26,939 bases of DNA. Origin: an uncultured Ruminococcus sp. Its GTDB lineage: Bacteria > Bacillota > Clostridia > Oscillospirales > CAG-272. The stretch lies in the NCBI GenBank assembly GCA_964431775.1, contig CAYSKU010000003.1:1-26939 (forward strand), read 5' to 3'. The translations under genes were made by a program, and so were the position numbers. The notes beneath the pieces are model-generated. The model saw nothing but the letters and a program-made list of their open reading frames with translations, had not been told where the DNA came from and made no database searches. Shown piece by piece: positions 1 to 26,939 of the stretch. Numbering within the stretch: the first letter of the stretch is position 1; the number at the start of each line of letters is the position of its first letter.

Positions 1-299
1 GGGTCGGCTGAGCCGACAGGCGGTCATCGGCGCACTTGCAGTTGAAATTGCAAGACATCCCACGACAATATTGTTTGTGCAGAGTTGCCTGAGCCGACAG
101 GCAGTCATCGGGTCGGCTGAGCCGACAGGCGGTCATCGGCGCACTTGCAGTTGAAATTGCAAGACATCCCACGACAATATTGTTTGTGCAGAGTTGCCTG
201 AGCCGACAGGCAGTCATCGGGTCGGCTGAGCCGACAGGCGGTCATCGGCGCACTTGCAGTTGAAATTGCAAGATATCCCACGACAATATTATTGGTGCA
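1..299 (+). repeat. 109-bp tandem array (~2.7 units) of the H+C dispersed repeat family; cores at 26-81, 135-190, 244-299
   Basis: GGGTCGGCTGAGCCGAC restarts at 1, 110 and 219. Units 1 and 2 are identical; the unit 3 core differs at a few positions. Probably truncated by the window start. Confidence 0.95.
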
Positions 300-413
300 G
301 GGGCAGTCTGCTGACTTTTTATTTTATTGTATTTGTTCGTCCACGGCTACACGTGTAGGAGGCTTATAAATAACAAGCTCACGTTTTTTAATAAAGAATT
401 CACCATTTAGATA

Positions 414-441
414 TTGAATTTTGACCGAAATGTGGTATACT
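414..441 (+). promoter_or_regulatory. sigmaA-type promoter for the 489-734 gene
   Basis: TTGAAT (414-419), 16-nt spacer ending in TG-n (extended -10), TATACT (436-441), in AT-rich context. Confidence 0.6.
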
Positions 442-488
442 AACAGCGTATACTCATACAAATTCCCGATAGGAAAGGATATCAGACA

Positions 489-734
489 ATGAAAAAGGAA
501 AATTCTTCCTGCACTCTGAAGAGTATCTTCGTTGTTATCGGCGCACTCGTCAGCCTCGCTGCTCTTGCGGTCGTTGTATACACGATCTTTAAGAAGTACT
601 TCAAGGTCACCTTCGAATGTGACGGCAGCTGTGACGGTTGCGAAGACGAATGCTTCGATGATGAAGATGCTTGCTACGAGCCTATCTGCTGCTGTGACGA
701 TATAGACGATGCAGAGGACGAGGACGCAGAGTAA
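489..734 (+). CDS. Small (81 aa) membrane-anchored, Cys- and Asp/Glu-rich hypothetical protein
   Basis: RBS AAAGGA at 474-479; hydrophobic helix IFVVIGALVSLAALAVVVYTIF; tail with CxxxCxxCxxxC and CCC; own promoter and terminator. Confidence 0.8.
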   Translation: MKKENSSCTLKSIFVVIGALVSLAALAVVVYTIFKKYFKVTFECDGSCDGCEDECFDDEDACYEPICCCDDIDDAEDEDAE

Positions 735-758
735 GCTTGCTTCCGAAATAAGCTCCCG

Positions 759-789
759 AAAGAGACGCACATCGCGTCTCTTTTTCTTT
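759..789 (+). terminator. Intrinsic terminator
   Basis: AAAGAGACGC-ACATC-GCGTCTCTTT hairpin followed by a T-rich tract, 25 nt after the stop codon. Confidence 0.8.
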
Positions 790-790
790 G

Positions 791-1127
791 GCGATCTGAG
801 ACCGCAAGCATGGATCGGCATTCGTGAAGCTTGGGTTGGAAGACGACCCACGACAATATTATATGTGCGGATCTATTGTAACGCATTCTCCTTCAGTCGG
901 CGTCGTCGCCATAAATGGCGACCGCGACAGCTCCCTCCCGGAGGGAGCCTAAGGCTACAAAATCTGCACCAATAACATTGTCGTGGGATATCTTCCAATT
1001 TCGACTTCACGAACGCCGATTCCTGCCTGTCGGCTCAGCAGACAAGTTTGCACCAATAATATTGTCGTGGGATATCTTCCAATTTCGATTTCACGAACGC
1101 CGATTCATGCGCCCCGCCTCAGGCGGG
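791..1127. repeat. Composite repeat: H + core(+, 814-869) + module B (~871-953) + core(-, 965-1020) + core(-, 1049-1104) + H(-, 1113-1127)
   Basis: Direct alignment by eye to the other copies; inverted arrangement. Confidence 0.9.
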
Positions 1128-1156
1128 TTGCGTATTTGGGGAAAGTGGTGTATAAT
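1128..1156 (+). promoter_or_regulatory. sigmaA-type promoter for the DUF5107 gene
   Basis: TTGCGT (1128-1133), 17 nt, TATAAT (1151-1156); RBS AAGGAG at 1186-1191. Confidence 0.65.
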
Positions 1157-1199
1157 AGGGTGATGATCTCGAACGTTAAGTTATAAAGGAGAAACAGAT

Positions 1200-3227
1200 A
1201 TGCTGAAATTCACGGAAATGCGCTTGCCGGCGGCTGACCTCGGTACACCGAACGTCCTCCCCGACGTTCGCGCAGGCTATCCCTCGGGCGATACGCCAAA
1301 CGCCCTCCCCGACACGCGCTCCGACCTCCGTCCCGACGAGACCGCATGGGTGCATAAGGGAAGGATACACTGTATGCTTCCGTATACCATGCAGGACGGC
1401 TATAACAGAGTGCTTACGGAAAAGCCGCTCAAGACCGCCGTACTCGAGAACGAGTTCCTTCGTGCGGAGTTCGCGACAGGTCTCGGCGGACGACTTTGGT
1501 CGCTCTACTCGAAGACGGAGGAGCGTGAGCTTCTTTTCAGAAACAACGTCTTCCAGCCGGCTAACCTCGCACTTCGTAACGCATGGTTCTCCGGCGGTAT
1601 CGAGTGGAACATCGGTATCATAGGTCACCATCCGTTCACCTGCTCACCGCTGTTCACCGCACGGTACAAGAACGCCGCCGGAGGCGAAACGTTGAAGATG
1701 TACGAGTACGAGCGAAAGCGCGGTATAGTGTATATCGTCCGCGCAACGCTTGCACGCGATAACCTCCTCGTCCGCGTTACTATAGAGAACCTCTCGGCTG
1801 AGGATACCTACGTCTACTGGTGGTCGAACGGCGCGTACCTCGAAACGCCCGACAGCCGTGTCATCGTTCCGGCAAAGACCTACTACAGCTACCCCTGGCG
1901 TGACGGCGTGCCGATGGTCGAGACCCCCGACGTTCCGGAGGGCGCGTATTATCCTGCCGCACACGACCACGCATACGACTACTTCTACCGTATGGAGGAG
2001 GGTCGTCACCGCTTCATGTCGTACTACAACGGAGAGGGAAAGGGCTTCGTGCAGTTCTCGACCGCAAACGAGCTCGGACGTAAGCTGTTCGTCTGGGGTA
2101 CGGAAAAGGCAGGAGGACGGAACTGGAACCGTTGGCTCTCGCATGACGACCGCTGCTACGCGGAGCTTCAAGCAGGTCTTCTGCATTCGCAGTCGGAGCA
2201 GAGACCGATGAAGGCAGGGGAGGTCATCGAGTGGACGGAGGGCTACGCCGCCTCGTCCGGCGACCCTGCTATCCTGCACGGTGCGGACTACGATGCCGCC
2301 GGACGCTACGTTGAGTCGCGCATAGTGGAGGACGGACGTATAGAGCTGGTCTGCACGGCTGATGCGTACTTCACTCCGGTCGAGGCGGAGGAGCTCGTCA
2401 GCTACGGCTCGGGCTGGGGCGCACTCGAGGAGCTTGCGCGCAGGAAGGCAGGAAGGAGCGACTGGCGACTGAGTACGAGTGCCGTCTTCCCGATAGAATC
2501 GGTCTACGGCAAGGCGGAGGAGGACTTCCTCAGGCTTCTCGAGGAGGGTCATCTGCCGTCACGTCCCGCGACGATCTCGGAGGGAGACGTTATCGAGTAC
2601 GGAGCAGGAGGGCGCATCATACACGCGCTCGAGCTGACGGAGGGCAAGGACTGGTACACTTGGCTACAGCTCGGCTGTGCGTACTACGAGGCGCGGTCGT
2701 TCGACGCGGCGCGGATGGCGTTCGAGAAGTCGATACGTGAGACGGAAAACCCGATCGCGCTACGCACGCTTGCGTGGATATACGCCGCCGATGCGGAACG
2801 CTACGGTGACGGACGTATCAGGGAGGGCGTAGGCTTGATGAAGAGGGCGGTCGAATTAGGCGGCACGGGCTACGTGCGTCTGATCATTGATGCGATACGC
2901 TATATGCAATCGTTCGGTACGGATGAGGACATAGCTGCGATGATCGAGGGGTGCGGTGCTGTGGTACGGCAAAACGGACGTATCGCGCTGTTCTACGCAC
3001 AAAGTCTCGGCAAGCTCGACAGGCTTGACGAAGCGGTATCGATCATGCGTTCCGCGCCGGAGGTATCGGACATTCGAGAGGGCGAGGTCTCGACCTCGGC
3101 GATCTGGCTCGAGCTATATCGAAAGGTGATCGCACGTGACGAGCAGCGTTCGGCAGAGTGCATCACCGACGACGAGATATTCGAGAAATACCCCATCCCC
3201 CACACCATCGACTTCCGCATGAGCTAA
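1200..3227 (+). CDS. DUF5107-domain protein with C-terminal TPR-like helical repeats
   Basis: N-terminal LENEFLRAEF..LGGRLWSL..ELLFRNNVFQPANLALRNAWFSGGIEWN is characteristic of DUF5107 as recalled; C-terminus has a TPR-like pattern (W.QLG.AYY.A..F.AA..AFEKSI); strong RBS. Confidence 0.7.
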   Translation: MLKFTEMRLPAADLGTPNVLPDVRAGYPSGDTPNALPDTRSDLRPDETAWVHKGRIHCMLPYTMQDGYNRVLTEKPLKTAVLENEFLRAEFATGLGGRLWSLYSKTEERELLFRNNVFQPANLALRNAWFSGGIEWNIGIIGHHPFTCSPLFTARYKNAAGGETLKMYEYERKRGIVYIVRATLARDNLLVRVTIENLSAEDTYVYWWSNGAYLETPDSRVIVPAKTYYSYPWRDGVPMVETPDVPEGAYYPAAHDHAYDYFYRMEEGRHRFMSYYNGEGKGFVQFSTANELGRKLFVWGTEKAGGRNWNRWLSHDDRCYAELQAGLLHSQSEQRPMKAGEVIEWTEGYAASSGDPAILHGADYDAAGRYVESRIVEDGRIELVCTADAYFTPVEAEELVSYGSGWGALEELARRKAGRSDWRLSTSAVFPIESVYGKAEEDFLRLLEEGHLPSRPATISEGDVIEYGAGGRIIHALELTEGKDWYTWLQLGCAYYEARSFDAARMAFEKSIRETENPIALRTLAWIYAADAERYGDGRIREGVGLMKRAVELGGTGYVRLIIDAIRYMQSFGTDEDIAAMIEGCGAVVRQNGRIALFYAQSLGKLDRLDEAVSIMRSAPEVSDIREGEVSTSAIWLELYRKVIARDEQRSAECITDDEIFEKYPIPHTIDFRMS

Positions 3228-3228
3228 G

Positions 3229-3438
3229 GTCGCCTGAGGCGACAGGCAGGCATCGGCGGTCGTGCAGTTGAGATCGCAAGATATCCCACGACAATATTAT
3301 TTGTGCAGGGTCATCGGCGGCAGCCTGAGGCTGCACACGGTCATCGGCGTTATTTCGGTCGAAATTGAAAGATGACCCACGACAATATTATTTGGTGCAG
3401 ATCTGTTGCTGACGTTTTGTCCTGTGCAGACCGCACGT
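3229..3438 (+). repeat. Two tandem H+C units (cores 3252-3307 and 3343-3399) plus shared tail TGCAGACCGCACGT (3425-3438)
   Basis: Hairpins GTCGCC-TGA-GGCGAC (3229-3243) and GCAGCC-TGA-GGCTGC (3320-3334); cores align to consensus. Confidence 0.9.
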
Positions 3439-3478
3439 AATAAATATGTTAGAAACGCAAGCGTTTCCTTCAATTGAT

Positions 3479-3560
3479 GCCCCTGCGCGGGGCGGCGCAC
3501 AAGGGGACTTAGTCGAAGCCCCCTTGTGAATCTCCCCGACCAGAGGCGTTCCCCCTCTGG
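3479..3560. other. Cluster of three GC-rich hairpins (REP-like), unrelated to the H/C family
   Basis: GCCCC/GGGGC (3479-3493), CACAAGGGG/CCCCTTGTG (3498-3528), CCAGAGG/CCTCTGG (3540-3560). Confidence 0.5.
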
Positions 3561-3585
3561 ACACTCCCTTTCGTGCAGTTAAGTA

Positions 3586-3733
3586 GGGGAGAATACCGAC
3601 TATCGTTTCAGTCAGTTCGTATATACCTACGAGTTGGGGTGACGTCAGCTTTCACAAAGTGAGCCGCATACGTTTTAGCGAACGGACGGAGAGGATACCA
3701 ATGGTGACGGATACGTAGTGAGGTATTCTCCCC
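3586..3733. ncRNA. Candidate structured ncRNA or MITE: 148 bp closed by a perfect 12-bp inverted repeat
   Basis: GGGGAGAATACC (3586-3597) / GGTATTCTCCCC (3722-3733), with further imperfect internal pairing. Family not identified. Confidence 0.3.
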
Positions 3734-3789
3734 GTCTATACGTAAAGCTTAGACTTATATACCGTCTGTAGACCAACGTTTATCTTAAA

Positions 3790-5799
3790 ATGAAAAACAT
3801 ACCTTTCAAGCTCACCGCCCCGTATTCCCCGACAGGGGATCAGCCGGAGGCGATAGAAAAGCTCACCGCAGGAATAGAGGCAGGTATGCGCTACCAGACC
3901 CTCCTCGGTGTCACAGGCTCGGGCAAGACCTTCACTATGGCAAACGTCATTGCTCGTCTGAACCGCCCGACCATAATCCTTTCACATAACAAGACCCTCG
4001 CGGCGCAGCTCTGCTGTGAGTTCCGCGAATTCTTTCCCGAAAACGCAGTCGAATATTTCGTCTCGTACTACGATTACTACCAGCCCGAGGCATACGTCCC
4101 CGGTAAGGATATGTATATCGAAAAGGACTCCTCCGTGAACGACGAGATCGATAAGCTGCGCCACAGCGCGACCTCCGCTCTCTTCGAAAGACGTGACGTC
4201 ATAATCGTGTCGAGCGTGTCGTGCATATACAGCCTTGGCCCTCCGGAGGAGTACGCCGGACAGGTCATCGGACTTCGACCCGGTCTCGAGCTGTCGATGC
4301 GTGAGCTAATGGCTCGTCTCGTCTCGATAAGCTACGAGCGAAACGACGTGCAGTTCGTCAGAGACAAGTTCCGTGTCCGCGGTGACGTTATCGAGATATT
4401 TCCGGCAGACTATTCCGAACGAGCGATACGTGTCGAGTTCTTCGGCGACGAGATCGACCGTCTGTCCGAGTTCGATCCGCTGACGGGACAGGTACGCGAA
4501 TACCTGACCTACGCGCCGATATATCCGGCGACCCACTACGTCGTCGATCCGACGATGCGCGAACGTGCGTTCGAGGAGATCGAGAATGAGCTTGAGGAGA
4601 GGGTGGAATGGTTTCGTTCGCAAGGGAAGCTCCTCGAGGCACAGCGCATAGAGGAGCGCACACGCTACGACCTCGAGATGCTTCGTGAGGTCGGCTTCTG
4701 CTCCGGTGTCGAGAACTATTCCCGAGTTTTTGCAGGACGTGCGCCGGGTTCGACGCCGTACACGCTCCTCGACTATTTCCCCGACGACTACATCATGTTC
4801 ATAGACGAGAGCCACGTTACGATACCGCAGGTCGGCGGCATGAGCGGCGGCGACCGTGCGCGAAAGAAGAATCTTGTAGATCACGGCTTCCGTTTGCCGT
4901 CAGCCTACGACAACCGACCGCTGACGTTCCCCGAATTCGAAGGGAAGCTGAATCAGGTCATCATGGTCTCCGCGACCCCTGCCGAATACGAAGCGGAGCA
5001 TACCGAGCAGGTCGTTGAGCAGATCATCCGTCCGACCGGACTTGTAGATCCTGAGGTAGAGGTACGTCCGGTCGAGACGCAGATAGACGATCTGCTGATC
5101 GAGATACGGGAGCGAGTGAAGCGCGAGGAGAGAGTTCTTGTCGCGACACTGACCAAAAAGATGGCGGAGGACTTGACGGAATACCTTGACGACAACGGTA
5201 TCCGTGTGAAGTACATCCACCACAACGTTGACACGATGGAGCGGACGGAGCTGTTGCGCGATCTGCGAATGGGGCTGTTTGACGTGCTTGTGGGAATAAA
5301 TCTTCTCAGGGAGGGAATAGACCTGCCGGAGGTGACACTTGTAGCTATACTTGATGCGGACAAGGAGGGACTTTTCCGAAGCACACGTTCGCTGATACAG
5401 ATGATCGGACGAGCGGCGCGGAACGCGAACGGGCGAGTGATACTGTACGCGGACAAGATAACGACCTCGATGCGCGAGGCGATAGAGGAGACGGAGCGAC
5501 GTCGCACCATACAGCAGGCGTACAACGCGGCGAACGGCATCACGCCGAGGACGATCGAGAAGAAGATCGGAGGACTGATCAAGATCGCGGCAACGGACGA
5601 GGGAGAGGCGGTCGCGCCGAAGAAGCGTGGACGTCGCAAGGCGGAGCCGGCGGTCGTTGAGAATGCGGTGACGGGCGAGACGCTCGAATCACAGCTCGAG
5701 CGACTGCAAGCCGAGATGCTACAGGCGGCGAAGGAGCTTCGCTTCGAAGAAGCGGCGTTCCTTCGCGACAAGATAAGTCGGCTGAGGTCGGCGGTCTGA
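3790..5799 (+). CDS. uvrB: Excinuclease ABC subunit B
   Basis: PTGDQPEAI, Walker [25 protein letters not shown] beta-hairpin, IDESH, C-terminal UVR coiled coil ([13 protein letters not shown]). Confidence 0.98.
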
Positions 5800-6087
5800 G
5801 ACCGCAGGCATGAATCGGTGTTCGTGAAGTTGAAAGTGGGAGATATCACACGAGGGTGGAGTTGGTGCAGGTCTGGTCTGCTGACGAGACGATATGGTCA
5901 CACGTGTATGAGCCTCCCTTCGGGAGGGAAGGAGAGCGCGTTACAATAGACTTGCACAAATAAAATTGTCGTGGGATATCTTTCAACATAAACTGAAAGT
6001 GCGCCGATGACTGCCTGTCGCCTCAGGCGACCCGATGACTGCCTGTCGCCTCAGGCGACCCGATGATTGCCTGTCGCCTCAGGCGAC
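5791..6087. repeat. Composite repeat: H (loop is the uvrB stop) + core(+, 5814-5869) + shortened module B (5909-5950) + core(-, 5953-6008) + three 28-bp H units (6004-6087)
   Basis: Direct alignment; unit CCGATGACTGCCTGTCGCCTCAGGCGAC x3, with one mismatch in the third. Confidence 0.9.
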
Positions 6088-6150
6088 TCTGCACAGCACT
6101 GAATTTCAGCGGTCATTGTTGACCGCAATTATTTTTTTACATTATAAGCC

Positions 6151-6178
6151 TTGCCTAACGGCGGATTTATGGTATAAT
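6151..6178 (+). promoter_or_regulatory. sigmaA-type promoter upstream of galactokinase
   Basis: TTGCCT (6151-6156), 16 nt, TG-n-TATAAT (6170-6178). Confidence 0.6.
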
Positions 6179-6369
6179 ATACGTAAAAGAGGAATTTTCG
6201 AGCTCGTCCTCTCACGTATGGTCTCACGATGACCTACAGCGGACGAAGCTTCGTTCCCCTACAGCTACATAACTACTCAACAAAACGAACGAGCCGCAGA
6301 GCGGTACGTGTATGTGTACGTGCCGTGTGGAGCGATCCCGCGTCCTGCGGTCAAAGAAAGGAATCTGCC

Positions 6370-7668
6370 ATGACGATCTCCGAACTCAAAAAGAAGATAC
6401 TCGACGGCGGTATCGACGAGACCCTCGTAAACGGTCTGTCCGTGCCTGCCGATAAGATACCCACACAGCGCGAACGCTACGCCAAGGCGACCGACGAATT
6501 CGTCGCCCTCTACGGTGACGGTGATGTCTCCCTCTACTCCGTTGGCGGCAGAAGCGAGATATCCGGTAACCATACCGACCACAACTTCGGTCGTGTAATT
6601 GCCGCAAGTGTCAACCTTGACGTGCTTGCTGTCGTTAAGAAGACCGAGGACGGCGTTATCCGCATAAAGAGCGAGGGCTTCCCCGAGGATATCGTTTCCC
6701 CCGAGGCTGCCGAAGCTCCCGACGAGGCTAAGTTCTTCACCTCGGCGGCGATCATCGCCGGTATGGAGCGTGCGTTCCTTGACGCCGGCTACGCGGTCGG
6801 CGGCTTCGATGCGTACACTACGTCAAACGTCCTCAAGGGCTCGGGCATAAGCTCCTCTGCGGCATTCGAGGTAATGGTCGGCAATATCCTGAACTACCTC
6901 TACAACGACGGACGTGTCTCGAACGTTGAGATCGCGAAGATGGCGCAGTTTGCCGAGAACAAGTTCTTCGGCAAGCCGTGCGGACTTATGGATCAGACCG
7001 CCTGTGCGGTCGGCGGCTTCATCACCATCGACTTCGAGGATCCCACCGAGCCTGTTATCGAAAAGCTCGACTTCGACCTCACTGCCGCGGGCTACAGCCT
7101 CTGTATCGTAAATACCGGCGGCAACCACGCAGACCTCAACGATGATTACGCCTCCGTTCCCACCGAGATGAAGGCTGTTGCCGCAAAGCTCGGCGTTCCC
7201 GTGCTTCGCAAGACCGACCGTGAGGCTCTCGACAAGGCTCTTGCCGAGGACGGCGCGTCACTTCGCGAGGATCCGGGCGACCGCGCTATCATGAGAGCGT
7301 ACCACTTCTTCGCGGAGAACGAGCGTGTAGCCGCTCAGGTCGAGGCGTTGAAGAAGGGTGACGTTTGCGGCTTCCTGTCCGGCGTTACCGCCTCCGGAAA
7401 CAGCAGCTTCAAGTTCCTCCAGAACGTTTACACGACAAAGAACGTTGGTGAACAGGGACTTTCCCTTGCACTTTGCCTTGCGGAGCGCATGACGGGTGAG
7501 TTCGGCGGTGCTTGCCGCGTTCACGGCGGCGGCTTTGCCGGAACTATACAGGCGTTCATCCCGACCGACAGGACAGCGGAGTTCGCCGCAAGGATGGACA
7601 GCATATTCGGCGCAGGCGCAACTCACATCCTCAGCGTTCGCAAGAACGGTGCCTGCAAGATCTGCTAA
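6370..7668 (+). CDS. galK: Galactokinase (GHMP kinase family); start revised from 6229 to ATG 6370
   Basis: GRSEISGNHTDH, GSGISSSAAFE, GKPCGLMDQ and RVHGGGFAGT motifs; RBS GAAAGGA just upstream of 6370. Confidence 0.88.
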   Translation: MTISELKKKILDGGIDETLVNGLSVPADKIPTQRERYAKATDEFVALYGDGDVSLYSVGGRSEISGNHTDHNFGRVIAASVNLDVLAVVKKTEDGVIRIKSEGFPEDIVSPEAAEAPDEAKFFTSAAIIAGMERAFLDAGYAVGGFDAYTTSNVLKGSGISSSAAFEVMVGNILNYLYNDGRVSNVEIAKMAQFAENKFFGKPCGLMDQTACAVGGFITIDFEDPTEPVIEKLDFDLTAAGYSLCIVNTGGNHADLNDDYASVPTEMKAVAAKLGVPVLRKTDREALDKALAEDGASLREDPGDRAIMRAYHFFAENERVAAQVEALKKGDVCGFLSGVTASGNSSFKFLQNVYTTKNVGEQGLSLALCLAERMTGEFGGACRVHGGGFAGTIQAFIPTDRTAEFAARMDSIFGAGATHILSVRKNGACKIC

Positions 7669-7672
7669 TTCT

Positions 7673-7890
7673 GTCGCCTGAGGCGACAGGCAGGTATCGG
7701 CGTACTTTCAGCTTAGATCGAACGAGCTCCCACGATGGGATGGTTTGTGCAGACTTGGTCTATAGACTGTATGCTTTTTGCAGACCGCACGTTATTTTAT
7801 TATGCTTGCGGTGACACGTTATCATCGTGGGATCGCTCTACTGTATGGCTGAACGTAAGCCGATCCATGTCCGCGGTGACACGCCGCCGC
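7673..7890. repeat. H + core(+, 7696-7751) + tail + degenerate core(-, 7809-7864) + decayed hairpin
   Basis: GTCGCC-TGA-GGCGAC 4 nt after the galK stop. The reverse copy keeps ATCGG and CCCACGA with the same spacing as intact cores but has lost TGCA. Confidence 0.8.
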
Positions 7891-7910
7891 GAAGAAAGGG
7901 TATTTTGTAA

Positions 7911-8285
7911 ATGAGATCAAAGGGAAAGCTGCGCCGACTTGGTGTATTGTTTTTGAATTTCGTCCTGTTCTACGTTCTGCTTCGGCTGATAATACTGCTT
8001 GCCGGACGGACGGGGATAATGGCGATATACTATATCGGGGTGACCCTGTATACGCTTGGCGCAGGAGCGGTGTTCATCACGTTCTTCTGCCTGAACGGCT
8101 ACACCGTGAACAACGTTGACCGAACGGCGGACGACCTCCCCGAGAGGTGGACGGACGAGCGAAAGCGCGAGTTTTTGGCGGCACAGCCGGAGAGGCGCAG
8201 GAAGGCACGTCAGCTCATGTACGTTCTAATGCCGATGGTGGTGACGCTCCTCATAAGCTATATCGAGCTCAGCTTTTTCAAGTGA
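7911..8285 (+). CDS. Hypothetical membrane protein (124 aa, 2-3 TM segments)
   Basis: Purine-rich RBS GAAAGGG, hydrophobic segments, 15 nt upstream of rlmH. Confidence 0.7.
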   Translation: MRSKGKLRRLGVLFLNFVLFYVLLRLIILLAGRTGIMAIYYIGVTLYTLGAGAVFITFFCLNGYTVNNVDRTADDLPERWTDERKREFLAAQPERRRKARQLMYVLMPMVVTLLISYIELSFFK

Positions 8286-8300
8286 GAGGGGCGGTGCATC

Positions 8301-8783
8301 ATGCTCAAATTGACGATAATCGCCATGGGACGACTGACTGTCGGGTATTTTCGCGAGGCTTGCGAGGACTATCTTCGCAGGATGTCGCGGACGTACAGCG
8401 TGACTGTCGTAGAGCCGAAGCCGGAGCCTCTTCCGAAGGAGCCGACGGAGGGGGACATAGCCCGTGCGCTCGAGCGTGAGGCTGTTCGCATACGAGAGGC
8501 GATACCTCCGCGAGCGGTGGTGATCGCGATGTGTGTAGAGGGGCGTGAGCTGTCCTCGGAGGAGCTTGCGGCACGTCTTGACGGCTACGCATCGTCCGGC
8601 GTATCGGAGGTATGCTTCATCATAGGCTCGTCGCACGGCTTGGATGCCGCGCTCAAGACCTCCGCCGCGCTTCGCCTGTCGGTCTCACGCATGACCTTTC
8701 CGCACGAGCTGTTCCGCGTTATGCTGTTCGAGCAGCTCTACCGCGCCTCCGAAATAAACTCCGGCACTCGCTACCACAAATAG
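8301..8783 (+). CDS. rlmH: 23S rRNA (pseudouridine-1915-N3)-methyltransferase
   Basis: SPOUT signature: FIIGSSHGL, LSVSRMTFPHELFRVMLFEQLYRA, terminal RYHK; 160 aa. Confidence 0.95.
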   Translation: MLKLTIIAMGRLTVGYFREACEDYLRRMSRTYSVTVVEPKPEPLPKEPTEGDIARALEREAVRIREAIPPRAVVIAMCVEGRELSSEELAARLDGYASSGVSEVCFIIGSSHGLDAALKTSAALRLSVSRMTFPHELFRVMLFEQLYRASEINSGTRYHK

Positions 8784-8787
8784 GCGG

Positions 8788-9010
8788 GTCGGCTGAGCCG
8801 ACAGGCGGTCATCGGCGTTCGTGAAGTCGAGACTTTAAGACATCCCACGACAATATTATTGGTGCGGATTTGGTCTGCTGAGTCGGCTGAGTCGCCTGAG
8901 CCGACAGGCGGTCATCGGGTCGGCTGAGCCGACAAACGGTCATCGGCGTTCGTGAAGTCGAGACTTTAAGACATCCCACGACAATATTATTGGTGCGGAT
9001 TTGGTCTGCA
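8788..9010 (+). repeat. Two identical cores (8811-8866, 8942-8997; 131-bp spacing) with interspersed H units
   Basis: Direct comparison; the first hairpin starts 4 nt after the rlmH stop. Confidence 0.92.
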
Positions 9011-9025
9011 TAAGGTAACATCATC

Positions 9026-9865
9026 ATGGAACAATTATTGAGAACAAGATCGCATATCGGAGCAACAGAGCCGTTTAAGCTCCTGCATATCTCCGATACT
9101 CACCTCTGTCTCGCGGACGACCGCGATGACAAACGCAAAAACGACCTTGCCGTGAGCCGTTCGAGGGTGTTCGGTGACGGCATGGATGCACTGCGCTGGA
9201 GTGCGGACGTTGCACGTGAGAACGGTGCGCTGCTCGTCCACACCGGCGACCTCATCGACTTCGTTTCCTACGCGAATCTCGATGCGGCAAAGCGGTTCAC
9301 CGATGAGAACGACTGCTTCTTCGCGGCAGGAAACCACGAATTCAGTCTGTATGTCGGTGAAGCGTGGGAGGACGAGGCGTACCGTGAACAGAGCCTTGCA
9401 CGTGTACAGGCGGCATTCAAGAACGATATCCGCTTCTCCTCACGTGTCGTTTGCGGCGTGAACCTTGTCGGTATAGATAACTCCTACTACCGCTTCGACA
9501 GGCTCCAGCTCGACCTATTGAAGCGTGAGGTCGAGCGCGGTCTCCCGATACTGCTGTTCATGCACGACCCGATGCACACGGACGAGCTCTTCCGCTACAT
9601 CCGTGAGGAGCGCGGCGACCGTATCGCGTATCTTGCCGCGACTCCACGTGAGCTTTTGTCGGATTACGATGACTACCGCTTCCGTCAGCAGTGTCCGGAC
9701 GATATAACGGTCGAGGCGGCAGAATATATCGCAGGAGAACGCTCGATCCGCGCTCTGTTTACGGGACATCTCCATTTCAGCTACGAGGTGTCGTACTACG
9801 GCAGAACGCAGTACGTGACAGGCGGCACGGGACACCGTATCGCCCGACTGATCGAGATAGATTAG
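9026..9865 (+). CDS. Calcineurin-like metallophosphoesterase
   Basis: Metal-binding motifs in order: HISDTH, TGDLID, GNHE, FMHDP, GHLH. Confidence 0.88.
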   Translation: MEQLLRTRSHIGATEPFKLLHISDTHLCLADDRDDKRKNDLAVSRSRVFGDGMDALRWSADVARENGALLVHTGDLIDFVSYANLDAAKRFTDENDCFFAAGNHEFSLYVGEAWEDEAYREQSLARVQAAFKNDIRFSSRVVCGVNLVGIDNSYYRFDRLQLDLLKREVERGLPILLFMHDPMHTDELFRYIREERGDRIAYLAATPRELLSDYDDYRFRQQCPDDITVEAAEYIAGERSIRALFTGHLHFSYEVSYYGRTQYVTGGTGHRIARLIEID

Positions 9866-9918
9866 TACCACAGCAATACCTTAGTACCACAGCAATACCT
9901 TAGTATCACAGCAATACC
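9862..9918 (+). repeat. 19-bp tandem repeat x3 (TTAGTAYCACAGCAATACC)
   Basis: Units at 9862, 9881 and 9900; one substitution in the third. Confidence 0.95.
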
Positions 9919-9928
9919 AAACTACACA

Positions 9929-11728
9929 TTGACCGAGAAAAAAAGGAAAGGCAAACGTTTCGTGAGATATTTTTTCGTTAGATTCAAAGGACAGCTCCTG
10001 CGGCTGCTTGCGGCAGTGTCGGTCTTCGGAGTGGCTCTGCTCGTGCTTCTGTATTTTCTCGGCTATTACGATCTCTCCTTCCTCGACCGCTACAAGGTAC
10101 TCGGTGAGCTTCTGAACGAGCCGCAGACCTCACAGTCGCAGACACAGGGCAATATCTCCGCGCTGTTCGACCCCTCATCGCTCCTCGGGGACGACCCTAC
10201 CTCTGATATCACGCTGCCCGATCCCTTTGCAGGTGACGGGGATGTGTCGGGGGAGGTCGGCGCACCTGACGATGTCGCCGACACGTCCGAGGGGGAGATC
10301 GGCGGAGCGGATGTGACGAGCTACGAAAGCACCTCCGTCAAGCGTGTGTTCGATGCCACACGTCTTCCCGACAAGCTGTTGTCCGAGCTTCGTTCGGGTT
10401 CGATGACCGTTTCGGAGCTTGAGGCGGACGGCTATCGCACGTGCGGTATATCGTATTCGGAGGCAGGGCTTTCGTTCGCGCCCTCCGATGAGAAGGAGAG
10501 CGAGGAGGATGCGCCGACCGTTTCGTCCGGCTACTACACGCCGGGAGAGACCGTACTCGGGCGACTGACGTTTTCGTTCCAGCTTCCCGACTCACTGTCG
10601 AAGCGCAGGAGGCAGGAGGTACGCGAGGAGGTAGTCGCGCCGTCCGATGACGGAGAATGGTATGTGGAGACACATACGGTACGTTCGATCAGACCGGCGG
10701 TCGAGCTGTACATGGGCTACATCATGCTCGATGACGGAAAGGAGCTGTCGCTGATAGCCTCCGATGCGACGCCGCTCTGCAAGATAGACGAGCGGGTATA
10801 TTTTCCGGCATACGAGCGTGACAGGTACGACCGTCCTCTTTTCTACCGCAAGACGGAGAGTGGGGAGAGGGTATACCTGTACCTTGCGCCGAGCGGTCTT
10901 AACTTTGTAGCCTCGTCCTATGACGAGGTCGCGGACGGTCGCGGTCTGTCGTTCGACTATCCGTCCTACTACGGAAGGTCGGATTCGGCGGTGACGACCG
11001 ACCGAAACGGAGTTACGGGGCGCATGGCGTACGTACTGCGCGGAGTCGGTATGCTGACGGGGTACGACTTTACGAGGGCGTACTCGTTCACGGAGGGCTA
11101 TGCGGCGGTGACGACTCAAAAGAACCGCGGCGGTCTATACTATATCGACGAGAGCGGCAAGCGTGCGTTCGAGACGTGGCGTTACTACTTCAACGAGCAC
11201 GGACGAGACGTTTACGAGAACCTGATGCCTCCGCTGACGAACGGTATCGAGAGCATCGGCTTCTACTATTTCGACCACGGCTTGACGAGGGTACGCAGGC
11301 AGGTGATCGATGCGTACAACTGGGCGTATGTGGGGAGGGTCCGCACGACCAAGGATGAGCAGGTGCTTCTCCGCCCGGACGGCTCGGAGTACGAGCTTCC
11401 GGCAGGGTACGCTCTCGAGGGGTACTCTGACGGCTGTATCCTTTTATCGAAGGACGGTCTGTACGGCTTCACGGACTACACGGGCGAATGGATAGCGCAG
11501 CCGATATACAAGTCGGCAACGCCGTTTGTCGGCGGACTTGCGACACTGACGACCGAGGACGGACGTGTCGGCATGATCGACACGGAGGGGAACATCGTTT
11601 TGCAGTTCACCTTCGACTACATCTCACAGGTCTCGGACGGACTCGTTGCGGCGTACCGTATCGAGAACGGCTGGACGGTCTTCAAGCTGATGGAAAAGGG
11701 GACTGCAAGCGGCGTGGGACGTGCGTGA
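9929..11728 (+). CDS. Membrane-anchored WG-repeat-containing protein (TTG start, uncertain)
   Basis: Basic N-terminus plus TM helix; C-terminal repeats such as FTEGYAAV, YSDGCILLSKDGLYGFTDYTGEWI, FVGGLATL..GRVGMIDTEGNIV. Confidence 0.72.
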   Translation: MTEKKRKGKRFVRYFFVRFKGQLLRLLAAVSVFGVALLVLLYFLGYYDLSFLDRYKVLGELLNEPQTSQSQTQGNISALFDPSSLLGDDPTSDITLPDPFAGDGDVSGEVGAPDDVADTSEGEIGGADVTSYESTSVKRVFDATRLPDKLLSELRSGSMTVSELEADGYRTCGISYSEAGLSFAPSDEKESEEDAPTVSSGYYTPGETVLGRLTFSFQLPDSLSKRRRQEVREEVVAPSDDGEWYVETHTVRSIRPAVELYMGYIMLDDGKELSLIASDATPLCKIDERVYFPAYERDRYDRPLFYRKTESGERVYLYLAPSGLNFVASSYDEVADGRGLSFDYPSYYGRSDSAVTTDRNGVTGRMAYVLRGVGMLTGYDFTRAYSFTEGYAAVTTQKNRGGLYYIDESGKRAFETWRYYFNEHGRDVYENLMPPLTNGIESIGFYYFDHGLTRVRRQVIDAYNWAYVGRVRTTKDEQVLLRPDGSEYELPAGYALEGYSDGCILLSKDGLYGFTDYTGEWIAQPIYKSATPFVGGLATLTTEDGRVGMIDTEGNIVLQFTFDYISQVSDGLVAAYRIENGWTVFKLMEKGTASGVGRA

Positions 11729-11803
11729 GTCGAATATCAACGTGATTTAAATTTTTAATTTAAATAAAAGTAAAACAACAAAAAAACGAAAGAGGTAAGG
11801 AAT

Positions 11804-12355
11804 ATGCCTATATTTGGTAAGAAAAAGAACGAGAACGCGGAAAACGAAAAAGAGAATCCGGCAGTTGAGAAGGAAGCTGCGGCGGCTGAGCCTGAGACTG
11901 CGGTCGAGGAGCAGGGAGCGTCTGCACAGGGAGCGAGAAAGTTCGAGACGCCAGAGGGCTTTGATTTCAACAGATATTTTCTGGCTGAGAGACGGATCGT
12001 GCTTGAGAACGTAAGCTACGAGGTACATCCGGCGCAGCCGAGCACGAGCATGAAGCTGAACGGCAAGGACACGATCATAGCGCAGATCGCCGGACAGGCA
12101 GGAGTCAAGGTAACGTACAACCGCACGCTACAGTTTGAGCCGGAGGGACCGTTCTCCCTGTCGGTATCCTTTGCGGTGATGCTCGTATTCAACCCGGGTA
12201 CGAGAGACGAGGTCGATTGGAAGACCATTGACGTTGCGAACGAGTTCCGCAAGGCTTGTCCCGCGCTCGTAAGCTCCATGATGAGCCGTTCGACCCTTCT
12301 CGTAGCCGAGATAACCTCCGCCTCCGGTGGCGCACCCATCATCCCCATGAAATAG
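11804..12355 (+). CDS. Hypothetical protein (183 aa), possibly SecB-like fold
   Basis: RBS GAGGTAAGGA; acidic disordered N-terminus; C-terminal LLVAEITSASGGAPIIP. Confidence 0.75.
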   Translation: MPIFGKKKNENAENEKENPAVEKEAAAAEPETAVEEQGASAQGARKFETPEGFDFNRYFLAERRIVLENVSYEVHPAQPSTSMKLNGKDTIIAQIAGQAGVKVTYNRTLQFEPEGPFSLSVSFAVMLVFNPGTRDEVDWKTIDVANEFRKACPALVSSMMSRSTLLVAEITSASGGAPIIPMK

Positions 12356-12359
12356 GTCG

Positions 12360-12609
12360 GCGGCGTGACGCCGCAGGCAGTCATCGGCGCACTTTCGGTT
12401 TAAATTGAAAGATATCCCACGACAATACCATTTGTGCAGGCTCGTCTTGAGGCTCCCTACGGGAGGGAGCTGTCGCGGTCGCCATTTGTGGCGACGACAG
12501 CGACTGAAGGAGAGTGCGTAACAATAGATCTGTACAAATAAAATTGTCGTGGGTCGTCTTCCGATTTTGACTGAAATAACGCCGATGTCTGCCTGTCGGC
12601 TCAGCCGAC
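12360..12609. repeat. Composite repeat: H + core(+, 12383-12438) + module B (12449-12530) + core(-, 12531-12586) + H(-, 12595-12609)
   Basis: Direct alignment; module B here is a near-identical reverse complement of ~871-953. Confidence 0.92.
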
Positions 12610-12655
12610 CGCATTTCCTATCTATTATACCACTATATTATAGAAAAGTAACCTA

Positions 12656-14713
12656 ATGAAAAAAAAAGATCAATATAATAACCAATCGATAACATCGTTA
12701 AAGGGACCTGACCGTGTGCGAAAAAGACCTGCGGTCATTTTCGGCTCGGACGGTCTTGAAGGCTGTGAGCATTCCGTTTTCGAGATCCTCTCAAACTCTG
12801 TCGATGAGGCTAAGGAGGGCTTCGGAAACGTTATAAATATTACCGCGTACCGTGACAAGTCCATCGAGGTCGAGGACTTCGGGCGCGGTCTTCCCGTCGG
12901 CTGGAACGAAGCCGAGAACCGCTGGAACTGGGAGCTCGTCTACTGTGAGCTTTACGCCGGCGGCAAATACGACAACAACTCCGACGGCTCGGCTTACGAG
13001 TATTCGCTCGGTCTGAACGGTCTCGGTGCTTGCGCGACACAGTATTCGAGTGAGTATTTCGAGGTACGCTCCTATGACGGAACGAACGTTTCGGAGATAC
13101 ATTTCGAAAAGGGCGAGCCTGTCACGGAGCTGACGGTCAGACCCCTTGAAAAGCGCGAGAAGCGCACCGGCACTGTTCAGCACTGGAGACCAGACCTTGA
13201 CGTCTTCACCGACATCGACATTCCGCGTGAATACTTCACCGATATGCTGAAGCGTCAGGCAGTCGCGAACCCCGGGATACATTTCGTCTTCCGTTGGGAG
13301 GTCGAGACTCCGCCGGAGGGGAGCGAGGATAGTGCGAAAAGGTCAAAAAAGAGCGCGAACGTTCCCGAAAGGTATTTCGAGACCGAGGAATTCTACTACG
13401 AGAACGGTATCGAGGACTACGTAGCGGAGGTTGCGGGTGACACTGCCGAAACGAAGGTCGCACACTTCCACCTTGAGACGAAGGGTCGTGACCGTGCGGA
13501 CATGAAGGACTACAAGCTCCTTGTTGACGTTGCGTTCACGGTATCGAAGACCGTCCATATGCTCGAATACTACCACAACTCGAGCTTTCTCGAGCATGGC
13601 GGCTCACCCGAACGTGCGGTAAAGACGGCGTTCGTATACGCGATAGACAAGAGGCTCAAGGCGACCGGAAAGTACAACAAGAACGAAGCGAAGATAACGT
13701 TCCAGGATATCGAGGACTGTCTGATACTCGTGACGAACGGCTTTTCGACACAGGCCTCCTACGCGAACCAGACCAAAAAGGCGATCACGAACTCGTTCAT
13801 CGCGGAGGCGATGACGGACTTTTTGAAGGAGCAGCTCGAGTATTTCTTCGCGGAGAATCCGCTCGATGCGGACAAGCTGACCGCGCAGGTACTCGTGAAC
13901 AAGCGTTCGCGTGAGCAAGCGGAATCAACGAGGCTCAATCTAAAGAAGAAGCTGACGTCATCGACAGACGTAGCAAGCAGAGTTGAGAAATTTGTAGCGT
14001 GTCGATCGAAGGATGCGGCGGTACGTGAGCTGTATATAGTTGAGGGAGACTCGGCTATGACGTCCTGCAAGCTGGCGCGCAACGCGGAGTTTCAGGCGAT
14101 AATTCCGGTACGCGGAAAGACGCTTAACTGCATGAAGGCGACCTACGACCGCATATTCAAGAGTGACATAATAGTCGATCTGCTCCGAGTTATCGGGTGT
14201 GGTGTCGAGATACAGACGAAGAACAAGTCTGACATGGTGCCGTTCGACATGGCGAATCTGCGGTGGTCGAAGATAATCATATGCACCGATGCGGACGAGG
14301 ACGGCTTCCAGATACGGACGCTGCTGTTGACGTTATTCTACCGACTTCTGCCGACCCTGTTAAAGGAGGGGCGCATATACATTGCGGAGTCGCCGCTCTA
14401 CGAGATCACTCCGGCGAAGGGCGAGTCGCTGTTTGCGTACAACGAACCCGAAAAAGCGGAGATCATAAAGAAGCTCGAAGGGTCGAAGACGAAGTACACC
14501 CTGCAACGTTCGAAGGGGCTTGGTGAGAACGAGGCGCAGATGATGTCGAAGACGACGATGGATCCGGCATCGCGCCGACTGATCCGAGTCACGCCGTCCG
14601 ATGCGGCTGAGACCGCACGTATGTTCGAGCTCATGCTCGGCGACGATCTTGCCGGACGTAAGCGGTACATTGCCGAGCACGGTGCCGAATACCTCTCCGT
14701 CGCCGACATATAG
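12656..14713 (+). CDS. Type IIA DNA topoisomerase subunit B (GyrB/ParE family; gyrase vs topo IV not resolved)
   Basis: GHKL ATPase motifs (EILSNSVDE, DFGRGLP, LYAGGKY, GLNGLGA), TOPRIM ELYIVEGDSA, PVRGK, ICTDADEDG, QRSKGLGE. Confidence 0.92.
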   Translation: MKKKDQYNNQSITSLKGPDRVRKRPAVIFGSDGLEGCEHSVFEILSNSVDEAKEGFGNVINITAYRDKSIEVEDFGRGLPVGWNEAENRWNWELVYCELYAGGKYDNNSDGSAYEYSLGLNGLGACATQYSSEYFEVRSYDGTNVSEIHFEKGEPVTELTVRPLEKREKRTGTVQHWRPDLDVFTDIDIPREYFTDMLKRQAVANPGIHFVFRWEVETPPEGSEDSAKRSKKSANVPERYFETEEFYYENGIEDYVAEVAGDTAETKVAHFHLETKGRDRADMKDYKLLVDVAFTVSKTVHMLEYYHNSSFLEHGGSPERAVKTAFVYAIDKRLKATGKYNKNEAKITFQDIEDCLILVTNGFSTQASYANQTKKAITNSFIAEAMTDFLKEQLEYFFAENPLDADKLTAQVLVNKRSREQAESTRLNLKKKLTSSTDVASRVEKFVACRSKDAAVRELYIVEGDSAMTSCKLARNAEFQAIIPVRGKTLNCMKATYDRIFKSDIIVDLLRVIGCGVEIQTKNKSDMVPFDMANLRWSKIIICTDADEDGFQIRTLLLTLFYRLLPTLLKEGRIYIAESPLYEITPAKGESLFAYNEPEKAEIIKKLEGSKTKYTLQRSKGLGENEAQMMSKTTMDPASRRLIRVTPSDAAETARMFELMLGDDLAGRKRYIAEHGAEYLSVADI

Positions 14714-14716
14714 TCG

Positions 14717-14852
14717 GGCGGCTGAGCCGCCAGACGGTCATCGGGGCGGCTGAGCCGCCAGACGGTCATCGGCGTTCGTGAAGTTTAGGCTGAAAGCGAT
14801 CCCACGACAATATCATTTGTGCAGGGCAGCTGAGCCGGCGGTCTCAGACCGC
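14717..14852. repeat. Two 28-bp H units + core(+, 14768-14823) + reverse H (14838-14852)
   Basis: GGCGGC-TGA-GCCGCC at 14717 and 14745, starting 3 nt after the stop codon. Confidence 0.9.
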
Positions 14853-14949
14853 CGCCGCTTCATGCTTGCGCTCCTCTTCCGCTGCCAACGCGCCTCCCAT
14901 AGGAGGTTTCAAGCTGTAAAAAATTTTTTCCATAACGGAGGACTTACAT

Positions 14950-16455
14950 ATGCTGAGATCAACATTGCATCTTCATCCCGCTTTTACTGTCGGAGATGTC
15001 GATCCGCGTATCTTCGGCTCGTTCATCGAGCATCTCGGTCGTGCCGTGTATCACGGTATCTACGAACCGGATCACCCGACCGCCGATGACGAGGGCTTCC
15101 GCGGCGACGTCCTCGAAATGGTCAAAAAGCTCGGTGTGCCGATCGTTCGCTACCCGGGCGGTAACTTTGTTTCCGGCTACCGTTGGGAGGACGGCACAGG
15201 CGACCGTGCAAAGCGTCCGCGCCGTCTCGAGCTTGCATGGGGCGTTACCGAAACGAACGAGGTCGGTATCGATGAATTCCAGAGCTGGTGCAAAAAGGCA
15301 GGCTCCGAAGTCATGATGGCGGTCAACCTCGGTACTCGCGGACCGGAGGAGGCTCGTCAGCTCGTTGAATACTGCAACCACCCGGGCGGAACCGAGTATT
15401 CGGATCGTCGTCGTGCAAACGGCTTCGAGGAGCCGTTCGGCATCAAGGTATGGTGTCTCGGTAACGAGATGGACGGCTCGTGGCAGATGGGTGCGAAGAC
15501 CGCGACAGAGTACGGTCGTATCGCCGCAGAGGCGGCAAAGCTCATGAAGTGGACAGACCCGTCCATTGAGCTTGTAGCCTGCGGTGCATCGGGCTACGGT
15601 ATGTGCGGTGACTGGGAAGCGGAGGTACTTCGTCACGTTTACGATCACGTTGACTACATCTCCCTTCACAGCTACTACGGCAACCCTGCGAACGACACCC
15701 CGACGTTCCTTGCCTCGAGCCTCGACATGGAGACGTTCATCCGCACGGTCTGCGGCATTGCCGACTACATCAAGAAGATCAAGCATTCGAACAAGACGAT
15801 GTATCTGTCGTTTGACGAATGGAACGTATGGTTCCACAGCCACGGCGTTCCGTTTGAGAAGTGGTCTGTCGCGCCGCCGCAGCTCGAGGACATATACACG
15901 TTCGAGGACGCGCTCGTTGTCGGCTGTCTGATGATGACTCTGCTTCGCCACTGTGACCGCGTAAAGATGGCTTGTCTTGCACAGCTGGTGAACGTCATAG
16001 CACCGATCATGACGGAGAACAGCGAAAACGGCGGACGTTGCTTTGCACAGACGATCTTTTATCCGTTCATGTATATGTCGCGCTACGCACGAGGCACAGT
16101 GCTTGACGCCAGAGTCGTCTGCGACAAGTATTCGACCGCGCACGTCAAGGATGTACCGTACATCGAGTCACTCGCGGTGCTTCACGAGGACACGTCCGAG
16201 CTTGACATATTCGCGGTGAACCGTTCGCTTGACGAGGACAGCGACTTTACCATCGATCTGTCCGCGTTCGGCAGCTCTGTCGAGGTGATCGAGCATATCA
16301 CGATGACCAACGACGATCTCAAGGCTGTGAACACTGCGGACGATCCCGAGAACGTCATACCCGAAGCGAACGGTGATGCGACCGCAAGCGGCACGACCCT
16401 CACCGCGACCCTCGGCAAGCACTCCTGGAATATGCTCCGCGTAAAGGTCGGCTGA
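14950..16455 (+). CDS. abfA: Alpha-L-arabinofuranosidase, GH51
   Basis: IFGSFIEHLGRAVYHGIY, RYPGGNFVSGYRWEDG, WCLGNEMDG (acid/base), LSFDEWNVW (nucleophile), AQLVNVIAPI; RBS GGAGG. Confidence 0.95.
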   Translation: MLRSTLHLHPAFTVGDVDPRIFGSFIEHLGRAVYHGIYEPDHPTADDEGFRGDVLEMVKKLGVPIVRYPGGNFVSGYRWEDGTGDRAKRPRRLELAWGVTETNEVGIDEFQSWCKKAGSEVMMAVNLGTRGPEEARQLVEYCNHPGGTEYSDRRRANGFEEPFGIKVWCLGNEMDGSWQMGAKTATEYGRIAAEAAKLMKWTDPSIELVACGASGYGMCGDWEAEVLRHVYDHVDYISLHSYYGNPANDTPTFLASSLDMETFIRTVCGIADYIKKIKHSNKTMYLSFDEWNVWFHSHGVPFEKWSVAPPQLEDIYTFEDALVVGCLMMTLLRHCDRVKMACLAQLVNVIAPIMTENSENGGRCFAQTIFYPFMYMSRYARGTVLDARVVCDKYSTAHVKDVPYIESLAVLHEDTSELDIFAVNRSLDEDSDFTIDLSAFGSSVEVIEHITMTNDDLKAVNTADDPENVIPEANGDATASGTTLTATLGKHSWNMLRVKVG

Positions 16456-16542
16456 GCCGACGGGCGGTCATCGGCGTTCGTGCAGTTGAAATTGGGAGAT
16501 ATCCCACGACAATTTCATCTATGCAGATCTAGGCGGTCTGCA
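16447..16542 (+). repeat. H (loop is the abfA stop) + core(+, 16470-16525) + tail
   Basis: GTCGGC-TGA-GCCGAC at 16447-16461; TGA at 16453-16455 ends the ORF. Confidence 0.92.
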
Positions 16543-16567
16543 AGAAAAGCTCCCATACGAATAATAA

Positions 16568-16613
16568 AACAGCAAGCTCCGGCAGATCGTTTGTCCTGTC
16601 GGAGCTTGCTGTT
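16568..16613. terminator. Probable bidirectional terminator between convergent abfA and ABC genes
   Basis: 18-bp stem AACAGCAAGCTCCGGCAG / CTGTCGGAGCTTGCTGTT (one G-U), A-rich on the left and T-rich on the right. Confidence 0.7.
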
Positions 16614-16658
16614 ATTTTGTCAGCTTCACGTTTAGGCTTTCTTCATGAGGTGCGGTCA

Positions 16659-16993
16659 GTCGGCGGTCGGTGAAGTCAAAATTGTATGATATCCCATGAT
16701 GGTGTAGATAATGCGTTATAATAAAGCAATTCTAAGCTTAATGTAACGCACTCTCCTTCAGTCGTCGTTGTCGCCTCAGCCGATCTTATAGACCAAGTCT
16801 GCACAAACTCCACCATCGTGGGATATCTCCCAACTTAAACTGCACGAACGCCGATTCATGCCCATCGCCTCAGGCGACCCGATGACTGCCTGTCGGCTCA
16901 GGCGACACGATTCATGCACCAATAACATTGTCGTGGGATGTCTCCCAACCTAAACTGCACGAACGCCGATTCATGCCCGTCGCCTCAGGCGAC
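16659..16993. repeat. Degenerate core(+, 16659-16715), partial module B (16742-16775), cores(-) at 16800-16855 and 16915-16970, H units to 16993
   Basis: Direct alignment; the terminal hairpin overlaps the TAG stop of the minus-strand ABC gene by one base. Confidence 0.88.
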
Positions 16994-19900
16994 TATTCGC
17001 TGCGGAGGGCTTCGACGGGGTCTTTTTTGGCGGCAAAGTTGGAGGGGATCAGTCCGGCAATGAGAGTCAGTGCCATGCTGATCAGTATCAGCGCGACCCC
17101 TCCGACGACCGGCAGACGTGCAAGGTTCGATATGTCGGTCAGATGCTTGATTATCATGTTCGCAGGTATGCAGAGGAGCAGCGTCACACCGATACCGATA
17201 ACGCCGGAGGATAGACCAACTATCAAGGTCTCCGCGTTGAATACTCTCGATATGTCACGCTTCGATGCTCCGATCGCACGAAGTATACCGATCTCCTTCG
17301 TCCGCTCGAGCACGGAGATGTACGTTATGATACCGATCATTATAGACGATACCACCAGCGAGATCGAGACGAACGCTATAAGTACGTAGGATATTACGTT
17401 GATTATCGTCGAGATGGAGGACATCATGAGTGCTACATAGTCAGTGTAGTTTATTATGTCCTCCTCACGTCCATCGTCCGAGCAGCTGCGGTTGTACTCG
17501 GCTATGATCTCCGAGATCATGTCCTTGTCCTCGAACGTCTTCGCGTAGATGTTGACCGAGGTCGGCGAGAGCTTCGTGCTGTAGCCGAGAAGGGAAAGAT
17601 TGTCCTCGTAGGTCGAGTCGGAGAACCACGCCGGCATATACTCCGCATACCCCTCCGCGACCGCTTCGTCCGACAGCTCATCGAGAAGTGCGTCAAGCTG
17701 TGCCGCAAGCTCGTCCGTGGACAGCGTGCCGAGCTGACTCTCGATCTGCTCCGCATACGCCGCCTTGACCTGCGCCGATACGATCCGGAGTGCCATTTCG
17801 GCAACGTCCTCCTCGGACATCGAGGTCATGTACGCCTCGACTGCCTGCGCCTCCATGCCGCTCTGCTCGATCATAGCCGCACGTACCAGCTCGACCGCCG
17901 CACCCTCCGGCATTGCCGCAAGCTGCTCCGTTGCCTGTGCGAGCGCGTCCTCGTCCGACATGGTCGAAGCCTTCTTCGCGTAGACAGCAGCCTTGTCGGC
18001 TACATTCATCGAGGCTATCTCCTCACGAATGTACGGCGCGGTCGCCGCTCCCTCGGGTATCTCCGTCGTGCCGTCGTCAAATCTAAGCCCCGTCAGAACG
18101 TCTGTCGCCTCGTCCGCAAGCTGCGCCTTTATAACGTCCGCCTCGGCGGTAGCTTCAAGGATGTACTCCGTCAGCGCGGATGTGTAGCCGATAGCACCGG
18201 TCAGTGATGCCGCTACCGCCTCGGGGTCGGGACGAACGATACCCGATATGCGAAGCTTCTGTGCATCCTCGATAACGACCCTCATGAACGCCTCGTTGTC
18301 GCCCATGTATTCGAACGTTCCGTCCTCCGCACGGCGATAGCAGTCGGAGGGGAGAACGAGCGCGAATTCACGCCCGAGAAGCTCGTCGAACGCCCAGCTC
18401 GTGCTCTCCGCATCGAACGTCTCTCCTGCGGCAACTGCCGACATCATATCCTTTAATTCGTCGTTGTCCTTGAGACCGAGCGCGTACAGGAATACGTCGT
18501 TGACCTCGTTGTTCTTGTCGATGACGAGAACGACCTCGTCATATGAGGAGGGCCAGTGTCCGGCAACAACGTCGTATTGCTCCGACATCAGCTCCTCGTT
18601 GTCGATCATCTCCTGCCATATGCTGAGTCCCGAGGAGGTCGAGAGAAGACTGCTCATGCCGCCGACCGCACCGGAGGCTATGCCGCCCTGTGCCGCTTCG
18701 TCAGACGAGGGCGCGGACGCTGCACCGCCGAGCATAGTTCCGGCGAACATCTCGGAGGGATTGAGCCTCGTTATGCCGTCCGAGGTGTCGGTGGAGTATA
18801 TGTGCAGGGGGACGTTGTAGCCGTACATGACGGTGGAGGCGTAGTCTGATATGCCCGACTCGTCACCCTCGAGGTACTCAATGAACGCGGAAAGGTTGTT
18901 CTCGCGAACGTCTGCGGACATCATCGTGTCCATGAGGTCGTACATCATGACGTTCGAGTAGACGTAGCCGTCCTCGTGTGACTTGAGCGAACCCTCACGC
19001 GACTCCATGAGGGAGGTCATCAGTGAGGACATATCGACAGTTGACTGCTGTATCGAAATGGGGTAGGTGGAAAGAGTATCCTCCTGCACCTTGTCTATGT
19101 AGAGGTCGATACCGTTTGAGAGGGAGAGTATCAGCGCGATACCGATAATACCGATAGAGCCGGCGAACGCGGTAAGGAACGTCCGACCCTTTTTGGTCAT
19201 AAGGTTGTTCATGGAGAGGGAGACCGCCGTTGCGAAGGACATGGAGGTCTTGCCGCTCTTTGCGTTTTTGGCTCTTGCCGAAGCTGTGTCGGCGGCAGAG
19301 CTGTCACGGAGCTCACGAGCCTCCTCCTCGGGGGAATAGGGGTCGGAGTCGGAAAGGACACGACCGTCAAGGAGACGGATTATCCTGGTGGAGTAGCGAT
19401 CCGCAAGCTCGGGGTTGTGGGTGACCATGATGATGAGCTTTTTCTTTGCGATCTCACGGAGTATCTCCATTATCTGGACACTCGTTTCGGAGTCGAGCGC
19501 GCCGGTGGGTTCGTCTGCGAGGAGGATGTCGGGGTCGTTGACGAGCGCACGTGCGATAGCGACACGCTGCATCTGACCGCCGGACATCTGGCTCGGCTTT
19601 TTCTTCAGCTGATCGCCGAGACCGACCGCCTCGAGAGCCTCTGTCGCACGCTTACGTCGTTCGGCGCGTGAAACGCCGGAGAGGGTCAGAGCCAGCTCGA
19701 CGTTCGAGAGGACGGTCTGATGGGGAATGAGGTTGTAGCTTTGGAAAACAAAGCCGATGGAGTGGTTGCGGTAGGCATCCCAGTCGCGATCGCGAAAATC
19801 GGTGGTGGGAACGCCGCGCACGGACAGCTCACCGGAGGAGTAGCGGTCGAGACCGCCGATGATGTTAAGCAGGGTAGTCTTTCCGCAGCCCGAGGGACCG

Positions 19901-20019
19901 AGTATCGATACGAACTCGTTCGGTCGGAACGCGATGGAGACACCCTGTAGGGCGGTAACGTCGCCGGAGGGGTAGGTCTTCGTAATGTTTGTTAAACGGA
20001 GCATAGCTTGCCTTTCCAC
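16993..20019 (-). CDS. MacB/FtsX-type ABC transporter, fused ATPase + permease (1008 aa)
   Basis: GPSGCGKT Walker A, MSGGQMQR signature, LADEPT Walker B, one TM helix, large extracytoplasmic domain, FtsX-like C-terminus (SVLERTKEIGILRAIGA). Confidence 0.92.
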   Translation of the reverse strand: MERQAMLRLTNITKTYPSGDVTALQGVSIAFRPNEFVSILGPSGCGKTTLLNIIGGLDRYSSGELSVRGVPTTDFRDRDWDAYRNHSIGFVFQSYNLIPHQTVLSNVELALTLSGVSRAERRKRATEALEAVGLGDQLKKKPSQMSGGQMQRVAIARALVNDPDILLADEPTGALDSETSVQIMEILREIAKKKLIIMVTHNPELADRYSTRIIRLLDGRVLSDSDPYSPEEEARELRDSSAADTASARAKNAKSGKTSMSFATAVSLSMNNLMTKKGRTFLTAFAGSIGIIGIALILSLSNGIDLYIDKVQEDTLSTYPISIQQSTVDMSSLMTSLMESREGSLKSHEDGYVYSNVMMYDLMDTMMSADVRENNLSAFIEYLEGDESGISDYASTVMYGYNVPLHIYSTDTSDGITRLNPSEMFAGTMLGGAASAPSSDEAAQGGIASGAVGGMSSLLSTSSGLSIWQEMIDNEELMSEQYDVVAGHWPSSYDEVVLVIDKNNEVNDVFLYALGLKDNDELKDMMSAVAAGETFDAESTSWAFDELLGREFALVLPSDCYRRAEDGTFEYMGDNEAFMRVVIEDAQKLRISGIVRPDPEAVAASLTGAIGYTSALTEYILEATAEADVIKAQLADEATDVLTGLRFDDGTTEIPEGAATAPYIREEIASMNVADKAAVYAKKASTMSDEDALAQATEQLAAMPEGAAVELVRAAMIEQSGMEAQAVEAYMTSMSEEDVAEMALRIVSAQVKAAYAEQIESQLGTLSTDELAAQLDALLDELSDEAVAEGYAEYMPAWFSDSTYEDNLSLLGYSTKLSPTSVNIYAKTFEDKDMISEIIAEYNRSCSDDGREEDIINYTDYVALMMSSISTIINVISYVLIAFVSISLVVSSIMIGIITYISVLERTKEIGILRAIGASKRDISRVFNAETLIVGLSSGVIGIGVTLLLCIPANMIIKHLTDISNLARLPVVGGVALILISMALTLIAGLIPSNFAAKKDPVEALRSE

Positions 20020-20278
20020 GGCTGTTTCTCGGGCGACTTCAAGTATCTCTCTTCACTGTAAAAGTTATTCAAGGTCAAAAGCTACGTTTGAATCTGCTCG
20101 TTTACAGCTCAAATGTTAAAATTTCTTATCGCAATAATTATACCCACGGCATATATCGATTTCTACTCCAATTTGTAAAGAAAAGTTAAATTAGAATGAG
20201 TGGAAAGGGAAGCATAGTAGTACAAAAAGCACTGCAACGGTAGGGGAGATCGTAAAGTTTCATAATACGGTTGAGACG

Positions 20279-20609
20279 GCGGTCTGAGACCGCTCGTCGC
20301 CGTTGTCGCCACAAATGGCGACCGTGATGCCTCCCTCCGGGAGGGAGGGGGACCGCGTAAGCGGTGGAAGGAGAGCGCGTTACAATAAATTTGCACCAAT
20401 AACATTGTCGTGGGATATCTTTCGACCCAAGCTTCACGAACGCCGACTATGCCTGTCGCCTGAGCCGACCCGATTCATGCCTGTCGTCTCAGGCGACCCG
20501 ATGACTGCCTGTCGTCTCAGGCGACCCGATGACTGCCTGTCGCCTCAGGTGACCCGATGACTGCCTGTCGCCTCAGGCGACCCGATGACTGTCTGCGGTC
20601 TCAGACCGC
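20279..20609. repeat. H(+, 20279-20293) + module B variant + core(-, 20392-20447) + six ~28-bp H units (20443-20609)
   Basis: Units start at 20443, 20470, 20498, 20526, 20554 and 20582. Confidence 0.92.
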
Positions 20610-20619
20610 CGACCCGACC

Positions 20620-20648
20620 TTGCTTTTTTGGTGGCTTTGTTGTACAAT
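20620..20648 (+). promoter_or_regulatory. sigmaA-type promoter for cysteine desulfurase
   Basis: TTGCTT (20620-20625), 17 nt, TACAAT (20643-20648). Confidence 0.55.
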
Positions 20649-20725
20649 ATACCTGAAAAACGGCTCATGATGAGCCGATGCAGTCATACCGTAACACCGT
20701 AAATCCATGATCCGAGGTGATATTC

Positions 20726-21877
20726 TTGATATACGCGGACTATGCCGCAACGACTCCGGTATCAGAGCGCGTTTGCGCCGTACTCTCCAACGCTACTCGT
20801 GAGGTATTCGGTAATCCATCCTCCCTCCATTCGGTCGGACGTGCCGCCGCAAGGCTCGTCGATCGCGCTCGTGAACAGGTCGCCGCGCTCCTCGGCTGCC
20901 TGCCCGAGGAGGTCTTCTTTACCTCCGGCGGTACGGAGTCCGATAATCACGCCGTGCGACTTGCCGCAGGTCGTAACATCGTGACCTCCGAGATAGAGCA
21001 TCCTGCCGTCCTCGAAGCCGCTCGACATATGTCGGGACGGCTCGACCTGATCGATACCGAACCAAGCGGTCGCGCCTCCGTCTCCTCACTCGCTCACCTG
21101 CTCGGGGAACGTGAGGTCGCGCTCGTCTCGCTTATGTACGCAAATAACGAGACAGGTGTCGTGCAACCGGTGCGTGAGGCGGCAGCTGCCGCTCATGCGG
21201 TCGGTGCGCTGTTCCACTGTGACGCCGTGCAGGGCGTAGGTCACGTCATGCCCTCCGTCCGTGAGCTTGACTGCGATCTTATGTCCGTCTCCGGACACAA
21301 GCTCCACGCGCCCAAGGGTATCGGCGTTATATATATAAGGAAGGATATCGTCGAAAACGTTCCGGCACTGCACTACGGCGGAGGTCAGGAGCGCGGTATC
21401 AGGAGCGGAACGTTGCCCGTTCCGCTGATCGCCGCTCTCGGCGAAGCCTGTGACGAGGCACGCGAACGTATGCACGAGGACGACCGCCGTGTCACGCGAC
21501 TGCGTGACGCCATCGAGGACGAGCTTCTGACGATACGCGACAGCGTTCGTCTCGGCTCGGGCGAACGTATGCCCGGGATACTCGATATCGCGTTCTCGGG
21601 AGTGGGAGGGGAAGCACTCACGTTGCTCTGTGACCTGCGCGGAGTTGCGATCTCCGCAGGCTCGGCTTGCCATTCGGGAGATCTATCGCCCTCGAGAGTT
21701 CTATTATCGATGGACGTGCCGTCCGAGCTTGCTTTATCCGCGATACGCATCTCCATCGGACGATACACCACGTCAGAGGAAGCCGAGCGCATCGTCTCCA
21801 CCGTCCGCACCTGCCTCGCTCTCTCCCTCGGGTCTGTCGGGTCGGCTGAGCCGACAGGCATGAATCGGCGTTCGTGA
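20726..21877 (+). CDS. Cysteine desulfurase (IscS/NifS family); start more likely TTG 20726 than GTG 20717
   Basis: YADYAATTP, GNPSSLH, FTSGGTESDN, PLP lysine in SGHKLHAPKG, catalytic Cys in SAGSAC; GAGGTG RBS 6 nt before TTG. Confidence 0.92.
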   Translation: MIYADYAATTPVSERVCAVLSNATREVFGNPSSLHSVGRAAARLVDRAREQVAALLGCLPEEVFFTSGGTESDNHAVRLAAGRNIVTSEIEHPAVLEAARHMSGRLDLIDTEPSGRASVSSLAHLLGEREVALVSLMYANNETGVVQPVREAAAAAHAVGALFHCDAVQGVGHVMPSVRELDCDLMSVSGHKLHAPKGIGVIYIRKDIVENVPALHYGGGQERGIRSGTLPVPLIAALGEACDEARERMHEDDRRVTRLRDAIEDELLTIRDSVRLGSGERMPGILDIAFSGVGGEALTLLCDLRGVAISAGSACHSGDLSPSRVLLSMDVPSELALSAIRISIGRYTTSEEAERIVSTVRTCLALSLGSVGSAEPTGMNRRS

Positions 21878-22173
21878 AGCTTGGGTCGAAAAATATCACA
21901 CGACAATGTTATTGGTGCAACCTTGGTCTACAGAGCCGCCTGAGCCGACAGGCATGAATCGGCGTTCGTGAAGTTGAGGTTTGAGGATGACCCACGAGGG
22001 TGGAGTTTGTGCAGTCTGCAAAGGCAAACGTTCTATAGATACCGTGCAGTCTGCAAAGGACAAAATTTCTGTAGACAAGTTTGCACCAATAACATTGTCG
22101 TGGGTCATCTTCCAACTTCAACTTCAAGTGCGCCGATGACCGCCGCCGATGACTGCCTGCGGTCTCAGACCGC
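21841..22173. repeat. H + cores(+) at 21864-21919 and 21958-22013 + core(-) at 22082-22137 + reverse H (22159-22173)
   Basis: Direct alignment; the first unit overlaps the last codons of the desulfurase. Confidence 0.92.
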
Positions 22174-22573
22174 CGCCAAAATCGACGTTTTCGAAAATTT
22201 TGTGCATTGTGCTTATGTGTAGAAAAACGAGGTCGATTTTTGTGCAATCTTCACAAAAACCAAACTACCCCTGTCACGCCCCCGTCACCTACCCCTTGCT
22301 CGCCCTACACACAGTGCAGTAAATCAAATTTACCTCACCCAACTTTATTCATAATTGCGACAATATGATTACAAAAAATACGCATTTGTACTCTGCAAAC
22401 GTTCAAAAAATATCAAACCAACGTAAATTATATTTACTTACCGTGAACACCCGAACAGACCCATGCGGAGACGGCAGGTTTCAACAGGGAAATCAAAAGT
22501 TTTTCAACAGGAACGGTGGGGAAAGATGACTTTTCACGCCGAAAGAATGCTCTTTTGTCTCTCGTTGTCGCGC

Positions 22574-22602
22574 TTGACTTTTTTGTGTGCTTATGATATT
22601 AT
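22574..22602 (+). promoter_or_regulatory. sigmaA-type promoter for the sugar ABC operon
   Basis: TTGACT (22574-22579), 17 nt ending in TG-n, TATTAT (22597-22602); an overlapping TATAAT lies at 22600-22605. Confidence 0.6.
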
Positions 22603-22842
22603 AATGTCATATAAATATCGGGAGTGGTGTATATTTTGCGCTTCCCGGGAGATATCGGTGGGTAAAACGTTCCCACGGTCTCCGTATATATGTTTTTTTG
22701 ACTCTCTGACGCACTTCGCAAAGCATTGTGACTGTGCGTCTATAGCTGTCAAGAGAGCATAAGATTCCCCGAATCGGGTGGAGTCCCACCACCGTCGGTC
22801 AGCGGTCGGTCAGACTCAAAAATTAGCAGGAGGAAGGTTTAT

Positions 22843-25800
22843 ATGAGAAAAACCACATGCAAAAAGCTGACGTGTCTCATGCTGTCGCTTCTTATGTGTG
22901 CCGGTGCGTTTCCGTCGTTGATATCTGCGGCAGATACGTCCGAGAAGACTGAGAAGACGGCACTTCAGGAAATCAGCGAATCCTTCAAATTCATCTCCTA
23001 CGCTGAGTATAAAGAAAAATACGCAGACGTGGCGAGAGGAACCGGTACGGTAACGGTATCTGCAATCGATTACAAAGCGGATGAGACCGATGCAGAGGTC
23101 GAGATCGTATCAGATTATCAGGGCGGCAGCGGAAAGGCTCTGATGATCCCCGACGCAGGTAAGGTCACATGGGAATTCGAGGTTCCCGCAGAGGGGATGT
23201 ACGCGGTAGCCATCGACTACTGCTCCGTCACCGATAAGACCAACTCCATCGAACGAACTCTCTACATAAACGGTGCGGTACCCTGCTCCGAAGCAAGATA
23301 TCTTCTTATGAAGAAGACCTGGCGGAACAATTATACCGAAAATCCGGAGACCGGTGAGCTTCGCTTCGAGGTAGACAGTAACGGAAACGAGCTTCGCCCG
23401 ACCTCTACTGTCGATCATGAATGGAAGACCTACGAATTCATCGACTCCAATACCTATTACGCAGATCCTTTCGAGTTCTACTTCCAGAAAGGAACTAACA
23501 CCCTGTCCCTCGAGGCTGTACGTGAGGATATGGTGGTCAGCGAGATACGTATCTATCCCTACGAGGATAACGTATCCTACGACGAATACGTGAGCGGTAA
23601 GACAGAGGCCTCCGCCGAGCCTATCCACATCCATGCGGAAACTCCCTCGGCTACCTCCGACTACACTGTATATCCGATTTATGACCGTAAATCCCCTATC
23701 ACAGAGCCGCAGGACGCATCTAAGATCATGCTCAACACGATCGGTAGTGAAAAATGGACTACTCCCGGTCAGTGGGTGGAATACGAATTCGACGTTACCT
23801 CCGCGGGTCTCTACGAGATCGTGTTCCGTTACAGACAGAACGAGCTTCCCGGTATGTATACCTCGAGAAAGATCTATATCGACGATAAGATCCCCTTCGA
23901 AGAGGCAAACTACGTTAAGTTCAACTATAATACCGAATGGCAGGTAGAAGCCGCAAACAACGGCGCAGATACCTTCCAGTTCTACCTCGAAGAGGGTCAC
24001 CACACCCTGAAGCTCGAGGTAACTCTCGGTGAGATGGGTGACGTCGTTCGTCAGGTGTCCGATATCATGACGTCTGTCAACAACGACTACCTCGAGATAC
24101 TCAAGCTCACCGGCTCCAGCCCCGATAAGTACCGTGACTACGGCTTCGGTCGAGTCCTTCCGGACGTTATCGAGGACCTCGTAGTACAGCACCTCGCACT
24201 CGAAGAGGTCATCGGCTACGTTGAAGGTATGGCAAACGTAAAGTCCCAGAACTCCGCAACTCTGGACACTATCTCCCGCCTCCTTCTTAAGATGGGTACC
24301 GACGAGGACGAGATCGCAAAGAACCTCTCCGAGCTCAAGTCTCAGGTAGGTACTCTCGGTGAATGGATCAACGATGTAAAGAAGCAGCCCGTCGAGATCG
24401 ACTACATCAATATCCAGCCCGCTTCCGCAGAGCTTCCCCGTGCAAACGCTAATATATTCAGCGCAATGTGGTTCGAGATCAAGAGCTTTATCGCTTCCTT
24501 CTTCACGGACTATAACTCCCTCGGTTCCTCCGGCAGCGTTGGTGACGAAGCCGTCAACGTTGACGTTTGGGTAACCACGGGTCGTGACCAGGCGCAGATC
24601 ATCCGTAACCTCATGGATAACGACTTCGGTCCGTCCACCGGTATCAACGCAACTCTTAAGCTCGTTGCCGGCGGTACGCTCCTTCCGTCCGTCCTTGCAG
24701 GTGTCGGTCCCGAGGTAGCACTCCCGGGTACGGGCGTTGACCCGATCCAGTACGCTATCCGTTCCGCAGTCCTCGCGCTCAACCCCGATGCATACACCGA
24801 TCAGGAGGGCGACGACGAGGAAACAAAGGCGTATAACGCAAAGATGCGCGATGCCTTCTCCTCCTTCGATGAAGTCAAGTCCAGATTCACCGAGGCTGCG
24901 TTCATTCCGATCACCCTTTACGGTAAGACCTACGCACTCCCCGATACTCAGACATGGAACATGATGTTCTATCGTACAGATATCATGGCTGACCTCGGTC
25001 TCGAGATACCCGAAACATGGGACGATCTTCTTGCTATGATCCCCGTGCTCCAGTTCAGCAACATGGAGATCGGTATGTCTCAGGACTATCAGATGTATAT
25101 GTACCAGATGGGCGAAGAGCTCTGGGCAGACGACGGTATGAGAATAAACCTCGACTCCAACCTCTCCCTCGAGTCCTTCGAGACCATGTGCAATATGTTC
25201 ACTCAGTATTCTCTCCCCGTATCCTATGACTTCGCTAACCGTTTCAGAACAGGTGAGATGCCGATCTGTATCCAGGCTTATACCGCATACAACAACATCA
25301 TCATCTTCGCAACCGAGATCGCAGGTCTTTGGGACTTCGGTCCGATACCCGGCTTCGAAAAGGAAGACGGCACTATCGATAACACCTCGATGTCCTCCGT
25401 ATCCGCTCTCGTTATGATGGCAGGTGCAAAGAACATCAAGGAAGCATGGGAGTTCATGAGCTGGTACACAGATACCAAGTTCCAGGTAGACTACTCCAAC
25501 GAGCTCGTTGCTATCCTCGGTCCCGCAGCTAAGAACGCGACCGCGAATATGGCAGCACTCGAGGAGCTTCCGTGGACGTCTCACGAGTACGGTCAGCTGA
25601 TGAAGCAGATGGCGAATACCGCTGCTATCACCGCATACCCCGGCTCCTACATCCTCGGTCGTTACACCAACTTCGCATTCCTCGCAGCATACAACGATCA
25701 CGCAGACCCGGTCGACTCGCTCCTCGGATACATCAATACCATCAACAAGGAGATCACGAGAAAGAGGACCGAGTTTGACCTCGAAACGCTTGAGATCGGT

Positions 25801-26025
25801 CAGACCCTTGCCTCTAAGCGTCTCGGTCAGGCGGCGGAGGCAATAGACGCACTCGATGACGGCGCAAAGTCCGCAGCTCCCGTAGCAGCAGCTCTTGCAG
25901 CTATCGCAAGTGAAGACATTGCAGAGCTTCGTGACGCAGCTACCGGTCTCGGCGCATCCTACTCCGAGATAGCAGGCTACCTCACCGATGCCGCAAACGC
26001 TCTTGAATCTTATATCGTTGATTGA
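22843..26025 (+). CDS. Large extracellular solute-binding protein of a carbohydrate ABC transporter (1060 aa) with N-terminal beta-sandwich/CBM-like domains
   Basis: RBS AGGAGG; signal peptide; two similar segments (VTWEFEVPAEGMYAVAIDY; VEYEFDVTSAGLYEIVFRY); C-terminal half SBP-like (MMFYRTDIMADLGLEIPETWDDL); followed by a sugar permease. Confidence 0.85.
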   Translation: MRKTTCKKLTCLMLSLLMCAGAFPSLISAADTSEKTEKTALQEISESFKFISYAEYKEKYADVARGTGTVTVSAIDYKADETDAEVEIVSDYQGGSGKALMIPDAGKVTWEFEVPAEGMYAVAIDYCSVTDKTNSIERTLYINGAVPCSEARYLLMKKTWRNNYTENPETGELRFEVDSNGNELRPTSTVDHEWKTYEFIDSNTYYADPFEFYFQKGTNTLSLEAVREDMVVSEIRIYPYEDNVSYDEYVSGKTEASAEPIHIHAETPSATSDYTVYPIYDRKSPITEPQDASKIMLNTIGSEKWTTPGQWVEYEFDVTSAGLYEIVFRYRQNELPGMYTSRKIYIDDKIPFEEANYVKFNYNTEWQVEAANNGADTFQFYLEEGHHTLKLEVTLGEMGDVVRQVSDIMTSVNNDYLEILKLTGSSPDKYRDYGFGRVLPDVIEDLVVQHLALEEVIGYVEGMANVKSQNSATLDTISRLLLKMGTDEDEIAKNLSELKSQVGTLGEWINDVKKQPVEIDYINIQPASAELPRANANIFSAMWFEIKSFIASFFTDYNSLGSSGSVGDEAVNVDVWVTTGRDQAQIIRNLMDNDFGPSTGINATLKLVAGGTLLPSVLAGVGPEVALPGTGVDPIQYAIRSAVLALNPDAYTDQEGDDEETKAYNAKMRDAFSSFDEVKSRFTEAAFIPITLYGKTYALPDTQTWNMMFYRTDIMADLGLEIPETWDDLLAMIPVLQFSNMEIGMSQDYQMYMYQMGEELWADDGMRINLDSNLSLESFETMCNMFTQYSLPVSYDFANRFRTGEMPICIQAYTAYNNIIIFATEIAGLWDFGPIPGFEKEDGTIDNTSMSSVSALVMMAGAKNIKEAWEFMSWYTDTKFQVDYSNELVAILGPAAKNATANMAALEELPWTSHEYGQLMKQMANTAAITAYPGSYILGRYTNFAFLAAYNDHADPVDSLLGYINTINKEITRKRTEFDLETLEIGQTLASKRLGQAAEAIDALDDGAKSAAPVAAALAAIASEDIAELRDAATGLGASYSEIAGYLTDAANALESYIVD

Positions 26026-26073
26026 TTTCCTTAAGATCATTTTTAGACGAAAATCTAACAAAGGAGAGAGCAC

Positions 26074-26939
26074 ATGTCTAACAATACTGAAAAGCAAGTC
26101 AAGACTCGCAAAGAGATGACAAAAGCGGAATGGACATGGTTTCTTGTGAAGAGAAATAAGACAGCCTACTTCATGATCGCTCCGTTCATGATCCTGTTCT
26201 TCATCTTCACGATCATCCCCGTTGCACTGTCTCTCGTGCTGAGCTTCACGTCGTTCAATATGCTCGAATGGCCGAAGTTTATCTTCATGGATAACTACAT
26301 CACGCTGTTCCTTGACGACGACCTCTTCGTTACCGCTCTGAAGAATACCTTCATCTTCGCGGCGATAACCGGTCCCGCATCCTATATCATTTCCTACGTC
26401 GTTGCATGGTTCATAAACGAGCTTCCCCCGAAGATCCGCGCTATCGTAACGCTCGTCTTCTACGCTCCGTCTATCGCCGGTAACGTATATCTTATCTGGG
26501 GTACGCTGTTCTCCAGTGATGCATACGGTTGGGTCAACGGCTTCCTGCTCGATATGGGCGTCATCGACACCCCGATCCTCTGGTTCCAGGACGCAGATTA
26601 CGTCATGCCCCTTATCATCATGGTCGCACTCTGGACGTCCCTCGGTACATCGTTCCTTTCCTTCATCGCAGGTCTTCAGGGTATCGATACCGCACTCTAC
26701 GAGGCCGGCGCGATCGACGGTGTAAAGAACAGATGGCAGGAGCTCTGGTACATCACCCTTCCGTCCATGAAGCCGCAGCTGATGTTCGGTGCGATCCTCT
26801 CCATAACCGGTTCCTTCGGTTTCGGTGGTATCGTTACCGCACTCGCCGGCAACCCGTCCGTTGACTACGTTGCATATACGCTGACGCATCACCTTGAGGA
26901 ATATCAGGGCAACCGTTGGGAGGTCGGCTACGCCTCCGC
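26074..26939 (+). CDS. Carbohydrate ABC transporter permease (partial; runs off the window, so absent from the ORF track)
   Basis: RBS AAGGAG, then ATG 26074: MSNNTEKQ..AYFMIAPFMILFFIFTIIPV..; EAA loop LYEAGAIDGVKNRWQELWYITLPSMKP. Confidence 0.92.
   Translation, partial: MSNNTEKQVKTRKEMTKAEWTWFLVKRNKTAYFMIAPFMILFFIFTIIPVALSLVLSFTSFNMLEWPKFIFMDNYITLFLDDDLFVTALKNTFIFAAITGPASYIISYVVAWFINELPPKIRAIVTLVFYAPSIAGNVYLIWGTLFSSDAYGWVNGFLLDMGVIDTPILWFQDADYVMPLIIMVALWTSLGTSFLSFIAGLQGIDTALYEAGAIDGVKNRWQELWYITLPSMKPQLMFGAILSITGSFGFGGIVTALAGNPSVDYVAYTLTHHLEEYQGNRWEVGYAS

Follow-up and report, generated by a model that had tools for sequence, protein, structure and literature searches.

BIMEs bind gyrase and IHF, and uptake sequences act in other bacteria. 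BOX, RUP and SPRITE are amplified in one species, are sparse in its relatives and show slow current transposition (PMC3049150), whilst GTAG REPs have been reported to touch or overlap gene ends and to supply stop codons (PMC3733652). Here we describe a family of small repeats from an uncultured Ruminococcus sp., seen in the window (the whole stretch of 26,939 nucleotides that was analysed) and throughout a 2.4 Mb draft genome (301 contigs, 80% complete). It is probably a new, lineage-amplified, small, non-coding and non-autonomous DNA repeat family of the BOX/BIME/REP-like kind, dispersed in the past and now nearly quiescent. As the initial annotation had claimed, the repeat is modular, dispersed and intergenic, reuses its modules and is analogous to REP, BIME and BOX; in descriptive terms it falls in the class of BIME/BOX-type modular repeats, its modules being non-coding, variable in number and order, high in copy number and extragenic.

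Architecture of the repeat unit

The unit opens with a hairpin and a linker, continues with a core part of 40 nt and an end part of 16 nt, and closes with a tail; each building block starts with ATCGG. Module H consists of a G and a 6-bp stem whose two strands enclose a TGA loop, followed by a linker of 8 nt; module C1 is 40 nt in length (ATCGGCG...CCCACGA), and module C2, of 16 nt ending in TGCA, is followed by the tail GATTTGG. The modules are assembled into (H)n-C1-C2, into (H-C1)n-C2 and into inward-facing pairs that enclose modules B and D (Table 1), with H repeated one to six times per array and a 63-nt period in the (H-C1)n arrays. The base preceding the hairpin is G in 71% and A in 24% of cases; the flank profile contains neither GTAG nor CGTC, and no conserved motif was found in the left flank. 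Neither a target-site duplication nor defined termini could be established. The RYTTGGTCTGC-like tail proposed in the initial annotation is present, as GATTTGG(TCTGC), with a weaker consensus.

Table 1. Elements of the family in the window (H, hairpin module; C, core; signs in brackets give the strand)
Feature	Position	Strand	Content
Tandem array H-C, HH-C, HH-C	1..325	+	Cores 26-81, 135-190 and 244-299, tail after the last; 109-nt period; cut by contig end
Composite element	789..1129	mixed	H about 791-806, core(+) 814-869, module B 870-958 (containing GATCTATTGTAACGC.., GTCGCCATAAATGGCGAC and GCTCCCTCCCGGAGGGAGC), core(-) 965-1020, H(-), core(-) 1049-1104, H(-) to 1127
Element directly after TAA stop (3225-3227) of DUF5107 gene	3227..3441	+	H, core 3252-3307, H, core 3343-3399 (57 nt, 1-nt insertion), tail, module D (TGCAGACCGCACGTAAT, 3425-3441)
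Composite overlapping uvrB end	5775..6087	mixed	Core(+) 5814-5869, tail, partial module B, core(-) 5953-6008, three H units(-) 6009-6087; last ~7-8 codons and TGA stop (5797-5799) of uvrB are element sequence, the stop forming the hairpin loop
Element	7669..7890	mixed	H, core(+) 7696-7751, module D 7779-7795, decayed core(-) 7816-7864
Element directly after TAG stop (8781-8783)	8784..9010	+	H, core 8811-8866, tail and H fragments, HH, core 8942-8997, tail
Composite filling gap before parE	12356..12611	mixed	H directly after TAG stop (12353-12355), core(+) 12383-12438, reversed module B 12439-12530, core(-) 12531-12586, H(-) to 12609
Element directly after parE TAG stop (14711-14713)	14714..14860	+	HH, core 14768-14823, reversed H-like hairpin
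Composite between abfA and minus-strand ABC/FtsX gene	16445..16995	mixed	First H with abfA stop (16453-16455) as TGA loop, core(+) 16470-16525, decayed core(+) about 16659-16714, partial module B, core(-) 16800-16855, HH(-), core(-) 16915-16970, last H(-) abutting stop of ABC/FtsX gene (16993-16995)
Element	20279..20615	-	Lone hairpin 20279-20295, module B, core(-) 20392-20447, six-H array (29-nt period) upstream of the 20717 gene
Element	21839..22173	mixed	H, core(+) 21864-21919 (ORF 20717-21877 ends inside it), H, core(+) 21958-22013, core(-) 22082-22137, H units(-) to 22173

Pairing within the hairpin has been maintained at the DNA level. When the window copies are aligned, 93% of hairpin stem cells pair and five of the six pairs show compensatory changes, with none of 500 shuffles as good, which bears out the TGA-loop hairpin originally noted 5′ of the core; genome-wide, where seven stem types occur, 96% of stem cells are Watson-Crick. 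Within the core, three boxes (TCGGCG, TCCCACGA and TTGTGCA) are conserved at fixed spacing, whilst the sequence outside them is ~50% diverged and the core overall about 35%. The constancy of the 56-bp length also holds, with all 22 copies found by the pattern search (below) being 56 nt long and 779 of 916 near-full profile matches free of length change.

Copy number and presence in the draft genome

The pattern ATCGGCG-N26-CCCACGA-N12-TGCA, with up to three mismatches allowed, matched 22 times in the window (0.03 expected from shuffles) and 851 times on 189 contigs genome-wide. The 22 matches lie exactly where the initial annotation had placed clear cores; its twenty-third clear copy, at 3343, was missed by the pattern owing to the 1-nt insertion, and was recovered by a profile search (cut-off E=1e-3), as was its decayed minus-strand copy. 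The other decayed copy, at 16659, is visible by eye and does not reach the cut-off. Across the draft genome, the profile search returned 1,159 cores on 200 of the 301 contigs, exceeding the hundreds of copies that had been looked for; cores occur about once every 2 kb, with ~0.6 Mb of the assembly core-free. Perfect 6-bp hairpins with a TGA loop number 1,242 genome-wide, as against 4-45 for control loops. Repeats with at least 20 copies occupy 6.65% of the assembly, and repeats as a whole 6.6% or more. To our knowledge, this load of small repeats is among the densest in any Firmicute.

The family is real and genome-wide. Its spread over so many contigs disposes of the concern that it might be confined to one, and it is not an assembly artefact, because identical sites are filled in metagenomes from three other, independent DNA studies; in independent metagenomes, the read depth of the element is 28-37 times that of genes. 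A practical consequence is that the repeat breaks up short-read assemblies of the host species, 146 of 602 contig ends lying within 300 bp of a core, and the annotation, binning and strain typing of these uncultured bacteria from animal guts would all benefit from a family profile.

Position relative to genes

A genome-wide check found no cores in gene interiors. The hairpin side of the element faces the neighbouring gene and, where elements adjoin gene ends, 235 of 302 begin no more than 6 nt from the stop codon or overlap it. Around 90 genes terminate inside an element, and the 3′ ends of roughly 5% of genes have been rewritten in this way. Such elements may persist where they are harmless, flush against stop codons, and would supply stop codons and C-terminal residues to these genes incidentally.

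This placement raises the possibility that the units act in RNA, being co-transcribed with the upstream gene as 3′-UTR elements that stabilise mRNA 3′ ends, terminate transcription, provide processing sites or yield small RNAs. In keeping with such a role, elements begin at the stop codon, 110 of 134 solo and tandem arrays lying between co-directional genes have the same sense as the gene before them, element words are present in RNA-run contigs, and some cores hold a weak promoter-like TTGAAA-N16-GACAAT. However, elements are equally common in divergent promoter gaps (59/148), hairpins also face gene starts, one copy in the congener G023 lies within a 5′ leader, and intrinsic terminators are as frequent where an element is present as where there is none (32% and 23%, respectively). 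The stems likewise show no excess of G:U, since G:T mismatches (30) are no commoner than A:C (41), and H-C units taken singly do not fold significantly as RNA (z of 0 to -1.6 relative to shuffles). A search of Rfam 15 gave no family at gathering score and, at E<=1, one unrelated chance match only, in line with the earlier view that the family was an unrecognised one. We regard a 3′-UTR role as improbable, and the genome-wide cis-acting RNA signal put forward in the initial annotation is disfavoured because G:U pairs are not tolerated, the core lacks a significant fold and the sites are unconserved between species.

Distribution in relatives and history of the copies

By sequence comparison, sites that are filled in the host are empty in related taxa. 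The 3′ end of uvrB carries an ordinary terminator and no element in 10 congeners, and a sister-taxon contig (L180), whose genes are in the same order and whose ParE is 91% identical, lacks an element both before and after parE, with a terminator and other sequence in place of the composite in the gap before the gene. Across 52 congeners, copy number ranges from 0 to >1,000; 37 of them, high-quality genomes included, have no detectable copy. Diverged relatives of the repeat occur patchily in eight other genera of the same Clostridia family, with conserved boxes. The repeat was not found in 150 genomes drawn across the order (seven of them from the same family), nor was there any match in plasmids, phages or viral contigs.

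The strict 56-nt length and the boxes, retained despite ~35% divergence, could reflect selection on each copy for a host function, counter to a mobile origin. The hairpin and fixed-length core would then form a DNA signal that serves the host, a putative binding or structural site for a chromosomal protein, as is also suggested by the conservation of the boxes across genera, pairing kept on both strands, the very high and even density over 200 contigs, and the failure to find a transposase. Nonetheless, we consider this unlikely, given that the sites are empty in the sister taxon and congeners, that most congeners have no copy, and that ~0.6 Mb of the host assembly is free of them; a copy number between 0 and >1,000 fits a dispensable element better than a required signal.

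Tandem neighbours are 78% identical (random pairs 65%), identical units are almost all local, and the nearest distant neighbour of a copy has a median identity of 86%. Locally, elements change by gain and loss of tandem modules; for example, one 28-nt H unit of the element after parE is absent from another strain (run X3). The presence/absence variation anticipated at the outset is seen between taxa, in the empty sites, but not among strains, where no empty-site allele or polymorphism was found over 19 kb. Similarly, of the proposal of an amplifying non-autonomous element, past dispersal is supported, whereas current amplification is not borne out, the copies being old and diverged. There is no direct evidence of transposition at present, because the copies have diverged, and dispersal may now be rare.

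Search for a mobilising enzyme

The flanked HUH/Y1 (RAYT-like) enzyme or other transposase that the initial annotation suggested seeking was found neither in the host genome nor in a carrier congener (G023; 96% complete, 30 contigs). Y1/RAYT (PF01797), TnpB, rve, IS110 and mutator families are absent from the 80%-complete host genome, PF01797 is also absent from G023, and the presence of Y1 does not follow the repeat across the 52 congeners. Inward-facing cores bracket 32 intervals, in which 30 genes were annotated, 27 of them housekeeping or ordinary and three without a family match; none of the 30 is a transposase. The sole IS-like trace is one weak ISAs1-like fragment on a repeat-free contig, although a parent IS could be unassembled because the genome is incomplete.

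In favour of a classical MITE or REPIN, in which the inward-facing H-C...C-H composite moves as an IS deletion derivative or as a REP doublet mobilised by RAYT, 155 close core pairs face inward and three outward, and module B lies between the arms in either orientation. This reading is nonetheless very improbable. The arms are only 63% identical, like random pairs, and the inverted pairs are not REPIN-like because partners are no more alike than random ones; moreover, the outer hairpins of a pair differ in stem type, the termini vary, no target duplication was seen, and searches yielded neither an IS bearing such ends nor a RAYT. We rejected the individual classes on the same grounds: REP/REPIN-RAYT (no RAYT; a 6-bp TGA-loop hairpin lacking the GTAG/CGTC tag; arms that do not co-evolve), a DDE-type MITE (outer ends formed by hairpins of varying sequence; no target duplication; no related IS found) and IS200/IS605-derived, PATE-like elements (no Y1, TnpB zinc-ribbon domain or conserved left-flank motif). 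A CRISPR array was also rejected, as the 'spacer' parts of the 63-nt arrays are near-identical and the true CRISPR repeats of the genome differ in sequence; no spacer match spans the whole of the element.

For the preferred reading, a BOX/BIME/REP-like family dispersed in the past, we envisage that a trans-acting, structure-recognising DNA enzyme other than RAYT/Y1 would have carried out the dispersal, with the conserved boxes and the hairpin presumably being what it recognises. More specifically, hairpin and core might be what an unrecognised system of Oscillospirales-type Clostridia acts on, one that mobilises or maintains DNA in a structure-specific way, is neither RAYT/Y1 nor a known DDE transposase, and places units flush against stops with the hairpin towards the gene; this is distinctly unlikely. 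Were it so, the system could drive units to >1,000 copies (about 7% of the genome) with boxes conserved across genera, and would correspond, among Firmicutes, to the partnership of REPIN and RAYT, though with another enzyme. The family offers a concrete substrate for finding the mobilising enzyme.

Comparison with known repeat systems

Like the REP, BIME and REPIN sequences of proteobacteria (PMC3116915, PMC3733652), the present family consists of short extragenic palindromes in hundreds of copies, arranged as mosaics with linkers and often as inverted pairs, and persisting long-term within a clade; as with REPs, its elements frequently abut or run into the ends of genes and provide their stop codons. 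It differs in that conservation lies not in the palindrome itself but in an unstructured 56-nt core next to it, in having no GTAG/CGTC tag and no RAYT that could be found, and in that inverted partners do not co-vary.

The family also resembles pneumococcal BOX (with RUP and SPRITE; Croucher et al. 2011, PMC3049150), both being extragenic, non-coding, modular Firmicute repeats whose internal module varies in repeat number, co-transcribed with their neighbours and sometimes altering gene ends. Each has been amplified in a single species, is sparse in the close relatives of that species and is almost missing from other bacteria; each now moves slowly, and no transposase is known for BOX, as none was found here; no sequence relationship was seen between the two. 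The present family has >1,100 copies in about 2.4 Mb and, with BOX reportedly present in about 127 copies, would be ~10 times denser. Unlike BOX, it has a 6-bp hairpin with a fixed TGA loop and seven stem types, a core of fixed length, and a tight abutment to stop codons.

Extent of the repeat family

A search of the window with the pattern ATCGGCG-N26-CCCACGA-N12-TGCA, allowing up to three mismatches, returned 22 matches, each exactly where the initial annotation had placed a core, versus 0.03 in dinucleotide-preserving shuffles of the window. The 23rd clear core, which is 57 nt long, and one of two decayed cores were found by a profile made from all genomic copies; the second decayed core was seen by eye.

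The window is contig 3 of a draft genome (G000; 2.41 Mb, 301 contigs, 80% completeness, 0.9% contamination). Extending the search to the whole genome, as the initial annotation had proposed, gave 851 copies on 189 contigs with the pattern and 1,159 cores on 200 contigs with the profile, and 779 of the 916 near-full profile matches show no length change. Sequence repeated 20-fold or more makes up 6.65% of the assembly. Since a core lies within 300 bp of 146 of the 602 contig ends, fragmentation of the assembly is probably due to the repeat. A quarter of the assembly, 0.6 Mb on 101 contigs, is free of cores; these contigs have a G+C content of 51.5% versus 53.9% and shifted tetranucleotide usage, and may represent islands or prophage gained recently, or sequence foreign to the bin.

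Misassembly, which the initial annotation named as a possible refutation, was addressed by comparing 19 kb of the window with contigs from three DNA metagenome studies and one metatranscriptome; the runs containing the window are animal gut metagenomes. Across the four runs the window genes are 98.6–99.9% identical, contigs break at identical element borders, and word depth in element bins is 28–37 times gene depth. An assembly artefact is ruled out by the recurrence of identical sites in four independent runs, and from the shared sites, genes, borders and depth we conclude that the family is real. The sole structural difference over the 19 kb is the absence of one 28-nt hairpin unit at window position 14716 in one metagenome run (X3); hairpin-module number thus differs between strains, and the presence/absence polymorphism that was to count as support for mobility is otherwise not seen among them.

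Architecture of the element

The consensus over all copies reads GG-c-CG-g-C TGA G-c-CG-g-C AGGCAGTC, ATCGGCGTTCGTGAAGTTGAGATTGAAAGATATCCCACGACAATATTATTTGTGCA and GATTTGG in succession. The TGA-loop hairpin proposed upstream of the core is borne out by the window alignment, in which 93% of stem cells are paired and five of the six stem pairs show compensatory changes, a level reached by none of 500 shuffles. Over all copies the stem is 6 bp long in 90% and the loop is TGA in 96%, and strong Watson–Crick covariation is found at four stem positions; perfect hairpins of this type number 1,242 genome-wide, versus 4–45 for each of eight control loops. Seven main stem types (GTCGGC, GCGGTC, GTCGCC, GGCGGC, GCAGCC, GCGGCG and CCCGCC) are kept Watson–Crick around a fixed loop, which suggests a DNA hairpin or cruciform that would be recognised by its shape. 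Genome-wide, 96% of stem cells are Watson–Crick, and G:T pairs (30) are not commoner than A:C (41); pairing is therefore held symmetrically on both strands, which points to DNA rather than one-strand RNA.

The core has conserved blocks at positions 1–7, around 26–30, 34–41 and 50–56, the remainder being a two-state mosaic. With its fixed length and its three boxes conserved between genera, the core resembles a platform for protein binding. An internal helix pairing positions 10–15 with 24–29 occurs in 210 of 807 cores, versus 161 ± 9 in shuffles, and was rejected as a general feature, being confined to a subfamily. No significant fold was found for the core, units of hairpin and core giving z between 0 and -1.6, and Rfam, searched as the initial annotation had suggested, returned no known RNA family either at gathering score or at E ≤ 1. 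A role for the element as RNA is weakened by the evidence and appears quite improbable.

ATCGG starts every module. Hairpin units occur in one to six repeats with a 29-nt period, and the initial 40-nt part of the core (C1), which ends in CCCACGA, can be repeated together with the hairpin as 63-nt arrays, the remaining 16 nt (C2; CAATATTATTKGTGCA or alternatively GGGTGGAGTTTGTGCA) being present on the last array unit only. Translation of these arrays was ruled out by stops in the sense frames. A link to CRISPR was rejected on examining the arrays and the genome's own CRISPR spacers, which do not target the element; one identical 33-nt spacer is shared, in opposite orientation, by CRISPR arrays with different repeats. 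Some cores contain a weak sigma-70-like match (TTGAAA/TTGAGA-N16-GACAAT) reading tailward. Another conserved motif, ..AATTKATGCCCCTGCGCGGGGCGGCGCA.. and then additional hairpins, lies just after terminators. It has 17 copies in G000, is also present in the sister taxon and in congeners, and may represent a small RNA or a separate repeat.

Positions of features in the window (w) and in other contigs
Feature	Location	Strand	Remarks
Clear core	w 3343	+	57 nt
Decayed core	w 7816-7864	-	profile match
Decayed core	w 16659	+	seen by eye
63-nt array	contig 133:1727-1978
63-nt array	contig 185		at least 10 units
Module B	beyond tail		about 220 copies of its GCTCCCTCCCGGAGGGAGC hairpin
Module D	beyond tail		TGCAGACCGCACGTAAT, 66 copies
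Sigma-70-like matches	w 42-69, 151-178, 260-287, 3268-3295, 16486-16513		consensus match only
AATTKATGCCCCTGCGCGGGGCGGCGCA motif	w 3465-3560; L180:925-1000 (sister-taxon contig); L011
21-nt unit, three in tandem	w 9866-9925		TAGTACCACAGCAATACCT-like; fills phosphoesterase/WG-repeat gene gap
SBP/GH115-like gene	w 22843-26025	+	1,060 codons; strand favoured by codon model
Open frame	w 23110-26892	-	1,260 codons; antisense across whole SBP/GH115-like gene
Shared 33-nt spacer	contig 9:18531-18563; contig 66:11978-12010
18 nt of that spacer	w 15076-15093		within arabinofuranosidase gene
Tail-fibre-like proteins	contig 12:13437-15377		repeat-bearing contig
Two diverged copies	L043 (contig 2 of congener G023) 1441-1830

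Placement against genes

Genes were called with our own codon model (1,926 genes). No core lies inside a gene interior, every gene-overlapping core being at the extreme 5′ or 3′ end. Neighbouring cores form 419 close tandem pairs and 155 inward-facing pairs within 400 bp, with only three outward-facing pairs at close range, so that the hairpin side is always towards the adjacent gene. Of 134 single-orientation arrays in co-directional gaps, 110 read in the sense direction of the upstream gene; convergent (76/206) and divergent (59/148) gaps often contain elements too. Orientation set by replication rather than transcription is disfavoured, on weak data, since the elements of genes assigned to the lagging strand by GC skew are still mostly sense (14 versus 8).

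Where the hairpin faces a gene end, it starts within 6 nt of the stop codon or overlaps it in 235 of 302 cases; facing a gene start, the gap is mostly more than 60 nt. Stop-to-core distances show three peaks. At 15 nt the TGA loop itself serves as stop codon (53 genes, uvrB and abfA among them), at 23–29 nt the stop directly adjoins the stem (114 genes), and at -13 nt the TGA within the TTCGTGAAG core variant provides the stop (20 genes). Some 90 genes have their 3′ end within an element. Replacement of terminators was ruled out, intrinsic terminators being no rarer behind element-bearing genes (32% versus 23%).

TAG is more frequent adjoining the hairpin (28% versus 13.5%), and two sites have TAG here and TAA in the sister taxon. 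IS630-like insertion at a TA target within TAA/TAG stops is unsupported as a general rule, because the flanks facing gene starts have no TA. No sequence target was demonstrated in hairpin flanks at gene ends and starts, and the hairpin as a duplicated target was ruled out, the outer hairpins of a composite being unlike each other. The fit to stop codons may result jointly from an end that tolerates nearby genes, from selection against disrupting promoters, and from stops that the element would supply in two of three frames.

Distribution in relatives and age

At uvrB, homology to 46 congeners ends about 22–25 nt before the stop codon; relatives end in ...RDKIRALEGTK followed by ordinary terminators, and the G000 protein in different residues. 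The uvrB DNA of the closest congeners is only about 77% identical. A closer comparison comes from a sister-taxon metagenome contig (RHMF01021386.1; ParE 91% identical, same gene order), on which elements are lacking both before and after parE (window 12656-14713 in G000); the two protein C-termini are of equal length, with TAG plus hairpin in G000 versus TAA. The nearest genomes by UvrB are Clostridia or Oscillospiraceae-like, from ruminant and other gut metagenomes.

Among 24 congeners the pattern trained on G000 is essentially missing. A covariance model (R1) made from the 23 copies in the window detected diverged copies in 15 of the 52 species of the genus, with at least 42 in G023 (96% complete, 30 contigs), 19 in G044, 16 in G024 and 12 in G047, and none in 150 other genomes from across the order, seven of them of this family. 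The relatives' hairpin has another stem and loop (GYGGGG-AAGC-CCCCRC), and their boxes are unchanged: TCGGCG, about 26 nt, TCCCACGA, then ..TTGTGC. A cross-species model (R2), applied to 150 genomes of the taxonomic family, found the repeat in 10 of them, representing eight further genera; one genome (G221) has at least 28 matches, many at contig ends. Two copies in G023 lie between a promoter-like TTGTGC..TATAAT and a purB-like start, within a 5′ leader and not at a 3′ end.

Empty orthologous sites, copy numbers from zero to more than 1,000 and patchy spread across genera together indicate past mobility. They also argue against an indispensable cis signal, the genome-wide alternative raised in the initial annotation. 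A host function at the DNA level is likewise weakened and seems unlikely.

Units have a mean pairwise identity of 65% over 88 nt, and the median identity to the closest counterpart elsewhere in the genome is 86%. Identical units are almost always local tandem duplicates (15 groups within one contig, two across contigs); tandem neighbours average 78% identity, and inverted partners 63%, equal to random pairs. The divergence of units and the unchanged sites among strains point to a family that expanded long ago and now disperses little, with modules still being gained and lost locally.

Candidate mobilisers and comparison with known families

The flanked HUH/Y1 (RAYT-like) or other transposase anticipated earlier was not found in G000. 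Y1/RAYT, TnpB, rve, IS110 and mutator domains are all absent from this 80% complete genome, and enzymes of these types were accordingly rejected as mobiliser; the sole transposase trace is a weak ISAs1-like fragment on a repeat-free contig. Of 52 congeners, 21 have Y1 transposases, but the repeat carriers G023, G044 and G042 have none. No autonomous copy and no transposase was found among 30 genes annotated from the 32 intervals between inward-facing cores: 27 belong to ordinary enzyme, transporter or housekeeping families, and of the three without a family match two are phage-tail-like by eye. Three such intervals in G023 likewise contain no transposase. Multi-copy protein genes, considered as IS candidates, comprised paralogous enzymes, Cas7 and two small resolvases, and nothing else. 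An origin in plasmids, phages or viruses was rejected for lack of similarity to plasmids, phages and IMG/VR contigs, the single IMG/VR pattern match being a chance one that the model does not recognise.

The element differs from REP–RAYT systems in the three features tested, as it lacks a RAYT, a tag and co-varying doublets. Nor does it qualify as a classical MITE by its termini, duplication or parent IS. The evidence best supports a new family of non-autonomous repeats of BOX/BIME/REP-like kind, in keeping with the analogy first drawn from the window; its close fit to stop codons is held in common with GTAG REPs (PMC3733652).

Follow-up and report, generated by a model that had tools for sequence, protein, structure and literature searches.

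BOX elements of Streptococcus pneumoniae are arranged as boxA-boxB(n)-boxC, and RUP and bcr1 are other repeats known from Firmicutes. The HUH Y1 TnpA of the IS200/IS605 elements recognises a small DNA hairpin by its shape and by nearby single-stranded bases. REP/BIME sequences and REPINs occur in Proteobacteria together with RAYT transposases (PMC3686654, PMC3116915), and a 5'-terminal tetranucleotide, GT[AG]G, is conserved beside the REP palindrome (PMC3686654). A hairpin family of an uncultured Ruminococcus sp. was compared with these systems. The window comprised one whole contig of 26,939 nucleotides, which belongs to a draft genome of 2.4 Mb (301 contigs, 80% complete). The seven hairpins cited in the earlier note, with different 6-bp stems and a TGA loop, were all present as described; the loop of the hairpin at 1113 reads TCA on the plus strand. 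Perfect 6-bp/3-nt hairpins with a TGA or TCA loop numbered 27 in the window, and 25 of the 27 were members of the family. Those at 6746 and 20662 were rejected as members and represent chance palindromes.

The hairpin had been regarded as a free-standing module, which it is not; it stands at the 5' end of a longer repeat, of which it is almost certainly the conserved head, and this repeat is short, non-coding and dispersed. The head unit spans 28 nt and consists of the 6-bp stem, the TGA loop and a linker ending in C-N4-ATCGG. One to five head units in tandem, spaced by 28 nt in 133 cases and by 30 nt in 51, are followed by a single 56-nt core. The draft genome contained 1,199 head-core arms, which occupied 101.8 kb (4.2% of the assembly) at a density of about one arm per 1.5 kb of element-bearing DNA. 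As in BOX elements, modules stand in a fixed order with one of them tandemly iterated, and the repeat is intergenic, non-coding, without a known transposase and carried by a Gram-positive host. The likeness is of kind only and does not extend to sequence, although BOX itself was not included in the comparison. Unlike in BOX, the copies are about 10 times more numerous, the heads abut stop codons, and a mini-hairpin covaries around an invariant loop. Moreover, the family shares with REP and REPIN sequences palindromes that are extragenic, high in copy number and variable in their stems through compensatory changes, the higher-order mosaics, a species-specific sequence, the lack of target duplication and the position near gene ends. 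The inverted doublets of REPINs form their replicative unit; here, inverted pairs occur beside many single arms, and the two ends of a pair carry unrelated stem types. Unlike in REP, the four bases before the stem lack GT[AG]G; the commonest are T, C, G and G, and only the last reaches 77%. These four bases are the remains of the preceding linker ATCGG, and on the opposite strand CTGCCT stands before the stem. Further differences from REP are the 6-bp palindrome with its fixed 3-nt loop and attached unstructured 56-nt core, and the host, which belongs to Bacillota; a RAYT or Y1 gene was not found in the 80%-complete genome.

The arms are distributed over most of the window. Three 109-nt tandem copies lie on the plus strand at the contig end (3-83, 112-192 and 221-301), and the first is a head-core arm (nhmmer E 5e-23) with its head at 3-17 and the stem GTCGGC. 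The plus-strand arm at 795-872, with an imperfect head, is the left arm of a heads-outward composite (795-1127). Minus-strand arms are located at 962-1040 (imperfect head, GTCGGC/GCAGAC) and 1047-1127 (head 1113-1127, CCCGCC), and the latter is directed at the promoter of a gene that starts at 1200. Two plus-strand arms follow at 3229-3309 (head 3229-3243, GTCGCC) and 3320-3402 (head 3320-3334, GCAGCC); the former begins 1 nt past the TAA stop of the DUF5107 gene (1200-3227). A partial head unit (GTCGGC-TGA-G) and a head-core arm (head 5791-5805, GCGGTC) together occupy 5779-5872 on the plus strand. The minus-strand arm at 5951-6087, with three tandem 28-nt heads (6017, 6045 and 6073; GTCGCC), is the right arm of the composite 5791-6087. 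The plus-strand arm at 7673-7754 (head 7673-7687, GTCGCC) lies 4 nt past the galK stop, and its partner is a decayed minus-strand arm at 7816-7885 (E 1e-6). In a strain that is 99.1% alike, the linker of the arm 7673-7754 differs at four polymorphic sites. The plus-strand arm at 8788-8869 (head 8788-8802, GTCGGC), 4 nt past the rlmH stop, is followed on the same strand by the region 8873-9000, which holds 9-nt slippage copies of left arm and loop, a chimeric head (GTCGCC/GCCGAC) at 8891 and an arm with its head at 8919-8933.

Further along the window, a plus-strand arm at 12360-12441 (head 12360-12374, GCGGCG) lies 4 nt past the stop of a gene for 183 aa, and a minus-strand arm at 12528-12609 (head 12595-12609, GTCGGC) faces the start of a gyrB/parE-like gene (12656). 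Past the stop of the gyrB-like gene by 3 nt, two tandem plus-strand heads (14717 and 14745; GGCGGC) and a core extend over 14717-14825, and a lone minus-strand head hairpin (14838-14852, GCGGTC) faces abfA, whose end is overlapped by a plus-strand arm at 16447-16528. Two minus-strand arms within 16797-16993 are found at 16797-16878 (mismatched heads) and 16915-16993 (head 16979-16993, GTCGCC), and the head of the latter overlaps the TAG stop of an ABC/FtsX gene (16993-20019, minus strand). A lone plus-strand head hairpin with the stem GCGGTC is located at 20279-20293. The minus-strand region 20389-20609 consists of a head-core arm and then five 28-nt heads facing an aminotransferase gene (20717); the heads at 20567 (GTCGCC) and 20595 (GCGGTC) are perfect, and the others have one mismatch each. 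Two plus-strand arms within 21841-22015, at 21841-21920 (head GTCGGC) and 21935-22015 (chimeric head), lie inside and just past the 3' end of the aminotransferase gene, and a minus-strand arm follows at 22080-22173 (head 22159-22173, GCGGTC).

Family-type hairpins in the whole genome numbered 1,241 (645 with TGA and 596 with TCA), and the next commonest loop occurred 125 times. Nearly all copies fell into eight discrete stem types, namely GTCGGC (336 copies), GCGGTC (218), GTCGCC (198), GCAGCC (156), GGCGGC (139), GCGGCG (98), CCCGCC (33) and GCCGCC (9). The variability of the stem reported earlier held for positions 2, 3 and 5, and for position 6 in one type, whereas positions 1 and 4 were constrained (G in 97% and 100%, respectively). 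The type with the flipped closing pair was that of 12360 (GCGGCG), as the earlier note had it. When a perfect stem and the linker were used as the anchor, the loop said to be invariant was TGA in 1,019 of 1,054 copies and differed in 35. Rare loop variants made up 0-1.5% per site, no less than at some 20 further near-invariant sites in the element; the loop is conserved, yet not uniquely so within the element.

Pairing was evaluated in 1,266 heads, which were collected with an anchor on the loop and downstream linker only. The stem cells were paired in 93.6% of cases, and 80.3% of the stems were perfect. Perfect stems fell to 0% when the partner was shifted by 1-3 nt, and to 14.5% (maximum 17.9% in 500 shuffles) when the right arms were shuffled among copies. 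The eight stem types are set apart by at least nine paired changes, G:C to C:G flips included. It is very probable that the pairing is actively maintained. Three variable stem pairs had normalised MI values of 0.67-0.82 at a spacing of 6-12 nt, against a mean of 0.035-0.08 for other site pairs at the same spacing, and unpaired stem positions, though closer together, remained below the paired ones at 0.36-0.48. Apart from the stem pairs, the repeat recombines freely and shows no linkage over longer distances. The arms are only 3 nt apart, and the linkage between them is partly physical. Candidate pairings in the core reached a normalised MI of at most 0.05 and showed no covariation. Neither RNAalifold, which returned the head hairpin alone, nor the pair counts supported one or two additional conserved hairpins within the core, and these were rejected; a triplex or mirror-repeat relation between linker and stem arm was also rejected, the stem and linker columns being unlinked. 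Whole arms folded no better than shuffled sequences, and the lone match of the Rfam 15 covariance models in the window was a chance snoRNA (E 0.74) within a gene.

Rare, newly compensated stems were observed in 17 copies of 12 kinds, where about 0.1 was expected, an approximately 100-fold surplus over the prediction for two independent hits. This excess fits template-switching regeneration as well as selection. Unpaired single changes (92) outnumbered the rare compensated stems (17), but perfect stems (1,037) far exceeded both. As the loop did not vary freely either, the outcome that the earlier note had named as a refutation did not arise. The proposal that structure and loop, not stem sequence, are selected or regenerated stood up, since pairing and loop are kept while the stem sequence changes.

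The copies behave as a recombining population near linkage equilibrium, unlike REPINs, which are master-copy quasispecies. Forty-two of 80 positions were polymorphic, mostly with two common alleles each, and linkage between variable sites was lost within about 12 nt. Approximately 38 positions were near-invariant, among them the unpaired loop and C-N4-ATCGG, and their neighbours were freely polymorphic. The mean identity of the copies was 71%, with rare variants at only about 1% per site. This identity was rejected as a sign of old copies; the copies diverge because two-allele sites are shuffled combinatorially. Across near-identical strains, orthologous copies toggled between the common alleles, 90 heads combined arms of two different stem types, and 9-nt slippage copies of arm and loop occurred beside the arrays of 28-nt units. 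Such features, together with the linkage decay, the excess of compensated stems and an enzyme search that came back empty from the 80%-complete genome, are consistent with a pure mutational by-product, in which quasipalindrome correction and short-patch ectopic gene conversion would hold the arms complementary and make the copies mosaic, with neither selection for structure or loop nor a dedicated enzyme. This explanation is improbable: it accounts neither for the origin and spread of about 1,200 copies in one species nor for the near-invariance of about 38 positions amid free polymorphism, and other short inverted repeats in the core stay unperfected. Spread and homogenisation may also have proceeded without a transposase, through short-patch, microhomology-guided templated copying among the roughly 1,200 copies, which is considered somewhat unlikely. 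Gene conversion or template switching would then overwrite gene ends resembling an arm plus TGA, such as those of uvrB and abfA, and the hairpin arms would template each other, so that base-pairing epistasis would be the only linkage left. If this were true, stop codons and last residues would have been rewritten in about a tenth of the proteome.

The arms were arranged with heads outward and cores inward, and the reverse order was never found; divergent gaps were also occupied. Nearly every intergenic gap was reached, in one species only. The 98 clean heads-outward composites, with variable centres and a median span of 348 bp, resemble a classical MITE, in which the two head-core arms would serve a DDE transposase as long terminal inverted repeats. 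Target-site duplication was absent from these 98 composites, the longest shared flank word being 3.03, against 3.06 in shuffled partners. Furthermore, the head types at the two ends were unrelated (the same type in 10 of 98, with 17 expected), the ends were ragged with 1-5 head units, many arms were single, and neither a full DDE transposase nor a multicopy ORF was found. The MITE explanation is largely refuted and very improbable. The upstream flanks of the outermost heads had no common word other than the stop codon and the remains of linkers.

A HUH transposase had been suggested as the partner of the hairpin, and the 80%-complete genome gave no direct support for it, with neither Y1_Tnp nor Y2_Tnp matches and no GT[AG]G at the head. 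In REPIN systems, a single-copy RAYT (Y1 HUH) gene lies between copies of the repeat. The control for PF01797 (Y1), which had no match in this genome, was detected in 6 of 14 known genomes; the result for Y2_Tnp is weak, as its control matched no known genome. Genes for TnpB (PF07282), RVT_1, IS110 and rve were not found in the draft, and a single sub-threshold DDE fragment was located on an element-free contig. The paralogue search returned almost no paralogous proteins and no multicopy ORF. A dedicated trans-acting enzyme is possible, with the balance leaning against it. The small DNA hairpin and the lack of target duplication are shared with the substrates of IS200/IS605. Unlike in IS200/IS605, TnpA and TnpB were not found in the draft, left and right ends are undefined, a fixed target word upstream of the head is absent, and the heads are tandemly repeated.

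Heads were sense-oriented and flush with stop codons, and antisense heads occurred almost never at 3' ends. Single arms in tandem gaps pointed away from the stop of the upstream gene in 103 cases and did not in 30. The loop TGA, after an exact stem arm, ended 113 genes, where about 5 were expected, and it serves as the stop codon in about one gene in ten. The stop of uvrB is the loop TGA at 5797-5799, and its last seven codons are element sequence, unlike the tail of its relatives. In abfA, the left arm and loop (GTC GGC TGA) supply the final two codons together with the stop; relatives end in CTG GGC TGA or similar, and the protein length is the same. The stop position of rlmH is unchanged relative to relatives, with TAG here and TAA there, and that of the gyrB-like gene is unchanged relative to four relatives, the element beginning 3 nt later. 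A head array that overlaps or replaces the last codons would be tolerated, as the loop TGA would end the reading frame, and such tolerance would cause elements to pile up flush with stop codons. A 'stop-codon cassette' as the cause of the orientation bias was rejected because the antisense head unit also has TGA (in CCGATGAC); with TGA in both orientations, the 28-nt arrays close all frames either way.

The lack of a U-tract was borne out. Directly 3' of the stem stands A (66%) or G (31%) and then GGCAGTCATCGG, so that the T-tract of an intrinsic terminator is lacking. A GC-rich sense hairpin just past the stop codon is shared with intrinsic (Rho-independent) terminators; unlike in these, the T-tract is absent, and the hairpin stands equally in antisense ahead of promoters. 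Ordinary terminators lie further downstream, for example at 6109-6136. The head could also be a host-function RNA element, in which a sense hairpin in the 3' UTR would block 3' exonucleases or modulate the termination of translation or transcription and would be selected gene by gene; REP sequences in E. coli have such mRNA-protecting or terminating roles. The sense heads at stop codons and the bias of 103 to 30 in tandem gaps agree with such a function. At both rlmH and the gyrB-like gene, RNA-library contigs, for which DNA carry-over is possible, continued from the gene into its first head, and perfect stems were slightly commoner in sense heads at stop codons than in antisense, promoter-facing heads (87.5% vs. 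81.2%, p about 0.05). However, antisense promoter-facing and divergent-gap heads are nearly as well kept, and the sense orientation at 3' ends is a trivial outcome of the heads-outward pair geometry. The head hairpin as RNA reached only about -10 kcal/mol, no better than shuffles (z -0.5 to -0.9), no U-tract follows, and none of the 52 congeners searched had the family; at the corresponding gene ends they carry ordinary T-tract terminators. Hence, a host-function RNA element is unlikely. The role for an RNA-processing factor raised in the earlier note is likewise not favoured, since antisense heads towards promoters were kept at 81% relative to 87.5% for sense heads at stops. Pairing and the TGA loop were retained in every genomic context, and the constraint acts rather more probably on DNA than on mRNA.

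The family was not found in the 52 congeners or in 400 genomes of the order, and the strict head-plus-core pattern had no match in JGI metagenome contigs, IMG/VR, plasmids or phages. An assembly or binning artefact could in principle make chimeric repeat copies, as the contigs of this 301-contig draft break at repeats and 94 contigs, with 566 kb, are without any element and may be mis-binned. Element positions were common to strains from four studies, whose independent public runs reached identical heads at identical gene ends; the arm at 7673-7754 was spanned at 100% identity by a contig of another run, and a further contig reproduced the locus-specific core of this arm. An artefact is therefore extremely improbable. 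The contigs of the four public runs, which break at repeats, revealed neither insertion polymorphism nor empty sites and yielded no copy-number variants or RNA ends, and many apparent 'joints' were repeat-to-repeat cross-matches. Exact-protein look-ups in public assemblies returned only short contigs that ended inside heads, and one of the proteins had no record there.

The reading preferred here, tentatively and at slightly less than an even chance, takes the hairpin for the cis-acting head of a modular intergenic repeat that is restricted to one lineage, very high in copy number and REP/BIME- or BOX-like in kind. The hairpin would be constrained as DNA, probably in extruded or single-stranded form. 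By one route, the structure, the loop and the ATCGG linker would be read by an enzyme acting in trans to copy, move or convert the element; a HUH-type nuclease would be a candidate because such enzymes make no target duplication. By a second route, the two arms would template each other in replication or repair.

The family represents a Gram-positive gut counterpart to the REP/REPIN systems, apparently without RAYT and at extreme density. With about 1,200 copies near linkage equilibrium, it is an unusually clean natural system in which to test structural epistasis. The repeats are the reason that the species assembles into hundreds of contigs, and they could act in gut metagenomes as markers specific to species and strain. 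Moreover, a non-coding repeat reshapes coding sequence in this organism, in which more than 110 genes end in the loop and some C-terminal residues are encoded by the element.

The hairpins were surveyed in the window, which is one complete contig of 26.9 kb, and in the 2.41-Mb draft genome (301 contigs, 53% G+C, 80% complete). The seven hairpins that the earlier note had described between 1113 and 14731 were all found with the arms that it gave and a TGA loop in each. The window contained 27 perfect hairpins with a 6-bp stem and a 3-nt TGA or TCA loop, and 25 of them belonged to one family. Genome-wide, 1,241 hairpins had a TGA or TCA loop, whereas the next loop in frequency occurred 125 times. 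Eight stem types covered nearly all of these hairpins, namely, GTCGGC (336 copies), GCGGTC (218), GTCGCC (198), GCAGCC (156), GGCGGC (139), GCGGCG (98), CCCGCC (33), and GCCGCC (9). G occupied stem position 1 in 97% of copies and position 4 in 100%; positions 2, 3, and 5 were variable, and position 6 varied in one type only. The hairpin stability was modest, at −6.4 to −8.1 kcal/mol for DNA and about −10 kcal/mol for RNA.

According to the flank alignment, the hairpin did not stand alone but headed a longer element at its 5' end. The 15-nt hairpin and a 13-nt linker ending in C-N4-ATCGG formed a 28-nt unit, which was often found in tandem (head spacing of 28 nt in 133 cases and 30 nt in 51). 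The head unit was followed by a 56-nt core with the near-invariant word CCCACGA inside and TGTGCAG at the end. A profile search of the genome gave 1,199 head–core arms, 887 of which were near full length; heads and cores together amounted to 101.8 kb, a share of 4.2% in the whole assembly and 5.7% in the element-bearing contigs. Paired arms always had their heads outward and cores inward around variable centres, never the reverse. Single arms and arrays were also common, and tandem, convergent, and divergent gaps were all occupied. No Rfam 15 family matched. The head hairpin was the only shared structure supported by RNAalifold, and the core pairings that could be drawn had no covariation over the 887 copies (normalised mutual information, MI, of at most 0.05). 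The core also carried a promoter-like match (TTGAAA, 16 nt, GACAAT; 9/12) directed at the centre of the intergenic gap, as at 42–69, 151–178, 260–287, 3268–3295, and 16486–16513. A third repeat module was located between inward-pointing cores at 870–948 (minus strand), 5912–5960, 12450–12535, and 20290–20395. It comprised a CCTCCC-N-GGGAGG hairpin (184 genome-wide) and then GGAGAGCGCGTTACAAT, with a GTCGCC...GGCGAC hairpin present or absent. Because a relative (L064) had a look-alike downstream of its uvrB, this module was considered older than the head–core family.

The maintenance of pairing was evaluated by a stem-blind search anchored on the loop and linker only. Among the 1,266 heads recovered, 93.6% of the stem cells were paired and 80.3% of the stems were perfect. 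Sliding the 3' partner by 1–3 nt left zero perfect stems, and re-dealing the right arms among copies left 14.5% (maximum of 17.9% in 500 shuffles). As read from the type list, the eight types differed by at least nine paired changes, including G:C to C:G flips. Polymorphism was found at 42 of the 80 aligned positions, most with two common alleles; the other 38 were near-invariant (rare variants of at most 1.5%), and 866 of the 887 copies were distinct. The mean normalised MI between polymorphic sites fell to 0.035 at 10–12 nt. The three variable stem pairs, which were 6, 10, and 12 nt apart, had values of 0.73, 0.82, and 0.67, whereas stem positions that were closer together but unpaired had lower values of 0.36–0.48. 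Hence, the linkage of the stem pairs exceeded that of nearer unpaired positions, indicating with high confidence that head-stem pairing was actively kept. The proposal in the earlier note that pairing and loop are kept, and not stem sequence, was supported by this linkage and by the shuffle controls. The TGA loop was present in 1,019 of 1,054 anchored heads and varied by 0–1.5% per site, the same as other invariant element positions; the loop is constrained, though not uniquely so. Moreover, 92 heads had one unpaired change, and 90 joined arms of two stem types, many of which differ at a single pair and are also intermediates. A new, perfectly compensated stem occurred in 17 heads (12 kinds), compared with approximately 0.1 expected from two independent hits. 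This excess fits strong selection or a process altering both arms together, such as one arm templating the other.

The placement of heads was examined with genes approximated by long ORFs and the hairpin start counted from the base after the stop. Sense heads clustered at gene 3' ends. The start was at −9 in 58 cases, where the loop was the stop codon; at −37 in 26, where the second tandem unit had the stop in its loop; at −23 in 15, where the stop was within an ATGA variant of the linker; and between −1 and +5 in 133, which were flush with the stop. Antisense heads were nearly absent from 3' ends and were found 25–125 nt upstream of start codons. An exact stem arm preceded the TGA stop in 113 genes versus approximately 5 expected, a one-mismatch arm did so in 66 more, and element-encoded protein tails such as ...HRVG and ...AEVG recurred. 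TAG was enriched among head-adjacent stops (odds ratio 2.2, p = 8e-5), and since the element begins with G, this excess suggests that the junction was sometimes inside the stop codon.

Individual gene ends were compared with the nearest species at hand (UvrB 88% identical). The gyrB-like gene and rlmH exactly retained the ancestral C-terminus, with the head starting 3–4 nt past the stop; the gyrB-like protein had 685 aa here versus 684 in relatives. The length of abfA was unchanged, and its last two codons and stop (16447–16455) were now arm and loop, GTC GGC TGA, whereas relatives had CTG GGC TGA or similar; AbfA thus ended in VG here and in LG or LV there. In uvrB, the last seven codons (5779–5799) were swapped codon for codon for element sequence with four linker bases between a partial head and an arm plus loop. 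The resulting tail, SRLRSAV, was element-encoded, versus RALEAAK in relatives, and the protein length was unchanged. Relatives carried ordinary T-tract terminators at these gene ends, and one persisted downstream of the uvrB composite in the present genome. Two relatives (G043 and G049; stretches L064 and L066) carried a repeat of their own, palindromic and terminator-like, GGGGAGACC TTTTTGCAAAAA GGTCTCCCC, with at least six copies in 57 kb of G043. A separate, conserved intergenic element, CCCTGCGCGGGGCGGCGCA ... AAGGGG ... CCCCTT, recurred in three or more related species at the ends of other genes (window 3470–3545; L098–L100, downstream of the gyrB-like gene; L063). Nothing in Rfam matched this element, which may be structured and shared across the genus. 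Elsewhere in the window, a perfect 19-nt tandem repeat in three copies (9862–9918) lay between phosphoesterase and WG-repeat genes. A 1,260-aa ORF without a Pfam match (23110–26892, minus strand), antisense to a 1,060-aa solute-binding/GH115-like gene, was probably a shadow ORF.

The head motif occurred 691 times in this genome and 0–1 times per genome in 52 other species of the genus and in 400 genomes of the order, drawn from 30 families. The TGA-loop excess was absent from 30–110 kb samples of the three nearest species, and plasmid, phage, IMG/VR, and JGI metagenome collections gave no match. The nearest clusters of the gyrB-like protein placed the host, weakly, in Bacillota. By our own reading, the Shine-Dalgarno sites, which were strong, and the extended −10 promoters agreed with this placement. 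Neither head nor core was found in 94 contigs outside the window (566 kb in total, one-quarter of the assembly; e.g., C9, C15, C18, and C24), the G+C of which was lower and more scattered (0.514 ± 0.029 versus 0.539 ± 0.018). These contigs may be mis-binned or recently acquired DNA.

Target-site duplications were absent, and the stem types at the two ends of a composite were unrelated (10 of 98 alike versus 17 expected); a classical MITE was therefore excluded. HUH single-strand transposition leaves no target duplication, and spread by this route may remain a candidate. A HUH transposase or an RNA-processing factor was put forward in the earlier note as a possible partner of the hairpin. Y1_Tnp, TnpB, RVT_1, IS110, and rve had no match in the 80% complete draft; nor had Y2_Tnp, for which the control matched in no known genome either. 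One sub-threshold DDE fragment was located on an element-free contig, and paralogous proteins were almost absent from the genome. Public contigs from animal gut metagenomes (four studies, with three runs of DNA and one of RNA) extended to these heads at the corresponding gene ends, so the positions were common to strains 98–99.9% alike, and no gain or loss of elements was seen in them. Strains toggled at polymorphic sites, with four toggles in the 13-nt linker at 7688–7700, two at 8804–8805, and one in the core at approximately 8992, in DNA otherwise 99% identical. The evidence from these three loci was thin, and the pattern would be that expected of short-patch conversion between copies. Transposase-free spread through templated conversion, rewriting gene ends, was regarded as rather unlikely.

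Pneumococcal BOX elements are modular with an iterated unit, and the head–core family resembles them in this build, a likeness of kind. The defining features of REP sequences are the tetranucleotide GT[AG]G on the 5' side and a palindrome whose base composition varies; RAYT transposases recognise them, and their replicating form is the inverted doublet, in which compensatory changes are common (PMC3686654, PMC3116915). The head–core family shared with REPs the variable compensated palindrome, the occurrence of doublets, extragenic abundance, and lack of target duplications. However, the tetranucleotide was missing and RAYT was not found so far in the 80% complete draft; hence, the family was not filed as REP and, by analogy, is REP-like in kind.

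Perfect stems made up 87.5% of heads at stop codons, 81.2% of antisense heads facing gene starts, and 75–80% elsewhere, and the TGA loop was kept in 91–97% of heads whatever the context class. Genomic context hardly mattered for hairpin upkeep. Given this context-independent integrity and the heads-outward architecture, the sense orientation at 3' ends was, on balance, a consequence of architecture and not a sign of mRNA function, which points to a constraint acting on the element itself.

Follow-up and report, generated by a model that had tools for sequence, protein, structure and literature searches.

A hairpin-headed modular repeat placed at stop codons in the genome of an uncultured Ruminococcus sp.

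Repeat arms and gene ends in the window

The stretch analysed here (the window) covers 26,939 nucleotides and represents one complete contig of a 2.4-Mb, 80% complete MAG. The contig begins within an array of three tandem repeat arms with a period of 109 nt (1..327, + strand), the first two of which are identical. A composite element follows (791..1127), consisting of a left arm (791-873), a centre module (~874-956) and two right arms (961-1043 and 1045-1126), and its outer hairpin (1113-1127) abuts a -35-like TTGCGT (1128) with TATAAT 17 nt beyond, both being located upstream of a DUF5107 gene.

In a first set of genes, a hairpin with a TGA loop starts within a few nucleotides of the stop codon. 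The DUF5107 gene (3225..3403, + strand) ends at a TAA (3225-3227), which is separated by 1 nt from a hairpin (3229-3243) that opens an arm (3228-3310), with a second arm in tandem (3319-3403). The TAA of galK (7666-7668) is followed, after 4 nt of native TTCT, by a hairpin (7673-7687) and solo arm (7673-7755; locus 7666..7755, + strand). The rlmH locus (8781..9001, + strand) comprises a TAG (8781-8783), a hairpin (8788-8802) after a 4-nt gap, its arm (8787-8870), an array of left half-hairpins (8873-8905: GTCTGCTGA GTCGGCTGA GTCGCCTGA GCCGAC) and a second arm (8918-9001) that ends 24 nt short of the next start codon. A 183-aa gene (TAG, 12353-12355; locus 12353..12610) is likewise followed after 4 nt by a hairpin (12360-12374), which heads a composite of left arm (12359-12441), centre (~12450-12520; 91% reverse complement of 838-950) and right arm (12527-12610). 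This composite is free of a flanking duplication, and no target-site duplication was found at the window composites. Behind the TAG of the topoisomerase gene (14711-14713; locus 14711..14852, + strand) lie two hairpin units (14717-14731, after a 3-nt gap, and 14745-14759), an arm (14744-14825) and a single TCA hairpin (14838-14852).

In other genes the element itself supplies the stop codon. For uvrB (5774..5873, + strand), the loop TGA (5797-5799) of the hairpin (5791-5805; arm 5790-5873) is the stop, and the final seven codons are element-derived, i.e., a half hairpin GTCGGCTGAG followed by GTCG. The heads-out partner of this arm (5950..6087, - strand) is a right arm (5950-6032) with three 28-nt hairpin units at 6017, 6045 and 6073, which show TCA loops when read on the + strand. 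Similarly, the loop TGA (16453-16455) of the hairpin at 16447-16461 (arm 16446-16529; locus 16447..16529, + strand) terminates abfA, the last two residues of which (VG) are encoded by the left stem. An A/T-rich 3' UTR that looks native lies on the tail side of this arm, together with a bidirectional terminator (~16570-16622). A 386-aa ORF (locus 21840..22173) reads through the hairpin at 21841-21855 and ends at the TGA of the arm (21875-21877), 36 nt past the hairpin start; arms are located at 21840-21922 and 21935-22016, with a right arm at 22078-22173.

The single minus-strand case is an ABC gene (16656..16995), where the outer hairpin (16979-16993) shares G16993 with the TAG (16993-16995); this locus further contains a decayed arm (16656-16708), a centre (~16739-16790) and right arms (16796-16879 and 16914-16993). 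In the convergent abfA/ABC gap, a solo arm is located between the abfA stop and the retained native 3' UTR and terminator, with other arms between terminator and ABC stop, which makes two separate stop-flush placements. Finally, a divergent gap holds an element (20279..20609) with a lone hairpin (20279-20293), a centre (20296-20380), a right arm (20388-20470) and, up to 20609, an array of 28-nt hairpin units whose copy number varies between runs.

The eight junctions that the initial annotation had reported for the window proved exact, including the termination of uvrB and abfA by the TGA loop, and in 9/9 cases, the ABC gene included, the TGA loop is read on the strand of the mRNA; its observation is confirmed.

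Arm structure and genome-wide position relative to stop codons

The genome carries 1,210 repeat arms, spread over 202 of its 301 contigs; perfect hairpins whose loop is TGA or TCA number 1,225. Among hairpins with a GC-rich 6-bp stem and a 3-nt loop, TGA (n = 634) and TCA (n = 591) are more than five-fold commoner than any other loop, each of which occurs at most 108 times. The arm is polar. It begins with the 6-bp GC stem, which exists in eight covarying versions around an invariant C-TGA-G loop and closing pair, and this hairpin unit often recurs every 28 nt. Next come a spacer (AGGCnnTCATCGG) and a tail of ~55 nt (...CCCACGACAATATT...GTGCAG), and the arm terminates in ...GGTCTGCTGA. Arms occur singly, in tandem or as an inverted pair flanking the centre module. 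The eight stems account for 97% of hairpins, and 89% of common-stem hairpins are perfectly matched. In the window, pairing of helix 1 amounts to 96.7%, with five of the six pairs varying on both sides. The arm as a whole folds no better than shuffled sequences (z -0.8 to -1.8), a GTAG or CGTC tag is absent from the hairpin foot, and no U-tract follows the hairpin.

Left half-hairpins (stem plus TGA) of mixed stem types form 152 arrays upstream of full hairpins, with two or three units in each, and there are 60 chimeric hairpins whose halves derive from stem types differing at two or more positions; both favour the loop as a breakage point or joint. The element-side junction is variable, located at the hairpin foot, one nucleotide to either side, or within a partial spacer (TCGG, GGTCG), and is therefore unlike a precise transposon end.

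Distances to stop codons were determined for 1,602 genes with a stop, defined by a home-made codon-usage caller that recovers every expected gene of the window; the offset is the hairpin start minus the last base of the stop. A hairpin lies within 300 nt downstream of 400 of these genes, in sense orientation in 332 and antisense in 68 (binomial p = 8e-43), and both the enrichment near stops and the sense bias that the initial annotation had put forward are thus found genome-wide. About one gene in six (~18%) is touched by a hairpin on or just after its stop, in every case on the mRNA strand. In 58 genes the stop codon is provided by the TGA loop (offset -8), offsets of 0, +1 and +2 are represented by 17, 46 and 25 genes, respectively (88 in total), and offsets of +3 to +12 by a further 102. 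For well-scored genes with a first sense hairpin between -8 and +300, 213 of 284 fall at or below +12. Antisense hairpins are almost missing within 100 nt of a stop (n = 25) and become common only beyond ~150 nt.

The head carries stops in all three frames, supplied by the TGA of the loop, by CATGAATCGG or CATAGTCGG within the spacer and by TTCGTGAAG within the tail, and ORFs that run into the element end at -8 (58), -36 (28) or -22 (13), in three different frames; ~55 ORFs end deeper within the arm. In total, the element supplies ~110 stops, and in approximately one third of cases the head is joined up to ~8 codons upstream of the native stop. Comparison with orthologues in element-free sister species shows that 9 of 11 flush genes retain the native stop position. 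The initial annotation had suggested aligning the C-termini of uvrB and abfA with orthologues; loop-stop genes differ from their orthologues by +1, 0, 0, -1 and -4 residues and have element-coded ends (e.g., ...SAV* and ...VG*).

That these junctions are artefacts of gene calling, with ORFs simply ending at the element's stops, or of mis-assembly of a repeat-rich MAG is highly improbable: the read-in classes (-8, -22, -36) are inherently ORF-end effects and the assembly is fragmented, with contig ends falling in repeats, yet ~190 junctions follow stops at orthologue-matching positions, contigs from four runs of four independent studies have the same hairpins in the same places with identical junctions, and the strand bias is as strong as given above. 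No polymorphic empty site was found among these four runs, and mobility is consequently unobserved.

Intergenic geometry and a G-poor coding flank

Within gaps, + arms precede - arms with almost no exception, so that hairpins point outward and TCA-loop copies lie deeper inside the same gaps (e.g., 5950-6087 and 12527-12610). The -+ order was seen in none of 132 two-arm gaps, and facing heads never occur. A stop-facing hairpin is therefore sense by construction, and the sense rule is partly one of geometry. Arms are about as frequent in divergent (35%) as in convergent gaps (38%). In co-directional gaps, however, 118 solo arms face the upstream stop and 26 the downstream start, which indicates a 3'-end preference exceeding geometry.

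Of 419 cleanly bounded outer hairpins, 238 are not at a stop and tend to adjoin the T-run of a terminator or a -35 box. Within 60 nt, 58 of these 238 have a promoter-like motif (3.4% expected), with offsets clustering at 0-17 nt, and 28 have a T-run no more than 10 nt away. A stop-like trinucleotide (TRR) precedes 16% of non-stop heads compared to 23% of background. Of the proposal that insertion targets gene 3' ends, the association with these ends and the strand bias hold and are very strong, and the solo arms show a 3'-end preference; a general stop-codon-like target is unsupported.

Ahead of the hairpin, silent-site G is stripped from the coding sequence, and C at third positions rises from 37% to 60% over ~15 codons; the signature extends over ~15-20 codons. 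This hairpin-anchored synonymous G purge is a new feature. It opposes the codon preference of the gene itself (AAG falls from 96% to 61%, GCG from 56% to 11%), is absent from orthologues, and is seen only in the 5' flank of the hairpin strand, the tail side showing no G loss. For example, the last 15 codons of the topoisomerase gene (14666..14710, + strand) have a C3 of 0.67 and a G3 of 0.07, compared with gene-body values of 0.21 and 0.54, and further G-poor tails occur at 3180-3224, 7621-7665, 8736-8780 and 12308-12352 (+ strand) and at 16996-17040 (- strand). Promoter-facing heads, whose hairpin strand is not mRNA, also have G-poor flanks, although this control is imperfect. In 61% of flush genes the stop is preceded by C. 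This base was rejected as a target, since an equal excess is present at every third position over ~15 codons.

Related repeats and the origin of stop-flush placement

The repeat is lineage-specific. No match was found in 51 of the 52 other species of the genus, the remaining one yielding a weak match, or across 12 further families of the same order. In this it resembles the REP/BIME and REPIN-RAYT systems of E. coli, Pseudomonas and Stenotrophomonas, which likewise comprise hundreds of short, GC-rich palindromes outside genes, are vertically kept, form mosaic arrays and inverted doublets, and lie mostly downstream of ORFs. It differs from REPs in having neither GTAG nor CGTC tag, in a hairpin of only 15 nt with a conserved non-palindromic tail of ~70 nt, in a far stricter placement (~18% of genes touched, ~110 stops supplied), in its Firmicute host and G-purged coding flank, and in that no RAYT was found in the 80%-complete MAG. 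The RAYT of E. coli cuts single-stranded DNA at C|T on each side of the REP hairpin (PMC3479197). REPs are located mostly downstream of ORFs, and the termini of GTAG-REPs are reported to provide flanking ORFs with TAG stops (PMC3733652).

MITEs with long terminal inverted repeats (Correia, ERIC and RUP) are also ~250-nt composites with ~85-nt inverted arms, intergenic and co-transcribed, with orientation-dependent effects reported. However, the present composites in the window lack target-site duplications, their arms are no more alike within one composite than between loci and also occur singly or in tandem, and no parent IS was found. The IS200/IS605-derived PATEs share hairpin ends, absence of duplication and insertion that is strand-specific and directed 3' of a short target resembling the element end (...CTGA), whereas no consistent target is seen here at heads away from stops and neither TnpA nor TnpB was found. 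The MIRUs of Mycobacterium tuberculosis are, like the present repeat, intergenic and oriented with flanking genes, with frames that overlap neighbouring stop and start codons; they are tandem minisatellites in operons and carry small ORFs, whereas the present element is dispersed, hairpin-headed and free of an ORF.

At a confidence somewhat below even, we favour the reading that the hairpin is the outward head of an extremely abundant, REP/BIME-like mobile modular repeat, spread by an activity of the HUH/RAYT kind and filtered by selection. On the sense strand, the head adjoins the base following the native stop codon, and, where it is joined upstream, its own three-frame stops close the protein. 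Spread and rearrangement would occur by strand-specific, hairpin-directed nick-and-join on single-stranded DNA, presumably cutting at C|T, of which the C|TGA of the loop represents one site. Purifying selection may then retain only junctions that spare protein, promoter and terminator, which would leave heads flush with the last constrained base. Against this, C|T or CTRR sites occur much too often to account for stop targeting, and TRR is not found 5' of heads away from stops. Furthermore, Y1/RAYT, TnpB, IS110 and reverse transcriptase families, or any transposase, were not found in the 80%-complete MAG, its proteome contains no multi-copy genes, and nothing unusual marks the six genes that arms flank tail-in.

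The alternative raised by the initial annotation, i.e., retention as a 3'-end regulator, is possible although rather doubtful. Copies with a sense hairpin touching the stop would be kept by the host for an action in mRNA: the hairpin might stop 3' exonucleases, modulate termination or the release of ribosomes, as has been reported for stop-proximal REPs of E. coli, or set 3' ends in a Rho-less lineage, and the G-free coding tail would be selected so that it folds without competition. The 4.5-fold excess of stop-facing over start-facing solo arms, the invariant loop and closing pair amid covarying stems, a silent G loss that runs against codon preference and is missing from orthologues, and its length of one or two ribosome footprints are consistent with this, as is the absence of Rho from all 53 genomes of the genus. 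On the other hand, the 6-bp hairpin is weak, arms do not fold better than shuffles, the U-tract is absent, promoter-facing heads (the imperfect control) are G-poor as well, 51 of 52 sister species manage without the element, and host selection alone does not account for the stop-flush position of ~190 junctions (+1). The interpretation in the initial annotation is only partly supported.

Head-side erosion is a further, unlikely explanation. Arms or composites would land anywhere between genes, and the hairpin end would act as a breakage and repair hotspot (e.g., through cleavage and resection), from which dispensable DNA is lost until a stop codon, terminator or -35 box is reached, error-prone resynthesis of the adjoining ~50 nt leaving the silent-site signature. 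Heads are indeed flush with three kinds of constrained sequence (stops, promoter-like motifs and T-runs) and never face each other, element-side junctions vary, the flank signature is polar and anchored at the head, and the loop and read-in classes resemble erosion into dispensable C-terminal codons (offsets +1 to -4). However, no known repair process pushes all silent sites to C on one strand, and many truncated hairpins would be expected rather than 89% perfect matches. Tandem ++ arrays also persist although the second head faces the first tail, and the 4.5:1 excess of stop-facing solo arms requires an extra assumption.

As regards the REP-like mobile repeat favoured here, we know of no description of a G-purged coding flank for REPs, and a literature search returned no such report. 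E. coli REPs within 15 nt of a stop codon have been reported to lower translation via ribosome stalling, and they also present a sense-strand hairpin directly 3' of the stop, which a terminating ribosome has to melt. In E. coli, stop-proximal REPs are a minority and their regulatory action a side effect, whereas in this Ruminococcus sp. the same position is the dominant one of the family.

The repeat and its genomic setting

The repeat is built from a polar unit, here termed an arm, which carries a hairpin head at one end and a tail at the other. Repeat searches and inspection showed the head to be a hairpin in which a GC-rich stem of 6 bp and its complement enclose a TGA loop. The spacer AGGCnnTCATCGG comes next, and together with the hairpin it forms a 28-nt unit that often occurs in tandem; beyond the spacer the tail reads CG...CCCACGACAAT...GTGCAG, and the arm terminates in ...GGTCTGCTGA(C). 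With an HMM constructed on the window arms, 1,210 arm copies were recovered on 202 contigs, equally on both strands, and 1,225 perfect hairpins with a GC-rich 6-bp stem and a 3-nt loop were counted, the loop being TGA in 634 and TCA in 591 (against 108 for the next commonest loop), and eight stem versions account for 97% of them. For the window hairpin, 96.7% of cells are paired and both sides change at five of the six pairs, i.e., the stem variation is compensatory, and a second hairpin, located in the tail, holds in one subfamily only. The RNA stability of the arms is not unusual (z-scores of -0.8 to -1.8), and an Rfam scan of the window returned no family at gathering score. No intrinsic-terminator U-tract was found after the hairpin, its place being taken by the spacer; native terminators stand apart from the hairpin, e.g., at ~16570-16622.

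Inverted pairs of arms with their hairpins facing outward ('heads-out') flank centre modules to form composites, and +- is the commonest two-arm form. The centre module is ~85 nt long, contains two small hairpins (GTCGCCATAAATGGCGAC and CTCCCTCCCGGAGGGAG) and occurs in either orientation; in the window it is found at 874-956, 12450-12520, 16739-16790 and 20296-20380. Furthermore, a recurrent mosaic module, GTTTTGTCCTGTGCAGACCGCACG, follows arm ends at 3415-3440 and 7780-7795.

The window is the complete contig C3 of a MAG assembly that comprises 2.41 Mb on 301 contigs (80% complete, 0.9% contaminated); GC content is 53%. In the assembly, 1,875 genes were called with our own codon-usage gene caller, all genes of the window being recovered. 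The window stretch is present in 18 metagenome runs, animal-gut or unlabelled, from five studies; because of these sources and because the MAG encodes SpoIVA, the host is taken to be an uncultured spore-forming member of the Clostridia. MAG assemblers will mis-handle this genome, since every element breaks contigs, as will gene callers, since C-termini are element-coded.

Three other features of the window were noted. The rod-like inverted repeat upstream of uvrB (3586-3776), put forward in the initial annotation as a candidate ncRNA, is covered, in blocks 3610-3676 and 3739-3776, by 13-mers with at least six genomic occurrences, and it too is a dispersed repeat rather than a unique locus; summed contig depth is raised in the bin 3000-3663, which also includes the arms at 3227-3403. 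Three tandem 19-nt units (ATACCTTAGTACCACAGCA) at 9857-9925, between the 279-aa gene's stop and the start of its neighbour, are unrelated to the hairpin family. Finally, a 1,260-codon open frame at 23110-26892 (-) lies antisense to the 1,060-aa gene at 22843-26025 (+); codon scoring favours the plus-strand gene, and codon bias probably accounts for the antisense frame.

Placement at stop codons and in intergenic gaps

The eight junctions at which hairpins had been described to meet stop codons in sense orientation are all exact in the window, where a 386-aa ORF also ends at a TGA inside an arm. The observation is confirmed by the genome-wide histogram of stop distance and strand proposed at that time, which displays both enrichment near stops and a sense bias: a hairpin is located within 300 nt downstream in 400 of the 1,602 genes with a stop, in sense orientation in 332 and antisense in 68 (p = 8e-43), and antisense hairpins are almost missing within 100 nt of stops. 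Measured between the final stop base and the first hairpin base, the offset is -8 in 58 genes, i.e., the loop itself is the stop ('loop-stop' genes), 0 in 17, +1 in 46, +2 in 25 and +3 to +12 in 102. Where an ORF enters the element in either of the two remaining frames, it ends at -22 (13 genes) or -36 (28 genes). The +3 to +12 'gaps' are G/C-rich element pieces, e.g., TCGG, GGTCG or half a hairpin, and element sequence therefore begins right after the stop in nearly all genes of this class.

Orthologues were compared across regions syntenic with the closest species (38 genes on three contigs, 77-81% DNA identity). Of eleven genes with a hairpin joined right after the stop ('flush' genes), nine terminate at the orthologous position, with a C-terminus conserved to the last residue. 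The C-terminal alignment with element-free orthologues that had been suggested for uvrB and abfA revealed element-coded ends, ...RALEATK-stop becoming ...SRLRSAV-stop in uvrB and ...LG-stop becoming ...VG-stop in abfA. The five loop-stop genes compared, which carry such ends, differ from their orthologues by +1, 0, 0, -1 and -4 residues, which rules out that the loop TGA always takes the place of the native stop in register. In the sister species the convergent gap between abfA and the ABC gene spans 61 nt and consists of stop, terminator and stop; here, a solo arm (a single arm) lies between the abfA stop and the retained A/T-rich 3' UTR and terminator, and a composite plus an extra arm lies between the terminator and the ABC stop. 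The gap thereby holds two separate placements, both of them flush and in sense.

In any intergenic gap the arms are ordered + ... + and then - ... -, with hairpins outward, and the order -+ was encountered in 0 of 132 two-arm gaps, while TCA-loop arms lie deeper within the same gaps. A hairpin facing a stop is sense because of this heads-out geometry, and the interpretation offered in the initial annotation is consequently only partly supported: the strand rule is in part geometric, whereas the 3'-end preference remains, as, in co-directional gaps, 118 solo arms are turned towards the upstream stop and 26 towards the downstream start. Arms are present in 35% of divergent, 38% of convergent and 20% of co-directional gaps. 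The 419 cleanly bounded outer hairpins comprise 181 at sense stops and 238 elsewhere, and the latter give no support to a general stop-codon-like target of insertion, with a stop-like trinucleotide 0-5 nt ahead of 16% of them versus 23% in the background. A promoter-like motif is located just outside 58 of these 238 heads (7-fold enriched, with offsets clustering at 0-17 nt), and a T-run within 10 nt of 28. Promoters directly outside hairpin heads possess unusually G-rich spacers (TTGCG/TTGAC ... GGGGAGA ... TGGTATAAT), as observed at 1128-1160 and at similar sites on contigs C12, C13, C14, C17, C37 and C54 of the same MAG; element-free promoters of the window have A/T-rich spacers.

The loop as a possible joint, distribution and related repeat families

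The hairpin loop may also be a joint between repeat pieces. Full hairpins are preceded in 152 arrays by two or three left half-hairpins (stem plus TGA, sometimes with an additional G) of mixed stem types, and in 60 hairpins the two exact halves come from different stem types, with at least two positions distinguishing them. The 3' end of the arm itself likewise reads ...CTGA, and in tandem arms the right half-stem and spacer come next. Breakage and rejoining between the C and the TGA would explain the half-hairpin arrays, the chimeric hairpins and the ...CTGA arm end; the REP-associated transposase of E. coli cleaves between C and T on either side of its hairpin (PMC3479197). Templating of right stems from the last two codons is ruled out, given that eight fixed stems make up 97% of hairpins.

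Searches for a corresponding enzyme returned no match to PF01797 (Y1/RAYT) in the MAG, which is 80% complete and whose 301 contigs break at repeats, no TnpB, IS110 or RT family (PF07282, PF01548, PF00078) in the assembled 80%, and no multi-copy proteins in the MAG proteome. The six genes that are bracketed tail-in by arms are ordinary, encoding MatE, a sugar-phosphate isomerase-like TIM barrel, SpoIVA, GH5, GH123 and an AI-2E transporter.

In 51 of the 52 congeneric species, and likewise in 12 further families of the order, the arm was not found; the remaining congener gave one weak match. A pattern scan of 185k species genomes, excluding its own, returned among the matches listed only single chance matches to the arm motif, in GC-rich genomes, none of which fit the arm HMM. 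A metagenome scan with UvrB recovered relatives of at most 68% identity only, which are of no use for empty-site pairs. Runs from four studies have elements at identical sites; comparison of the contigs of these four runs with the window revealed chimeric repeat joints and no clean element-skipping joint, but contigs end at elements, so that an absence of polymorphism is not implied. The only clear polymorphism seen among them is a copy-number change in the 28-nt hairpin array at 20442-20582, where the contigs of three of the four runs skip 139 nt, or about five units.

The closest kind to this repeat is the REP/BIME/REPIN class. In common with REP/REPIN-RAYT systems it exhibits high copy number, short extragenic palindromes, compensatory stems, inverted doublets or mosaic arrays, and a lineage-restricted, vertical distribution. 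REPs have been reported to lie for the most part 3' of ORFs, TAG stops often being provided by their GTAG termini (PMC3733652). In contrast to that class, the present repeat lacks a GTAG or CGTC tag (no such column exists at the hairpin foot in 799 aligned arms and alignment A1, where G-G stands 5' of the stem), has a long non-palindromic tail and is without a detected RAYT in the 80%-complete MAG, while its placement is far stricter and it carries a flank signature in addition. With regard to a PATE of the IS200/IS605 type, the stop-flush heads and half-hairpin loop arrays fit a ...C-TGA target, yet the 238 other heads display no TRR enrichment. A DDE-type MITE would share the inverted arms, but no target-site duplication was seen on inspection of inverted arms at 791/1127, 5790/6087 and 12359/12610, and, with no multi-copy proteins, no related autonomous IS was found.

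A different stop-hugging repeat was observed in the four closest sister species only (4 of 52), located 0-4 nt after stops, and is absent from this genome. It opens with heptads that are stop-rich in all three frames (CTAAGAA CTAAGAG TGAATAA CTAAGAG...), often occurs in inverted pairs 66-136 nt apart, and is exemplified by sequences L018, L020 and L017 (sister-species genomes G009, G041 and G034), where it follows the stops of the rlmH, DUF5107, g279 and topoisomerase orthologues. It looks like an analogous stop-hugging family of the sister clade.

The G-poor, C-rich coding flank

The coding sequence that precedes the hairpin carries a distinct compositional signature. In flush genes, C immediately precedes the stop in 61% of cases, versus 21% elsewhere, with the same excess also at -4 and -7; as this excess is periodic over 15 codons, a 'C before the stop' target base is ruled out. 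Over the last ~14 codons, third positions are C in 55-65% (baseline 37-38%) and G in 9-19% (baseline ~30%), and the profile is back at baseline by codon 22-25. For ORFs that terminate within the arm, the plateau lies displaced by ~12 codons, and the signature is therefore anchored on the hairpin. It opposes the genes' own codon preference, AAG dropping from 96% to 61%, GAG from 86% to 45%, GCG from 56% to 11% and CTG from 33% to 6%, with NNC taking their place in four-fold families. The signature does not differ between solo arms (n = 78) and composites (n = 59) and was not found on tail-side flanks. Promoter-facing heads likewise possess G-poor flanks, the hairpin strand of which exhibits G and C fractions of 0.13 and 0.24, versus 0.22 and 0.245 in a control that holds some coding DNA (p = 4e-9). 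Furthermore, the signature is absent from orthologues: among 11 genes, tail/body fractions at third positions are 0.65/0.31 for C and 0.08/0.39 for G here, versus 0.38/0.46 and 0.25/0.28 in the relatives. No precedent was found in the literature.

The flank signature is a potentially important side-finding. It may be, although we consider this less likely than not, that the repeat head actively reshapes ~45-60 nt of 5' host DNA on the hairpin strand only, with G removed and C introduced wherever the protein allows, in ~200-300 genes since the split from the sister species. A polar, element-anchored mutagenic or repair patch is one possible cause, and selection for a G-free leader required by the stop-adjacent hairpin in a Rho-less lineage is another. 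Pure target choice of G-poor tails appears strained: such tails are overall in excess over internal windows, and, because their share among element-free genes is normal, target choice would need a more than 20-fold preference. Pairing of the C-rich tail with the G-rich right flank of composites is ruled out by the similarity of solo arms, and a whole-gene codon-usage class by the similarity of the gene bodies (0.385 vs 0.371). The flank is also not a rut site, i.e., the C-rich, G-poor leader of a Rho-dependent terminator, because the Rho RNA-binding domain (PF07497) was detected in none of the genus's 53 genomes, of which 14 reach at least 90% completeness, with control genomes positive.

REP-like repeats are usually called loosely '3'-proximal'. 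Here, one repeat family meets ~18% of all stop codons at single-base precision, supplies the stop of ~110 proteins and rewrites a few C-terminal residues, and the hairpin-anchored purge of G from silent sites is a quantitative imprint that a repeat has left on the host's coding sequence. If mutational, the purge reveals a polar process tied to ssDNA hairpins, and an element-anchored patch would represent a new kind of repeat-driven local mutation bias; if selection is behind it, it establishes a new requirement on the sequence surrounding stop codons, and the G-free leader would act as a new cis-signal where translation or transcripts end. Whether mobility places REP-like repeats or function retains them has long been a question, and it becomes directly testable in the present species.
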